DNA from: Candidatus Babeliales bacterium
Lineage (GTDB): Bacteria > Babelota > Babeliae > Babelales > JANWKD01
DNA length: 64,000 nucleotides
Assembly: GCA_963722255.1 (NCBI GenBank)
Contig: CAVRJO010000002.1
Location: 160,001 to 224,000 of the forward strand
Reading direction: 5' to 3'
The translations under genes were made by a program, and so were the position numbers. Below, piece by piece: positions 1 through 64,000 of this stretch; the first letter of the stretch is position 1, and each line of letters starts with the position of its first letter. The notes beneath the pieces were generated by a model that saw only the letters and a list, made by a program, of their open reading frames with translations, had not been told where the DNA came from and searched no databases.

Positions 1-858
1 CTTTTTACAAAAACTGATGAACAAATTTTTCAAGAAGCTTTTATTGCGTATCACCAAACCAAAAAAGAGTACAAAAAATTAAGAGAAGTTTGGATGCAAG
101 AGATTGCCTATCAAACCGATGAACATTTCTTAGCATCACTTCCCCTTGATGGTGCATCAACTATATATAATCTCGGTAGATCTTTAGAAGCTCTTGAAGA
201 ACATAAAAAAAAGATAGAAGAACGATTAATAGCATTTAAAAATGGAAAAAAATTAAACAGCCTTCTAGAAAGCCGCATGAAAAAATTACGTGATAACATT
301 AAAGTTTTACACAAGTCACTTAAGCCTATTCATTCATTTTTAGCAAAACACAGCGATTATTATCAACTTGTACAAGAACTACACACCATTAAAAAAACCT
401 ACTATAAAGAGATTACAGCGCTCGAACAAAACCGTTTTGATGAGCAAACAATACATAAACTCTTAACATCGCACATTATGAGTAATGCCGAAAACAATCG
501 CTATCCATATATTCATTATATTGAAAACTTATCAAACAGACTTAAAGAATTGATGCAAACCATGGATAGTTGTAAACACTCATATCCAAAGGTTGAGCGT
601 ACAGCACAGCAACTTAAAGAATATCTTGAGTGCATTCATTCATTAATTCTTATCCACAATGCTTACCATCTTGAATTACAAGAACGAGAACGGAATAGAT
701 TAAAAGAAGAAAAAATTGCGCTTGAAAAAGCAAAAGTAAAAGCACAACAGGATCAAGCACGAGCACTTGAAAAACAGAATTGGTTGCGCACCCAAGAAAT
801 TTATAATCAAGAAAAAATTTTGCGAAAGCTTGATAATTCCAATTCTTGTAAATACTAA
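1..858 (+). CDS. Hypothetical helical/coiled-coil protein, 5' partial
   Basis: Frame is open from position 1, so the ATG at 94 may be internal; K/E/Q-rich C-terminus; no recognisable motif. Confidence 0.7.
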   Translation, partial: LFTKTDEQIFQEAFIAYHQTKKEYKKLREVWMQEIAYQTDEHFLASLPLDGASTIYNLGRSLEALEEHKKKIEERLIAFKNGKKLNSLLESRMKKLRDNIKVLHKSLKPIHSFLAKHSDYYQLVQELHTIKKTYYKEITALEQNRFDEQTIHKLLTSHIMSNAENNRYPYIHYIENLSNRLKELMQTMDSCKHSYPKVERTAQQLKEYLECIHSLILIHNAYHLELQERERNRLKEEKIALEKAKVKAQQDQARALEKQNWLRTQEIYNQEKILRKLDNSNSCKY

Positions 859-923
859 GTGCGGGATCTTTACTTTGCTCATTTTTTCATTATGCTCTAC
901 AAAGAAATAGTAACTTTTTAAAA

Positions 924-1481
924 ATGAGAGAAACACATATGAATAATAAAACCGTTTTAAGCTATTGCCTCGGTGCATGTTTAGTTATTGCAACTACCGG
1001 CTGCAATTGTCAAAAAGACGAAACCAAAAATGAATCAATCAATCAGTCACCTATAGAAACAACCCAAGAATCAACCACTAAACCTCAGGATCAAAGCATT
1101 ATGAATACACCACAACGCGTTACCACACCATCAGGCCTTATCTATGTAATTATCAAAGAATCAAAAAATGATAAAAAGCCAACAAAAGGTTCTAACGTTA
1201 CGGTTCATTACACCGGTTGGTTAGCCGATGCGCAAGGAAATGCACGCCTTGATAAAAAATTTGATAGCAGCCGCGATCGTAATCAGCCCTTTCAATTTAC
1301 AATCGGCGTTGGTAAAGTTATTAAAGGGTGGGATGAAGGCGTCATGGATATGAAGATTGGCGAAAGACGACTTTTAATTATCCCAGCTTCACTAGCCTAT
1401 GGTAATCGTGCGGTTGGTGGAGATCTTATACCTGCTAATTCAACACTTGTTTTTGACGTTGAACTCATTGACGTTAAATAA
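924..1481 (+). CDS. fkpA: FKBP-type peptidyl-prolyl cis-trans isomerase, possible lipoprotein
   Basis: VTVHYTGWL, KFDSSRDR, VIKGWDEG, IPASLAYG and IPANSTLVFDVEL FKBP motifs; N-terminal hydrophobic stretch ending TTGC. Confidence 0.92.
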   Translation: MRETHMNNKTVLSYCLGACLVIATTGCNCQKDETKNESINQSPIETTQESTTKPQDQSIMNTPQRVTTPSGLIYVIIKESKNDKKPTKGSNVTVHYTGWLADAQGNARLDKKFDSSRDRNQPFQFTIGVGKVIKGWDEGVMDMKIGERRLLIIPASLAYGNRAVGGDLIPANSTLVFDVELIDVK

Positions 1482-1568
1482 TTTATTATAAAAGAGTTGC
1501 GTGTTTTAGTGTGATCTTTGTATGCTACGGTTGCTTTTATAAACAATCTTGCATAAAGTGAGTTACCA

Positions 1569-2291
1569 ATGGCACGCAATCTTCTTTTTTTTATATGCAT
1601 ACTCGGCACTTTAGAATCTACCTATCTTAATGGCATGGAATCACCCGAAGACACTGAATCTATTTATTCAAAATGGATACTACTCTTAGAAGACGAAGAT
1701 TATCAAACCGATACTATCTTACCTTTAACAACAGTCGAAAAACAAATTCGTAATACATTAGAATGGACTATAAAAAAAGGTGGCCCACCGAAAATTATCA
1801 AAAAACTTGCACCTCCAGAATTACATCCAAAACTATTACGAAAAGCTCGTTCAAATTTTATACAGATTAATGGAAAAAAATTTGCACTTGAAACGGCGAT
1901 TTTACAAAATAATCTCAATTTTATAAAAGCTCTTCTTTCACAAACGGACGATAACTCTTTCAAGGCAATGGCATTTTCCTTTGCATTACTTCATGGCAAA
2001 CGCAAAACAGTGCAATTCCTTGCTCATACGACGCCAGAACTCATTAACCAAAGCACTATGTCTATAGTGTATGATTTGATTTCAAAAACCGTACAAGAAG
2101 AGTCTATTAGACCACTTAAATTACTCTTCAAAGACATTACTATTTTTGATCCTTTTCAACGTGAACGCATAATTATCTATGGACTACAAGAATCCGAAAA
2201 ATCTAATTTTACACGCGGAACGCTTTTTTTTAAAAAGCAACAACAAATAGCTGAAAAGACACAGGGTATTTTCATGAGAAATACCCTGTAA
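1569..2291 (+). CDS. Secreted protein with degenerate ankyrin-like repeats
   Basis: Signal peptide ending LNG-MES; ALETAILQNNLNFIKALL and AFSFALLHGKRKTVQFL resemble ankyrin helices. Confidence 0.55.
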   Translation: MARNLLFFICILGTLESTYLNGMESPEDTESIYSKWILLLEDEDYQTDTILPLTTVEKQIRNTLEWTIKKGGPPKIIKKLAPPELHPKLLRKARSNFIQINGKKFALETAILQNNLNFIKALLSQTDDNSFKAMAFSFALLHGKRKTVQFLAHTTPELINQSTMSIVYDLISKTVQEESIRPLKLLFKDITIFDPFQRERIIIYGLQESEKSNFTRGTLFFKKQQQIAEKTQGIFMRNTL

Positions 2292-2379
2292 ACTCATACT
2301 TGACAATTCTTATAAATAGCATATAATAATTACTAATATATAATTTTATTTGAAAATAATACTATTTTAGGGGTAATTT

Positions 2380-3003
2380 ATGAATTATAAGAAAGCTATT
2401 ATTGTACTAGGATTTGGTCTTTTAGCAGTACAATGTGAAAAGATACAAGGGATGGAGCAGGGACAAAACTCATACCTTAACGCTTTGCTCGGTAAATTTA
2501 CTCATACTATAAAACCAGAGTTCACTTTTAGGGCACAATTTTGTACTGAAACTGAAAAAATTCTTTCCATTATAAAAAATCATTTTTTAGTTGAAAGAAA
2601 TGAAGATCAAAATCAAATTTCTACTGATACTGATTATGCACCAGATGACAGTGAAATTAAACCTACAGAATATATTTGTACTGCATTTGATAATTTTGAT
2701 TTTACTAATTTTGTTTTTCAACTATATAATGCAGGGTACAATAACTCACATGATGCATTAAGAAAAGAAAACAATGAACTTGCACAAGCTAATGAAGAGC
2801 TAAATGCACAAAATATTCATTTAAATAATCGACTTCAAAAAAGATTTAAATACGCAGAAACAATTGAACAACCAGTGCTAAGAGAAACGATCAGAAATCC
2901 TAAAAAACCAAAATCATTATTTTGGAATAATGTGGGATTTATCGGTTTGGGTGCAGGAATTGCTAGCATAGGAATATGGTCTTATTTACATTTTACAAAG
3001 TAA
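2380..3003 (+). CDS. Hypothetical secreted protein with short coiled coil and C-terminal TM helix
   Basis: Signal peptide ending IQG-MEQ; C-terminal VGFIGLGAGIASIGIWSYL; GGGG upstream as RBS. Confidence 0.7.
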   Translation: MNYKKAIIVLGFGLLAVQCEKIQGMEQGQNSYLNALLGKFTHTIKPEFTFRAQFCTETEKILSIIKNHFLVERNEDQNQISTDTDYAPDDSEIKPTEYICTAFDNFDFTNFVFQLYNAGYNNSHDALRKENNELAQANEELNAQNIHLNNRLQKRFKYAETIEQPVLRETIRNPKKPKSLFWNNVGFIGLGAGIASIGIWSYLHFTK

Positions 3004-3081
3004 GTTAAAGATCATCATACAATGTTTTGCTTATTAATTTGAATACAATATAGGAATCAGACTAAATTTCAGTGAGAAGAA

Positions 3082-3181
3082 TGTCATCACAAGGGCCTCA
3101 AAGAGGTCCGTGGTGACCCAGTAATAAAAATAAAAAATGAACTATTTATCCACTGGGTTGCTTCGCAAGCTCGCAATGACA
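3082..3181. repeat. Palindromic REP/RPE-like repeat, copy 1
   Basis: TGTCAT...ATGACA ends and internal hairpins; 3081-3129 is near-identical to the reverse complement of 18002-18050. Confidence 0.75.
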
Positions 3182-3269
3182 ATCTTAAATTTATTGTTCT
3201 CTAAAAGTATCTTTTTTGCATTGCTTTTTTATGCCTAGATCCCACCGTTTTCGCTTCGTTAAAACCTAA

Positions 3270-3410
3270 GGATGACATCTTGCCAAGGGAAGAATTATAA
3301 CTATCTCTCCGATAGTGCATCGTGCACCCGAAATCTTGAGGCAAAGCCTCAATGATGTGTGGTGCATATACGCACGGAAGAGGAATCCAAGGGAACATTG
3401 GTGTCCTTTT
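3270..3410. ncRNA. Candidate structured RNA (long rod-like hairpin)
   Basis: Nested pairings ctctccg/cggaagag, gtgcacc/ggtgcat and ttgaggc/gcctcaa, GC-rich within AT-rich intergenic DNA; family not recognised. Confidence 0.35.
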
Positions 3411-3445
3411 GGTTATTAGGTATTTTTGACATTCAAAATACTTAA

Positions 3446-4378
3446 TTATTTATTCTCTTTTATATATCTCTCAGCATCCAAAGCAGCCATACAACCAGCT
3501 CCAGCAGAAGTAATTGCTTGGCGATAGCGATAATCAGAAACATCACCGGCACCAAAAACACCAGGAACCGAGGTATGCGTATAATTTGTTAATTTTAAAT
3601 AACCATTTTTCTCTAACTCAAGCTGACCTTTAAAAAGTTCTGTAGCAGGATTTAATCCAATTGCAACAAACGCAGCACTCACCGTGATCTCTTTTTGCTC
3701 TTTTGTTTTTTGGTTAGTAATAACAACACTCGTTACATGCTTGCCATCACCCTTCATCTCAGTTACCGTGCTTTCATACATAATCTTAATTTTTGGATTA
3801 TTAACCACACGTTCTTGCATAGCTGCTGACGCCGTTAACTTATCTAAAATATGCACAAGAGTAATTTGATCGGTAAAATTAGTCATAAATGAAGCATCTT
3901 CCATTGCCGTGTCGCCACCACCAATAATAATAACCGGTTTGTCTTTATAAAATGCACCATCACAAACAGCACAGGTTGTAACACCCTTTCCCCAATACTG
4001 ATCTTCACCGGGACATCCAAGCCGCTTATATCGTGCTCCTGTAGCAATGATAACAGAATGCGTTTGCACTTCTGTATTATTTGAAAGAAACAGCGTAAAA
4101 GGTTTTTGTTTAAAATCAACACGAGTGACTGATGCTTGAAGTATACTACATCCCAATTGTTTCGCTTGTTCGCGCATGTCAATCATTAATTTGGGTCCTA
4201 AAATCGAACGCGTGCCGGGCCAATTTTCAACAAACGTTGTGCCCATAAGTTGCCCACCCGGTTCTTTTCCTTCAATAATAATAGGATTAAGATTAGCGCG
4301 TGCAGCATAAATGCCCGCAGTCAAACCAGCTGGTCCTGAACCGATAATAACAAGATTAGCAATTGAGTTCTCTTTCAT
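3446..4378 (-). CDS. trxB: Thioredoxin-disulfide reductase
   Basis: IIGSGPAGLTA, GGQL, CAVC active site, GGGDTAMEDA and RQAITSAGAGCMAA motifs. Confidence 0.97.
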   Translation of the reverse strand: MKENSIANLVIIGSGPAGLTAGIYAARANLNPIIIEGKEPGGQLMGTTFVENWPGTRSILGPKLMIDMREQAKQLGCSILQASVTRVDFKQKPFTLFLSNNTEVQTHSVIIATGARYKRLGCPGEDQYWGKGVTTCAVCDGAFYKDKPVIIIGGGDTAMEDASFMTNFTDQITLVHILDKLTASAAMQERVVNNPKIKIMYESTVTEMKGDGKHVTSVVITNQKTKEQKEITVSAAFVAIGLNPATELFKGQLELEKNGYLKLTNYTHTSVPGVFGAGDVSDYRYRQAITSAGAGCMAALDAERYIKENK

Positions 4379-4380
4379 AG

Positions 4381-5688
4381 CTATTTTTTCGTTAAATTAT
4401 GAATTATATGATTAAATGTCATCTCACGTAGGCCGCATTGTGCCAAAATTACTGCAGACGACAAAGGTATTTCTTGACCATCTAGTTTAGTAGTTGGAAG
4501 ATTAAAGTAAACAAATTCTTTTGTGCGTGGTCGATTTATTAAATTTAAATACCCTTTTAAATCATTGGGCCGTAACACGATGTTTTCATGAAACATAATT
4601 TGGTCGATCAACAACATCTCTTTTGCCTGTTTAAGTGCCAATTGACGAATCTGTTCTTTGAAATTAGGTTGTGTTTTATAGACTTGATAATCGGGATTTG
4701 CCGTTACTGCCTCTAGAACAATTTTTTGCTGTCGTAAAACTAACGAATTTGGCACATCAAAGGGTATTTTCGAAAGAAGCATTTTAAATGCTTCTTCAGC
4801 TATTGCTCTGCGCAATGACAAATCATTACGATATGAAAAAACTTCAATAAGTTTTTGATGAACTTCTTTATTAGATTTTAAACGAAAGTGGTGTTTAAAA
4901 TGGTCAAAAGAAAAAAAAGCGTGGTGAACAACGTCAACTATGTGAATATAAAAAAGACAATTCGTGTTTATAACCGTTGCAAAATATTCTTGAAAACATT
5001 TTTCATCGCTATAAAATAAATCATTTTTCTTTTTTCCGACAAAGACCTCTTGAAAGGGAATATCGGCTTCCTCATTACCAATTTTTAACCATAGATTTTC
5101 TTTATACTGAGCCAACGGATTTTTTGAATCTTCTTCAGTGAGTGCAATATCAAAACAGACCCAATCACCAATGCTCACTACATCAAAACCCTGATGCTTT
5201 TTCATATTGACCTGCTCATCTTTAATAAAAGATTCTACTTGCCGATCAATATCCTTATAATTTTTTCTTTTTGGTGCTTTAAAGGGCAACATCTTCCAAC
5301 GACTTACATCCATTGAAGGAACCAAGGAGAGTTCAAAATGAAATTCAGCATCATCTGAATCAAGAACTATATCATGCAAGCGCGGATCGCCGGCAATCAA
5401 CATTTTTTTAGAGAAAAGTTCTTTATACAAAAAACCTAAAACATAATATTTAAAAAGGAATTCTTTGACGTGATCGAGCAAACTCGCTTTATAATTTTGC
5501 TCAATATATTGAAGAGGAGTTGCACCCTTTGCAAATCCATACGTATGAATTTCGTTTTTTTGTGCAAGCGAAGCGTGCCGATAAACACTTGCAACAAAGA
5601 TTTTAGGTACTATAACAATTACTTTAGCGAAACTAGATTGAATATACTCAACCTGCAATTTTAGTGCTTCATTAATTGCCGGATTCAT
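4381..5688 (-). CDS. tig: Trigger factor (divergent)
   Basis: 435 aa; GFAKGATP resembles the GFRxGxxP ribosome-binding loop; GDWVCFD FKBP-like start; helical C-terminal domain. Confidence 0.75.
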   Translation of the reverse strand: MNPAINEALKLQVEYIQSSFAKVIVIVPKIFVASVYRHASLAQKNEIHTYGFAKGATPLQYIEQNYKASLLDHVKEFLFKYYVLGFLYKELFSKKMLIAGDPRLHDIVLDSDDAEFHFELSLVPSMDVSRWKMLPFKAPKRKNYKDIDRQVESFIKDEQVNMKKHQGFDVVSIGDWVCFDIALTEEDSKNPLAQYKENLWLKIGNEEADIPFQEVFVGKKKNDLFYSDEKCFQEYFATVINTNCLFYIHIVDVVHHAFFSFDHFKHHFRLKSNKEVHQKLIEVFSYRNDLSLRRAIAEEAFKMLLSKIPFDVPNSLVLRQQKIVLEAVTANPDYQVYKTQPNFKEQIRQLALKQAKEMLLIDQIMFHENIVLRPNDLKGYLNLINRPRTKEFVYFNLPTTKLDGQEIPLSSAVILAQCGLREMTFNHIIHNLTKK

Positions 5689-5736
5689 GGTACATCTCTC
5701 CTTTTTATTCTTTAATTGGCTGCTTCAGGTATAGTC

Positions 5737-5865
5737 GTCCAGCCTTCGTTTATCCGGGTCTTCAGACTCGGCAAACTTCGGCGGACAGCCTACTTCAATT
5801 TTCTATTAATATATTTCAATCCATTTGAAAATGGTGTAGCCAGCCGAAGCCTTGGCGTAGGCTGG
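5737..5865 (-). repeat. tRNA 3' trailer element after tRNA-Leu(TAG)
   Basis: Transcript reads CCAGC-CUACG-CCAAGG-CUUCG-GCUGG, plus a second CTTCG hairpin unit in the opposite orientation. Confidence 0.7.
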
Positions 5866-5949
5866 TGCAAGAGAAGGGACTCGAACCCCCACTCCCTTTC
5901 GGGAACTGGATCCTAAGTCCAGCGCGTCTACCAATTCCGCCACTCTTGC
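5863..5949 (-). tRNA. tRNA-Leu(TAG)
   Basis: GCAAGAGTGGCGGAATTGGTAGACGCGCTGGACTTAGGATCCAG...GGTTCGAGTCCCTTCTCTTGCACCA; long variable arm, encoded CCA. Confidence 0.97.
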
Positions 5950-6009
5950 GTAATTCATTTCAAAGATTCGTTCCTACTTCGCTCCTTCGAGCTACAGGCT
6001 TTTCAAGTA

Positions 6010-6146
6010 GTCCATTCTTCGCTTTTAGCGTAAAACTTCGAAGTCTTATAAAGCTACGAAGGACAATCTTCGCTCCTTTTGTTGGCGTCAGCCAATCGTA
6101 GCCGTAGGTCCACTTCGTAGTAGCAACCCACGTAGGCGAAGATTGG
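6010..6146 (-). repeat. tRNA 3' trailer element after tRNA-Lys
   Basis: Clearly homologous to 55236-55371; CTTCG/CTACG hairpins. Confidence 0.8.
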
Positions 6147-6219
6147 TGGGCCGCATTGGAATCGAACCAATAACCTGCAGATTAAGAGTCTGTCGCTCTA
6201 CCAATTGAGCTAGCAGCCC
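6144..6219 (-). tRNA. tRNA-Lys(CTT)
   Basis: GGGCTGCTAGCTCAATTGGTAGAGCGACAGACTCTTAATCTGC...GGTTCGATTCCAATGCGGCCCACCA. Confidence 0.96.
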
Positions 6220-6290
6220 TCAACAAAAAATTTCAAAGCTTTCATAAACCACTACAAAAGTGTACCATATCGTAAAATAAAAAAAAGAGT

Positions 6291-6875
6291 TTAAACCGTT
6301 TTTATTTCATTTTCTTTTTTTTGAGCCATTTGCTCAACAACAAGAATAAACTTATCGGTAATTTTTTGTAAAACATCAGCAAGACGACGTCCATGATCCT
6401 CTGATATCTTTTTACTTTTTTCAGTATCTCTTACAAGATTATGAAAATCTTTTCGAACGTTTCTAATCGAAATACGTGCTTCTTCCAGCTTTTTATGTAA
6501 AATTTTTACTAATTCATCTCGTCGAGATGTAGATATTTCCGGAAGCCGAAGACGTATTAAATTTCCATCATTAAAAGGAGTTATTCCCAAATCAGAATTA
6601 GAAATTGCTTTTTCAATTTCAGGAATCAACGATTTGTCCCATGGCTCAATAACTAACATACGAGCTTCGGGCGCGGAAATAAGCGCAATTTCTTTTAATC
6701 CACGCAAGGTATCATAACAGTTTACCTTTATACTTTCCACTAAAGCCGGATGTGCTCTACCCGTTCTAATCGTTATTAATTCACGTTCAAAATGCTTAAC
6801 TGCTTTATCCATTTCGCTTTGTAAGGCAGTCTCAAACTCTTTAATATTACTGTCAGTTAATTTTAATTCTATCAT
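6291..6875 (-). CDS. frr: Ribosome recycling factor
   Basis: IRTGRAHP, IEPWDKS, IEKAISNSDLGITP and ARISIRNVRKD motifs; downstream of pyrH. Confidence 0.97.
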   Translation of the reverse strand: MIELKLTDSNIKEFETALQSEMDKAVKHFERELITIRTGRAHPALVESIKVNCYDTLRGLKEIALISAPEARMLVIEPWDKSLIPEIEKAISNSDLGITPFNDGNLIRLRLPEISTSRRDELVKILHKKLEEARISIRNVRKDFHNLVRDTEKSKKISEDHGRRLADVLQKITDKFILVVEQMAQKKENEIKTV

Positions 6876-6906
6876 ATGCCCATAATCCTCAATCGTTATA
6901 GTAGTA

Positions 6907-7620
6907 CTAAATATTTTCTACAATAGTTCCAAAATGCATATTTGTTGCAGCTTCAATAAGTGCATTATCCTTAAAAATATTAAAAACACGAATTTTCATT
7001 CCTGTATCTTTTGCTAATGCAAATGCCGTAGCATCAAGAATTTTTAAATTTTGCGCTAAAGCGTCTTGATAGCTTATTTGCTTTAATAAATGCGCATCAC
7101 TCACTTGTCGAGGATCAGCATCAAAAATACCGTCAACATTGGTTCCTTTCCAAACACAGTCAGCACCAATTTGTAAACCACGCACAATTGCTGTTGTATC
7201 AGTACTAAAAAACGGATTCCCCGTCCCACCAGCAAAGATAAGATAATCTCCACGATCAATGGCTTTTTTTATATTTTGCGCAGATGTTGCAATGCCAATT
7301 TCTGTTGAGGCCATTGCTGAAAATAAGGTTGTTGATAAACCTACTTGTTCAAAAAGGTCTTTTATAATCAATCCATTCATCAAGGTGGCAACCATACCAA
7401 CTTGATGCCCAACGGCAGGCGAAAGACCAAGCTGAACACCTTGTTTATTGCCTCGAAAAAAATTTCCGCCACCAATAACAATACCAAAATGATGCGTAGA
7501 CTGTAACTGAATCATTTGCTGAGCAATGTTTTTAACGAGAGATCCATCGAGCCTGCCCATCTGATTATTCTTAAGCAGTTCCCCTGTAAGTTTTAATAAA
7601 ATAATTTGTTTTGACTTCAT
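6907..7620 (-). CDS. pyrH: UMP kinase
   Basis: LLKLTGE, VIGGGNFFRG and GGTGNPFFSTDT motifs; tsf-pyrH-frr synteny. Confidence 0.96.
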   Translation of the reverse strand: MKSKQIILLKLTGELLKNNQMGRLDGSLVKNIAQQMIQLQSTHHFGIVIGGGNFFRGNKQGVQLGLSPAVGHQVGMVATLMNGLIIKDLFEQVGLSTTLFSAMASTEIGIATSAQNIKKAIDRGDYLIFAGGTGNPFFSTDTTAIVRGLQIGADCVWKGTNVDGIFDADPRQVSDAHLLKQISYQDALAQNLKILDATAFALAKDTGMKIRVFNIFKDNALIEAATNMHFGTIVENI

Positions 7621-7646
7621 ATGATCTCAAGAGCTCACTGCTATGT

Positions 7647-8243
7647 TTAACTACCAATTTCAAAACGAGCAAAACGCTTGATTTTGATATTTTCACCCAA
7701 TTTGGCGATAAGATCTTTCAAGACATCATCAATGGTCATTTTATCATTTTTAACAAAAGGTTGTTGCATTAAGCAAATTTCTGTATATAATTTTGAGATT
7801 TTACCCTCAAGAATCTGTTCTACGATCTTTTCAGGCTTACCGGATGCAGCCAGTTGTTCTCTAAAAATTGAACGTTCTTTTTCAAGAAATGCTGAATCAA
7901 CCTCTTCAGGAGAAACATACTGAGGTTTCATCGCAGCAATGTGTAAACATATATCAGCAGCAAATTGCTTTAATGCATCGGTACGAGCAACAAAATCAGT
8001 TTCGCAATTAATCTCTAAAAGAACCCCAATTCGACTTCCGGGATGGATATAGGCATGTACAAGACCTTCAATGGTAACATTTCCAGATCTTTTAGCTGCA
8101 ATGGCCGCACCTTTTTTGCGCAAAAGTTCGATTGCTTTTTCAATATCGCCATTACTTTCTGTAAGAGCCTTTTTACAATCCATCATTCCTACGCCTGTTT
8201 TATCGCGTAGTTGCTGGATTAATTCCATCGTTATTGTTGACAT
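7647..8243 (-). CDS. tsf: Elongation factor Ts (short form)
   Basis: LRDKTGVGMMDCKKAL and EINCETDFVA motifs. Confidence 0.97.
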   Translation of the reverse strand: MSTITMELIQQLRDKTGVGMMDCKKALTESNGDIEKAIELLRKKGAAIAAKRSGNVTIEGLVHAYIHPGSRIGVLLEINCETDFVARTDALKQFAADICLHIAAMKPQYVSPEEVDSAFLEKERSIFREQLAASGKPEKIVEQILEGKISKLYTEICLMQQPFVKNDKMTIDDVLKDLIAKLGENIKIKRFARFEIGS

Positions 8244-8324
8244 AAGAAACTCCTAAAAATTATCATTAATAAATTTTCTATAGTTTCTAGTTTGCCAAAA
8301 CTATTGTATTTATCAATATTAAGG

Positions 8325-9230
8325 TTAGTAAGACAGAAGTGCCTGAAGCTTAGAACAATCGGCTTCAATTCTTTTAATATCACCCGGTCTGACTGGTTGA
8401 AATATAATCTCTTGATTATACTGTGGAAATTCATGCTGAAGCTTATGAACCACCTCTAAAAGAGTAACACTTTTGCCGGATGCTACATTAACTATTTCAC
8501 CGGAGACTTTCTCAGCTGACAACATACCAACAGCCATATTTGCTTCAACTACCGTATGAACCGACACAAAATCGCGGCTTTGCAAACCATCGCCATAGAG
8601 TATAATCGGTTTATTATGCCTCATATTATAGTTAAATCGAGCAATTGCTGCAGCATAAGCTCCTAATGCATCCTGACGTTCTCCATAAACATTAAAATAT
8701 CTCAAACAAACCGTCTCAAGATTAAAAAAAGTTGTATAATTTTTACACAACTCTTCACCTATTTTTTTTGAAACTCCGTAAATTGAAGTAGGATTACAGG
8801 GAAGATTTTCTGTGCATCGCCCCTCCCGCTCTCCGTAGACTGCTGATGAGGATGAAAAAACAAATCGTTTAACCTTATGACTTAAGGCCGCCTGCAAAAG
8901 AGTATAGGTTCCTTGAACATTCACCGTATAGGAATATAACGGATCTTCCATTGATTGAGGAACTGAGGTTTGAGCTGCGCAATGAAAAACTATATGTTGG
9001 TTTTGTAATGCACGATTACACGTTTGCCTATCGGTTATTGAACCCCCAATAAGCGTTATTCTATCAGCAACCGAAGCAAGATTTGCTAGAGTCCCTGTTG
9101 AAAAATCATCAAGCACCGTTACAAGTGCGCCAGCAGCAATTAAAGCTTCAACCAGATGTGAGCCAATAAATCCTGCACCACCGGTCACCAGAACCTTACA
9201 ATTGGTATATGATGAAGAGAAATGATTCAT
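8325..9230 (-). CDS. NAD-dependent nucleotide-sugar epimerase/dehydratase
   Basis: VLVTGGAGFIGSHL, SSSAVYG, YGVSK (YxxxK), LRYFNVYG and GDGLQSRDFV motifs. Confidence 0.93.
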   Translation of the reverse strand: MNHFSSSYTNCKVLVTGGAGFIGSHLVEALIAAGALVTVLDDFSTGTLANLASVADRITLIGGSITDRQTCNRALQNQHIVFHCAAQTSVPQSMEDPLYSYTVNVQGTYTLLQAALSHKVKRFVFSSSSAVYGEREGRCTENLPCNPTSIYGVSKKIGEELCKNYTTFFNLETVCLRYFNVYGERQDALGAYAAAIARFNYNMRHNKPIILYGDGLQSRDFVSVHTVVEANMAVGMLSAEKVSGEIVNVASGKSVTLLEVVHKLQHEFPQYNQEIIFQPVRPGDIKRIEADCSKLQALLSY

Positions 9231-10588
9231 GATAACTCCTTGTGATTACTATATTCGGGCATTGAAACAAAATAGTCCTTTTTTGCGGGCACAACAACAA
9301 GTTCTTCTGCAACTTTTTTACCATCTAATACTGCTTCTTGCATACTTGAATATTTCCATGCACCGTATCTTCCAATAGAATGCACATCCTCCTGATGCAA
9401 TCTGCCAAGCAACTTAGAAAGATTTTTTTCTCGCCAAAAATCGTATATTACGTATGCATGCGGTATTTCTATTATTTTCTCAGTCATGATGTCAGATTCA
9501 TTGATAGTAAAAAGTCTCTTAGTTAACTGCAAAGCTTCTTTCAAGGTTCGATCTTTATAGCTTTTCGATTTTTTTATAGAAGAAAATTCTCCATATAAAG
9601 AGCTACATCCTTGTGGCACTGTTGCTTGAGAAAAATTATGAGGGAACCCAATTCTATAAAAGGGATACTTTGATTCAGGAAAATATATCCAGTGTTTATC
9701 AGAAAGGTCAGCTCGGTTAACGCCAATATTGAAATTAACGACTGAATTACACAAAAGATTTTGGCTTTGTTGCTTTAAGGCGCATGAAGATTTTTCTCGT
9801 AACCGATTTAATAAATGATCTAAAGGAATAGTTGAAATCAAGCTATCATATTTTTCATATTCTCCATTTGAAAAAATTACGACTTTGGATCTAAGATCTA
9901 TAGTTTCAACCTCATACCCCTTTTTGATAGGATTTTGTAATGTTTGAGCTATTTTATCAACCCAGAAAAAAATTCCACCCTGTTTTGGATAATAAAAATG
10001 GGCATTATAGCCAACACCTACTTGTCGTGCAGGATCTAAAACTGCTCCTTGAATCATTTGAGTAAGCGAAGTTGATGGTACAAAGCGGCCCGTCCAGGAT
10101 GAAGTTATTTTTTTAATATCATACGCAAATATCTTTTTTTGATAAGGGAAAAAAAAGTGCTGCGCAATTCCTTTGCCAAAATATGACAATGCCCATTCAT
10201 AAAATGAGGCTTTCGGTTTTGTTTTTTTTCGAGCAACAAAACCTTCAATGCATTCGGCAATCACATGAGGCGGCAGCCCATACAAATTGATTTGAAAAGG
10301 ATAATGTGAATAAACATCATGCGAATAGATAAACGAACGTCTATGGACACTTTCAAAGTTTTCAAAACCGACAACATTAGTAATCAATGATTGAAAATAT
10401 CCATCATTAACGTGTAATAAATGGCCCGTGTAATCAAAGGTAAATCCATCTTGAATGATTGTCCTGCACAATCCTCCAATGGTCTCATCTCGTTCAAATA
10501 TTTTGTAATCAAAAAAACCTTTTTTTTCTAAATGATAAGCGGTTGATATTCCTGTTAGCCCCGCTCCAAGTATTACTATTTTTGCCAT
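9227..10588 (-). CDS. FAD-dependent oxidoreductase (HemY/UDP-galactopyranose mutase-like)
   Basis: ILGAGLTG, GGLCRT..DGFTFDYTGH and GRYGAWKY motifs; overlaps the epimerase start (ATGA). Confidence 0.85.
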   Translation of the reverse strand: MAKIVILGAGLTGISTAYHLEKKGFFDYKIFERDETIGGLCRTIIQDGFTFDYTGHLLHVNDGYFQSLITNVVGFENFESVHRRSFIYSHDVYSHYPFQINLYGLPPHVIAECIEGFVARKKTKPKASFYEWALSYFGKGIAQHFFFPYQKKIFAYDIKKITSSWTGRFVPSTSLTQMIQGAVLDPARQVGVGYNAHFYYPKQGGIFFWVDKIAQTLQNPIKKGYEVETIDLRSKVVIFSNGEYEKYDSLISTIPLDHLLNRLREKSSCALKQQSQNLLCNSVVNFNIGVNRADLSDKHWIYFPESKYPFYRIGFPHNFSQATVPQGCSSLYGEFSSIKKSKSYKDRTLKEALQLTKRLFTINESDIMTEKIIEIPHAYVIYDFWREKNLSKLLGRLHQEDVHSIGRYGAWKYSSMQEAVLDGKKVAEELVVVPAKKDYFVSMPEYSNHKELS

Positions 10589-10780
10589 CTACTCCTTTCA
10601 ATGCTTCATTGCTTTTGTGTGGGCTGGCATTATTTATAAAACGAAAGAATATAAATGTCTAGAAAAAAGTCCAATTCTATAGTTCCAATAGATTTATAGA
10701 AGTAGCACTAATTTTATTGCATAAGAAAAAACTAATTTAGTATCATTTTTTTATAATTACTTTTGGTCAAAGGAGTTTTA

Positions 10781-11671
10781 ATGAAAAAGCTTATTATACT
10801 ACTTATTTTTTTTCATATGTCTCTCGAAGCATATAATGCAGGTATACTTCCTTATACAAAAATTAAAGGCAAAATTTACTTCTTGTTGGGCAGAGAAGCT
10901 GGCGGAAGTTCACGTGGTACATGGGCAGATTTTGGCGGAAAAGGAAAAGGATATGAGTCTACAAAGGAAACCGCAATGCGTGAATTTACAGAGGAAACAA
11001 AAGCTGCATTTGCTCAATTTATCGATCCCAATGTAAAAGACTATAAAAGAGCAAAACAATTAAGCAACCAATATATTTCTCCAAGAATGTCACAGCCGAT
11101 TAATAATCCTGGACCAAAAGTATTTTATACCATGTATCTTGCAGAAGTAGATTATATTTCACCGGATGATATTAAAAAAGGAATCTATAGAGATAAGGAA
11201 AAAGATGCATTTGAATGGGTGGATGCTAATGAATTTTCAATACAGTTAAGCCGCAAAACTGCCTATCTTCAAGATTATTATAACTCATTACAAACCAAAC
11301 AAACTACACGGTTTGCCCCATCATTTGGTGATAAAAAAATCCGTCGACCATTTGCAACCTACTTTGTTGATCCTAGAACAAATGCACAGATTAGAAGAAT
11401 CATAGGCCTTCCAAGTCACGGAGCTCCTATAGAAGAAGGAGGCTGGATAAAGCCTGGAAAGGAAGAAGAAGAAGGGTTTTGGGAAGAAGCATACAAAGAA
11501 CCTTACGAAGAAGAAGAATGGATCGTAACGCCAGTTAAAACAACCCCCAAACCTCCATCAGGAAAATTGCCATCAAGAAGCCATGATTACTTAATTCGGT
11601 CATTAAAGAAAACTGCAAAAAAATTACGTAAGCTGAAAGCATTATTGCCTTCTCAAAGGCGTGCATGGTAA
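10781..11671 (+). CDS. Secreted Nudix hydrolase
   Basis: Signal peptide from the ATG at 10781 (AGGAG upstream); Nudix box FGGKGKGYESTKETAMREFTEET. Confidence 0.85.
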   Translation: MKKLIILLIFFHMSLEAYNAGILPYTKIKGKIYFLLGREAGGSSRGTWADFGGKGKGYESTKETAMREFTEETKAAFAQFIDPNVKDYKRAKQLSNQYISPRMSQPINNPGPKVFYTMYLAEVDYISPDDIKKGIYRDKEKDAFEWVDANEFSIQLSRKTAYLQDYYNSLQTKQTTRFAPSFGDKKIRRPFATYFVDPRTNAQIRRIIGLPSHGAPIEEGGWIKPGKEEEEGFWEEAYKEPYEEEEWIVTPVKTTPKPPSGKLPSRSHDYLIRSLKKTAKKLRKLKALLPSQRRAW

Positions 11672-11726
11672 TATCGTATTTACATATTTTCTAGAGATAT
11701 CATAAAAAAACTGCTATATTTAGAAT

Positions 11727-12794
11727 ATGAATATAGCAGTTTTAGTTTCAGGCGGCGTCGATAGTTCCGTAGCATTACGCCTCTTGAAAGATCAAGGACA
11801 TTCAGTCACCGCTTTTTATCTGAAAATCTGGCTTGAAGATGAACTTTCATTTTTGGGCACCTGCCCTTGGCAGGAAGATTTACGTTATGTAGAAGCTGTT
11901 TGCAAACAAGCAAATGTACCTCTTGAGATTGTCTCATTACAAAAAGAGTATTGGGATCGCGTTGTCTCTTATACCATTGCTCAAGTAAAAGCAGGATTTA
12001 CTCCTAATCCCGATATTTTGTGCAACCAGCAAGTAAAATTTGGCAGCTTTTATGCAAAAATAGATGCCTCATTTGATGCAGTTGCCACCGGCCATTATGC
12101 CCAACTTCTCACCGTTAACGGTAAACGAGAATTACATTGTGCTCCTGATCCTATAAAGGATCAAACCTATTTTTTGTCCTATTTGAACCAAGATCAAATA
12201 AAACGAGCTCTTTTCCCCATTGGCCATCTTCAAAAGTCTCAAGTACGAGAAGTTGCTCAATTCTATGATCTGCCTAATAAAGATCGAAAAGATAGCCAAG
12301 GAATATGTTTTTTGGGAAAACTAAAATTCGATCAGTTCCTTAACTACCATTTGGGAGAAAATCCTGGTCCATTGATAGAAATTGAAACCGGGAAGCAATG
12401 GGGAACACACAAAGGTTTCTGGTACTATACCATTGGGCAACGCCAAGGAATCGGTTTAGCCGGTGGTCCATGGTATGTTACTCATAAAAATCCTGAAGAA
12501 AATATTGTGTATATTTCACGCTCCTATTATTCTGCTGAAAAACAACGAAACAGCTTTACCATTGGTAACTGCCACTGGATTTCAGGAGTAGCTCCAGAAT
12601 CTTCCGAACTTTCCGTAAAATTACGGCATGGTCAACATACGCATAATTGTATTTTAGAAAATGCCCAAACTACCAATGCTCTGGTTACACTTAAAGACCG
12701 CGATCAGGGAATTGCTCCCGGACAATTTGCTGTTTTTTATGAGGGGACCAAATGTTTAGGCGCAGGTATTATTAAAGACCATTCTTCTCCATAA
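11727..12794 (+). CDS. mnmA: tRNA 2-thiouridine(34) synthase
   Basis: SGGVDSS, TPNPDILCN, ATGHY, KDQTYFL, DSQGICF and YTIGQRQG motifs. Confidence 0.97.
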   Translation: MNIAVLVSGGVDSSVALRLLKDQGHSVTAFYLKIWLEDELSFLGTCPWQEDLRYVEAVCKQANVPLEIVSLQKEYWDRVVSYTIAQVKAGFTPNPDILCNQQVKFGSFYAKIDASFDAVATGHYAQLLTVNGKRELHCAPDPIKDQTYFLSYLNQDQIKRALFPIGHLQKSQVREVAQFYDLPNKDRKDSQGICFLGKLKFDQFLNYHLGENPGPLIEIETGKQWGTHKGFWYYTIGQRQGIGLAGGPWYVTHKNPEENIVYISRSYYSAEKQRNSFTIGNCHWISGVAPESSELSVKLRHGQHTHNCILENAQTTNALVTLKDRDQGIAPGQFAVFYEGTKCLGAGIIKDHSSP

Positions 12795-12907
12795 CTCCGA
12801 TAATGCCATAAGGTATTAAATTCAGATTGAAATTATAAATATTTCCTGTATACTGAGATATTAGTAACTATTTATTATTAACAATCTAACCTAAAAAATG
12901 GAGTTTT

Positions 12908-14434
12908 ATGAAGGTCACCTCTTTATCCATAGCTTTTATAGTTTGTAGTATACTACAAACTGTTGATTCACAAGCAATGATTCCAGGCAGAAACTTTAAT
13001 GGTACACAAAACGTAGAAACAATGATCACTCTTCAACTTATAGACGATAGTACAGCGACACATTTCTGCATAAAAAGCGTTGCACTTCCTCTTAAACAAA
13101 TTGCGCTTTGTCAAACATTAAGTAATTGTTTAGCAACGGTGACGCAAGAAGAACCACTCATACTCTTCAGCTCATCTATCGTACCTGAAATTTTTGATGT
13201 AGTTGTATCTTTTTTAAATCAACTTGATACACAACCGGCAACCAGAAAAATAATGGAAGATATCATTATTGAAAATTTAGAATGCTTTGCTTTACATCAT
13301 CTTATACCCCTGCTTGATGCAGCATGCCATCTTGATTGCCCTCTTCTTTATGATCTTTTTATTTTTCTCGCCCATGCAAAAATTGAAGAATATTTATTTA
13401 AAAAAAATAATCCTAATGCTGTACTCGTACTCACAAAAAAAATAGAAGAAACGATACACAATAATCAGCTTTTTAAGCATGTCCAATCAACTATAAAAAA
13501 TAAATTAAGCGTAGAGAATCTTGCATTATCATATACAAACTTTTCTTCACCTGATTTCAGTAAAGTAACAACTCGTTTAACAGCTCATGATGCACTTTTG
13601 GTTCTTAATAAAGGAACAAGCTCAATTTCTCTTACTGATTTTTACACACAAAAACTATTAGCTGCCATTGACTCAAATAATGGAATGTGCAATTCAGCCT
13701 ATCTTTCCGGAAATGGGGAAAAAATTGCATCAACAACATGGGAAAACTGTATACGAATTTGGGATGTTTTGGCTCCTGATCGTATTACAGAAATTAGTGC
13801 AGAAAACTGTTTCTTTGATTCAATATGCCTTTCTTATGATGGTGCATATTGTGCTTCTGCAAAACCCGGCGATAGTTCTATCTTCATCTGGGAGACAGCG
13901 ACAGGTAATTGCATCTGTACAATACCTACAAACTTTCCTATTAACGCACTTTGCTTTGTTTCTCAATCATTAACGCTTGCTCTTGTAACCAGCAATCATA
14001 CTATAGTGCTTATAGATACAAATTCAGGTTCTTGTATTGGCAAATTTAGAGGACACAAAGATACGATAACCGGAATTTGTTTTAGCCCCGATAATGATAC
14101 CATTATTTCTTCCTCACGAGATGATTCTATAAAAATTTGGGACATACAAACTGGTAAATGCTTACAGACAATTGTGAGTAGTAACCCATTAGAATCAATA
14201 CACTGCACTTCTGACAATACGCTCATTGCGATTATTTCGACGCATAATTCGATACAAGCAATTTCTTTAATGGATGTAAATAATGCATTCACTCTTTCTT
14301 CGCTTCTTTTTCTTGACTATATGCTTGAAAAAAAAAGAACAAACTCACCGTTCATAGTAAATAATCGCACTCAAGAATTGTATACCCTTTTACCTCAATC
14401 ATATAAAAATGAATTAAAAGAAGCATATATTTAA
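12908..14434 (+). CDS. Secreted Skp1/BTB-like plus WD40-repeat protein
   Basis: Signal peptide ending SQA-MIP; LLDAACHLDCPLL resembles Skp1 LILAANYLDI; WD40 repeat GHKDTITGICFSPDNDTIISSSRDDSIKIWD. Confidence 0.85.
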   Translation: MKVTSLSIAFIVCSILQTVDSQAMIPGRNFNGTQNVETMITLQLIDDSTATHFCIKSVALPLKQIALCQTLSNCLATVTQEEPLILFSSSIVPEIFDVVVSFLNQLDTQPATRKIMEDIIIENLECFALHHLIPLLDAACHLDCPLLYDLFIFLAHAKIEEYLFKKNNPNAVLVLTKKIEETIHNNQLFKHVQSTIKNKLSVENLALSYTNFSSPDFSKVTTRLTAHDALLVLNKGTSSISLTDFYTQKLLAAIDSNNGMCNSAYLSGNGEKIASTTWENCIRIWDVLAPDRITEISAENCFFDSICLSYDGAYCASAKPGDSSIFIWETATGNCICTIPTNFPINALCFVSQSLTLALVTSNHTIVLIDTNSGSCIGKFRGHKDTITGICFSPDNDTIISSSRDDSIKIWDIQTGKCLQTIVSSNPLESIHCTSDNTLIAIISTHNSIQAISLMDVNNAFTLSSLLFLDYMLEKKRTNSPFIVNNRTQELYTLLPQSYKNELKEAYI

Positions 14435-14439
14435 ATTCT

Positions 14440-14470
14440 CAATTAGAAATTATTGTATAATTTCTAATTG
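14440..14470. terminator. Hairpin after the WD40 gene
   Basis: caattagaaatta...taatttctaattg inverted repeat right after the stop codon; AT-rich, so weak. Confidence 0.35.
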
Positions 14471-14654
14471 TTGAGTATTGTGGACTATTTTCAATCTGTT
14501 ATACTTAAGAGCATATAATTAATCCATCAAGTAAAGGAATGCTCATGAAAACGGTCTCTTGAGCTTGATTTAAAACACAATACAGTATTTAAATAAAGTA
14601 GTAGAGGAGCCTCTTTTTTGTTAATCTTAGGTCAAATAACAATTAATAAGCAGA

Positions 14655-15311
14655 ATGAAATTAATGTGTATAAATTTATTCTGCCGTAACAATAACTCGG
14701 GATCATACGTGGATTATACTGCAAATTCAAATTCAAACCAATGGCGTATTACTATACCAACCCTCTTTACATTGGCACGTATTTTTCTTACGCCTGTAAT
14801 TGTCTACTCTATGGTTCAGCAATATTGGCAACAGGCCTTTTATCTTTTTTTAATTGCAGCGGTAAGCGATGTCATTGATGGGGCATTAGCGCGATTATGC
14901 AATGCTAAAACATTTTTGGGTGGATGCCTTGATGCTCTTGCTGATAAATTCTTATTGTTATCATGCTTTGCAACCTTGGCTTTTATACAAACCCCTCATT
15001 TTATTATTCCACGTTGGTTTGTAATCATAGCGTTGCTCAAAGAGTGTATACTTATTGCCGGTTCTTATATCATATTTAAAATGGCTGGGGCGGTCGAAAT
15101 TAAGCCAACAGTTTTAGGAAAAGCTACGACGTTTTTACAGATCTGTTTTATTATCTGGTTTTTCTTTTGTTATTTTTTTCACTGGTTCCCCTTAAAGACC
15201 TATGGACTGATGTTAGGAATATTGCCTACCTTACTTGTTGCATCATTACTTCAATATATCTATATTGGTCTTTGTTTTGTTCAAGAAAAAAAAGGAAACG
15301 GTCATGAATAA
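14655..15311 (+). CDS. CDP-alcohol phosphatidyltransferase family protein
   Basis: TIPTLFTLARI and SDVIDGALAR...GGCLDALADK motif; true start may be downstream. Confidence 0.9.
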   Translation: MKLMCINLFCRNNNSGSYVDYTANSNSNQWRITIPTLFTLARIFLTPVIVYSMVQQYWQQAFYLFLIAAVSDVIDGALARLCNAKTFLGGCLDALADKFLLLSCFATLAFIQTPHFIIPRWFVIIALLKECILIAGSYIIFKMAGAVEIKPTVLGKATTFLQICFIIWFFFCYFFHWFPLKTYGLMLGILPTLLVASLLQYIYIGLCFVQEKKGNGHE

Positions 15312-15705
15312 AAACCATGCATTCATCATAACCATTTTTTTAGTTCTATCACTCGTTGCTGCTGAAAAATTAGGTAAAGAATCATTCATCGCACAACCAA
15401 AACCCAAAAAAGAATCTCGTTCAAGCCTTCAAGAAGATATTGCAACACTACTCATGCACACTACACAACAAAATCCACACATCATTGAACGTGAAGCACG
15501 TGTAGAACAACGTCTTCTTCGCTATGGTTCTCAACTTCTTGCGCAAGATAAAAATAGTTTTTTTGCAACTGCCGGCATTAAAGAATTACAAGAATTTCGA
15601 GCACTATTACAAGAACTATCTTCTGCACAAGAAACATATTCACAATTCTTGGTACAATTAGATACAAAATTCAACAAACTTATGTGCAGTTCTGCTAAAA
15701 ATTAA
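15304..15705 (+). CDS. Hypothetical protein with signal peptide
   Basis: ATG at 15304 overlaps the upstream stop; hydrophobic N-terminus, helical body. Confidence 0.65.
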   Translation: MNKNHAFIITIFLVLSLVAAEKLGKESFIAQPKPKKESRSSLQEDIATLLMHTTQQNPHIIEREARVEQRLLRYGSQLLAQDKNSFFATAGIKELQEFRALLQELSSAQETYSQFLVQLDTKFNKLMCSSAKN

Positions 15706-15805
15706 AATTGTTTTTCATTACTTCATTTTAATTTCGCCATTTAAATCAATACTTTTTGTGCTATACTAAAAAAGCTTATTAACCATTACACTGAAAGGAT
15801 TTTTT

Positions 15806-16369
15806 ATGGCTAGCTATAATCGAATTATTATAATTGGAAATTTAACCAGAGACCCGGAGTATAAACAACTACCATCAGGACAACCTGTAACTCGTCTTGG
15901 TATTGCGTCAAATCGCCAATATAAAAACAGACAAACAGGTTCAATGATCCAAGAAGTATGTTTTATTGATGTTGATGTTTTTGGACCTCAAGCAGAAAGC
16001 TGCCGCCAGTATTTACAAAAAGGCCGACCTGCTTTAATTGAAGGTCGTTTAAAATTTGACACGTGGCAATCGCCCGATGGACAAACTCGAACAAAACATT
16101 CAATTGTTGCTGATCGCGTAGTATTTTTAGGATCGAGCCAAGGAGCATCTGAAGTTGAAACTGAAGTTGGGTCCGATTCTTCACAAAGCTCATCCGCTGT
16201 CGATCTTTCAGATCCTAATGTTTCTGCAGCACATGAAAAATTGGGCCGCATTCAAAGCAAAAAGAAATCAACAAGCTTTTCTGGCGCTTCAACGAATGCT
16301 ACCTCATTACCGGCAGGAGAATTTGATTTTAAAGATGAACCACCTTTCCAGGATGACTTACCTTTTTAA
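15806..16369 (+). CDS. ssb: Single-stranded DNA-binding protein
   Basis: NRIIIIGNLTRDPE, IEGRL and acidic tail DDLPF. Confidence 0.97.
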   Translation: MASYNRIIIIGNLTRDPEYKQLPSGQPVTRLGIASNRQYKNRQTGSMIQEVCFIDVDVFGPQAESCRQYLQKGRPALIEGRLKFDTWQSPDGQTRTKHSIVADRVVFLGSSQGASEVETEVGSDSSQSSSAVDLSDPNVSAAHEKLGRIQSKKKSTSFSGASTNATSLPAGEFDFKDEPPFQDDLPF

Positions 16370-16381
16370 TAAAAGAATACT

Positions 16382-17083
16382 ATGAAAAATTCGGTAAAAT
16401 GTTTTGTTATAATGCTTGGTTGCACTATGTTACAGTGTTCTGGTATGCGAAATAGAACACAAGATCTTTCTGCTGAATCTCAAAAATTTGCAGAACATGC
16501 TCGTGAAATTCGGAAAGAAGCTCAACGGCAAAATGCACAAATGGATAATGCTCTAAATATTGTAACCTTTGGGCTTTACGGTTATTTCACCGGATCAAAC
16601 AATCAATCGCAGCAGCAAGGATCTCTCATTACTGATGGACCGCGTTCATATACTATATCAAATGATCGTGAAAAAGAAGAACGGCAAAGGCAAAGACAAC
16701 AATATCAACGTTACTCAAGAGAAAATGAGGACGAAGATGAAGACGATATCCTTGCTACTGCACGTGAAGATGCCAAAAGAGAACGCCTTGGGCTTGATCT
16801 TGACTGGGAAATTGAAAGGACAAAAGATTTATCTGCATCATCTAAAAAATTCTTGTGGCAAGCAGAGAAAAGCAAAAAAACAATCTTTACAATATTGTTA
16901 CACAGTATAACGTGTCCAACTACACGCGATATAGTAGGGCTTACCGGATGCACAATTTGTTGTTATGTGGGCATTAAAAGTTTATTATATCACCATGAAA
17001 ACAGATTTTTCGGTTATAGCGCTACCTTTTTTGGCGCCACCGGAGCAGCTGCTAAGCTTTATGACCTTTTTTTAAAAGAATAA
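16382..17083 (+). CDS. Hypothetical secreted/membrane protein
   Basis: Signal peptide ending CSG-MRN; charged middle; two hydrophobic C-terminal segments. Confidence 0.7.
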   Translation: MKNSVKCFVIMLGCTMLQCSGMRNRTQDLSAESQKFAEHAREIRKEAQRQNAQMDNALNIVTFGLYGYFTGSNNQSQQQGSLITDGPRSYTISNDREKEERQRQRQQYQRYSRENEDEDEDDILATAREDAKRERLGLDLDWEIERTKDLSASSKKFLWQAEKSKKTIFTILLHSITCPTTRDIVGLTGCTICCYVGIKSLLYHHENRFFGYSATFFGATGAAAKLYDLFLKE

Positions 17084-17092
17084 TCTATTTTT

Positions 17093-17120
17093 TTAGGAAA
17101 CTCCTTGAGGAGTTTCCTAA
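17093..17120. terminator. Intrinsic terminator-like hairpin
   Basis: ttaggaaactcc-ttga-ggagtttcctaa perfect inverted repeat after the stop codon. Confidence 0.65.
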
Positions 17121-17287
17121 GGTCGTTTACTAAATCTATTCATCTTTCATCAAAACATTTATTGGTATGCCAAAAGAATTTAGCATACTCGCAAGCATTT
17201 CAAATAAATAATACAAATTTATTGACTATTTGAATATAATTTTGAGAATATAAGATTGGAAGTCATTGTCATTGTGAAAGGCATTTC

Positions 17288-17803
17288 ATGAATTCTTATA
17301 GAAGAGCAAGTAACGTAGTGCATTGTTTCAAAAAAAGTTACTATAGTCTAAAATCACTAGTAAAAATTGTATACTTCATTGTTTTGTGTAGTTATTGGCA
17401 ACAAATTAATACCATGAATGGCTACCCAACCTACCCTACTCCGGCATTTCATAAGGTAGAAAAAATAAGCAAAGAATTGCTCATAGATATTAATGCACTT
17501 ACTTTTAATAATGAATTATATGAATTATGGGTTGAAAAATCAGATTATTTATTTAATCAATTTTTAATTTTTGCACGTGCAATTGATGAGCTTGTAACTA
17601 ATCAAGAAGAGTGCCGCTCGTATCTTTTGGAAGATTTACATTATCTTAAAGAGATACTATTCTTAGTAGAAAATTCTTATACAACTATTAGTTGTAAAAA
17701 AATAGCTCATACTAGTAATGAAACTATGTTCACAATCATTCAAGAGAGCAAAACAAAACTAGATGCGCTCTATATTTTAAATCAAGAAATAGTAGCTTCC
17801 TAA
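17288..17803 (+). CDS. Hypothetical protein
   Basis: 171-aa ORF with a hydrophobic segment followed by INT-MNG; start uncertain. Confidence 0.55.
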   Translation: MNSYRRASNVVHCFKKSYYSLKSLVKIVYFIVLCSYWQQINTMNGYPTYPTPAFHKVEKISKELLIDINALTFNNELYELWVEKSDYLFNQFLIFARAIDELVTNQEECRSYLLEDLHYLKEILFLVENSYTTISCKKIAHTSNETMFTIIQESKTKLDALYILNQEIVAS

Positions 17804-17879
17804 CGCTAATTCTCAAGAACTCCTGCTTAACTCAAGATTATTTGTCTTGCATTTTGAACTGCAGTAATCATAAATAGTA

Positions 17880-18144
17880 TATCAGGGCAAACGCATTTAA
17901 AGTGTCGAATTCAAAAGGGAAATAACTTTCTTGAAGCAACAATAAATTCCCGCCTGTCATTGCGAGCGCATGCGTGGTGACCCAGTTATAAAGACTTTTA
18001 ATTTTATTACTGGGTCACCACGGACCTCTTTGAGGCCCTCGTGATGACATTGTGATTAATTTGTTAACTTTGCTTTGATAAATCACAGTAATCTTGTATC
18101 AATATAAGCTTAAAATCTGAATTTTTAGTGCAATTGCCCTGATA
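17880..18144. mobile_element. MITE-like element enclosing an RPE-like palindrome
   Basis: Imperfect terminal inverted repeats TATCAGGGCAAacGCAtTtAA / TATCAGGGCAAttGCAcTaAA; no ORF inside. Confidence 0.45.
17955..18049. repeat. Palindromic REP/RPE-like repeat, copy 2
   Basis: TGTCATTGCGAG...GTGATGACA; internal gtggtgacccagt/actgggtcaccac stem; homologous to 3082-3181. Confidence 0.75.
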
Positions 18145-18234
18145 GTATCTAGTAACTCTAAAAAACCTACCGTGCAAAATTTTTGTTATAGAATTTCATA
18201 GCATTCAAGAATTAAAACTTAATAAAAAAATAAG

Positions 18235-18335
18235 TTGCCACTAGAAAAAATATTATTCTATAGTATTGCCTTGTTTGGCAAAAATATGGTTTTATTTTGA
18301 TGGGATTTAATTTTAAATAAAACTTAGGGGTAGTT
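18235..18335 (+). promoter_or_regulatory. Duplicated upstream region of beta-helix gene 1
   Basis: About 100 bp nearly identical to 20767-20871; includes ttgcc-ttgttt-ggcaa and a GGGG RBS. Confidence 0.6.
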
Positions 18336-20717
18336 ATGAATCCAAAATCATTAAGCAAAAAGATGTCTTTTTTAATTCTCATTTCTCTTATTTTTCAGCC
18401 AATTTCAATACAATCAAAACAGCATAGTACAACCCAAGAACCATCAAGCGTCTCCCTTTCATCAACTCACATGAGCATCACTCCTGATAATCTGATGGGA
18501 ATACATTTAGATGAACTCTTAAGAATTGTTATTGAAAATGCTCTTGAAAATCACACGTTTCATGAGCTTCCGCCAATTATTATGGACTGTTATAAACAGC
18601 TTCAAAATGGTGCGCAGTCTTTTAACATTCAAGATTTGGCTCAAATATTACCAATCGCCGTTGAACAATTAACCTCTATAATGAAAGCTGAACGAGCACT
18701 CCGTCCTGATGCTCCAGGTAACGCCAATGGTGCATCGGTAGGGACATCTCTTGAATGCAATTTCTCTGAAGTTCTTCAACCCCTTAATCGTTTAACCCAT
18801 ATTGTTGTTCAATGCTGTACTATGATACAACAAGATTTTAATGCTACATGGACAATTCTTGCTGATCTTAAACAAACTATCACAACAGACATCAACGGCA
18901 CATTCACTGCGATTGCTGCTATTGTTGCAGGGTCATGCGATCTTTCCGGCGTTTACACAACTCTCAATGATATTGATACTACCTTAACTACTTGTTGCTC
19001 TAACATCCAAAATGATTTTGAAGTAACCTGGACAATTTTAGCTGATATCAAACAAACTATTACCACCGATTTCAATGGCACCTTTACGGCTATTGCCGCA
19101 ATTAGTTTAGACACCAATAGCACCTTCACAGCACTTGCTGATATTAAGAATTCCTTAACGACTTGTTGTTCTAAACTTCAAAATGATTTTAATAATACTT
19201 GGACAATTTTAGCAAATATTTCCAATAGCGGTTGTTCCAATATACCAATAACACAAGCAGATATTAATGCTGCTGGAGGAAGTTTAGCTATCAATAATCC
19301 GGGCAATTATTTTTTAGTTGAAGATATTATAGCCGCAGGCGCAATGGGTTCCGGTATTATTACAATTAATTCAAGCGATGTAACTCTTGACCTTTGCAAT
19401 CGCTCATTAAGCGGTACTCCGGGAAATAGCACTTCGGGAATTTTTATAAATACATCTACGAATGTTAGTATCAAAAATGGTATCATTCAAGATATGCTCG
19501 TTGCAGGGGTTGTCGTAAATGGTGGAACAACTGACTTAGAGTTTGATCATCTTACAACCCTCAGTTGTGGAATATTTGGTTTCCAGTTGGGTAATGTTCC
19601 CTTAGTAAATCCGGTATCAAACTCTTCTCCAATCAGCAATCTGCGCGTTACAGATTCTAATGCATTATTCTGCGGTTTGCTCTTTGGACGGAATGTCTCA
19701 TTTCAACAACTTTACACTACTCATCGTTTCACACTTGCAAATAGTGGTGGCTTAATAGCAACAAACTGTTCTAATCTTATTATTAAAGAGAGTTTATTCA
19801 ATCTAAATGATGCTGTTCAAGTTTTTGGATTAAGTTTTATACAATGTTCAGATTCTAAAATAATCAACTGCTCTATGAACGATAATAGTGCATCTGAATT
19901 TTGCGCAGGCCTATTATTAGAACTCTGTAATGGTATATATGTTGCTAACTGCAACTTTAATAATAATCTGGGAAATGGAATAACGCGTTTTAGCCTTGGA
20001 TTCGGCGCCGGAGTAAGTCTTGAAAATTCTACAAATTGTGTTTTTTTTAACTGTCAAGCCACTAATAATGCTGGCGATTCTTCAGCGGGCTTTGCAACTG
20101 ACAGCGGAGCACAAAATCTATTCCGCAACTGCATCGCAACAAATAATAATGGAGCAGATTTTACAGGATATGGCTTTTATGTAACAAATGAACTTGATAC
20201 CCAACTTCTTGAATGTGAAGCATTAAGCAATATAGGACTCTTAGAAGGTAGTGGTTTTATAGGTCTTGACGGAACCGGTAATTCATTTAAAAATTGTCAA
20301 TCCGTTGATAATACAGGAACAAATACCGGTGCCGGATTTATTTTACGCGCAGAAACCGGTTCAACAATCGAAAACTGTGATAGCAAGGACAATTTTGCAA
20401 GCAATATTACTGCAGGATTCAGTTACGGAATTCTCTTAGACACTGATATCAGCTTCGGAATAAATTGCACCAATTGTTACATTAATCATAACTCATTATC
20501 TAATAACATTGGACAATTTGCTAGTTTTGGAATCCTAGATACAGCAATTAATGCAAGCAGTAGTTATGTTGGCAGCAACTTTGCTTATAACAATGGCCTT
20601 AATTATTCTGTCACCTATCCTGTAGCAACATTGCCGGTTGTATCAGGAAGTTTCAGTGGTGCATTACCTGCAACAGGAACCACCGGTAGTTTTGATAATA
20701 TCTCAATCAATCCTTAA
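18336..20717 (+). CDS. Secreted right-handed beta-helix protein with short repeat stalk (paralog 1)
   Basis: Signal peptide; PGNYFLVEDI...ITINSSDVTLDLCN beta-helix cap; N/C/G-rich CxAxNN helix repeats. Confidence 0.85.
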   Translation: MNPKSLSKKMSFLILISLIFQPISIQSKQHSTTQEPSSVSLSSTHMSITPDNLMGIHLDELLRIVIENALENHTFHELPPIIMDCYKQLQNGAQSFNIQDLAQILPIAVEQLTSIMKAERALRPDAPGNANGASVGTSLECNFSEVLQPLNRLTHIVVQCCTMIQQDFNATWTILADLKQTITTDINGTFTAIAAIVAGSCDLSGVYTTLNDIDTTLTTCCSNIQNDFEVTWTILADIKQTITTDFNGTFTAIAAISLDTNSTFTALADIKNSLTTCCSKLQNDFNNTWTILANISNSGCSNIPITQADINAAGGSLAINNPGNYFLVEDIIAAGAMGSGIITINSSDVTLDLCNRSLSGTPGNSTSGIFINTSTNVSIKNGIIQDMLVAGVVVNGGTTDLEFDHLTTLSCGIFGFQLGNVPLVNPVSNSSPISNLRVTDSNALFCGLLFGRNVSFQQLYTTHRFTLANSGGLIATNCSNLIIKESLFNLNDAVQVFGLSFIQCSDSKIINCSMNDNSASEFCAGLLLELCNGIYVANCNFNNNLGNGITRFSLGFGAGVSLENSTNCVFFNCQATNNAGDSSAGFATDSGAQNLFRNCIATNNNGADFTGYGFYVTNELDTQLLECEALSNIGLLEGSGFIGLDGTGNSFKNCQSVDNTGTNTGAGFILRAETGSTIENCDSKDNFASNITAGFSYGILLDTDISFGINCTNCYINHNSLSNNIGQFASFGILDTAINASSSYVGSNFAYNNGLNYSVTYPVATLPVVSGSFSGALPATGTTGSFDNISINP

Positions 20718-20766
20718 AAAGATGTAAACATTTACTTACCTGTAATGGTATTATCAATGTTTATAA

Positions 20767-20871
20767 TTGCCACTAGAAAAAAAAATTACTCCATAGTATT
20801 GCCTTGTTTGGCAAAAATATGGTTTTATTTTTGATGGGATTTATTTTTAAATAAAACTTAGGGGTAGGTTT
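20767..20871 (+). promoter_or_regulatory. Duplicated upstream region of beta-helix gene 2
   Basis: Near-identical to 18235-18335. Confidence 0.6.
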
Positions 20872-23800
20872 ATGAATCGAAAATCATTAAGCAAAAAGAT
20901 CTCTTTTTTAATTCTCATTTCTCTTATTTTTCAGCCAATTTCTATACAATCAAAACAGCGTATTTCGACTGAAGAACCATCAAGCGTCTTCCTTTCATCA
21001 ACAATCAAAGATCCTTGTATAAAAAATAACTCAGTTCACATGAGCATCACTCCGGATAATCTGATGGGAATACATTTAGATGAACTCTTAAAAATTGTTA
21101 TTGAACATGCTCTTGAAAATCACACGTTTCATGAACTTCCGCCAGTTATTATGGACTGCTATAAACAGCTTCAAAATGGTGCGCAGTCTATTAACATTCA
21201 AGATTTGGCTCAAATATTGCCGATCGCCGTTGAACAATTAACCTCTATAATGAAAACTGAACGAGCATTCCGTCCTGATGCTCCAGGTAACATTAATGGT
21301 GCACCGGTAGGAACATCACTTGAATGCAATTTATCTGAAGTTCTTCAACTTCTTAATCGTTTAACCCATATTGTTGTTCAATGCTGTGCTATGATACAAC
21401 AAGATTTTAATGCTACATGGACAATTCTTGCCGATATCAAAGATACTATAACCTCTGACTTCAACGGCACATTTACCGCAATTGCTGCTATTTTGACCGG
21501 ATCATGCGATCTTTCCGGAGTTTATACAACTCTTGCCAATCTTGATACTACCGTAACCTCCTGCTGTGCAACCATTCAAAACGATTTTGATTTCACCTGG
21601 ACCATCTTAGCTGATATTAAACAAACCATCACCACCGATTTCAATAGCACCTTCACAGCTATCGCAGCTATTGTTGCAGGTGCATGTGATTTAAATGGTG
21701 TTTACACAACATTAAATGCTGGCTTCAACGCTACTTTTACTGCTATCGCTTCTATCGTTGCCGGTTCTTGCGATCTTTCTGGAGTTTATACAACTCTTGC
21801 CCATCTTAACGATACCTCAACCACCTGCTGCACTGCTCTACAAACCGATTTCAATGGAACCTTCACAGTACTTAATGGAATAGCAGCGGCTCTTGAAGCT
21901 ATTCCAGCAGCTCTTGCTGATATCAAACAAACCATCACCACCGACTTTAACGGTACCTTTACTGCATTGAATGCATGTTGTGGTAATGTGAACAACACGT
22001 TCACGGTGCTTGCCGACATCAAGCAAACTATAACCACCGATTTTAATGGAACGTTTACGGCATTGAATGCATGTTGCACCAATCTTGCTAATGATTTTGC
22101 CAATACCTGGACCATCTTAGCTGATATCAAACAAACGATAACCAATGATTTTAATGGAACATTTACTGCCATTGCTGCTATCAATTTAAATGCAGAAAAT
22201 ACCTTCACGGTGCTTGCAGACATCAAACAAACAATAACAACAGATTTTAATGGAACATTTACGGCATTGAATGCATGTTGCACCAATCTTGCTAATGATT
22301 TTGCTAATACCTGGACCATCTTAGCTGATATCAAACAAACTATTACCAATGACTTTAATGGAACGTTTACTGAATTCAATGGCACCTTTACTGCTATTGC
22401 CGCTATCAACTTAAGTACAGTAAATACTTTTACGGTGCTTGCAGACATTAAGCAAACTATAACAACAGATTTTAATGGCACCTTCACAGCCTTGAATGCA
22501 TGTTGTATCAACCTCTCTAATGATTTTGCTAATACTTGGACCATCTTAGCGGATATTAAACAAACTATTACCAATGATTTCGATGGGACTTTCACTGCTA
22601 TTGCTGCTATCAATTTAACTGCAGTAAATACCTTCACAGTGCTTGCCGATATTAAGCAAACTATTACTAACGATTTCAATGGCACCTTTACAGCACTCAA
22701 TGCGTGTTGCACTAATATTACTAATGAATTCAACGGAACATTTACTGCGCTTGCAGATATCAAACAAACGATAACTAACGATTTTAACGGGACGTTCACC
22801 GCTATTGCCGCTATCAACTTGAATGAGGTAAATACTTTTACAGTGCTTGCAGACATCAAACAAACAATCACTAATGATTTTAACGGCACCTTTACTGCAT
22901 TGAATGCATGCTGCACTAATATCACCAATGAATTCAACGGAACATTTACTGCGCTTGCAGACATCAAACAAACCATCACCAATGATTTTAACGGCACTTT
23001 CACGGCATTGAATGCATGCTGCACTAATATTACTAATGAATTCAACGGAACATTTACTGCGCTTGCAGATATCAAACAAACAATTACTAATGATTTTAAT
23101 GGCACCTTCACTGCACTCAATGCATGCTGCACTAATATCACCAATGAATTTAATGGAACATTTACTGCGCTTGCAGATATCAAACAAACAATTACTAATG
23201 ATTTTAATGGCACCTTCACTGCACTCAATGCATGCTGCACTAATATCACCAATGAATTTAATGGCACCTTCACTGCACTTGCTGATATCAAACAAACGAT
23301 AACTAACGATTTTAATGAAACTTTCACTGCTATAGCCGCTATCAACTTAAGTGCAGTAAATACCTTCACGGTGCTTGCAGACATCAAACAAACGATTACT
23401 AATGATTTTAATGGGACCTTCACGGCCTTGAATGCATGCTGCACTAATATCACCAATGAATTCAATGGCACCTTCACTGCGCTTGCAGATATCAAACAAA
23501 CGATAACTAACGATTTTAATGGAACTTTCACTGCTATAGCTGCTCTCAGCTTGAATGCAATAAATACCTTCACGGTGCTTAATGATATTAAAAATACTGT
23601 TTCTCAAGATTTTATTAACACCTGGACTATTTTGGCCAGTCTTAGTAGTAGTTGCTCAATGACTCCTATAACGCAAGCAAAAGTCAATGCAGCCGGTGGA
23701 AGCTTTACTATTAGTAGCCCAGGCAACTATTTCTTAGAGGAAAATATTTCATCATCAGGTCTTTTAGGAAGTGGAATTATTAGAATTAATTCCAATGATG

Positions 23801-25071
23801 TTACTTTAGATCTTTGTAATCGCTCTATAACAGGACTAGCGGGTAATGCAACGTCAGGTGTCTTTATAAATACTACCACAAATGTTACCGTAAAAAATGG
23901 TACTATTGAAAATGTCTCAGTCTCGGGTATTGTTGTTAATGGTCAATCAACAGATATACTACTCGATCATGTAACAACTCTTAGTTGTGGAATATTTGGG
24001 ATACAATTTGGCACAGCTGCAACTAATGCACTTCCAAACTCTAATATAATAGGCGATTGTCGTGTTCTATATTGTTCAGCACTATTTTGCGGTCAAGCTA
24101 CACAATCAAATCCAACAGCAGGCCTTTTTGCCTTTAATTGTACAGACCTCATTATTGATCAAGGCTTATTTAATAATAATGTAAGTTTAACTATTAATGG
24201 TATGTTTCTTTCACAATGCTCAAACTGCACCGTAACCAATTCTTCCATGGATAATAATTCTGGCATTGGTGCTTTTAGTGAAGGTGTGGGATTACAAATC
24301 ATTACCCCTGGTGCAATAAGTTGTAACAATAACTATTTTGCTAATTGCACTTTTAATAACAACAGTGGAAATAGTTCTAATGGTAGTGCAATAGGAGTTA
24401 CTTCAAGTGGAGCAATAGCCAATGTTTACCTCAATTGCCAAGCAAACAATAATTCTGGCAGTACGGCTTTTGGTTTCTTTTTTCAAGATGGTAGTCAAAA
24501 TGTCTTTGAAAATGTAACAGCAAGTTTCAATACGGCTTTTGTTGGACAAGCTTATGGCTTTAATATTAGTGAAACTGCTGATCAATTTACTAACTGTACA
24601 GCTGCGACGAATTCAGGAGTGCTTGAGTGCGCAGGCTTCTATTATCAGGCTGGATCTCAAAATTTATGTCAATATTCTCAAGCAATAGACAATACCGCTA
24701 CATTTACCTGTGCCGGTATTATTTTACGCGCTGAAACAGCGAGTAATGTTGAAAACTGTACCCTAAAGGATAGTTTGGGCGCAAGCGGAATTTCATATGG
24801 TATATTATTAGACCAATTATCAAATACCTTCTGTCTCAATTGTTTTGTCCGTGCAAATAATCTTTCAAATAATAAATCCTTTGGAATAGCAGATACACAA
24901 AATCACAGCAGTACCTTTGTTGGAAGCAATTTTGCCTTTAACCAAACAACCAACTATAGCATTACCTATTTAGGTGCAACACTACCGGTTATTTCAGGAA
25001 GTTTTACTACAGGATTACCATCACCAACAGCATCGGGAGGAATCTTTGCTAATATTTCTATAAATCCTTAA
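20872..25071 (+). CDS. Secreted right-handed beta-helix protein with long 18-aa repeat stalk (paralog 2)
   Basis: N-terminus nearly identical to paralog 1; ADIKQTITNDFNGTFTAL / NACCTNITNEFNGTFTAL repeats; both proteins end NISINP. Confidence 0.88.
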   Translation: MNRKSLSKKISFLILISLIFQPISIQSKQRISTEEPSSVFLSSTIKDPCIKNNSVHMSITPDNLMGIHLDELLKIVIEHALENHTFHELPPVIMDCYKQLQNGAQSINIQDLAQILPIAVEQLTSIMKTERAFRPDAPGNINGAPVGTSLECNLSEVLQLLNRLTHIVVQCCAMIQQDFNATWTILADIKDTITSDFNGTFTAIAAILTGSCDLSGVYTTLANLDTTVTSCCATIQNDFDFTWTILADIKQTITTDFNSTFTAIAAIVAGACDLNGVYTTLNAGFNATFTAIASIVAGSCDLSGVYTTLAHLNDTSTTCCTALQTDFNGTFTVLNGIAAALEAIPAALADIKQTITTDFNGTFTALNACCGNVNNTFTVLADIKQTITTDFNGTFTALNACCTNLANDFANTWTILADIKQTITNDFNGTFTAIAAINLNAENTFTVLADIKQTITTDFNGTFTALNACCTNLANDFANTWTILADIKQTITNDFNGTFTEFNGTFTAIAAINLSTVNTFTVLADIKQTITTDFNGTFTALNACCINLSNDFANTWTILADIKQTITNDFDGTFTAIAAINLTAVNTFTVLADIKQTITNDFNGTFTALNACCTNITNEFNGTFTALADIKQTITNDFNGTFTAIAAINLNEVNTFTVLADIKQTITNDFNGTFTALNACCTNITNEFNGTFTALADIKQTITNDFNGTFTALNACCTNITNEFNGTFTALADIKQTITNDFNGTFTALNACCTNITNEFNGTFTALADIKQTITNDFNGTFTALNACCTNITNEFNGTFTALADIKQTITNDFNETFTAIAAINLSAVNTFTVLADIKQTITNDFNGTFTALNACCTNITNEFNGTFTALADIKQTITNDFNGTFTAIAALSLNAINTFTVLNDIKNTVSQDFINTWTILASLSSSCSMTPITQAKVNAAGGSFTISSPGNYFLEENISSSGLLGSGIIRINSNDVTLDLCNRSITGLAGNATSGVFINTTTNVTVKNGTIENVSVSGIVVNGQSTDILLDHVTTLSCGIFGIQFGTAATNALPNSNIIGDCRVLYCSALFCGQATQSNPTAGLFAFNCTDLIIDQGLFNNNVSLTINGMFLSQCSNCTVTNSSMDNNSGIGAFSEGVGLQIITPGAISCNNNYFANCTFNNNSGNSSNGSAIGVTSSGAIANVYLNCQANNNSGSTAFGFFFQDGSQNVFENVTASFNTAFVGQAYGFNISETADQFTNCTAATNSGVLECAGFYYQAGSQNLCQYSQAIDNTATFTCAGIILRAETASNVENCTLKDSLGASGISYGILLDQLSNTFCLNCFVRANNLSNNKSFGIADTQNHSSTFVGSNFAFNQTTNYSITYLGATLPVISGSFTTGLPSPTASGGIFANISINP
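21400..23640 (+). repeat. Intragenic tandem repeat of mostly 54-bp (18-codon) units
   Basis: Repeated gatatcaaacaaac..atcaccaatgattttaatggcaccttcactgc with synonymous third-position variation. Confidence 0.9.
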
Positions 25072-25121
25072 AAATCATTACTCTATGGTATGCATAAGAA
25101 CCAACAATCTTATGCATACCT

Positions 25122-26396
25122 TTAAAAGCACCACTCAATATCAATGCCAACTGATGCAACGGCCATAGTGGTATCAAAAATTCTCTTTCCCCCAATAATC
25201 CAATTATAGAAAAAGCCAATTCTTGGGCCAATATCTGAAGGTTCATGTGCAAAATCATATTCTAAAAACCAATGAATAACATGCATCTGCCAACTTCTAA
25301 AACGTTGATCACTATTTACAATTTCCGGAATAAAAATATTTGTAGTATCAGGTTTAATACAATCACGCTCTTTAAGAGTAAAACAATATCCAACCAAGAG
25401 CGAAAGACCCCTGAAAATATGATCAGCTTTAGTATACGCAGCAATATCCCAAATGGTACCTGGATCTACTAAAGCTTTTCCTGAGGTTAAAAAAATAAAA
25501 CCGTTTTGATCATGAGCAGTTTTCATTGCAATACATCGCGATCGATCAAATAAAAACAATGCACCAATATGAGCACCACATGTCAACCATTCCCAATAGC
25601 CCATAGAACAGTCAAATTTTAATGGCATACCATAAAATCCATCATATCCAAGGGGAAGATCAAAAGGATTACGCAATGATCGTTTTTTACCGGTGGGAAA
25701 TAATATCCCAAACTTTGCAGTAACATCATAATAATCAGCATAGGTTGTATCTTGATTATTAAAAGTCCAACCTGCTAACAAAGTTAAATCTCCTATTCCC
25801 ATTCTATGTACATTTGTTATCGATCGACCATAACGTGCTAAAATTTGTGAAAAATTGCCCAAAAATTGTATCCATTCTGGACTATTTTTATTTGGGACAA
25901 TAGTGTCTTCCGGAGACTTATCACAATATTGAATATTTTGTATGGTGAGACGTCGAATAGGAAGATAAAGTTGCAAAAAAAATCCGGAACACAAATTTTG
26001 ATAGCCATTTATTACTGCTTCGACAATAGAAAAATCTCCTTTAAAAAGCAGTTTCCCAAAATTATCACGGCAAGGCAGGTTGTTCAAATCAATAAGAATC
26101 CTATCCAGCTCATTTTGTTCATCGAGGCATGGTATATCAGCACCAAGATTTTGCATTGCATGCAAACCAAAAACATTAAGTAGAGCTGTCTTTTGACCAT
26201 TGCAGTTAAAAGCTTTTTTGGTGCTCCCTCCTGAAATGAGAAAATCCCAAGAGGTTAACCAATTTTTCTCAAACCTAGGTTCTCCCCAAAAAAAATTTGC
26301 TCTATAAAAATGAGGATTATCAATAGCAGTTGCAAAAGATATCGTTGCTAACCCAATAAATAAACATCGCATATAGTTGTAATGCTGCTTAATCAT
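25122..26396 (-). CDS. Putative outer-membrane beta-barrel protein
   Basis: Signal peptide; GIGDLTLLAGW, amphipathic aromatic strands, C-terminal VGIDIEWCF ending in Phe. Confidence 0.6.
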   Translation of the reverse strand: MIKQHYNYMRCLFIGLATISFATAIDNPHFYRANFFWGEPRFEKNWLTSWDFLISGGSTKKAFNCNGQKTALLNVFGLHAMQNLGADIPCLDEQNELDRILIDLNNLPCRDNFGKLLFKGDFSIVEAVINGYQNLCSGFFLQLYLPIRRLTIQNIQYCDKSPEDTIVPNKNSPEWIQFLGNFSQILARYGRSITNVHRMGIGDLTLLAGWTFNNQDTTYADYYDVTAKFGILFPTGKKRSLRNPFDLPLGYDGFYGMPLKFDCSMGYWEWLTCGAHIGALFLFDRSRCIAMKTAHDQNGFIFLTSGKALVDPGTIWDIAAYTKADHIFRGLSLLVGYCFTLKERDCIKPDTTNIFIPEIVNSDQRFRSWQMHVIHWFLEYDFAHEPSDIGPRIGFFYNWIIGGKRIFDTTMAVASVGIDIEWCF

Positions 26397-26554
26397 ACTG
26401 TATTCCTATACATTCTTTCACTCATTATGAGAGCATGAAAGGACAAAACCTTAATCATCAAGCATAATTGCTTGTCAGCCATGCTCAGTGTGTTATACTT
26501 TATTTAATACTTATACACTATAAATCATTATTCTAAGATCATAAAGGTTCAACC

Positions 26555-27067
26555 ATGGATACTATACAAGAACAAGCTCAATTTAACCAATCGTCTGAAC
26601 AAGAACAAAAGAATGACACTCTTCTACAGCAGTGCACAACCGAGCTACAAGAATTAAAAAATAGCTATGTTCACCTTATTGCAGATTTTGAGAATTTTAA
26701 ACGCAGGCAAGAAAAAGAACGGTTACAATGGAGCAGACTTGCTCAAATAGATATTATTGCACCATTATTGACTATTATTGATGATTTTGAACGTGCATTA
26801 GAACAAAAAGGAACTGCTGAAGCTTCCCAAAATTGGATCGCAGGATTTGAACTCATCTACAAAGAGCTTATAAAATATTTAGATAAAATAGGCATCAAAA
26901 AAATTGAAGTTAAGCCTCATGATCAATTTAATCCTGAATTACATGAATCGATTATGACGGAAAATGTTGATCAAACTCCCGATACTATTGTAAAGGTTCT
27001 TCAAAAAGGCTATATATTTAAAGACTATGTTATACGTCCGGCTAAAGTAAGTATTACTGCAGGCTAA
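26555..27067 (+). CDS. grpE: Nucleotide exchange factor GrpE
   Basis: ADFENFKRR, IIDDFERAL, FNPELHES and VLQKGY...VIRPAKV motifs. Confidence 0.96.
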   Translation: MDTIQEQAQFNQSSEQEQKNDTLLQQCTTELQELKNSYVHLIADFENFKRRQEKERLQWSRLAQIDIIAPLLTIIDDFERALEQKGTAEASQNWIAGFELIYKELIKYLDKIGIKKIEVKPHDQFNPELHESIMTENVDQTPDTIVKVLQKGYIFKDYVIRPAKVSITAG

Positions 27068-27074
27068 AAAGATA

Positions 27075-27779
27075 CTATTTATTCACCAAGCTTTTGTAAT
27101 ACTCAACCACATCTTCTGGATCTTCATGTACAGAAAGTGCTTTTCTATGAGCATCATTTTCTTGGCTCTTATACCACTTTTGTAATAACGATTGGTAGAA
27201 TGGTGTTTGATCTACCATACATTTTGCTAATGAACTAAAGGTGGTTACGGCGCCAATCTTTAATAAACGAAACTTCGTAGGCAAAGAAAAAAATGGCAAA
27301 CGAGCCGCTACCAAATTACAGGTACCAACGAGTCCCAAACCTAAACCACTATATGATTCCATACCTCTTTTAACATGATGATATAAAGCAAGATGTGCAA
27401 ACTCATGAAGAAATTCGTAGAGATTTATATAATCCGGTTTTTGATTACATAAGCGCTGATTAATCCATAGAGCATTTACCCAAGGTATAATAAAAATTGA
27501 GCCAAATCCCAATGCATGCTCAGTTCTTGAATTCATTTTTTTTACCGTAAATTTTTTCTTAATTCCCATTTTATTGCGTGCTATATCACTCATTAATTGA
27601 TAATGTGCAGTAGCACCTTCCTCTCCATAGGCCTTTGCATCTGCACTCAAAGAGTGAGGTAAATCAATCCAGCAGCTTGGAGAATTTGTTGATTTATTTG
27701 TTATCGTGCGCTCCATAGAATTAAGCGAACTGAATAGTATCATACTAACAAATAAAATTTTCCTACTCATTTTTTGCAT
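27075..27779 (-). CDS. Secreted HExxH zinc-metallopeptidase-like protein (M48-like)
   Basis: Signal peptide ending LNS-MER; FLHEFAH, then hydrophobic helices, then SQENDAH resembling the ExEAD motif. Confidence 0.65.
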   Translation of the reverse strand: MQKMSRKILFVSMILFSSLNSMERTITNKSTNSPSCWIDLPHSLSADAKAYGEEGATAHYQLMSDIARNKMGIKKKFTVKKMNSRTEHALGFGSIFIIPWVNALWINQRLCNQKPDYINLYEFLHEFAHLALYHHVKRGMESYSGLGLGLVGTCNLVAARLPFFSLPTKFRLLKIGAVTTFSSLAKCMVDQTPFYQSLLQKWYKSQENDAHRKALSVHEDPEDVVEYYKSLVNK

Positions 27780-27790
27780 TTTTTATCCTT

Positions 27791-28876
27791 TTATGCATTT
27801 CCTGATACAGCTTTTACGCGTTTACCACATTCAGCACGACATCTTGTTGCTTCCAAAGAACGTAATTCCATTTCTTTTACAGTAAGTTCTTTGCATTCAA
27901 AATTTTGATTCTCACATTGCTTAACACACAACGTATGATCTTTAATCGAAAAATTTTCTTTTAATTTTTCTTGTTTTTTAACCACTTGATTCATAAATTC
28001 CAGTTCATCTTCAGGCAAACCGGGAGCATCATTTAAATGGCTTAAAAATAGAGCTTTTTTTGCAAGATTTAATCGAGTAATACCAGTATCATGAAGTGCG
28101 GTGCTTTCTATCGCTGTAAATTTATGGTTTTGAACAATAGATTTTTCTAGAGGAGTTTGCGGAATAACCATTAAAGGCCCTACAAATGAGGTTGCCCAGC
28201 CCAATGCTTTAAAAACACCAGGACGTAATCTTTTTTTAACGTGCCCTATATTTTTTTTCACATGCACATCATCCCATGTTAATAAAGATGACAAGGATTC
28301 AAATGATTTTGCAGGTTCTATTTTTTGATCTGCCATTCGCTTCTTAGTTAGGTTTGCTTGGACAAAAAGTGTATAACTTGCTAATGCTACTAAGGATTCG
28401 CTCGCTATGACCATTTTTAAATCGGGATTGATAAGCTTTGCTTGTTCCACACCACAGGTTAACAAATATTCCTGTACTTCCTGAGGCTGCTTTTGTAAAA
28501 GTTCCTGATTAATCCATACCGTTTTTCTTCCAAAAAGATCCTTACTACCAAAAACATACGATCCATAGGTACCAAGTTTTTTTGCGGTTACTTCATTCAT
28601 CTGCTTAAACTGAATAGTCTTAACATTTTCACCTAATGATTCTGAATGCCTAGATTGTAGATCCGGATCAATAGCAATGGCACCATATTTTTTCATTTGT
28701 GCATTACGTGATGCAAGCACATGAATCGATTTTAAACGCTCAAAATATACTGACCATGATATTTGATTATAAAATCCAGCTTGCTTTTCACTTTCTTTGG
28801 GTAAATCCATAGCAAATTGATTGTACATGAAGAAAATAAGCGAAATAAATACAGAGGAACAAATTAATTTTTTCAT
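27791..28876 (-). CDS. Secreted hypothetical protein, probable degenerate paralog of the adjacent HExxH protein
   Basis: Signal peptide ending QFA-MDL; FKQMN...LG...VWINQELLQKQP aligns with VKKMN...LG...LWINQRLCNQKP; HExxH is absent. Confidence 0.6.
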   Translation of the reverse strand: MKKLICSSVFISLIFFMYNQFAMDLPKESEKQAGFYNQISWSVYFERLKSIHVLASRNAQMKKYGAIAIDPDLQSRHSESLGENVKTIQFKQMNEVTAKKLGTYGSYVFGSKDLFGRKTVWINQELLQKQPQEVQEYLLTCGVEQAKLINPDLKMVIASESLVALASYTLFVQANLTKKRMADQKIEPAKSFESLSSLLTWDDVHVKKNIGHVKKRLRPGVFKALGWATSFVGPLMVIPQTPLEKSIVQNHKFTAIESTALHDTGITRLNLAKKALFLSHLNDAPGLPEDELEFMNQVVKKQEKLKENFSIKDHTLCVKQCENQNFECKELTVKEMELRSLEATRCRAECGKRVKAVSGNA

Positions 28877-28898
28877 AATAACCTTGCCATAGAATATA

Positions 28899-29862
28899 TA
28901 GCGACCCGCTTTAATTTCCGCACAAATGTGCTATACTATCCTTAAAATTTTAAAAAGGAGAAGCGAATGGCATTCAGTCTTGATTTAAGAGAACGAGTAA
29001 TAGGGGCAGTTGATGGTGGCATGCATATAGACGAGGCCGCTAAAATATTTGATGTCAGCAGAAGGGTAATTTATGAATGGTTAGAATTACGAAAAAAAAC
29101 TGGCGAGCTCAAACCAAAAACAGGTTATCAAAAAGGCCATAGCCACAAAATTACAGACTTGGAAAAATTCAAAGCATTTGCAAATTCTAATAAGCAATGT
29201 ACATCCCCACAAATGGTTATTAGATGGGAGCAACTTACAGGCGTGAAGGTCTCTGAAGACGTGATGCTACGGATGCTTAAAAAGATTGGTTTTACATCTA
29301 AAAAAAAACTTTTAGCTACGCCGAAGCAAATGCAAAAAAACGTGCCGATTTTTTAGAAGAAATTAAAGACATCGATCCAGCAAAAATCATTTACTCTGAT
29401 GAAACTGGAATTGACGATAATGAGGTCGTTCTTACTGGATGGGCACCACGCGGAGAACGTTGCCATGCGCAAAAAAAAGCTGAACGTAAAACACGTTATA
29501 ATATCACGGCAGCACTGAATTTAAATTTGTTGTTTGCGCCATTTTTGTTTGAAGGATATTCAAATTCTGCTGTTTATGAAACTTACGTAGAACAGGTTTT
29601 GGCTCCTGCGTTAGAACCTGGAATGGTACTTATAATTGACAATGCTAGCTTCCATAAATCTAAAAAAATAATTCAGCTTATCGAAGCCGCTTCGTGCAGA
29701 GTTATATTTTTACCCCCATATTCACCTGATTTTAACCCAATTGAGCATCATTGGACGGCTGTCAAAAATGCAATCAGAAAAGCTGCTGAAAATATTAAAG
29801 ATTTTTATGAAGCAGCTGTTTATGCATTGAGTGAAATGTGCGCGGCTTAACGAGGGGCGCTA
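28899..29862 (+). mobile_element. IS630-family insertion sequence
   Basis: Imperfect IRs TAGCGacCcgcTTTAAtttcCGCACA / TAGCGccCctcGTTAAgccgCGCACA, flanked by TA on both sides. Confidence 0.9.
28967..29850 (+). CDS. IS630 transposase, two ORFs joined by a -1 frameshift at the A9 tract near 29300
   Basis: MAFSLDLRERV HTH; shifted frame gives KKTFSYAEA...YSDETG, IDNASFH and LPPYSPDFNPIE. Confidence 0.9.
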
Positions 29863-29951
29863 TAGAGTGTTAATAATATTATAATAGCACTAAATAAATA
29901 TTTGTCCAACAAGAGCTAATGTTTCTATTTGAAATTATTCCTCTGTGGTCT

Positions 29952-30539
29952 TTATATCAATGGTGAGTAAAGAACTGTATTACTAAATGATACATAATAG
30001 AGGTAGGCTGAGTATAAAGAAAAAAATAATGAACAGAATAATAGAATATGTTCAAGGGAAAAACCTAGAAAAAGTGAACTTCCCCAAAAACCATAATTTA
30101 AAATTGCAGAAACTATATAGAGCGATTGAAAAAAAGTTTTAATTTTACCAACCCATGATACAGGTATATCAAAATTCTGTTCTAATGCTAAAATTCGTAA
30201 ACCCATAATAAAAAATTCTCTGCCTATCAAAAGAATAGCCCAAAAGAAGAATAATCTTTGAAGCGCAACTAATGCTATGAGAGCAGAAAAGAAAAGAAAC
30301 TTATCTGCTAAAGGATCCAACGCTTTACCAATTATTGTTTCCTGATTATGTTTACGAGCCAAATAGCCATCAAAAAAATCAGTTAAACTTAAAATAATGA
30401 AAAAAAGTGCAAGCACACTATTTATCAGCATGTTATTATAGGGCAATAAATAGTAGATACCAAAAGGTAAAAAAAGGGGCGAAACAATAAGTCTTATTAG
30501 GGTTAATCGTAAAGGAATATTAAGAGCTTGTAGTTTCAT
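29952..30539 (-). CDS. pgsA: CDP-diacylglycerol--glycerol-3-phosphate 3-phosphatidyltransferase
   Basis: NIPLRLTLIRL, TDFFDGYLARK, GKALDPLADK, REFFIMGLR and GKIKT motifs. Confidence 0.92.
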   Translation of the reverse strand: MKLQALNIPLRLTLIRLIVSPLFLPFGIYYLLPYNNMLINSVLALFFIILSLTDFFDGYLARKHNQETIIGKALDPLADKFLFFSALIALVALQRLFFFWAILLIGREFFIMGLRILALEQNFDIPVSWVGKIKTFFQSLYIVSAILNYGFWGSSLFLGFSLEHILLFCSLFFSLYSAYLYYVSFSNTVLYSPLI

Positions 30540-30588
30540 AGTATATTAAAAACCATCTTAACGGGCCGTGCCAGGTATTTCCTTAACA

Positions 30589-30693
30589 TTGCCCTACTGC
30601 GCCAAGGCTACGAAGGGCATACTTCACTATTAAATCCATTTGCCATTCCTTTAAAAAACTGGCTTGCCATACGAAGCTTCACGCGAAGTATGG
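30589..30693 (-). repeat. tRNA 3' trailer element after tRNA-Met
   Basis: Homologous to 32456-32563; transcript CCAUA-CUUCG-CGUGAAG-CUUCG-UAUGG. Confidence 0.8.
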
Positions 30694-30767
30694 TGGCGAC
30701 GCAGGGACTCGAACCCCGGACCTACGGATTATGATTCCGCCGCTCTAACCAGCTGAGCTACGTCGCC
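30691..30767 (-). tRNA. tRNA-Met(CAT), elongator type
   Basis: GGCGACGTAGCTCAGCTGGTTAGAGCGGCGGAATCATAATCCGT...GGTTCGAGTCCCTGCGTCGCCACCA; paired 1:72. Confidence 0.93.
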
Positions 30768-30789
30768 TTCTGCTTTTCAATTGTGGCCA

Positions 30790-32364
30790 TTAAATTTTAA
30801 TAGTTTGCATACCAATAGTATAAAGGAAAAAATTAAAAATGGAACGCAAAAAGAACAATCCTGTAATAAGTGTTGCAACAATACCAATCATAAGCGTTAA
30901 CGCAAATCCTTGAATCGGGCCATAACCAAATTTATACAGTACAATTCCCACAATAAACGTAGTAATGTTAGAATCCAAAATCACTTCCATAGCTTCAGAG
31001 AATCCTACTTGAACCGCTTTCTTGGTTGGAACACCACCCTTTAATTCTTCTTTAATTTTTTCAAAAATAAGAATTGAAGCATCAATCGCCATACCAATCG
31101 TTAAGACCATACCTGCAATACCCGGAAGAGTTAATGTTGCTTTCAACCAGCCAAGCGCAAGTAAAATCAATAAGAAATTAAAGATCAGTGCCACGACAGC
31201 AAAAAGACCTGCAACTTTATAAAAGATTATACTAAACAAGAACAAGAGTAATAAACCAACAATACAAGCAATAAGACCTTGTCTAATTGATTCTTGTCCC
31301 AATGATGGTCCAATACGACGCTCTTCTTCAAAGGTTACCGGAGCAACAAAGGCACCTGATTTTAATAAGAGAGCTAATTCATTGGCTGATTCTGTGGTAA
31401 AGTTACCATGAATATAACCACTTGCACCAATTGGTGTACTTACACGAGGTGCAGAAACAACAACGCCATCTACGATCATTGCTATATGTCTATTAAAGTT
31501 TTTGCGCGTAAGTTCATAAAATTTTTCCCCGCCTTCAGGATTAAATACAAAATTTACCACAACTTCTGTTTGCATTTGTCCACCAAATCCGGTGAATGCA
31601 TCCTTTAAAAGTCGTCCTGTTAAATCGGTACTTGCAGGAACTAAATAGTAACGTTTGCCATGAACTTCGTTGCCTGGGACAATAATCATTCCTTCTGGAA
31701 GTTCCCCATCATACGCATCAAGAATTTCTTCAGGGCTATTACCTTCGCGTTCAACGAGTTTAACTTCAAGAAGCGCTGGCTTACCAATCATCTCTTTTGC
31801 TTTTTGAGGATCATCAATATCAGGCAACTCTACTATTATATATTTATCACCTTGAGCTGATATTGGAATTTCACCAACACCTAAACTATCCAATCGAGTA
31901 CGCAAAACATCAATATTTCCTTGCACTGCATGATCAGCGATTCTTTTTACTTGAGCTTCTTTAAAACTTATTTTAACAAGTTCGCCTTCAATAGAAACCA
32001 CTAAATCCGAATCTTGTCTTTTAATAATGCTTTGAGCAGCTTGTGCAGTAGCAGGAGAATCAAAACGAATACGTGCCTCATTTTTTTCTATAGTATGTGA
32101 AACAGGTATGATATGCGCTTCGTTATCAAGCTTTTTTGATAAGCTAACAACTTTATCAAATAGTTCAGTTTCAACCGCTTTATCAGTTTGTACCTTTAAC
32201 GTTATATAGGTTCCCCCTACAAGGTCAATACCAAACTTTATACGATCAGGACGTAAATGGACACCACCATTATAAAATGTAAATAGATATGCAACTATGC
32301 CGGCCGCTGCTAACATCCATAGAAGAAAACCTGAACGAGTCAAACTTGTCGTCGATAAATTCAT
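30790..32364 (-). CDS. secD: Protein translocase subunit SecD
   Basis: FGIDLVGG, RLDSLGVGE, IGPSLG, TLTLPGIAG, IGMAIDA and ILDSNITT motifs. Confidence 0.96.
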   Translation of the reverse strand: MNLSTTSLTRSGFLLWMLAAAGIVAYLFTFYNGGVHLRPDRIKFGIDLVGGTYITLKVQTDKAVETELFDKVVSLSKKLDNEAHIIPVSHTIEKNEARIRFDSPATAQAAQSIIKRQDSDLVVSIEGELVKISFKEAQVKRIADHAVQGNIDVLRTRLDSLGVGEIPISAQGDKYIIVELPDIDDPQKAKEMIGKPALLEVKLVEREGNSPEEILDAYDGELPEGMIIVPGNEVHGKRYYLVPASTDLTGRLLKDAFTGFGGQMQTEVVVNFVFNPEGGEKFYELTRKNFNRHIAMIVDGVVVSAPRVSTPIGASGYIHGNFTTESANELALLLKSGAFVAPVTFEEERRIGPSLGQESIRQGLIACIVGLLLLFLFSIIFYKVAGLFAVVALIFNFLLILLALGWLKATLTLPGIAGMVLTIGMAIDASILIFEKIKEELKGGVPTKKAVQVGFSEAMEVILDSNITTFIVGIVLYKFGYGPIQGFALTLMIGIVATLITGLFFLRSIFNFFLYTIGMQTIKI

Positions 32365-32455
32365 ATTGATTTTTCCTTTACCTAAAAAATATATCCACTG
32401 CTACTCATGAAACTTTCCCACAAAAATAATAATATCGGTCCAGCCATTTCCTTGA

Positions 32456-32563
32456 TTGCCCTACTCTGCCAAGACTACGAAGGGCATACTTCGCTATTTT
32501 TCAATCTATTTTGTTATTCCTTAAAATAATTGGCCTGCCATACGAAGCTTTAGCGAAGTATGG
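32456..32563 (-). repeat. tRNA 3' trailer element after tRNA-Leu(GAG)
   Basis: Transcript CCAUA-CUUCG-CUAAAG-CUUCG-UAUGG; 12-bp long-range inverted repeat catacttcgcta/tagcgaagtatg. Confidence 0.8.
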
Positions 32564-32647
32564 TGCGGAAGAGGGGACTCGAACCCCTACAGGATTTCTC
32601 CCACAGCCCCCTCAAAGCTGCGTGTCTGCCAATTTCACCACTTCCGC
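32561..32647 (-). tRNA. tRNA-Leu(GAG)
   Basis: GCGGAAGTGGTGAAATTGGCAGACACGCAGCTTTGAGGGGGCTG...GGTTCGAGTCCCCTCTTCCGCACCA. Confidence 0.96.
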
Positions 32648-33089
32648 TTGAAAATGGTAATAACGTTAAGAAATGTATCAGATTTAAGAGCATTTATCAA
32701 ACTTTAATTACGTTTTTTAGCGTAGTAAATAAAAAAAGGCCTGCTTTAAAAAAGTCAGACCTTTCTTATAACGTTAATCTACAAGATTATTTAGTTTTTT
32801 TAGTACTGTTATTCACCTGTGCTGGATTATTTCGAGTAATAACTTGAGTACAACCCATAGAGTAGTTTCTGTCCCACAAACAATGCAGGAATTTTATACT
32901 CTTGTATTAACTCCGGTTTTCTAAGCAAATAACCGGCTGTAAATAGCGACGCAGAATTTTCTGCTACTAGTTTTAGAATAGGATTTGAGTATTTTATTGA
33001 TCCACGAAATTGCTCATAACAATTTTTAGCAAAAGACCCAAGCATACTATAGTGAACCCCTTTGTCAAGACACGAAATTAAAAAAAAAT

Positions 33090-33971
33090 TTAAATCATAG
33101 CGGCTCCAAGTTTATAAATTTGTGAAGCTATAAAACTTTCGAATAATTCTTTTTTAGATGGAATAATTTTTTTTGCGAAAATAGCGTCTGGTGCGTGATA
33201 ATTAAGCTTTGAATGATAACGTCGTGTATTATAAAAAACAATGTAACTTGCAAGCGCATCTCTTACCTGTTGAACTGTATCAAAGCTATGCAAATGTATC
33301 ATCTCATATTTTATCGTACGCCAAAGCCTCTCAATATAAACATTATCTGCCCATCTTCCTTTACCATCCATACTTATTTGAATTCCATATTGTTGCACTA
33401 ATTCAACCCACAGAGCACTGGTAAATTGACATCCTTGGTCGCTATTAACAATTTCTGGAATACCATGTTGCAAAGCACTATTGAACGCCTCTATGCATAA
33501 CGCTGTATCAAGAGAAATTGACAATTTCCATCCCATGATTTTTCGACTAAAAACATCAATTAAGCAAACCAAATATACAAAACCACCCCGTATTTTTATA
33601 TAGGTTATATCTACTTGCCAAACCTGATTTGGTCGATTAATAAGCAACCCACGCAATAAATAAGGAAATACTTTGTGCCCCTGATTTCGTATGGTTGTTT
33701 TTTTGCGAGGGTAAATGGCCTGGATGCCCGCTATCTTAAGCAACATAAAAACTTTTTTATGATTAACCAAAAAACCATTTTCTCTTAAAGCTACTGTCAT
33801 GCGCCGATAGCCATAGGAAGGCGTTTCTTGATAAATTTCACGTAGCTCATTCATAATAATTGCATCATTATTTTTTTGAGGTTTAGGCTTGTAATACATC
33901 GATCCTCTCGATACATCTAAAAGTTCACATTTTCTTTTAAAGTCTATTGCTTCATTTACACACTCAACCAT
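33090..33971 (-). CDS. IS3 transposase OrfB (DDE integrase core)
   Basis: YGYRRM, PNQVWQVDITYI, IDVFSR, NSDQGCQFTS and DNVYIERLWRTIKYE motifs. Confidence 0.95.
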   Translation of the reverse strand: MVECVNEAIDFKRKCELLDVSRGSMYYKPKPQKNNDAIIMNELREIYQETPSYGYRRMTVALRENGFLVNHKKVFMLLKIAGIQAIYPRKKTTIRNQGHKVFPYLLRGLLINRPNQVWQVDITYIKIRGGFVYLVCLIDVFSRKIMGWKLSISLDTALCIEAFNSALQHGIPEIVNSDQGCQFTSALWVELVQQYGIQISMDGKGRWADNVYIERLWRTIKYEMIHLHSFDTVQQVRDALASYIVFYNTRRYHSKLNYHAPDAIFAKKIIPSKKELFESFIASQIYKLGAAMI

Positions 33972-33991
33972 TTCCTTACGCTGCTTTAAAT

Positions 33992-34267
33992 CTATCGATT
34001 GAGCGAGCGTTCTAAAAAATCACGCTCTGCCGTTATTTGACCAATTACTCGATAAAGCCTATCAATTTCCTCTTGTTGGTCCTTTTCTTGTTTCCCCTCA
34101 AAAAGGTTGCTCATATTTTCTTCAGCATGTCTTTTCCAGATAGAGATTTGTGCAGGAGCAATGCTATGTTCCTGACTTAGTTCGTTTAAAGTTTTTTGTT
34201 CTCTAATAGCATCTATAGCTACTTTTGCTTTGAATGAACTACTATGTTTTTTATATCTTCTTGCCAT
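33992..34267 (-). CDS. IS3 transposase OrfA (HTH)
   Basis: MARRYKKHSSSFKAKVAIDA...ISIWK...LYRVIGQITAERDFL. Confidence 0.93.
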   Translation of the reverse strand: MARRYKKHSSSFKAKVAIDAIREQKTLNELSQEHSIAPAQISIWKRHAEENMSNLFEGKQEKDQQEEIDRLYRVIGQITAERDFLERSLNR

Positions 34268-34639
34268 AAAAATTCCCCGATAATAATGTTCACTTTCATG
34301 TTCATTAAAAACTAACACATTTTTAATTTTATCGTGTCAAGTTTCTGGGGTTCATTATATACAAGCTCCAATTGCTCCTACCACAAAAGCATTGTCCTTT
34401 ATTTTAGTACGATCAAAATACAGGCAATATAGTCCGGCGAACGTAAATAGAGAATTATCAACAACTGTTTTTGATAATGCATGCCCTATTTTTGAAACCT
34501 TTGCGCCCAAACCTTCATTCATTGTAAAAGAAGTTGAAACTACACAAAATAGAGCTACCAATACTATTGTACAAAACTTTTTGTTCATATATACCTTTCG
34601 TTTATTTGTATTTTAAAAGCAATTTTTTTAATTTTAATA

Positions 34640-35185
34640 CTATAAAATAGTTACAAAACCATCATCTTTATTTAATTTTTTATAATTTCGGGCAAAGGTT
34701 TGCAAAATGTTACATGCAACAAAACAACTAATCCAAGGATGATTACGAATTCCTTCACGATCACAACAGATTTTTTGGAGTGCTAACCCCAAGTCATAAG
34801 GCACATCTACAACAGTCTGTAAAAGGCTATTTCGAATTTGAATTTTATTCTCGAAAAAACCATGGTAGAATACTGGAACAATTAAAGAACTTGCAATTGC
34901 GACACTTCTACCAGGATTATCCTTAATGAAATCCTTTTCAATCCACAAATGCCAAAGACCAAAACATAGGCTTAAAGGACTTTTTATTATTGTTTTAGCT
35001 ACGCCATGACACAATCCAGAAATCACATAAGTGCCGCCCTTTTTAATATTTGATCCCCAATTATTAACATTAGTTTCTTGATCACTTCCATCGCCAAGAT
35101 CAAATTTCATTGCAAACGAGTTGGCAACAAATAGTAATGAAGTCACTAACATCAATTTTGTGCACAATTTTTTATACATAAACAC
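34640..35185 (-). CDS. Small secreted membrane protein, array member
   Basis: MYKKLCTKLMLVTSLLFVANSFA-MK signal shared with the next gene; two internal hydrophobic repeats. Confidence 0.75.
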   Translation of the reverse strand: MFMYKKLCTKLMLVTSLLFVANSFAMKFDLGDGSDQETNVNNWGSNIKKGGTYVISGLCHGVAKTIIKSPLSLCFGLWHLWIEKDFIKDNPGRSVAIASSLIVPVFYHGFFENKIQIRNSLLQTVVDVPYDLGLALQKICCDREGIRNHPWISCFVACNILQTFARNYKKLNKDDGFVTIL

Positions 35186-35220
35186 CTTTCATAGGAAACA
35201 GTTTCTAAAGAATACCTTTA

Positions 35221-35712
35221 TTATTGCTTAATATTGTCATTAGTTGATGCCGGAATGCGATTACATACTGTATTCAAAAGCACAGATAGCAACGGCAATG
35301 TTACAAATTGTGCAGCAACAGCTCCTGTCATCCAAGGATGATTCTTTATTTGATCCCTTTGACACACTAATGCATATCCTGCTATACCGGCACTAACAGA
35401 ATAACTACACAGAGTATTTAGTATAAAATTTTTAGGATATTTTATTCTTGGCACCAGAAAATTTTTTACAAATGATCCTGCTAAACCCGCAGCAACACAA
35501 CCAGCCACTATCTTATTCTGGACTATTGCCTCTCTATTAAAAGCTAAATAATAGGTCCCAATAGCAAGAGGAGCCGTGTTCTCAATAAGCGTACTCACAC
35601 ATGCAAAGCCAAAAGTAGGTTTCGCACCCCTTTTCATTGCAAATGAGTTAGCAACAAATAGTAATGAAACGACTAACATTAATTTTGTGCACAATTTTTT
35701 ATACATAAACAC
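35221..35712 (-). CDS. Small secreted membrane protein, array member
   Basis: Near-identical signal peptide; internal repeats LAFNREAIVQNK and LVCQRDQIKNHP. Confidence 0.75.
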   Translation of the reverse strand: MFMYKKLCTKLMLVVSLLFVANSFAMKRGAKPTFGFACVSTLIENTAPLAIGTYYLAFNREAIVQNKIVAGCVAAGLAGSFVKNFLVPRIKYPKNFILNTLCSYSVSAGIAGYALVCQRDQIKNHPWMTGAVAAQFVTLPLLSVLLNTVCNRIPASTNDNIKQ

Positions 35713-35793
35713 CTTTCGTAAATATTTTAGTTACAAATCAGACTATAGAATATCAAAAATATTTACGTTGTACATAAAATAATTTTCTACAAA

Positions 35794-35824
35794 AATAGGC
35801 ATTTGAAATATCAAATGCCTATTT
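35794..35824. terminator. Intrinsic terminator-like hairpin
   Basis: aaataggcatttga-aata-tcaaatgcctattt; gives a T-tail on the minus strand. Confidence 0.6.
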
Positions 35825-35866
35825 ACACACAATTAAATTCCGAAAAATATATTTTTCCAGTTCGTG

Positions 35867-36316
35867 TTATTCATTGCAATCATTAATAGTATTAAGAACT
35901 ATATAAGAACCAACAACAAGATTTGCTGGGTCTTGCATAATTTTATCTCGATTTACAATAAAATTATATAACAACCAACAGGATGCAAATGGGTACTTAA
36001 ATGGAACTTTGACTAACGTTGGTAAATCTTTAATAAATGAAACTCTGCTAAGAGCATCACCAATCCAACCTCCTGCTAAACAAGCAATCATATGATTATC
36101 CTTCAAATCGAATAAATTTGAGGACCTCTTGGACACAATATTATGTGAAAATAATGCAACAAAACTGGTACTTAAATTATTTGGATTTAGCCCATTTCTA
36201 ACAGCTTCGCAAACTGATCGATTCATATTAATCAAATCTCTACTTAAACCTGAAACTACAACATTAGTTTTTGTTACACAATAAAGACTCAATATGACTA
36301 AGTAGATTTTCTTCAT
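35867..36316 (-). CDS. Small secreted membrane protein, divergent array member
   Basis: Signal peptide; FIVNRDKIMQDP matches the array repeat motif. Confidence 0.65.
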   Translation of the reverse strand: MKKIYLVILSLYCVTKTNVVVSGLSRDLINMNRSVCEAVRNGLNPNNLSTSFVALFSHNIVSKRSSNLFDLKDNHMIACLAGGWIGDALSRVSFIKDLPTLVKVPFKYPFASCWLLYNFIVNRDKIMQDPANLVVGSYIVLNTINDCNE

Positions 36317-36345
36317 ACTATTCCTTTTTTTTGATTTATTTGTTT

Positions 36346-38091
36346 TTATTTTTCTTTTTCACTAACTTTCTTTGCAGCTTTTTTCTCAGCACCAATATTT
36401 TCTTTTGCAGCCGATTCAACTTTTTCCTTCTCAGATGCTTTTTTCCCCTTTTCTGCTGCTTTTGTAACTTCAACAGGGATCTTTGGCGCAACCTTTTTTG
36501 TTACAAAAAAACTCATACCATACTCCCAAATAGAATTAACAACCGAAAGTGGATAACGCCATACTATGGCAATATAATCAAACCAACTCTCTTCTTTCTT
36601 TACTTCTTTTTGAGGAGTCTTTAGTTCAGGAACTTTTTCTTGTTCCTTCTTTTGCGCTTCTTCTTTTTTTTGTTTCTTACCTTTTCTTGCGAGCTTTTCA
36701 GCTTTTTTAATTTTTTTTACTTCTTCTTGAAGATTAATACCCTTAGCCTCTAGAGCTTTGATCTTTTCTTGCGTATCGCTCATGTTTTGTTTAAGAGTAC
36801 TGATTACACTATCAAAATAATGCAGTAAATCACCATTAAGATATTTAAGAATCTCCTGCATATTTTTCAAAAGCGATTCAGTCTGAAGATAAAGCTCTTC
36901 AGCCTTTTCGTCGCTTAAAACCTTCTTAATTGTTTGAAAATTCCTCCATGCACGTGTTTGATAACTATTACTTGTAGTTATCTCTTTTTCTAGTTGCATG
37001 AGAGCTTCATCCAATGATGCATCCATCTCGGTAATCGATTTTAGGGTAGCTTTTAAACTTTTTAATTCGGTAATTTTATTTTCAACTTCTTGCAAAAGAG
37101 TACGTTCTTCCTCTGTAAGATCCCCCTCTTGAACACGTTCGGCTTTTAATTGTTTAACCAAGGTAGAAAGCAGTTGATTTAAATCACCAAGTTCAAATCC
37201 AATAGAATTAGCAAAGGTATCAAATGAACGATCAGTTTTATTTCGTTTTACGAGGTAATCTACGCGAACTTCCAATGTTTTAGTAAAAACATCTTTTATT
37301 TTTTCAATAACATCAATCGTTTTTTCAAGAGCTTGCCGTTTCAAAAGCCAGTTACCGCCCTCTTGCTCAAGAGTATCAATTCCTTCGCCAACAGGCACTA
37401 CTGGTTGCTTTTTAGCTACCTGTACCGGCACTTCTTCATTTTTTGTTTCGGGTACGACCGTTGGTGCTGCAGGTATTTCTTGCTCAACCTTTTTTTTGGC
37501 CTCCTCAGTGGTTGGCGCAACTTCCTTAGCCTCAGATTTTGGAGCTTCGGTTTTTTCTTGAATTGTAGTTTGAGCAGCAGGCTGTGTCATCATTGGTTGA
37601 ATAGCCGTCGGTTGAACAGCAGCTGGCTGAACAGCCGGTTGTTGCACTGGCTGCACAGATAGATTTACTTGAGGTGCCACCGCAGGCTGTGTAACGGGAA
37701 CTGCAGGGGGCGTTACAGCCGGTTGTGCAGCCGGAGCTACAGTAGGAGCAGCCGGAGCTGCAGATACCGGTGCTTGTGGAGCTGCTTGAACCGATGCTAC
37801 AGGTTTTTGAATAGCAGTTTGTTCGATTGCAACTTGTCCCTTTGCGCCTTCGCTTGTGGTTTGAACTATAGGCTGCTGCGTCATTGGTGCACCCGTTGTC
37901 GCCACAGGAGAAACCGGTTGCTGTACTGGCGCCGGTTGTTCCGATATAACTTTTGTTTCAGCTGCAGGAGCGGCAGTTGTAGCAGAAGGCTGAATTGGTT
38001 CTTGAGGAATGTTCTGCGCTGCGTCGACGAGATAAAATAAACTTATACAGTAAAGTAAACAGCAATGCATTGTAACACGCGTGATAATCAT
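36346..38091 (-). CDS. Exported protein with Pro/Ala/Gln/Val-rich linker and coiled-coil domain
   Basis: Signal peptide; QPAV/APAA low-complexity region; long heptad-like helices; Lys/Glu-rich tail. Confidence 0.8.
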   Translation of the reverse strand: MIITRVTMHCCLLYCISLFYLVDAAQNIPQEPIQPSATTAAPAAETKVISEQPAPVQQPVSPVATTGAPMTQQPIVQTTSEGAKGQVAIEQTAIQKPVASVQAAPQAPVSAAPAAPTVAPAAQPAVTPPAVPVTQPAVAPQVNLSVQPVQQPAVQPAAVQPTAIQPMMTQPAAQTTIQEKTEAPKSEAKEVAPTTEEAKKKVEQEIPAAPTVVPETKNEEVPVQVAKKQPVVPVGEGIDTLEQEGGNWLLKRQALEKTIDVIEKIKDVFTKTLEVRVDYLVKRNKTDRSFDTFANSIGFELGDLNQLLSTLVKQLKAERVQEGDLTEEERTLLQEVENKITELKSLKATLKSITEMDASLDEALMQLEKEITTSNSYQTRAWRNFQTIKKVLSDEKAEELYLQTESLLKNMQEILKYLNGDLLHYFDSVISTLKQNMSDTQEKIKALEAKGINLQEEVKKIKKAEKLARKGKKQKKEEAQKKEQEKVPELKTPQKEVKKEESWFDYIAIVWRYPLSVVNSIWEYGMSFFVTKKVAPKIPVEVTKAAEKGKKASEKEKVESAAKENIGAEKKAAKKVSEKEK

Positions 38092-38119
38092 AACAATCCT
38101 TCTTTATACTTAGTATAGA

Positions 38120-38578
38120 TTATAAAGTTTTTGCCAAATCTTTTAATTCAAGCAATAAGTTCTTTGATAATTCTTCTGCTTCCCAAGAAGTATAACTCCA
38201 TTGAACGCCCTTATCAACACGCGTTAAAAGCGAACGATCACTTTTGATGTCAATAATATCAATGCGTACAATATTCATCAATGGATGAACTATAGATGGT
38301 GCTCTTACTACGCCTGCACGACCTAAAACACTATAGGCAGTATTGTTTTCTTCTAAAAAACAAAGCATAACTTTTTTTTGCCATACCATATTATGGTATC
38401 CTGTATGCTCTTTATGAATTGATATCAAAATACTTTCTAGGCCTTTAGGATAAACACAATGAATAGGAGTTGTATGAGGAAGTCCTTTTTCAGAAAATGT
38501 TGCCAGAATGCCAACCGGCGCTTTTTTTAAAACTGCAATTAAATCATCAGGAAGTTTAACACCAACATGTTTAGCCAT
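38120..38578 (-). CDS. Pyridoxamine 5'-phosphate oxidase-like FMN-binding split-barrel protein
   Basis: GILATFSEKGLPHTTPI, TGYHNM and YSVLGRA pattern. Confidence 0.7.
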   Translation of the reverse strand: MAKHVGVKLPDDLIAVLKKAPVGILATFSEKGLPHTTPIHCVYPKGLESILISIHKEHTGYHNMVWQKKVMLCFLEENNTAYSVLGRAGVVRAPSIVHPLMNIVRIDIIDIKSDRSLLTRVDKGVQWSYTSWEAEELSKNLLLELKDLAKTL

Positions 38579-38753
38579 ATAAAAACCCTTTATCTTGTTA
38601 AAAAAATATAAATTTCATGAATAATTTTTCTCATTTATACACTGTCTATAAAAAGCAATTTAAAAAGCAATTTGTTTGTATATACGAGAGGAAATAACAA
38701 AAATCATGTGCATGTATCTATTGTAACAGCACTGTCAAGAGGGGAACCCCCAA

Positions 38754-39230
38754 TTAACCATCTTTTGGCATGGTATTTTGTATTACTCGAATACTCAGAT
38801 ATAAATGCTCCTGGAGCACAGAATCATCAACATCCTGATCTGAAAATTTCACAGCAGTAGTTTCATTAAAAATTTTTTTTAAATCTTTTATCTGCTCATA
38901 AACAAATTTGTTATTTTCTAAGTATTCTACCATTTCTTCATCGGTTTTACCACGCAGATCTAATGAATATCGCTCAATGAGATAATTTTTAAGTAATGAA
39001 GTTAAGGAAAAATAGAAGACTTTATGATTTTTACGATCCAAAACGGCTAACTCTTCTAATGCTTTGCGCCAATATTTTTTTCTAGCTGCAACTCTTTTTT
39101 GATACCAATAAGAGAATAATCCAACTAAAATCACACATAGACCACAAACAACTATGTGCAAGGAATAGCGAATAAACCATGGGGGTTGGTACCAAATATC
39201 ATACACATCAAATAGTTCTATATCTGTCAT
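38754..39230 (-). CDS. Membrane protein of the type found after DUF58 genes (BatA-region/DUF4381-like)
   Basis: LFDVYDIWYQPPW plus TM helix, then ALEEL, LTSLLKNYLIERY, TDEEM and AVKFS; follows the DUF58 gene. Confidence 0.65.
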   Translation of the reverse strand: MTDIELFDVYDIWYQPPWFIRYSLHIVVCGLCVILVGLFSYWYQKRVAARKKYWRKALEELAVLDRKNHKVFYFSLTSLLKNYLIERYSLDLRGKTDEEMVEYLENNKFVYEQIKDLKKIFNETTAVKFSDQDVDDSVLQEHLYLSIRVIQNTMPKDG

Positions 39231-39246
39231 AAAATCTCCATATGTA

Positions 39247-40116
39247 TTATCGTACAAGTCTTTTTGCAAAAAAAAGAAGCAATGGATCTATAAAAGATCT
39301 ATTACTGCGCAAATCTAAACAATCTATTGCATATTTCCTGAACATCGAGTCTTGAATATTCAAACGCTGTTTTAGAAACTTAGATAACCCTTCTGCATTG
39401 TTTCGACAATCAAGCAAAACGAGCTGACCGGTTTCACAATCCTCGCTATAGAGAAATCCCGTTGGAATAAAGCATTGTTCTAAATCATCAAGACAACGTA
39501 ATGCAATAAGATCATACCGTTGTGCAACAATTCCTAACTCTTTTTCAAAATTTTGAGTATCAATAAAATCTGATATCAAAAATAATAACGTATCCTTCTT
39601 ACTTATTTGCGCTAAAAATTTCAAAGCAAGTGCATTATTGGTCATTTTACTTTTAGGCTCGAAAGACCAAAGTTTAGTAAGTATCGAAGAAAGATGAGCG
39701 CTGCCTAATCCCGGAGGTATATAAAATTCTATCTGCTCAGAATATACTACTATTCCTATACGTGCTTTAGAAAAATCAGCAGCCAAGGCTAAAACAGTCG
39801 CAACTTGAGCAATAAACTCTTTTTTTAATAAACCAGATGATCCGTAACAAGTAGAATTAGAGGCATCAAGAGCTATAAGAATAGTTTTAGTATGTTCATG
39901 AATATATTCTTTAACGAGCATTTTATTTGTTCGAGCCGTACTTTTCCAGTCAATAAAACGAATATCATCACCTAATTGATAATCTCTCAACTGTTCAAAT
40001 TCAATACCATAACCCTTTTGTTTGGAGCGATAATCTCCAGCAAAAAATCCTTTCAATAATTTTTTCACCTGCAATTGTAATAATGAAACTTTTTTTTGAA
40101 CATCCGGAGCGAGCAT
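39247..40116 (-). CDS. DUF58 domain (vWA-like) protein
   Basis: GIEFEQLRDYQLGDDIRFIDWKSTAR, LDASNS and LISDF motifs. Confidence 0.93.
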   Translation of the reverse strand: MLAPDVQKKVSLLQLQVKKLLKGFFAGDYRSKQKGYGIEFEQLRDYQLGDDIRFIDWKSTARTNKMLVKEYIHEHTKTILIALDASNSTCYGSSGLLKKEFIAQVATVLALAADFSKARIGIVVYSEQIEFYIPPGLGSAHLSSILTKLWSFEPKSKMTNNALALKFLAQISKKDTLLFLISDFIDTQNFEKELGIVAQRYDLIALRCLDDLEQCFIPTGFLYSEDCETGQLVLLDCRNNAEGLSKFLKQRLNIQDSMFRKYAIDCLDLRSNRSFIDPLLLFFAKRLVR

Positions 40117-40132
40117 AGATATACCTCTTTAG

Positions 40133-41365
40133 TTATAACATCCAAGGCTTCAAAACATCAGGAATAAGTATTGAACCATCTTCTTGCTGATATGTTTCCA
40201 TAAGAGCAGCAACTAAACGCGGTAATGCCAGTGATGAAGCATTTAAAGTATGAACTAGGATAGTTTTTCCACCAACTTCTTTTCTATAGCGCATTCCACC
40301 TCGACGCGATTGAAAATCGGTGCAATTGCTTGCTGAAGAAACTTCCATATATCGATCCTGTCCTGGAAGCCATACTTCAATATCATAGGTCTTTGCTGAC
40401 TGAAATGAACAATCTTGTGCTGCAAGCAAGCTGATACGATAATGGAGATTTAATTTTTGAAGGAGTTCTTGTGCGCATTGAACCATACGCTCTAATTCAT
40501 TATTTGATTCTTCCGGAGCACAGTAAGAATATAATTCTACTTTTTCAAATTGGTGAATACGAATCAATCCCCGCTCTGTTGCACCATAGCCACCTGCTTC
40601 GCGTCTAAAACAACTTGTCGCTGCAGTCATCCTTAGAGGCAATTGTTCAGCTGAAAATATAGTGTTACGGTACATATTTGCCAAACTCACTTCAGACGTT
40701 GGTATTAAGTACATAGTATCTTCTGCAACCTTATACACATCATCATAAAATTTAGGAAAATTTCCTGCAATCTCTAATGAGCGTTCATTAACTAAGTAAG
40801 GTGGCAAAACAAATGAAAAACCATGGGTAGCATTATGCTTAAGCATAAACATGATGAGCGCGTACATGAGCTTTACTGAATCATTTTTATAAAGCACAAA
40901 GTTGCTACCTGCAATCGTTGCAGCAGCTTCAAAATCAAACCAACCTAATGCATTTCCAAGCTCTACATGATGTTTAATGGCAAATGAAAATTCGGGCTTA
41001 GTTCCAACGACCTTTACTACTAGATTTGATTCCTTACCACCGCAGGGTACATCATCAAAAGGAATATTAGGACACCGTAAATATAAAGCCTTAAACTGTT
41101 CATGTATTTCGTGCAAACTCTTTTCTTGTTCTTTAAGTTTTGCGCCTATTGCTTGCGATTCAATTCGAATTTCCTGTGTAATACCTTTTTTTGCTGATTC
41201 TGAAAGTTCATTTTTACGATGACGTAATTCTTCAACTTCTCGAGTAATGCGACGAACTTCTTTGTCTAAATCTACAAGACGTTGTGCATCAAAAGACGGA
41301 TCTTTCTTTGTAACAAGTTGTATAAAGAGCGCTGGATTTTCATGGGCCAATGTTAAATCTATCAT
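40133..41365 (-). CDS. serS: Serine--tRNA ligase
   Basis: LIPTSEV, CFRREAG, GLIRIHQFEKVE, EVSSASNCTDFQSRR and HTLNAS motifs. Confidence 0.97.
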   Translation of the reverse strand: MIDLTLAHENPALFIQLVTKKDPSFDAQRLVDLDKEVRRITREVEELRHRKNELSESAKKGITQEIRIESQAIGAKLKEQEKSLHEIHEQFKALYLRCPNIPFDDVPCGGKESNLVVKVVGTKPEFSFAIKHHVELGNALGWFDFEAAATIAGSNFVLYKNDSVKLMYALIMFMLKHNATHGFSFVLPPYLVNERSLEIAGNFPKFYDDVYKVAEDTMYLIPTSEVSLANMYRNTIFSAEQLPLRMTAATSCFRREAGGYGATERGLIRIHQFEKVELYSYCAPEESNNELERMVQCAQELLQKLNLHYRISLLAAQDCSFQSAKTYDIEVWLPGQDRYMEVSSASNCTDFQSRRGGMRYRKEVGGKTILVHTLNASSLALPRLVAALMETYQQEDGSILIPDVLKPWML

Positions 41366-41469
41366 CGTATAATCCTATTCATAATGTAAATTTTTTAGTA
41401 ATATTTGTAGATTTTATTACGTTAATTACTGTTATGAAGATAACGAAAAAAAACTAATTTGAAAAGGAA

Positions 41470-41492
41470 AAAGGACCGGATATCCGGTCCTT
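41470..41492. terminator. Terminator after the HU gene
   Basis: aaggaccgga-ta-tccggtcctt with a minus-strand T run. Confidence 0.65.
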
Positions 41493-41527
41493 ATACTGAT
41501 AATATCGTATTTATGTAGTCTATACTA

Positions 41528-41806
41528 CTAAACTGACCTTACAACTTCTTTTAAATTTTTACCTGGCTTAAAGCGAGGTACATTAATTGCAGGAAGATTA
41601 ATTCTTTCCTTGGTTGCAGGGTTAATTCCCTTACGTGCAGGTCTTCTTGAAACCCACCATGTACCAAAACCGGCCCATTGCAACTTATCACCTTTTTTTA
41701 AAGTACGTTGCACAATTCTAGCTAAACTATCTAACACTCTAGAAACATCTTTTTTGCTAAAAGTTGTTTCTTCACTGAGCGAATTTATCAACTCACTCTT
41801 GTTCAT
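41528..41806 (-). CDS. hup: HU family DNA-binding protein
   Basis: MNKSELI, GFGTW, RPARKGINPAT and PRFKPGKNLKE motifs. Confidence 0.95.
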   Translation of the reverse strand: MNKSELINSLSEETTFSKKDVSRVLDSLARIVQRTLKKGDKLQWAGFGTWWVSRRPARKGINPATKERINLPAINVPRFKPGKNLKEVVRSV

Positions 41807-42049
41807 AAGAACTCCTAAGAATAATAATGGTTAAAACACTGCTACTTCACTAATTACTGTCCTTTTTTATGGTCTGTGATATTAGTAACATACTGTAATT
41901 TTGATTTAAAAATTTGTCAACTTTAAAAAAACTATTATTATGCTATTCCTGCATTAAATCAGATAAAGTATAGCTATCTATAACAAAAAAAAATGAGTAG
42001 AATGTTTTCTAAAAAAATATCTTTTTTATGTGAATTATAAGGATTTTAT

Positions 42050-42925
42050 ATGTATACCAAAAACAAAGTTCATAGCCAAAATGCAGAAGATATATCTACA
42101 CTATTAATTGACACGCATTGTCATATTAACTGCATGATAAAAAAAAATTTTGATCAACTGCTAACTCTCAATGAATTTCCTCACGCTGCACAGATCGTTG
42201 ACCAAGCAGCTGCGGCCAACGTGAAAAAAATCATTAATGTTGGCACAAGTCTTATTGAAAGTATTAACTGCGTTGAACTGGCAAAATCATTTGATGCCTG
42301 TTATGCCGCTGTAGGCATCCATCCAAATGATTGCACAGAAAAATGGCATCAAGATTTAAAAGAGATTGAATCGCTTTGGTTTGACAAAAGAATACCAAAA
42401 CATAAAAATTTCAAAATTGTTGCAATAGGAGAATGTGGCCTTGATCGCCATTACCCTGATTATAATTTAAAACGACAAAAAGATGCTTTCAAAGCGCATA
42501 TAGAATTAGCATTAGAACATGCACTACCGCTTATTGTGCACACTCGTGATGCCGGCGATGAAACCTTGCGCTCATTAGAAGAGTTTAAAAACCAAGGTAT
42601 TCATGGAGTCATTCATTGTTTTTCAGAAGATCAATCATTTGCAGATACGGCTCTAGAATTTGGCTTTGTTCTTGGTATTGGCGGCACAATTACCTATCCC
42701 AAAAATGGCATCTTACGTGAGGTTTGTAAAAAAGTTGCCTTAGAAAAAATTATTCTTGAAACTGATGCTCCCTTTCTACCAATTCAATCCATGCGCGGCA
42801 AACAAAATCATCCTCAACACATTGTTGATATAGCGCATTATTTGGCTGAATTACGCAATGAACCTTTTGAAAAAATAGCAGAAATTAGTTCTGAAACAGC
42901 TTGTCATATTTTTAAGCTTAAGTAG
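42050..42925 (+). CDS. tatD: TatD family deoxyribonuclease
   Basis: LIDTHCH, AVGIHP, AIGECGLD, PLIVHTRDA, VIHCFS and LETDAPFL motifs. Confidence 0.94.
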   Translation: MYTKNKVHSQNAEDISTLLIDTHCHINCMIKKNFDQLLTLNEFPHAAQIVDQAAAANVKKIINVGTSLIESINCVELAKSFDACYAAVGIHPNDCTEKWHQDLKEIESLWFDKRIPKHKNFKIVAIGECGLDRHYPDYNLKRQKDAFKAHIELALEHALPLIVHTRDAGDETLRSLEEFKNQGIHGVIHCFSEDQSFADTALEFGFVLGIGGTITYPKNGILREVCKKVALEKIILETDAPFLPIQSMRGKQNHPQHIVDIAHYLAELRNEPFEKIAEISSETACHIFKLK

Positions 42926-43023
42926 CCTTAAATTAATTTTTTAATCTATTGTTTTTTATCTTTTGTTGTATTAGCATATCCAAAATAATTAATAATATTA
43001 CATCTTGATTTATAGGAGTTCTT

Positions 43024-43443
43024 ATGAAGTTACTACAAATTATACTGGTTTTTGGAATTAGTGGAGCAGTATTTAATGCATTTGGTATGGAGCAATTCTC
43101 AAAAACAGTACCCCAAAACCAGGTTCGATCAGAAAAGTTAAAATACGTTTTCAACTCACGTAAGTTCGATACCGCTCCTGGAGCACGCACAAAAATTTGT
43201 GAGCAAAAACGAGTGGATCCAGAGACCAATCAACATTTGAAATATATAGCAAAAAAAATAAGATATAGTTCAGGAGATATAACTTGGGTAACTGAACTTA
43301 GTATCCCCAATAATCCTAGGATTATGTCTACAGAACCGTTTTGTCCTAAAATTCTTTCAGAAGAAGATTCCAAAAGAATATGGTTAGAATTGAAAAAAGC
43401 ATATAAACTTCAAGAACTCAAAAGCCTCAATAGTCAAAACTAA
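43024..43443 (+). CDS. Hypothetical secreted protein
   Basis: AGGAG RBS; signal peptide ending AFG-MEQ. Confidence 0.7.
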   Translation: MKLLQIILVFGISGAVFNAFGMEQFSKTVPQNQVRSEKLKYVFNSRKFDTAPGARTKICEQKRVDPETNQHLKYIAKKIRYSSGDITWVTELSIPNNPRIMSTEPFCPKILSEEDSKRIWLELKKAYKLQELKSLNSQN

Positions 43444-43458
43444 ATAACTTTATTATTG

Positions 43459-43493
43459 TGCAGCAGCGTCTTAAAAACATTGGCGCTGCTGCA
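43459..43493. terminator. Bidirectional terminator-like hairpin
   Basis: gcagcagcg...cgctgctgc between convergent genes. Confidence 0.55.
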
Positions 43494-43498
43494 TACTT

Positions 43499-43960
43499 TT
43501 ATCGTATTCTTAGCATTCTCTTTAATCCAACATCAAGATAAACATGCGAAAACGCTCCTACAATAAAAAAAAGCGTATCCCAAAGCATAAGGGATGAAAA
43601 TTGCGGAAAATAAAAGCTTAAAAAAAATGCCGTTGCAAGTGGCGCTCCAAGAATAAACCAAAGCTCATGACACATGCCTCGATGACGTACAATTAAGGGA
43701 AGACATGCTATAAAACTCAGCAAAATGATTGCACTAAAGCATTGTTTAATGAGCAGTATAAAAAGGAGCACAACTAATGCTTTATAAAATATTTTCTGTC
43801 CTTTGCTCTTTGTATCAATGTCTGGAAACAAAGCTCCTAAGAGAGTAAAGCAGAGCCATTCAAGAGCAATAACCAGAGAAACTTTCCGAACAATAATAAT
43901 ATTAATGACAATAAAAAAAGCTACAATTCCACCAACAAGATGGCCTTTATAATTTGGCAT
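43499..43960 (-). CDS. Membrane-bound metal-dependent hydrolase (YdjM-like)
   Basis: MPNYKGH, GALFPDID, HRGMCH and SHVYLD motifs. Confidence 0.85.
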   Translation of the reverse strand: MPNYKGHLVGGIVAFFIVINIIIVRKVSLVIALEWLCFTLLGALFPDIDTKSKGQKIFYKALVVLLFILLIKQCFSAIILLSFIACLPLIVRHRGMCHELWFILGAPLATAFFLSFYFPQFSSLMLWDTLFFIVGAFSHVYLDVGLKRMLRIR

Positions 43961-44065
43961 ATTATCTTTCTCAATTTTTGATTCTATAATGTATAAATCT
44001 TTTTAGTGTATAATAAAAAAGCTACATTCAACAATATGGCAATAAAACGGTAACAAGGAGAACAT

Positions 44066-44380
44066 ATGAAGCGACAGTATTGTATCCATTCTTTACTAAC
44101 TATTTTATATTGCACCATTTCACTAAGCGCAATGCAAGAAAAAAGCCTTATCACAAGACAAAATATAGACGATCCAAACGACATTATTATCAAACTAGAG
44201 AAAGTAAAAGCACCAGGAAAAATTTTAACAATTATTCACACGACACATAGGACAACACAAGAACAGTCATGGTGTGGCTACCTTACTCTCTTGCTCAGCA
44301 ATCGATATATAGCCTATTATAAGTATGATCCTGATACCGCTCGTCAAAAATGGAATAAACTTAATAATCAAATAGCTTGA
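44066..44380 (+). CDS. Small hypothetical secreted protein
   Basis: AGGAG RBS; signal peptide ending LSA-MQE. Confidence 0.65.
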   Translation: MKRQYCIHSLLTILYCTISLSAMQEKSLITRQNIDDPNDIIIKLEKVKAPGKILTIIHTTHRTTQEQSWCGYLTLLLSNRYIAYYKYDPDTARQKWNKLNNQIA

Positions 44381-45216
44381 TCCTGCTTTTTTTAAAACCA
44401 TTATTCTCGATTATCTGGTGTTAAAAGATTAAATTGTTTAAGCCTTTTATATACCGCAGATCTATGGACACCCAAAAATTCTGCGACTTTTGATTGCGCT
44501 TTAAACTTTTTCATAAGCATTTCTAAAGTCTTAAAATCTTTCAAAGCATTCTTGCCCATTTGCGCTGCCTTTGCGCATTCAGCATCACTGATTGTATACG
44601 ATGTATCAAAATGAATAAACGTTGCAGACAAATTTTTTTGTTCCAATTTATGTTTCAGCATCGATTCTATGCGATTCTTTAATTGTTTCAAACTTAACGC
44701 TCTCTCAGAGAGTAGCTTTAATTTCTCTGAATCAGTAAATTCAAGTAATTCCCTAACCTGTGACGTTGCCAGAGCTTGATCAGTAAAACTTTGTAGCAAT
44801 GCTGAATACTCATTATCTGAAATATCAGATAATGAAGGCATAACTAATTGAGTTTGATTGAGTTCTTCAAAAAGAGCTTTAGAAAACTTTTTTTCCTGCA
44901 CCAAGGAGCTTAAGTTATGCCGTGTTGAACATATAATTCGCACTGAACTAGCAATTTTTTGTTCACTTTTATACACACGATAATAACCATAGCGTATATA
45001 TTCAGCAAGCATATCTTGTAACTCTAAACTCAATAAATGAATGTTTTTTATAAAAAGCGTTCCGGTCGTATGTAATGATTCAAGGAGCGGCTTTTCTTGC
45101 TTTGTGGTAACATCCGCTTCATACATTTTATTAATACCAAATAACTGTTTTGCAAGAACAATCATAGGAGTTGCAGCATCAATTTTTAAAACTTTCAAGG
45201 TATCACGCATGCTTAT

Positions 45217-46391
45217 CTTAACACCTGACAATTTTAAAAGTAAGCCATAAAGGGGGAATTTCCAGCAATGACAGTGCGGCTTTCAGAAGAAAGCGAATAC
45301 CTTTTTTGAAAAAGGAAGTTAAACTGCGCGCAGTTTTTTTTTAGAACGTTTTGCACGCTCAAGATCTGGCTGCATGCCGGTGGAAACAGCCCAATAATAA
45401 GCAACACTTAAAACAAGAATAAGACGTTCTATTCGTTCTGCATGGCGTAACTGAGTAGTAGTGATATCAAAGCCTCTTGATTTAAAGTCTGAGAACATAG
45501 GCTCAATAGACCATCGCATGCCATAATCAAGAACTTTATATTCGGTAGGAACACAATCCATAGCAATGATCCAAGGTTCATCTTTGCCTTCATCTTGTAG
45601 TGCACCAATGTTAGTTGTAACGCCAGAATTATTCAACTGAACATTGCACAACGATGTTTGTTTTAATCTGATAAGCTCGCCAGAACTCAATTCCCCACCA
45701 TGATGAAAAAGAATAAGATTACCTTTCAAGCGAATGCGGTATCGCCATTTGAAACTTTGACATAATTGGATAAGCGCAGGATTCCCATAGAATCTATCCG
45801 CCATTAAAATAATTTTTGCATAGCTTGGTATGTTAGCAAACACCGCCTCAAGCAGTTGTTTTTGAATGGTAAAGCCAATTTCTCCTTGCGTTTTAATTAC
45901 TCGCCATGCAACAGGAATAGCACGTTCTCCAATTCGCAATGAAACCATAAGACATTCAAATTCTTTATTGATTTGACTTTGATCCATTGATAAAACAATG
46001 ATCTGGCCATTTGCATGTATAAGTTCTATTAATTCAGGGATAAAGCCTTCTAGTAACGTATCACAATCAATTTTATCATTGGCAAGCCAACGATTAATAT
46101 AGCGATAACGCTCCTCATCACTTTTGACTTTTCTTGGCAGCACTGTTGCTAATTCTGATGTGTTAACATTGCGACATGTTATTACTGATGCTGCTAAATC
46201 TGCCAAACCTATCCTTTGTGGCTTGCTTAAACGTATATCTCTCTCTGCTAAATCTTCTTCGATAACTTTTGCCAAGTGTATTATTGATCCACCCATCATT
46301 CTCACCTTATTTACTCCTTTGTTTTTCACAAAGTATACACTTTTTGCAAAACAGAGTCTTTGATGAGTGTTAAATTTTGTCAGGTGTTAAG
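45217..46391 (-). mobile_element. IS4-like insertion sequence
   Basis: IRs CTTAACACCTGACAAt / CTTAACACCTGACAAa; 9-bp target duplication CATGCTTAT at 45208-45216 and 46392-46400. Confidence 0.92.
45319..46329 (-). CDS. IS4-like DDE transposase
   Basis: LSMDQS, MADRFY and YGMRWSIEPMFSDFKSRGF (YREK-like) motifs; a possible -1 shift at the terminal A tract gives RSLTSFFKKGIR. Confidence 0.9.
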   Translation of the reverse strand: MKNKGVNKVRMMGGSIIHLAKVIEEDLAERDIRLSKPQRIGLADLAASVITCRNVNTSELATVLPRKVKSDEERYRYINRWLANDKIDCDTLLEGFIPELIELIHANGQIIVLSMDQSQINKEFECLMVSLRIGERAIPVAWRVIKTQGEIGFTIQKQLLEAVFANIPSYAKIILMADRFYGNPALIQLCQSFKWRYRIRLKGNLILFHHGGELSSGELIRLKQTSLCNVQLNNSGVTTNIGALQDEGKDEPWIIAMDCVPTEYKVLDYGMRWSIEPMFSDFKSRGFDITTTQLRHAERIERLILVLSVAYYWAVSTGMQPDLERAKRSKKKLRAV

Positions 46392-48819
46392 CATGCTTAT
46401 AGAATGTAAAATATCTACCAAATCCGCTTCATCTTCGTCAGGAGCATCAATTACCAATGCCTTTTTACTCAAGGCACACTGCAATAAATTGATTTTAAAT
46501 TGAATCAAAACTGCTCCGACACTTGGAACAAGCTTATTAATTAAGGTGCCCGCACTTGTTGTTTCTAAATATAAAAGATAATCAATCTCCGTTGGTTTAC
46601 CCAAAGAATCTTGTATTCGTTTTATAGAGTCCATTATTTCAGGATAATAAATCATAAGAAGGACATTATTTTTTTCAAGATATGGAACAGCGCGAATAAC
46701 TATTTTTTCACCACGTTCATCATAGTTATACTTTGTTTTTGCTATCTTATAGTGAAGTACATCTTTGGCTATCTGCTGAAACTCTTTAGTCAAACGATGT
46801 CCTTGCTGCATATTAAGATCAACTTCTTGTAGTATATCTTTAACATCTTGATTTAGGTATACAAACTTCCGATATGATGTATATGAAATAATGCCTATAG
46901 CACGATGCCTCTGTAATCTACTAAATGTTTCAAGCGCTTCTCTACACTGATTTATTTCTTGATGCTTTAAAAAGAGTTCCTCTTGTAATTTCTTCTCTCG
47001 TTCAACAATAATTGAAAGTCTATGATTCTGAAAAATATTAATAACGTTTTCAAGACTAGCTACATATAAAATCATTTCATCGCATTCAATATCGTTAAAC
47101 AGCAGTTCTCCTCGTGCATTGCGTTCGATTATAATGAATGCAATAAGATTATTCTCTTTAAAAATAGGAATAAAAACATCAGCGTTAAGCGCATCTAAAA
47201 ACTCTATTACTGCAGTATTGGATGTTGTTGCATGATAGGTGTTATTAAAGGTAATTTCATCATAAATAATAATGCGTTGGCCTCGAATGAAACTATGCAA
47301 ATCATTATTGTTACTCAGCATTGATTCAACAACAAGCTCTCTTTTTGTTACGGGCCGACTATTTTTTTCATCTCCTGCAGCCCTAATACCGCTCGATTGC
47401 CTAAAGTATAAGCTCACTTGGCTCGATTCAATTGCGAATATATCCTTAAAAGCCATCTGTATAAGTGGCTCAAGTTGTTCAATATGTGTGACGCATTACT
47501 TAAATTTGCTACAGCTTGTATAAATTTTTTGAAAAATGGATATTTATGCGAATCATCGAACATGTTTATTTACATTCAAAAACCGTAACCACATAATTTT
47601 AAAAACACAATAATAGTGGCGAAGGTAAATAGGACCGATAAAATGCTGAAGCAATACATAATGAGTATCCGAAAACACTAAGTGCATAAATCCAAGGAAT
47701 AATTCCATAAAAACAAATGGACACACAACAAATTTCAATAAAGTCATAAGCTGTTGTTTTAATATCTTCGGAAAATCAACTTTATTTATTTTTTTCAAAA
47801 CAAAAAAAACAGTTAAGAGTAGAACACAAACTATAAAACTCGCGGATTTCAAACAAAATTTCAAACCAAGGCCGCTCATTACTCATACTATAAAAAATTG
47901 CCCCACCAATGAAATAACCAATATAACTACCATTAAAAAATAAAAGTAGTTTTTGATACCAAGGTAATGAATAATTCTTTTCAGCCAAACTTTCGATAAA
48001 AATTCCCAATGACTGATATTGCATAAAACACAATGCCCATGCAATGCGAATAATAAAATTATTAATGCAAATACTAAGAGAAGGAAAAAAAAGAATTCTT
48101 ACATAGCTTTGCACCCAGGTAAAATCAGTAAAAAAACTACCTATTAATGCTAACCCTAAAAAAAATAATTTTTGAAAATTATCAGAATTTTTTGTTCCTC
48201 TATATACTAACAAAGCAAAAAGATATGTTTTTGCAATAAAAGCAGTAAAAAATATTATTAAAATTAAATACTTACTAAAATCAACTATCATTGACTAATT
48301 CCTAGAATAAACGTATCTTATATTTCATAAAGAACTTATAAATGTAATAACTGAAAGGTTTAATTATGATTAGTAAAAAAAATCTCACTAATCCAATTTA
48401 TCTCAATACACTACTCGAATAATTTTACTATTAAACATTCTATTTAATAATCCACCTATACACTGATGTTAGGTTGATAATAAGTTTACCATTTCTACAA
48501 AATTCAACCACCGTAATGGTCCAATATTATAAAACATGGTTTTTAAAAAAAATTGAAAAGAAGCTAAGCACTTTGTTAATGTTTAGCTTCTTTTCAATTT
48601 TTACCAATACCAATCTCATTACGGCATTATTTAATCAGGATATGTATAGCGCAAAAAAGACCCTAAGAATATTGATACTATAAACGAGATTGTTGCCTCA
48701 GTAGATAAACTCCAATGGAAATCTCCAAAATAACGTCTAAAATCAAACAAAATAATGACCCAGGCGGAAAGTAAGAACAACCTGATTAATTTGTTGCTTT
48801 ACGCAATACCAATACGTCA

Positions 48820-49263
48820 TTATATTCTTTCGATCCGTTTATTATATCTGTTCATAATTCGGGCCATAAATATTAAATTAACAATCCAATGCACATATAA
48901 AAGAATATAATTTATACCCGACATACGATAATAATCAGCGTACCATACATAAAACCAGATATTACCTATTATCAACACCATCAATGTTCTAAATATTTTT
49001 TTGAAAAGCACAGGATCGGGCGAATCATCTAACCATACTAAGTTATATTGTGGTGCATATAAATCGGGAAATAAAAACATAGTGCAATAAAAAAAAACAC
49101 CGCTAGCGTATATAATCGTACATACAATAATACTTAATGGCATTCCCAATCTTACATAAAGAGGGAAATTATAATGGTACCATGCTTGAACAGTAAAGAA
49201 ATAAAGAAGCGGAAATATTTCATGCTTAAATTCTGACCATCGAGCTTCATAAAAATTAAACAT
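48820..49263 (-). CDS. Multi-TM membrane protein, paralog A (candidate immunity protein)
   Basis: About four aromatic-rich hydrophobic segments; aligns end to end with 49291-49728 (RW..FK.E.F, VRLG.PLS, WLDD.P, WY.D.YRM). Confidence 0.75.
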   Translation of the reverse strand: MFNFYEARWSEFKHEIFPLLYFFTVQAWYHYNFPLYVRLGMPLSIIVCTIIYASGVFFYCTMFLFPDLYAPQYNLVWLDDSPDPVLFKKIFRTLMVLIIGNIWFYVWYADYYRMSGINYILLYVHWIVNLIFMARIMNRYNKRIERI

Positions 49264-49290
49264 CGTGTTTGTACCTTTCTTTAATAATGG

Positions 49291-49728
49291 CTATTTTATC
49301 CTATTATTATAACTGTCTAAAGCATTAGTCATCAGCATAAAAGCAATAACACAGTGAACATAAGAAATAGCATAAAATATATCTGGCATACGGTAAAAAT
49401 CTATATACCAGAAATAAAATAATCCTAGATGAAATACTAATATCATAATTATTTTAAATATTTCTTTTAAAAGCAACGAATTTGGTGCATCATCGAGCCA
49501 TTCTAAATTAATTCGTGGTACATATTTTTCAGGAAACACAAATATCAAAAAACAGAGAAAAATACCTACAATGCTTAAACTTGTACTGACAATAGTGCTT
49601 AAAGGAGCTCCTAACCTTACAAAAATCGGACAATTAAAACTCCACCAAATCTGAAGAAAGGAAAGAAATAGAATCGAAAATAGCTCTTGTTTAAATTGGT
49701 CCCAACGACCTTCAAATATATTCATCAT
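49291..49728 (-). CDS. Multi-TM membrane protein, paralog B (candidate immunity protein)
   Basis: Tandem paralog of 48820-49263, 27 bp apart. Confidence 0.75.
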   Translation of the reverse strand: MMNIFEGRWDQFKQELFSILFLSFLQIWWSFNCPIFVRLGAPLSTIVSTSLSIVGIFLCFLIFVFPEKYVPRINLEWLDDAPNSLLLKEIFKIIMILVFHLGLFYFWYIDFYRMPDIFYAISYVHCVIAFMLMTNALDSYNNRIK

Positions 49729-49927
49729 GAGCCTTTTTTATATCCTATTCTTTATATCGCAAGTATCCTACCTCCAACAATTTATTAGGCTATTTCTTTA
49801 CTGACAGTAAAGAGGGTACCCATTAATTAAGACATATTTTTAATAATATATACCAAATTAGAAATGAAATAGAAATATAAGAAAATGTTCCTTCTAAATC
49901 ATAATAACTATATATTTCTCAAGTTAA

Positions 49928-50477
49928 TTAAACTGGTCCAGTTATAGTCCCACCAATAACAGCTGTACCAATAGCCACTACATTACTTGCGGATTCTATT
50001 GGGCCGGCAAGAGACATCATTAGTGCCAAAATAGCTGAATATACAAACGATCCCATTGGAAGTGTAACTACGAATATTGTTCCATATGCAACAGTATAAA
50101 CGGCAACTTTCCTACCCAAAAGCCAATAGTTGCTCCCAAAACACCACCGCCAAAGCCGCGGTTTTAGCTGTCAAAGAAAACTCACCATCGCTCATTTGCT
50201 TAACCGATAAATATCCAACTTTTTGAAACTTCTTCAATGTCTTTTTATCGGCCTTACGCAACAATGGATCAACAAAGTAGTTTTTTACATCATACTGCTC
50301 ATCATTCTGCATAACATGAAAGCCACCTTGATCATGAAACACTTCAATGTTACCTAAACTTTGGGAAGCCATCAAGGATGATTGTTTAATTTTAATACAT
50401 GAATCCTGTTCCATTGCACCAACAAAAGAAACCGTTGAAGAAATCAATAATAAGCTTGCCATAATAAATTTTTGCAT
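49928..50477 (-). CDS. Secreted RGxGG precursor 2 (frameshifted in this sequence)
   Basis: Adding one base near 50160 and one near 50110 gives ...FSLTAK.RGFGG-GVLGATIGFWVGKVAVY...GGTITGPV; pro-domain homologous to 50602-51174. Confidence 0.75.
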
Positions 50478-50537
50478 AATAATCCTAATTTATAAAAAAA
50501 ATTTTAAAAACAAATAACGTAAACTCTTTTATAAAAA

Positions 50538-50566
50538 ATATTTCTACATCGCCCCTCTCCTTTTTT
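50538..50566 (-). promoter_or_regulatory. Conserved upstream motif of precursor 2
   Basis: atatttctacatcgcccctctccttttt also occurs at 51240-51267, at a similar distance from the precursor 1 start. Confidence 0.55.
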
Positions 50567-50601
50567 ACCCTAATAACTGAAATTTATTTAATAACCCATT
50601 G

Positions 50602-51174
50602 TTAACAAGACGGGATAATCGCACCGATAATTCCCATACCTATTGAAGCCACTTCAACGATAACAAGTGTTGCTGCAGCCGCAACTCCCGGCGTATTACT
50701 AATAGCAGTCGCAACAACTTCTGACCCGGTAGCTGCCTGAGTTGCAATCATTACCGCACAACGACCGCCTTCTTCCCCAGTTGCTTGATTTATAGTTGTT
50801 CCAATAAACTTTGTAGCACCATAAAGAATCCCTGCCAAAACCGGGCCGCCGCCCATTCCTCGCACTTTAGATCTAAGGACAAACTCATCATTATCCAGGC
50901 GCTTGATTTCTACATACCCAGCCTTTTGAAATTTTTTGAGTGTTTTTTTGGATGCATTTCTTAATAAAGAATCAACAAAATCGTCTTTTACTTCATAAGG
51001 CGTGCCATTGCGCATAACACAAAATCCATTTTTATTTCTTAAAAGCTTAACATTGCCCAATTGCTCTGAAGCCCTAACTGAAGTCTGTTTAAATTCAAAT
51101 GTTTTTTCCATTGCCACTGCATGAGAAATAATCGAAGATACTAATATTACACTTGCTATAACTAATTTTTGCAT
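50602..51174 (-). CDS. Secreted RGxGG precursor 1
   Basis: Signal peptide ending AVA-MEK; basic pro-domain ending FVLRSKVRGMGG; Gly/Ala/Val/Ile-rich core of about 81 aa. Confidence 0.8.
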   Translation of the reverse strand: MQKLVIASVILVSSIISHAVAMEKTFEFKQTSVRASEQLGNVKLLRNKNGFCVMRNGTPYEVKDDFVDSLLRNASKKTLKKFQKAGYVEIKRLDNDEFVLRSKVRGMGGGPVLAGILYGATKFIGTTINQATGEEGGRCAVMIATQAATGSEVVATAISNTPGVAAAATLVIVEVASIGMGIIGAIIPSC

Positions 51175-51239
51175 TAAAAAATCCTGAATATAAAAAATTT
51201 AAAAACTCAATAATAATCAAACTCCCCTTTTTTAAAAAA

Positions 51240-51267
51240 ATATTTCTACATCGCCCCTCTCCTTTTT
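51240..51267 (-). promoter_or_regulatory. Conserved upstream motif of precursor 1
   Basis: Direct copy of 50538-50566. Confidence 0.55.
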
Positions 51268-51940
51268 GCCCTTAATACCAACAATTTTTCATTTTTACCA
51301 TGTACATTCATTTCAAAGAAACCTCCAATTTCCCCTTAAACCATTTTTAGCAGTCTTCGACCAGTACCATCACAGATCAGAACCCATTGTGCATGAAAAT
51401 ATGGCTCTTATTGAGAAGTTTCCCAAATTGATTTTTACGTCAACATTAAATTACGTGTGAAATACATGGTTTTTTTGATTTTGAATGAAGACATTTTTAA
51501 AAAATTTTTTTTGTCGCCAAAACTGTGACCGATGCAAAAATTTTAAAGCAACATGTTCTTGACATCGATTTTGTAAAAAGTGTTTTATTAATGGGCTAAA
51601 AGTAATAAGGCAACAAAAATTGTTGTTTGAGCCTACCATTAAAAAAGCAACAAGAAGCGCAATGAGGAGCGTATATGATAATTAATTTAAAAAGGAAACA
51701 AAGACAACTACTATTTTCGATCTAAGTACAAAACATTTTCAAAATAGTTCTTAAGAATAGAACGATGAGGGCTAAAAATTTCTTCCGGCAAGTTCGCTCT
51801 GTTAAAAAATCTTGCAGCCAACTTTAATATTTTTGGTATTCACAAGCGAACTTTCAGCATAAGATCAAAATTTTTTCTAAAATTTTAAGTTAAGAAGGAT
51901 ATAGACAACCTTAATTGCGCGCTTCAAGCACACCTAAAGA

Positions 51941-52354
51941 TTATTGAATAGGAGTAAGAATTTTTATCATTAAAGCATAATAGCTTGAAATATTTGGATA
52001 AATATCTCTTACCTGAGCAGCATTGTAATTATGCGTTGTCTTATTTCTATCTTCCAACATTGCCAAAAGCACAAACCCTTCCGATTCCGTACATAATTCT
52101 TTTTCTACGCACATACGAAAAACTGAACGAGGACTATTTACATCTTCAATATTAAATTTTTTTTCAAAATATAATTTAAGAAATTTCCAAAAACTTTCAT
52201 AGCAATATTCAAACCGTTGTATGGTAGAATCTTGTGCTGCTAAAATAAGTCTGTTATTACCAAGATCAACGGCCTCTTCTTCTGCAATAAATGAATCTGC
52301 TAAAGTTGCTAAAGCATTCGTTAATAAACTTCGGCTTAATGTTAATTTTTCCAT
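51941..52354 (-). CDS. HEPN-domain toxin (HI0074 family)
   Basis: DSTIQRFEYCYESFWK, SPRSVFR and RNKTTHNY (Rx4H) motifs. Confidence 0.92.
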   Translation of the reverse strand: MEKLTLSRSLLTNALATLADSFIAEEEAVDLGNNRLILAAQDSTIQRFEYCYESFWKFLKLYFEKKFNIEDVNSPRSVFRMCVEKELCTESEGFVLLAMLEDRNKTTHNYNAAQVRDIYPNISSYYALMIKILTPIQ

Positions 52355-52653
52355 TCAATTCCTTCTTCTTGAATTGTTTTTCTAAATTCTTCCGGAATTG
52401 CATGCATATCAACTAAATCAATAAAAACTGGAATAACTAAATGCTCTAACGTAACCCGTGCTCTTTCCATCTCTCCAAATGCAATTTGCTTGCCATAATC
52501 AACTGCAATATCAATATCGGCACCGGGTCTATTGGTTCCTCGTGCTCGTGAGCCGAAAAGATAAATTTTTGCACCGGGAAAATGATAGTCCATAGCTCGC
52601 ATTATCATAGTCTTGTAATCCAGATTAATATTTTCTGCCATCGCATTTCTCAA
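52342..52653 (-). CDS. Minimal nucleotidyltransferase (MNT) antitoxin
   Basis: YLFGSRARG...ADIDIAV and FIDLVD motifs; overlaps the HEPN gene. Confidence 0.92.
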   Translation of the reverse strand: MRNAMAENINLDYKTMIMRAMDYHFPGAKIYLFGSRARGTNRPGADIDIAVDYGKQIAFGEMERARVTLEHLVIPVFIDLVDMHAIPEEFRKTIQEEGIEWKN

Positions 52654-52789
52654 ATAGATATAAGTAAATTTTTACATCAAAAATAATAACAAGAACAATA
52701 CACTTTTGTAAAACAATCAAAAAATCTATTTTATAGATTGTAATAAGAAGTTGTTTATAACCATGAACAACTTTTAAAAAACCACACTC

Positions 52790-53992
52790 TTATTTTAAAG
52801 TCAATTTCATACAGGTTGTACCAGGATAGGAAAAGTTTAAAATACTTTTATAATTCCATCCATGATCAATCATTTTTCGAGCACCCCATTGGCAAATTCC
52901 CAAATGATGGCCATATCCCTTACCTTCAATAACTATTTTTTTAAGCTTTTTTTTGAATAGAATAACAAAAGCTTTTTATTTTAGTGGTTAAAGAATAAAA
53001 CTGTTTTCCTGTTAATTTTGTTATTCCTTGAGCCCAGGATATGGTAACCTCTTCAACAGCACCGGCCTTGTCTTTTGCAGCATTTATTGACGTAATACCA
53101 TGGATCATAAAGCCTTTTTTCTGTAATAATTTTTCAAACTCGATGCAGTCAAGCTCACATTTCCATTCATAAATTTTACATGGCTTGCAAAAATCACATA
53201 CTTTAGTCCGAGCTAAATAAGGCGATTTTTTAAAATCTACGCCGGTCAAATGTGCAGGAATAATGCCCCCACAACAACTATCAAACATCGCATGAATCGG
53301 TTTCTTATTATAGGTAACAATAAGACCTTAGTTTGCTCTACTGCTTTTTCTAGAACTTCACTTTCGTGAAATCCATTATAGGTCTGATGAATATTAGTTT
53401 TTTTTATATGATACGGATTTTTATTACCACTTTCCAATACCTTTGCAATTACGTAAGTTCGCGAAGCGATGGCAAAAACTTTATTAACCTCAAGAGGCCA
53501 ACCGGGCCAACTTTCTGATCGTAAAACAGAATAAACATAATCTTCGAGTTCAAGCTGATTGATAAGCATACAGGAATCATTTTGAATAAGACAAATAAAA
53601 GAACCTTGATATACATTATTAGAAAAGCCCAGATGCCCTTCAATAGGCTCAATTCTTATGCTCTTTTCTTCCAAGCGTTGGCCATTAATATACCAATTTC
53701 CCTGCTTCATACAAAGCATGGTAGTAGTATGCTTAGAATATCGTTTTTTTCTATGATTGGTAGCATCATAAATCATTACACCTTTTTGCGCGTATATAGA
53801 CCACTGAGTTGAACCTTTTTTTTCATCAAGTAGTACACGTACCTTAAACTGCTTTGGGTTTTCTACAAAAGGTCCTGGATTTTCTTGCTCTTTTATAAGC
53901 GTCGACATTTTAACAGATCGCGCATCACACAAAGCGCCGAATAGACAGTTAAAAATGCATAAACAGTAGACAAGATTATAAAGAAATGTCAT
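52790..53992 (-). CDS. SpoIID/LytB-domain protein (two apparent frameshifts)
   Basis: INQLELEDYVYSVLRSE, AIASRTY, HQTYNG, SCCGG, SPYL and GKGYGHHLGICQWGA motifs spread over three reading-frame segments. Confidence 0.85.
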
Positions 53993-54494
53993 GAGCGGAA
54001 AGAAACTTAATAAATTCTTGAGGAACTTTCACTTTTTTATCAATACCTGCATTAGCCAATTCATCAGCTAAACCATTATACTCCCGCAAAATATGACAAA
54101 AAGAATATTTTATTTGATCAAGAAGAACAAATGCTAAATCAAAAAGTTTTTTTAACTCTATGCTTTTAATTTTATATTCACCCTTCATATGCTTCACTAA
54201 CAGTTCAGAATCGGAAAAAACATATAACGTATCATCTTTTCCTATGTGCTTTTTAGCATAAAAGATGCCCAGTAATAAAGCCATATATTCAGCTTGGTTA
54301 TTTGTTTTAATACCTAAATAAAATCCTTTTTTATAGATTTGATCCTCATCTTTTGAAAGATAAATACCCGCTCCCGCTTGCCCTGGATTTTTGCGTGAAG
54401 CTCCATCGATAAAAAGTTTCCATGCGATTCCGCCTTTTTTAGTAGTGAGATGAGCCGGGATACATTCTTCAAAAAAATTGAGCTGTTTCATCAT
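53976..54494 (-). CDS. rnhA: Ribonuclease HI family protein
   Basis: FIDGASRKNPGQAGAG, TNNQAEYMALL, SDSELLV and HILREYNGLADELAN motifs. Confidence 0.93.
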   Translation of the reverse strand: MMKQLNFFEECIPAHLTTKKGGIAWKLFIDGASRKNPGQAGAGIYLSKDEDQIYKKGFYLGIKTNNQAEYMALLLGIFYAKKHIGKDDTLYVFSDSELLVKHMKGEYKIKSIELKKLFDLAFVLLDQIKYSFCHILREYNGLADELANAGIDKKVKVPQEFIKFLSAHDISL

Positions 54495-55196
54495 TATTCC
54501 ATATATAGAAAACGATAGCATTCTTTACACTGTAACAATGCATGTTTTTTTAACCGAGCAATATCTTGTTGTGTTATAGAATAAAAGCAGGCAGAACAAC
54601 AGTTATTAATGACAGGAACCACCGGGTTAGGAACAGACTTTCTCATAACGGCATACTTTTCAAGCCATTCTTGAGGAATACCTACCTCTAATTCTGCTCT
54701 TTGTATATGTCGTTCAGAGATTTTTTGAATAAGATCTTTTTTTTGTGTTACCGAAGTAACGATTAAGCTTTCTAAATCTACGAGCTCGCTTTTCCAATTC
54801 TGCTTTAGTTATAAGATAACTACGAGTAGTGGATTCAAGCACATTCCATGCCTCTAAAAGCCCTTCCTCTAATTCGTATTGCTTTTTTTTCAATGCATCG
54901 ATTTCTTGAGAAGCAGATTGATATTCGCGCTGATTGACAATACGCTCAAAAAGATCTCTTTTTATCTTAATTTTTGCATCGAGATCTTTCATCTCAAACT
55001 CTTTTTCATCAACCTTTTTTTTGCACGATGCAACAAGCATTTTAGCATGCTCAAGCTGATCCTCGACACGAAAAACCTCATTTTGAAATTCATTAATATC
55101 TTTTTCTAGCCGATCATTATCACGCTCTAAAGCATTTGTTGTTTGATCAAATGCCACAAGATTAACAAATTTTTGAAAAGGAAACTCAGTCATCAA
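54494..55196 (-). CDS. Coiled-coil protein with C4 zinc ribbon (DUF164-like), frameshifted
   Basis: Coiled coil with REYQSASQEI; the alternative frame gives PQEWLEKY...PVVPVINNCCSACFY...LQCKECYRFLY; adjacent to rnhA. Confidence 0.85.
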
Positions 55197-55235
55197 GGTT
55201 TTCTACCTCCGCTTTGCTTATTATTTTAGCATTTA

Positions 55236-55371
55236 GTCCATTCTTCGCTTTTAGAGAAAAACATAGAAGTATACTAAAGCTACGAAGGACAACCTTCTTC
55301 CTTTTACTGCCAATAGCCAACCGTAGCCATAGGTCTACTTCATAGTAATAACCTTCGTAGGCGAAGATTGG
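55236..55371 (-). repeat. tRNA 3' trailer element after tRNA-Ile2
   Basis: Homologous to 6010-6146. Confidence 0.8.
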
Positions 55372-55445
55372 TGGGCCCACCAGGACTTGAACCTGGGACC
55401 TCTCGGTTATGAGCCGATTGCTCTGACCAACTGAGCTATGGGCCC
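55369..55445 (-). tRNA. tRNA with CAT anticodon, probably tRNA-Ile2 (lysidine)
   Basis: GGGCCCATAGCTCAGTTGGTCAGAGCAATCGGCTCATAACCGA...GGTTCAAGTCCTGGTGGGCCCACCA; acceptor stem typical of Ile2. Confidence 0.9.
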
Positions 55446-55629
55446 ACTTTTAAGAAGAATAGCACAGGAAATACCTTATGCTAAAAACTTGTCCTTAGTG
55501 TAAATCAAATTATTTCGCTTGTGAAGAGCAAATAAGATAAAAAAGCGCCTTTTGACGAATTTCATAATTTTCTTTAAGCTTAGTATACTTAGTTCAAATA
55601 TAGTTGTATTTAATTTTTTAAGGAGTCCT

Positions 55630-56218
55630 ATGAAAAAAATAGTTATTTTTTCCCTTTTAATTTCTATTACTGCTTTAGCCTATGCAGCTGGTCCACAACC
55701 CAAAGTAAATGCCGAGCAGGCCCAACAACAATTGCAATACCGAATGACCGCTTTTAGCATAATTCAAGTAGAACGTATGGTAGCCCAAATTGAGAAGACT
55801 TGAGACCAAACGAGAAAATTTAACGAAACAGATTACACCTGAAATAAAAATGAAAATGGAAGAAGAAGCTGAAGAATTGCTCTCCACTATGCATAATGAA
55901 ATGGCAAATGATCTAAAAGAATATGGTGAGTTCATTTTAGGTCTTGATCTCAAAAAGACCTTAGCAGAATGTGAAACAGAACTTAAAACCAATAAAACTA
56001 AAACTTCGTGTAATAAATTTGAAGAACAAAACAAATTCGCAGAAATGATTGAAAGAAACTTGGCCAATAGAACAACCGCACGTTTATCTGTAGCTACTAC
56101 CAAAGTAGAAGAACATTTAAAGAGCAAATATCCTAATAACTATCACACCTATAAAAAATTAAAAGATGTTGAGCAAAAAATCGATAGCGTTCTCAAAAAT
56201 ATGGCTAAAAATCAATAA
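55630..56218 (+). CDS. Hypothetical secreted helical protein (frameshifted near 55795)
   Basis: AGGAG RBS; signal peptide MKKIVIFSLLISITALAYA; coding continues in the 55790-56218 frame. Confidence 0.6.
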
Positions 56219-56228
56219 GAGCAATTGT

Positions 56229-56267
56229 AAAAAAAGCTGATTGTTACGTAACAATCAGCTTTTTTTT
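56229..56267. terminator. Bidirectional intrinsic terminator
   Basis: aaaaaaagctgattgttac-gtaacaatcagcttttttt perfect palindrome between convergent genes. Confidence 0.8.
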
Positions 56268-57276
56268 ATATACTATTCAACAAAAAATCCTTGAGCCTTT
56301 GGCTGTATCCCCATTCATTATCATACCAACCAAAAACCTTTGCCATCGTTCCCTGCACTGAAGTAAGCGATTCATCAATAATCACTGAGCTCTTATTACC
56401 TTTAAAATCGGAAGAAACTAAGGCTTCTTTAGTGGTTGTAAGAATACCTTCTAAAGCATCAGATTTTGCCGCCTGTTCAAAAGCCTTATTAATTATTTGG
56501 ATAGTAACGTTATTTTTTAACCTAACAACCAAATCAATAAGTGAAACTTTATCAAGGGGAACACGTAAAGAAACACCAACAATTTTATCACCCAATTCAG
56601 GCATAACTTTTCCAACAGTCTTACTTGCGCCGGTTGACGTTGGAATACAGTTAATTGCCGCAGCGCGAGCTCGGCGAGGATCATGATCGTTTACGTCAAG
56701 AAGCACTTGCGAATTGGTGTATGCATGCACCGTTGTCATAAACCCTTGTTGAATCTCAAAAGCATCATGTAAAACTTTAAGCATAGGAACTACGGCATTG
56801 GTTGTACAACTTCCCAAAGAAACAATTTTGTGCTTAGAAGAGTCAAATGCTGCATCGTTCACGCCGGGAATAATGGTTACATCATCGCCATGAGCAGGTG
56901 CAGAAATTAGAACAGCCTTTGCTCCACTTGCAAGGTGTTGTTCTGCTTGCTGGCGATGAGTATATTTACCGGAACAGTCAACAACCCAATCAATGGCTAA
57001 TAATTTCCAGGGCAGTTTATCGGCATTTGATTCTGCAAAAATTTGTATAGAGAGATCATCAATATGCAATATATCACCAACTAAATGCACATTTCCAGTA
57101 TATGTTCCTAGTAAAGAATCATAGATAAACTGATGGGCAACATATTCTTTTGGAGAAGGTCCAATATTAACAGCAACAATGGTTATCTTTTTTAAAGCTT
57201 TTTTATCTTCAACAAGCGCACGTAAAAAATTTTTACCAATACGACCCATTCCATTAAGTGCAATACGCATTACCAC
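56266..57276 (-). CDS. gap: Type I glyceraldehyde-3-phosphate dehydrogenase
   Basis: ALNGMGRIG, GSCTTN, TTVHAYT, RARAAA, PTSTGA and WYDNEWGYS motifs. Confidence 0.95.
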   Translation of the reverse strand: MVMRIALNGMGRIGKNFLRALVEDKKALKKITIVAVNIGPSPKEYVAHQFIYDSLLGTYTGNVHLVGDILHIDDLSIQIFAESNADKLPWKLLAIDWVVDCSGKYTHRQQAEQHLASGAKAVLISAPAHGDDVTIIPGVNDAAFDSSKHKIVSLGSCTTNAVVPMLKVLHDAFEIQQGFMTTVHAYTNSQVLLDVNDHDPRRARAAAINCIPTSTGASKTVGKVMPELGDKIVGVSLRVPLDKVSLIDLVVRLKNNVTIQIINKAFEQAAKSDALEGILTTTKEALVSSDFKGNKSSVIIDESLTSVQGTMAKVFGWYDNEWGYSQRLKDFLLNSI

Positions 57277-57288
57277 TCCTTATTTTTT

Positions 57289-58122
57289 TTATTGATTAGC
57301 TCTCCAACTACGAACATCCATTACAACTTTTTTTAAATCGTCTTCACTTAAATTTGGTACTTCAACTATACAAGGAATATGTTTCAAGCGAATATCACAA
57401 ATAAATGCCTTCAAAGCGTCCCTTCCAATTAACCCTTCGCCTGGAATTGCATGGCGATCACGATGTAAGCCTAATTTTTCTTGAGAATCATTGAGATGAA
57501 GCAAAGCAACCGAATCAATACCTAGAGTTTCTTCTAAAAATTCTATAAATCTTTTCTGCTCATTCATATCAGCAATATTATAACCAAAACTAAATGCATG
57601 TGCAGTATCAATACAAAATTTAACTTTTTCAGGCTTGTCCAATTTAGATCGTATAACTGCTAATTCACTAATTTCACCGCCTATAGATCTATTTCCAAAA
57701 GCAACATTTTCTAGTAATAGAGTAGGATAATTGCCCTTTTTTAAAACATGATTTATTTTTTTTGCTATTGCATCAATACCTTGTTCCCGCGTATTTCCAG
57801 CTTCAATAGAGCCAGGATGAATCACCAAGTAACCTGATTCTAATCTATTTGCTAGTTCTAATTCTTTTTTTAAAAAGTAACAACTATTTTGGCTATGTAA
57901 CGTAGATGCTAAATTTATTTTATAAGAACCATGTATATACAGATCAATATCCTTTTTATGTTGTATAAATCGCTTATACACATCATGAGAAAAAGTAATA
58001 TAGTTTCCTGTTTCATGAAAGGTTAAAAAAGATTGAAATGCTGTCAATTCAAGCCTTTTAACGTGCATGATAAGATCGTCTAATGTTGTTATTAACCGTA
58101 CATTTAACCCCACATTTTCCAT
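57289..58122 (-). CDS. nfo: Endonuclease IV
   Basis: HGSYKINLAS, VIHPGS, LLENVA, CIDTAH and HLNDS...DRH motifs. Confidence 0.93.
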   Translation of the reverse strand: MENVGLNVRLITTLDDLIMHVKRLELTAFQSFLTFHETGNYITFSHDVYKRFIQHKKDIDLYIHGSYKINLASTLHSQNSCYFLKKELELANRLESGYLVIHPGSIEAGNTREQGIDAIAKKINHVLKKGNYPTLLLENVAFGNRSIGGEISELAVIRSKLDKPEKVKFCIDTAHAFSFGYNIADMNEQKRFIEFLEETLGIDSVALLHLNDSQEKLGLHRDRHAIPGEGLIGRDALKAFICDIRLKHIPCIVEVPNLSEDDLKKVVMDVRSWRANQ

Positions 58123-58131
58123 ATATACCCC

Positions 58132-59554
58132 TCAGCGCAACTCTTGTAAAAGATCTTGAGCAATATATGGCTTTAAAATCTCAGCAAATTCATGCTTTAT
58201 ACGGTTTAATCCATGAATAGTATCTGATTCAAATCTCAGGCATACAACCGGCTGAGTATTTGAAGGACGAACCATACCCCATCCATCAGGCATAATCACA
58301 CGGATACCATCGAGTGTCATAAACTGTACATCAGGTTTTGAACTATAAGCAGTTTGAACATGATCTACAATTGCAAGCATATCGCTTTCTTTGCAAGCAA
58401 ATCGTAGTTCAGGAGTAATAAATTTTTTAGGAAAATGTTCAAGAAGCTTTTGCAAGGATTTTTCTGTCTTTTGCAAAAGCTCAAAAAGACGCAACATAGC
58501 ATAAATACCATCATCAAAACCAAAATAGCGATCCTTAAAGAAGAAATGACAACTTAATTCACCTGCTAAAATAGCACCATTTTTCTTCATCTGATCTTTA
58601 ATAATTGAGTGTCCGGAAGGTGACATACAAGGATTTGCTTGCAAAGAATTAAGGACTTCCGTAAGACCAGATGAACATTTGGTGTCATATACAACCGTAG
58701 CTTTTGGGTTCTCATTAAGAACCGATTCAGCAAAAACAGCAAGCAGTTTATCTCCCAGAATAAGTTCTCCATCATGAGTCATCGGAGCCATTCTATCACA
58801 ATCACCATCAAGCCCAATGCCATATGCATTATCGGTAGCAATCAAAATTTTTTTCAGAGCTTCCATATTTTTTTCAACAATAGGATCAGCTTCATGATTA
58901 GGATAGGTGCCATCGATTTCTGCAAAAAGCAGCTTAACATGCGGCCACTGCATTTCTTTAATCAACTGAGGTAATACTGAACCTGCTGCACCATTTGCAC
59001 AATCGATTATAACCTCATCCTTCATGCCATACAAGATGGGCAAAATGAACTTTCATCCAGCCTATATATTCATGAATAATCTCTTTTTTTTCAAAAATAC
59101 CTTTTTTGGGTGCCACAATAGCCTTTTTTTGGGTAAAAAGCTTTTTAATCTCCTGTATCTGACCACCCCACACAGATTCTTTATTAAAGCAGATTTTAAA
59201 GCCATTATATTCTTTGGTATTATGAGAAGCTGTAATCATAACCCCAGCCCCTACATCCAGGTTAAAAAGAGAAAAATAGAGGACTGGTGTTGGGCACAAT
59301 CCAATAAAGGTGACATTAAGACCACTATCTAAGAATGCTCTGCATAAATGTTCCTGTATTACAGGTGAATGCGTTCGACCGTCCATTCCTACAGCTATAT
59401 TAGAAATCAGGGGATTTTTTTGAATAAAATAGGTAGCCATAGCACAACCTAGATCATAAACCTGATCAAGAGCAAGCTCAGAACCTACTTTACCACGAAT
59501 ATCATATTGTCGAAAAATTGAATCTACCACAAACACTCCTTGGTAATAATACAT
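58132..59554 (-). CDS. Phosphomannomutase/phosphoglucomutase (frameshift near 59030)
   Basis: IFRQYDIRG and ITASHN in one frame; DGDCDR, GELSCH and RPSNTQP in the other. Confidence 0.9.
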
Positions 59555-59694
59555 ATATATTCTAAGTCTATACTAAGCGTAAAAAAAATTCTAAAGGTCC
59601 TTAAGAATTACAGAGATATCTTGAGGTGCTCAGATAAGCATGCTACACTGTCCCCTGGTAAACTCTTAACCTCCGCTATGGTGTTCAATACCCT

Positions 59695-62408
59695 ATGATT
59701 CCGTTAAAACTTCAACTTAAAAATTTTTTGAGTTATGGCGCTACTCTTCAAACGATAGATTTTTCACCTTACCATTTAATCTGTTTAAGTGGCAAAAATG
59801 GGCATGGGAAATCTGCTCTTCTGGATGCCATTACCTGGGCAATTTGGGGTCAAGCACGCAAAATTTCCGGTGTTGCTAAGGCAGATAACCATTTATTGCG
59901 TCTTGGCCAACAACAGATGCTTGTTATACTCGATTTTGAATTTAACCAACAAGTATATAGAATCCGTAGAGAATTTGCCCTGACTCATGGTAAACAATAT
60001 GCTTCTTTAGATTTTGCGCTTATTGAATCGGAAAAAACCGTTTCCTTAACCAATAAAACGATACGTGAAACACAGGCCACCATTGAAGCTACGCTTGGCC
60101 TGGATTTTGAATCATTTATTAATTCTGCTTTTTTACGGCAAGGACAATCGAATGAATTTTCAAAAAAATCTCCTAAAGAACGTAAAGATATTCTAGGAAC
60201 GATTTTGGGATTAAACCATTATGAACTCTTAAAAAAAAGGCGCTTGATAAGGTTAAGAGCGCAACGGCAGAAACTCTACATATAGCAAAATTTCATGAAA
60301 AACTTAAGCAAGAACTTCTTCGATTACCTGAACTTACAACCACCTTGCTGACGGTCAATCAATCAATAGCTATCCTTGAAGAGCATGAAAAACTTTGTAT
60401 AACACAAAAAGCAACATTAGTTGATAAAAAAAATCAGCTTTTGGTTGAAAAAAATCAACAAGCACTTATTACCTTGCAGATCAAGCAAAAAGAAGAAGAA
60501 ATTGCACAACTCAAAATAAAACTTCAAGAAGAGTATACGCAATGGCGATACCTCCATAAAAAATATCTACACTATTCTCCTTCCAGCGATCACGAAAAGG
60601 AAAAACAAGATCTTATAAACAAAATTACACAACATCAAAACGAGCAACAAAAGTTTCTTCTCCTAAAAGAAAAACAGTTAAATCTAAAACAACAAGAACA
60701 AGAACTCATAGCAAAGATAAAAATTGAACATACAAAAAAAGTTCAGGAATCCTACAACGCCCTTACCCAAATTCAGCATGAACTCTCTCATAGAAAAAAC
60801 CAATTAGAAAGCTTGGAAAAGCAAAAAAGTAAGATTGCTACTGAATCGCAAATAAGAGAAGCAACACGTAAAATGCTCGAAACATTCCTTGAATCTTTAA
60901 AATTCATAAAAGCTCAGCTACAAGCTGAAGAACTACTTTTTGATAAAAGAAGAATGCTCTATTCACAATGGGGTGCCGAAATAAATAGTGTTACCATCGA
61001 AATGAAACAACTTCAGCAAAAGCAAAATCTAACTTCTGACGAAACAAATCCTAGTTGCCCACTTTGTGAACAAACTCTTTCGTCATCAAGAAAAAAATAT
61101 TTAAAAAACCATTTTCTTCAAAAAGAAGATTTCCTCAACCATCGTTTAGTGCGCCTAAAAACATTAATTGGTTCATTAAAACAACTTCTTGTTGAGCAAA
61201 ACGAAAACCTTGAAAAGATTAAAAAAAAAGTAGAAGAATATAAAACTGCTGAAATCAAATATAGTGAACTCATGAATCAGGCAGAAAAAACGGAAGCCGA
61301 ACTTGAAGAATACAACAAAAATCATGCCTGCATTCAAAAAGAAATACAGACTCTTGAAATCAAACTTCAGGAACAACAAACTGCACATGAACAGGTAAAT
61401 GCCAATGAAAAAAAGCTCTTAATTCACAATAAAGAGTATATATTCCTGGCCTCTGAACTTAAAAAAATTAGTGATGAACTTTCTATCGCCAGCTACAATG
61501 AAGAATATTTTATAGCACTGCGTAATCAATTAACAACCCTTGAAGAAGTTGTGCTCCAAGCCAAATGTATTGAACAAGAATTAGCCAAAAAGAAGATCCT
61601 GGCAAATACCATTGCTGAACAATGCAGAATAATAAAAAATACGAAGCTTATGCGTAACGAGCTCAATGCAAAAAATGCTCAGTATGAATCTCTTGAAGAT
61701 CAAATACAACAACTATACACTCTTGAATCAACCATAGATCAAACGGCACAAAAATATCAAAAGGAAAAGGAACTCTTATTGCAACAAAGAGGCGGCCTTG
61801 AAAAAGAACGAATGACGCTTGTACAGTATGAAACAGAGTTCAAATTTCAAGAAAAAAAGATTCAAGAGCTACAAGAAGTTGCATTTGATTATCAAACTAT
61901 TGCAAATGCTTTAGGAAAGGATGGTATTCAAGCACTCATTATTGAAGAATCGTTACCTGAAATTGAACAGGAAGCTAATGATCTTTTAGGGCAATTAACC
62001 GATAATCAAGCACATATTATCATCGAATCGTTACGTGACCTAAAAAAGGGCGGGACAAAAGAGACGCTTGATATAAAAATTTCCGATTCAATCGGAATAC
62101 GACCTTATGAACTTTTTTCAGGTGGCGAGGCATTTCGCATAGATTTTGCATTACGCTTGGCAATCTCAAAGCTTCTTGCTCGAAGAGCTGGAACATCACT
62201 TCAAACACTGATTATTGATGAAGGATTTGGGTCACAAGATGAAGATGGATTGATTCATATCATGGATGCTTTATATAAAATTCAAAATAGCTTTTGCAAA
62301 ATAATTATTGTCTCACATCTACCATCTATGAAAGATCAGTTTCCGGTACATTTTTTTGTTGAAAAAGGTACACAAGGGAGTAGTTTACGGGTTATTGAAC
62401 AGGGATAA
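59695..62408 (+). CDS. sbcC: SbcC/Rad50-like SMC ATPase (frameshift at the A8 tract near 60235)
   Basis: GKNGHGKS Walker A, LRQG Q-loop, CPLC zinc hook, FSGGE and IIDEGFG motifs. Confidence 0.9.
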
Positions 62409-62523
62409 GAATAGATTTTAACATCTAAAATCATCCGGCTACAAAACAAAATACAAGTCATTGACTTTTATCCTACTTTTGAGATCATTGAGCGAATCAT
62501 TTAATTTCAGCAGGAGAAAGCTT

Positions 62524-64000
62524 ATGAACACAACAAAAATATATATTTTCTTTGTACTCATATCATGTGCAATAATGCAACAAGCTCATTCTATGAAAAA
62601 ACAAGAAAAAGCTCATGAACTTATTAGCGATGATTCAATTACCGTGAATTTTGAAAGAGATGGCCATATCGTTTATTCTTCCCAATGTAATCCTGATCAA
62701 TTACCATATATAGGTAATACCTTATATAACCAATACACTTTTGATCCAACAACTGCACTAATAATTCCTGAATCTCAAGTTTTAGAAGAAGATTTCAAAA
62801 CTCTTAAAGAAGCTGCAAAGCTTTTAGTAAATAGCAGGCAGCAAGACAAAGAAAAACAAAAAAAAGAACAAAACGGTATAGTAAGAAAAATTATGAGTTC
62901 AGAAAGATTTCCCTTGAGTTTTATAAATCTTTTTAAAGCCGTTGATTTCCTTGACTGCTCTTTTCTTTTTAATCCTTGTCTTGCAAAAATAACCCAAATC
63001 ACAAAAGAATTTATTGAAAAAGGCAAGATTAAAGAAGCCCTTCTACTCTTCGATCAATTAAACAATTACACTCTTTCAGTACTAATTGGAAATCACTTAT
63101 TACAAAATTCAAAACCAATAGGGCATTTGCTTACTGCGTGTCAAGAATCTATACTTCATCAAAGAGAGAACTCTAACACTACTGTGAAATCACCATTCAT
63201 AGAAATACTTAAATCTAATTCCAATGTTGGTTTAATCGAAATTTGTGTCTGTCATGAATCAAATACATTGTTTTTGTTATTTAAAGATAGAATTCTTGTT
63301 TATGATATTCAAAATAGAAAGAGCTTGGGCTGTTTATATATGCCTGTAGAAATAAAATCAGTGAGATATTCACCCTCAAAAGGAGTTTTATTTTTAATAG
63401 AGGACAACATAATAAGTGCATACCAAATAAAAAATAACACATTTAACCTTTTAATACATCTGGAGAGTTACAGCGTTAACACAAAAATTGATACCCTTAC
63501 TTTTGATGAAAATAATCTCATATTTTACCTGACTCTTAATGATTCTGATAAAATTTATCAGTACGAATATTTGAACAACATCTACCGTAAATATTTTCAG
63601 TGTTCTAATATTAAAAGCTTATGCTTATCTAAGGATAAAAAAACGCTTTATTCCGTTTCAAAGAAAAATAATTCCAAACAAAGCCAAACAGGAGAAATAT
63701 GTTTCTGGAATATAAAAAAAAGATACCTTTATAATGTTATTCAAATAAAGAATTATTGGAATGAACAAGATTCTTGCCCATTGTATCAATTAGAAGTTTC
63801 GCCCGATGGCTCGCTTCTTGCGTTAGCTACAAAAAGGAATGTATCATTATTTGATGCTCAAACAGGAGATTATGTAAAAAAATTTAATAGCAGCTTCGCT
63901 CCGATTGCTTTTTATCCTAATAGTAAAACCTTGATCGCATCACATAAAAAAGGTTTTATAGAACAAACATTAATGAACAAAAAACTTGAAAAAGAATTAC
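62524..64000 (+). CDS. Secreted Skp1/BTB-like plus WD40-like protein, 3' partial
   Basis: Not in the ORF track because it runs off the window; AGGAG RBS; signal peptide ending AHS-MKK; LFKAVDFLDCSFL; LEVSPDGSLLALAT..VSLFDAQTG. Confidence 0.8.
   Translation, partial: MNTTKIYIFFVLISCAIMQQAHSMKKQEKAHELISDDSITVNFERDGHIVYSSQCNPDQLPYIGNTLYNQYTFDPTTALIIPESQVLEEDFKTLKEAAKLLVNSRQQDKEKQKKEQNGIVRKIMSSERFPLSFINLFKAVDFLDCSFLFNPCLAKITQITKEFIEKGKIKEALLLFDQLNNYTLSVLIGNHLLQNSKPIGHLLTACQESILHQRENSNTTVKSPFIEILKSNSNVGLIEICVCHESNTLFLLFKDRILVYDIQNRKSLGCLYMPVEIKSVRYSPSKGVLFLIEDNIISAYQIKNNTFNLLIHLESYSVNTKIDTLTFDENNLIFYLTLNDSDKIYQYEYLNNIYRKYFQCSNIKSLCLSKDKKTLYSVSKKNNSKQSQTGEICFWNIKKRYLYNVIQIKNYWNEQDSCPLYQLEVSPDGSLLALATKRNVSLFDAQTGDYVKKFNSSFAPIAFYPNSKTLIASHKKGFIEQTLMNKKLEKEL

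Follow-up and report, generated by a model that had tools for sequence, protein, structure and literature searches.

All five tRNA genes in the window, by which we mean the whole 64-kb stretch of DNA analysed here, are followed by a structured trailer that pairs with the CCA end and has two alternative folds. The question that these loci raise is whether such trailers are RNA switches of the host or mobile DNA aimed at tRNA ends, both of which the initial annotation had proposed.

Structure of the tRNA 3' trailers

The trailers behind all five tRNA genes are real. ARAGORN places the five genes on the minus strand, and Rfam at its gathering cut-off recovers four of them. Each trailer follows the proposed formula CCA-NN-CTWCG-[hairpin]-CTWCG-N'N'-TGG, with the NN/N'N' pairs as claimed (GC/GC at Leu-TAG, AT/AT at Lys, TA/TA at both Met and Leu-GAG, AT/GT at Ile2). 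The second complement of the CCA-proximal segment likewise lies where it had been placed (5786-5793, 6064-6071, 30618-30625, 32485-32492 and 55290-55297), beginning 68-75 nt away from the first base of the CCA, and it is followed by the expected hairpin in the opposite orientation. A further terminal motif, TGGC-n2-4-RCCA, was missing from the initial annotation; it ends the unit, and is present in four of the five copies and decayed at Ile2. The features are listed below, with segments lettered in the order A-hairpin-B-E, C-D and every tRNA gene given as the presumed host target of the trailer that follows it.

5863..5949, minus strand: tRNA-Leu(TAG), host target gene (ARAGORN and Rfam), encoded CCA at 5865-5863
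5737..5862, minus strand: GC-type trailer of tRNA-Leu(TAG); A (GC-CTACG) from 5862, B 5849-5840, E (TGGC..ACCA) 5842-5832, C 5793-5786, D hairpin 5786-5737
6144..6219, minus strand: tRNA-Lys(CTT), host target gene (ARAGORN and Rfam)
6010..6143, minus strand: AT-type trailer of tRNA-Lys(CTT); B 6101-6092, E 6094-6083, C 6071-6064, D 6064-6010
30691..30767, minus strand: tRNA-Met(CAT), host target gene (ARAGORN), probably the elongator from its acceptor stem
30591..30690, minus strand: TA-type trailer of tRNA-Met(CAT); B 30676-30667, E 30669-30660, C 30625-30618, D 30618-30591
30564..30581, minus strand: probably what is left of an older, short H-type unit displaced downstream (by-eye comparison with H-type units)
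32561..32647, minus strand: tRNA-Leu(GAG), host target gene (ARAGORN)
32458..32560, minus strand: TA-type trailer of tRNA-Leu(GAG); B 32547-32538, E 32540-32531, C 32492-32485, D 32485-32458
32436..32450, minus strand: probable remnant of an older H-type unit (relative G001 has an intact H unit at tRNA-Leu(GAG))
55369..55445, minus strand: tRNA with CAT anticodon, host target gene, read as Ile2 from an acceptor stem resembling that of tRNA-Ile(GAT)
55236..55368, minus strand: AT-type trailer of Ile2; B 55326-55317, E decayed, C 55297-55290, D 55290-55236

Two details of the initial annotation needed revision. The grouping of Lys with Ile2 and of Met with Leu-GAG stands, but the window holds three subfamilies rather than two, as Leu-TAG has its own GC type. 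The G-U pairs at Ile2 are present, but they do not count as two independent signs, since a single C-to-T change in the left arm accounts for both.

None of the five window copies has a nuclease gene next to it. Each trailer matches one gene-carrying arm of the same genome, at 79-89% identity. The tRNA-Leu(TAG) trailer is identical at 99/126 positions to the arm before GIY-YIG gene G000:C1:460793, that of tRNA-Lys(CTT) at 119/134 to the arm before G000:C2:577881, and that of Ile2 at 110/133 to arm G000:C2:577519, while the trailers of tRNA-Met(CAT) and tRNA-Leu(GAG) agree at 91/107 and 94/107 positions with a tRNA-Asp arm that precedes a GIY-YIG gene.

Distribution of the units in the genome

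Elsewhere in the genome the full element reads CCA, A-hairpin-B-E, an AT-rich spacer, C-D and then an 80-aa SLX1-like GIY-YIG gene; short forms consist of A-B-E alone or of A-B-E-C-D. A-B and D represent the same unit in opposite orientations, making a doublet of imperfect hairpins, with 25 units in the genome. Trailers are present behind 20 of the 36 tRNA genes and at both tmRNA 3' ends. Every one of the 25 complete units is placed at the CCA end of an RNA gene or at an orphan CCA that we read as a displaced end, with none elsewhere among 37,571 CCA sites, a placement not due to chance. The pattern gave 29 matches, four of them opposite-strand readings of units already counted. A reversed-pattern control found 0 in the genome against 16 real matches. 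These unit counts replace those of an earlier stem rule that was both too strict and noisy (14/36 tRNAs, a null of 6.4% and one doubtful match at tRNA-Ile(GAT)).

Units also stack, with a new unit entering at an occupied CCA and the older one shifted downstream. A fresh core follows the terminal CCA of a unit at offset 2 in 6 of 135 units, compared with 0-1 at other offsets. Several minor observations belong to this survey. Islands with a recombinase-like ORF at tRNA-Arg genes displace arms, inner hairpin modules are also nested in another repeat family away from tRNAs, and the arms are mosaics. The two tyrosine integrase matches in the genome are not near an arm. The G-rich replication strand carries 15/20 occupied and 8/16 free tRNAs, numbers too small to judge a bias.

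Empty sites and subtypes in relatives

Close relatives are without a trailer at three of the five window tRNAs: the orthologue of tRNA-Leu(TAG) is empty in G003 and G004, that of tRNA-Met(CAT) in G001, and that of Ile2 in G001, G003 and G004. Orthologous tRNAs are either empty or carry another subtype, and subtype follows the genome and not the tRNA. The best match within the genome beats the orthologue in 64 of 76 comparisons (48 versus 27 when size-matched). G001 has very short H-type units at 14 of its 36 tRNA genes. The register after the CCA is base-exact in many phyla, at tRNAs with little common 3' sequence and also at tmRNA. Among metagenome matches, the B motif was found in 32/110 and the C motif in 46/110. 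A viral scan gave mostly chance matches, its informative rows being the 16-nt register ones only.

Covariation and end triplets

Covariation was assessed by motif parsing and shuffles, as variable inserts defeat a single alignment. When sequences were chosen by their 5' side alone, covariation of the NN pairs exceeded that of shuffles by far. The target, guide and end triplets covary as well: of 98, 64 read CCA/TGG/CCA, 4 read CAC/GTG/CAC (three loci) and 2 read CCC/GGG/CCC, the guide triplet tracking the host end where this end is not CCA. Covariation at three to four positions shows that the structure is under selection.

Linkage to a small GIY-YIG nuclease

Of the five short GIY-YIG genes of the genome, four follow such an arm; these are 80-aa SLX1-like genes (PF01541), all located outside the window. 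Three of the four gene-carrying arms follow orphan CCAs, whose reading as displaced tRNA ends depends on just 10, 6 and 6 shared bases. In relatives, a tRNA or tmRNA end occurs within 800 nt upstream on the same strand in 25/30 homologues compared with 0/30 other small GIY-YIG genes, and an A-B arm lies upstream of the gene in 22/30 homologues and 1/30 controls. In a wide GTDB set, 15/39 homologues follow a tRNA end, and distant homologues use other layouts. The arm was found in 36/38 genomes with the nuclease versus 8/23 without a detected nuclease, counts in which kin are not independent. Genome contigs were searched with a single protein as query. Among metagenome copies, the gene is downstream on the same strand in 7/61 and on the other strand in none.

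In a quick tree built without L075, L077, L079, L084 and rows shorter than 60 aa, the arm-linked proteins of different phyla group in a single clade (SH-aLRT 90). They keep the active-site residues Y5, Y17, R27, H31 and E63 and fold like Slx1. The 80-aa protein is the catalytic domain alone, with no room for a separate DNA-binding domain, and the ESM Atlas returned generic GIY-YIG clusters only. Of the two kinds of linked nuclease suggested by the initial annotation, GIY-YIG and HUH/RAYT, the former is found, but by eye none of the 11 Y1_Tnp matches in the genome coincides with an arm cluster.

Origin of the trailers

Taken together, the restriction to one kind of target, the linked GIY-YIG gene, the empty orthologues and the spread within genomes uphold the suggestion of a REP-doublet-like mobile element at tRNA CCA ends. 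We therefore think it probable that the trailers of the window derive from a CCA-targeted GIY-YIG selfish DNA element, as five non-autonomous copies without the gene. Some observations count against this: arms occur in 8/23 genomes that lack a detected nuclease, similarity within genomes could likewise arise by gene conversion between the 3' regions of tRNAs, three of the four gene-carrying arms of this genome are at orphan CCAs, the B and C motifs are found in just 32 and 46 of the 110 metagenome matches, the window copies have no gene beside them, and in the wide GTDB set the linkage to a tRNA end is 15/39.

The selected structure would also fit a host RNA switch, in which two folds hide or expose the CCA during tRNA 3' processing, or in which TGGC-nn-GCCA and a T-run act as a terminator. 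Consistent with this, a T-rich stretch follows the end hairpin in 56/135 units, and in four of the five copies the tRNA strand has the somewhat lower RNA folding energy. However, the strand-specific structure that the Ile2 G-U pairs had seemed to favour does not hold up, as G-T and A-C mismatches on the tRNA strand stand at 5:3 for the short stem and at 19:33 for the long-range pairing, which gives no G-U bias. A terminator scan found no terminator-like site on the tRNA strand in any trailer, and trailers lie between co-oriented tRNAs and directly ahead of co-oriented genes. The same tRNAs lack a trailer in relatives (three of the five window tRNAs), subtypes follow the genome, and the nuclease gene is tightly linked, so that we regard a processing or termination switch as quite improbable. 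The motif is also not an already described Rfam family: in the window, at L001-L005 and at 20 related loci only tRNA and tmRNA pass the gathering score, no family appears by E-value, and throat-1 is the highest-scoring other family over a window trailer (20.6 bits versus a cut-off of 124.4).

Two further explanations concern how copies persist and spread. The nuclease might attack free CCA ends of tRNA genes and the CCA-pairing hairpin confer immunity, for which the host would retain gene-less hairpins at roughly half of its tRNA genes; this is compatible with an origin as an element and differs in the reason why copies persist. It would fit with both folds pairing with CCA or CA, with a guide triplet that follows the host end when this is not CCA, and with the very short H-type units of G001. 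However, new units enter occupied CCAs and shift old ones downstream, therefore occupation gives no full immunity, and 16/36 tRNAs are free in a genome with four nuclease genes; we consider such protection unlikely. Alternatively, REP-like repeats could have been homogenised by gene conversion or carried by tRNA-integrating islands, with the GIY-YIG gene hitch-hiking, as the tRNA-Arg islands, the nested inner modules and the mosaic arms might suggest. Those islands, however, displace arms and do not bring them, and the base-exact register after CCA at tmRNA and at tRNAs with dissimilar 3' ends in many phyla, together with the clade-specific gene linkage (25/30 versus 0/30), makes passive spread very improbable.

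Proposed mechanism and significance

In our preferred reading of a CCA-targeted element, insertion would occur immediately 3' of the CCA in tRNA and tmRNA genes, leaving the gene intact, and short forms would be mobilised in trans by the nuclease. The nuclease may recognise the hairpin as single-stranded DNA, as Ssn does, and the TGG at the foot of B could pair either with the tRNA CCA or with the unit's own terminal CCA, marking both cut sites in a manner reminiscent of how guide and target pair in IS200/IS605. Extra specificity might come from the tRNA 3' end being folded within displaced single-stranded DNA, and host repair would finish the insertion. On this view, the alternative folds would represent two states of the DNA substrate, and C-D could in addition gate the expression of the nuclease from the tRNA transcript. 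GIY-YIG enzymes are hydrolytic, a chemistry that does not account for a strand-transfer step and counts against the reading.

More tentatively, these elements might form a separate class of mobile element that occurs in many phyla. It would combine a minimal SLX1-like GIY-YIG nuclease with a DNA hairpin whose triplet at the foot switches between two pairing partners, the tRNA CCA and the end of the element itself. Insertion would then follow IS200/IS605 logic with a non-HUH enzyme, base-exact at tRNA and tmRNA 3' ends and re-aimable through three bases; we hold this to be possible but doubtful. If the reading as a CCA-targeted element is right, a large number of unannotated 80-aa GIY-YIG genes would gain a role, the structured trailers found at about half of this bacterial family's tRNA genes would be explained, and a third pairing of a small GIY-YIG clade with a private hairpin repeat would join Ssn and a UPF0213-like clade seen in this analysis. 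With an 80-aa enzyme, a substrate of 30-130 nt and a base-exact, harmless target, the element would also allow a direct test of how REP-like DNA can be spread by a hydrolytic nuclease. It would further caution against taking such tRNA trailers for regulatory RNAs on the strength of covariation alone.

Comparison with known systems

The element is best read as resembling Ssn/SRM or REP/RAYT systems while being a member of neither. A literature search of the main texts of openly accessible papers found no description of it. The main text of Chenal et al. 2025 (PMC11893778), in which the word 'tRNA' occurs 0 times, describes Ssn nucleases with NTS/SRM hairpin repeats, a small single-domain GIY-YIG gene with many gene-less repeats, and proposes a likeness to mobile elements. 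This pairing of a small single-domain gene with hairpin repeats and many gene-less copies is shared with our element. However, Ssn genes have repeats on both sides and these repeats are dispersed, whereas the present element is anchored at tRNA/tmRNA CCAs, with its arm upstream of the gene and downstream at most a partial arm in the same orientation, and no two-sided inverted repeats. A strict SRM consensus (HGTCWY...RNCYNB) had 0 matches in the genome and in 30 arm loci, though it is insensitive, finding just 2/14 Ssn-like controls; a looser pattern occurred on both sides in 10/14 of these controls and in 0/30 arm loci. In the quick tree (84 columns), the arm proteins fall outside the Ssn-like clade (SH-aLRT 97); that clade owes its Ssn label to its flanking repeats, and a place of the arm proteins outside cd10448 is at most suggested.

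With REP/BIME/REPIN-RAYT and IS200/IS605, as described in PMC6006769 and PMC3733652, the element shares imperfect hairpins, an inverted doublet and non-autonomous copies. In the IS200/IS605 account of PMC6006769, the target and the end of the element both base-pair with a short guide located at the foot of the hairpin, and the triplets seen here covary as such pairing would predict, their role in cleavage being putative. In contrast to both systems, the linked gene is a PF01541 GIY-YIG and not an HUH (TnpA/Y1) gene, and the triplet guide is 3' of the hairpin. REP and REPIN sequences are dispersed without a gene target, unlike the 25/25 units at RNA-gene or displaced CCA ends, and the core, CTWCG/CGWAG, probably differs from the terminal GTAG/CGTC tag of REP; it reads CGTAG or CGAAG inside the stem, so GTAG is present in some copies but is not terminal.

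GIY-YIG targeting of tRNA genes has a precedent in phage T4 SegB, described in PMC2330249 as a free-standing homing endonuclease that targets tRNA genes through a T-stem-loop motif, cuts a 27-bp double-stranded site and spreads its own gene by allele homing between phages. The present protein likewise has intact active-site residues, but is an 80-aa catalytic domain alone, and the element differs in its structured arms, its position 3' of the CCA at many tRNAs and its gene-less copies. Among solved structures, the best sequence and fold matches of the protein are the structure-specific endonucleases Slx1 and At-HIGLE. These and the UPF0213 proteins are host repair enzymes or uncharacterised proteins. 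By analogy, the relatedness to Slx1 and At-HIGLE suggests that the present nuclease may also cut in a structure-specific manner.

A folded trailer at tRNA 3' ends

The trailer is a real feature of the window, which covers C2:160001-224000; the source genome measures 1.62 Mb at 34% GC. All five tRNA genes here lie on the minus strand, and each is followed directly by NN-CTWCG-[hairpin]-CTWCG-N'N'-TGG, as the initial annotation had claimed; the long-range complements of the CCA-proximal segment were likewise found exactly at the positions it gave. We divided this arm into the following parts:

A: CCA-NN-CTWCG
B: CTWCG-N'N'-TGG
C: CGWAG-N'N'-TG
D: the A-B unit copied in inverted orientation
E: TGGC-n2-4-RCCA

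Part A can pair with either B or C, and the TGG of B with the CCA of the tRNA or that of E. At loci L078, L138, L142, L146, L164 and L185 the parts run A-C-D-B, not A-B-C-D, with the same pairings. Other features seen in the window were:

3152-3210 (C2:163152): one copy of a GTCATTGCGAG-type palindromic repeat
5968-6000: a further hairpin, decayed and with CGAAG cores, that stands between tRNA-Leu(TAG) and the Lys trailer and may be an older D unit
33090-34318: an IS3-family element, upstream of tRNA-Leu(GAG)

To avoid circularity, the covariation sample was chosen on T-arm, CCA, NN and CTWCG only. Among 121 metagenome matches, 110 with enough sequence, the B motif was present in 32 and exactly complementary in 28 (shuffle mean 4.7, maximum 13), and the C motif in 46 and exact in 36 (shuffle mean 8.1, maximum 17); in 54 copies from relatives, B was exact in 21 of 37 (shuffle 5.0) and C in 22 of 27 (shuffle 6.1), all of these being counts and not probabilities because the copies are related. 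The proposed covariation of the NN pairs stands well over the shuffle maxima in the metagenome set. The motif might have been an already described family; no Rfam family matched the trailer.

Restriction to RNA gene ends

In the genome under study (G000), the trailer is carried by both tmRNA 3' ends and by 20 of 36 tRNA genes; at 14 of these genes it belongs to the CTWCG type, at the other 6 to a short type, 'H', with CATTTC/GAAATG. The tmRNA ends lie at C1:795090-797400 with 2.1 kb between them and an arm at each; ARAGORN called no tmRNA in this genome. A complete-unit search gave 29 matches among 37,571 CCA sites. Of these, 25 are at tRNA, tmRNA or displaced ends (orphan CCAs read as tRNA ends moved away from their genes), a class that four displaced ends entered only after they had been seen, and the remaining 4 are the opposite strand of units already counted; no complete unit stands anywhere else. 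The best-supported displaced end has 10 bases in common with the end of tRNA-Arg(TCT), 9.5 kb upstream; the other three have 6 each. A recombinase-like ORF with a putative serine-recombinase motif follows tRNA-Arg(TCT), and another follows tRNA-Arg(CCT); none was found behind tRNA-Glu. The genes for tRNA-Cys, Ile(GAT), Pro(TGG), Trp and Val(GAC) have no recognisable arm in G000 or in its relatives G001, G003 and G004.

Signs of movement

The data show an arm whose insertion point follows CCA and whose own last bases are again CCA; it stacks, varies from one close relative to the next and is linked to a single nuclease clade. Across every tRNA gene of the three relatives, occupancy was 26/36 (2 scored by the E motif alone), 20/36 and 19/41. 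The Leu-TAG site is empty in G003 and G004, the elongator Met site in G001 and the Ile2 site in all three, and orthologous tRNAs with a trailer usually have another subtype. For 64 of 76 copies the best match inside a genome scored above the orthologue (48 versus 27 with the numbers compared matched). Short units cease to resemble one another within 2-3 bases beyond the CCA of E. In G003, tRNA-Phe and tRNA-Thr have a locally dominant unit ending GCCA, with an older unit directly after it. Of 135 units, 6 have a fresh core at offset 2 past E, compared with 0-1 units at any other offset. Guide and end triplets track the host end where this is not CCA: among 98 units, 64 read CCA/TGG/CCA, 4 units at three loci CAC/GTG/CAC, and 2 CCC/GGG/CCC.

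A linked GIY-YIG nuclease

G000 encodes six GIY-YIG ORFs, all but one of them short. Four of the five short ORFs stand directly behind an arm, the fifth has a different inverted repeat on its flanks, and none of 11 Y1 transposase matches is at an arm; of the linked nucleases suggested initially, the GIY-YIG option was borne out and the HUH/RAYT option was not. The window trailers resemble gene-carrying arms: Lys (119/134 identical) and Ile2 (110/133) that at C2:577519, Met (91/107) and Leu-GAG (94/107) that of tRNA-Asp, and Leu-TAG (99/126) that at C1:460629. The closest titled homologue of the linked protein (83%) is from a record titled Candidatus Babeliales. The predicted structure of the linked protein, a confident model (pLDDT 95.6), is nearest to Slx1.

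The protein was matched in 43 of 61 genomes of the order. We compared the 30 top-scoring nuclease loci, one per genome, with 30 other small GIY-YIG loci from the same genomes, most of which bear their own inverted hairpins: a co-oriented tRNA or tmRNA end is found no more than 800 nt upstream in 25/30 versus 0/30. The arm 5' pattern occurs in 44 of the 61 genomes (reversed-pattern control, 1 match), in 36/38 with the nuclease versus 8/23 without. GTDB-wide, 15 of 39 homologues (14 of 32 where 800 nt were available) follow a tRNA or tmRNA end, including loci in Lentisphaerae, Patescibacteria and Marinimicrobia, and distant homologues appear to be embedded in tRNA or rRNA genes or show other arrangements. 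Read by eye, the more distant loci L094, L108, L093, L095, L105, L096 and L102 appear to lie inside 16S or 23S rRNA genes, after a duplicated 5' portion of a tRNA, or in a tandem arrangement with duplicated 3' portions. A quick tree built from 91 rows places the arm-linked proteins in one group (SH-aLRT 90), separate from Ssn-like (97) and UPF0213-like (95) proteins. Nuclease genes at L018, L021, L025, L029, L031, L036-L039, L041, L042 and L044 end in TGG plus stop; TGGT at these ends is the complement of ACCA, and the terminal TGG may reflect merely a conserved tryptophan.

Proposed mechanism and alternative readings

We propose as most likely that the nuclease would work in trans, with the arm as a folded single strand for its substrate, by analogy with SsnA, which acts on its own repeat in that form (PMC11893778). 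At the foot of B, TGG would mark two cut sites, one following the CCA of the tRNA and one following that of the element itself, much as IS200/IS605 guides mark both element ends (PMC6006769). The folded tRNA end would supply specificity beyond what three bases can give, and host repair would join the ends. That a GIY-YIG enzyme can read tRNA genes has a precedent in SegB (PMC2330249). GIY-YIG enzymes are hydrolytic, and the scheme does not account for insertion by such an enzyme; the data would be matched just as well by copying from a filled site, primed by a nick and relying on microhomology at CCA.

The initial annotation also offered a tRNA 3'-processing or termination switch acting as RNA, taking the Ile2 G-U pairs as a sign of strand-specific structure. 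The sense strand does fold slightly better in 4 of the 5 window copies, and a T-rich tail follows E in 56 of 135 units. However, one mutation explains both Ile2 pairs, and among 251 distinct copies (112 parsed for A-B, 135 for A-C) G-T versus A-C mismatches on the tRNA strand number 5:3 in A-B and 19:33 in A-C, with no G-U bias; the commonest A-B mismatch is T-C, that is, G-A on the opposite strand. In the trailers, a scan of the tRNA strand found no terminator-like site, and where the orthologue is empty the gene that follows can begin only a few bases from the CCA. The switch is not supported.

Relation to known systems and other repeats

The arm element resembles both REP/RAYT and Ssn/SRM in its way of working, but fails defining tests of each. 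From the suggestion of a REP-doublet-like element at CCA ends, the REP-like working and the CCA targeting remain, whereas membership of REP/RAYT and a Y1 link do not. No published description of the element was found among the main texts of open-access papers searched, and 'GIY' does not occur in the text of bioRxiv 10.64898/2026.10.21.760802.

Two more small GIY-YIG clades (C1:725306, L005, and control loci L045-L074) have their own inverted hairpin repeat on both flanks, GTCATC/GTCATT...GATCC in the Ssn-like clade and of CCTTCGAC...CTCAGGA type in the UPF0213-like clade. The arm's inner hairpin also occurs away from tRNAs, at C1:572048 and 735789 and at C2:278937, 460709, 498310 and 507973; several of these are nested within the GTCAT-type repeat, so the repeat families exchange modules. 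Another dispersed family, CCGGTAGCTACACGTG..., is found at C1:249206, 422226, 582524, 676039 and 697589 and at C2:269060 and 507763, with one copy behind the trailer of tRNA-Ser(TGA).
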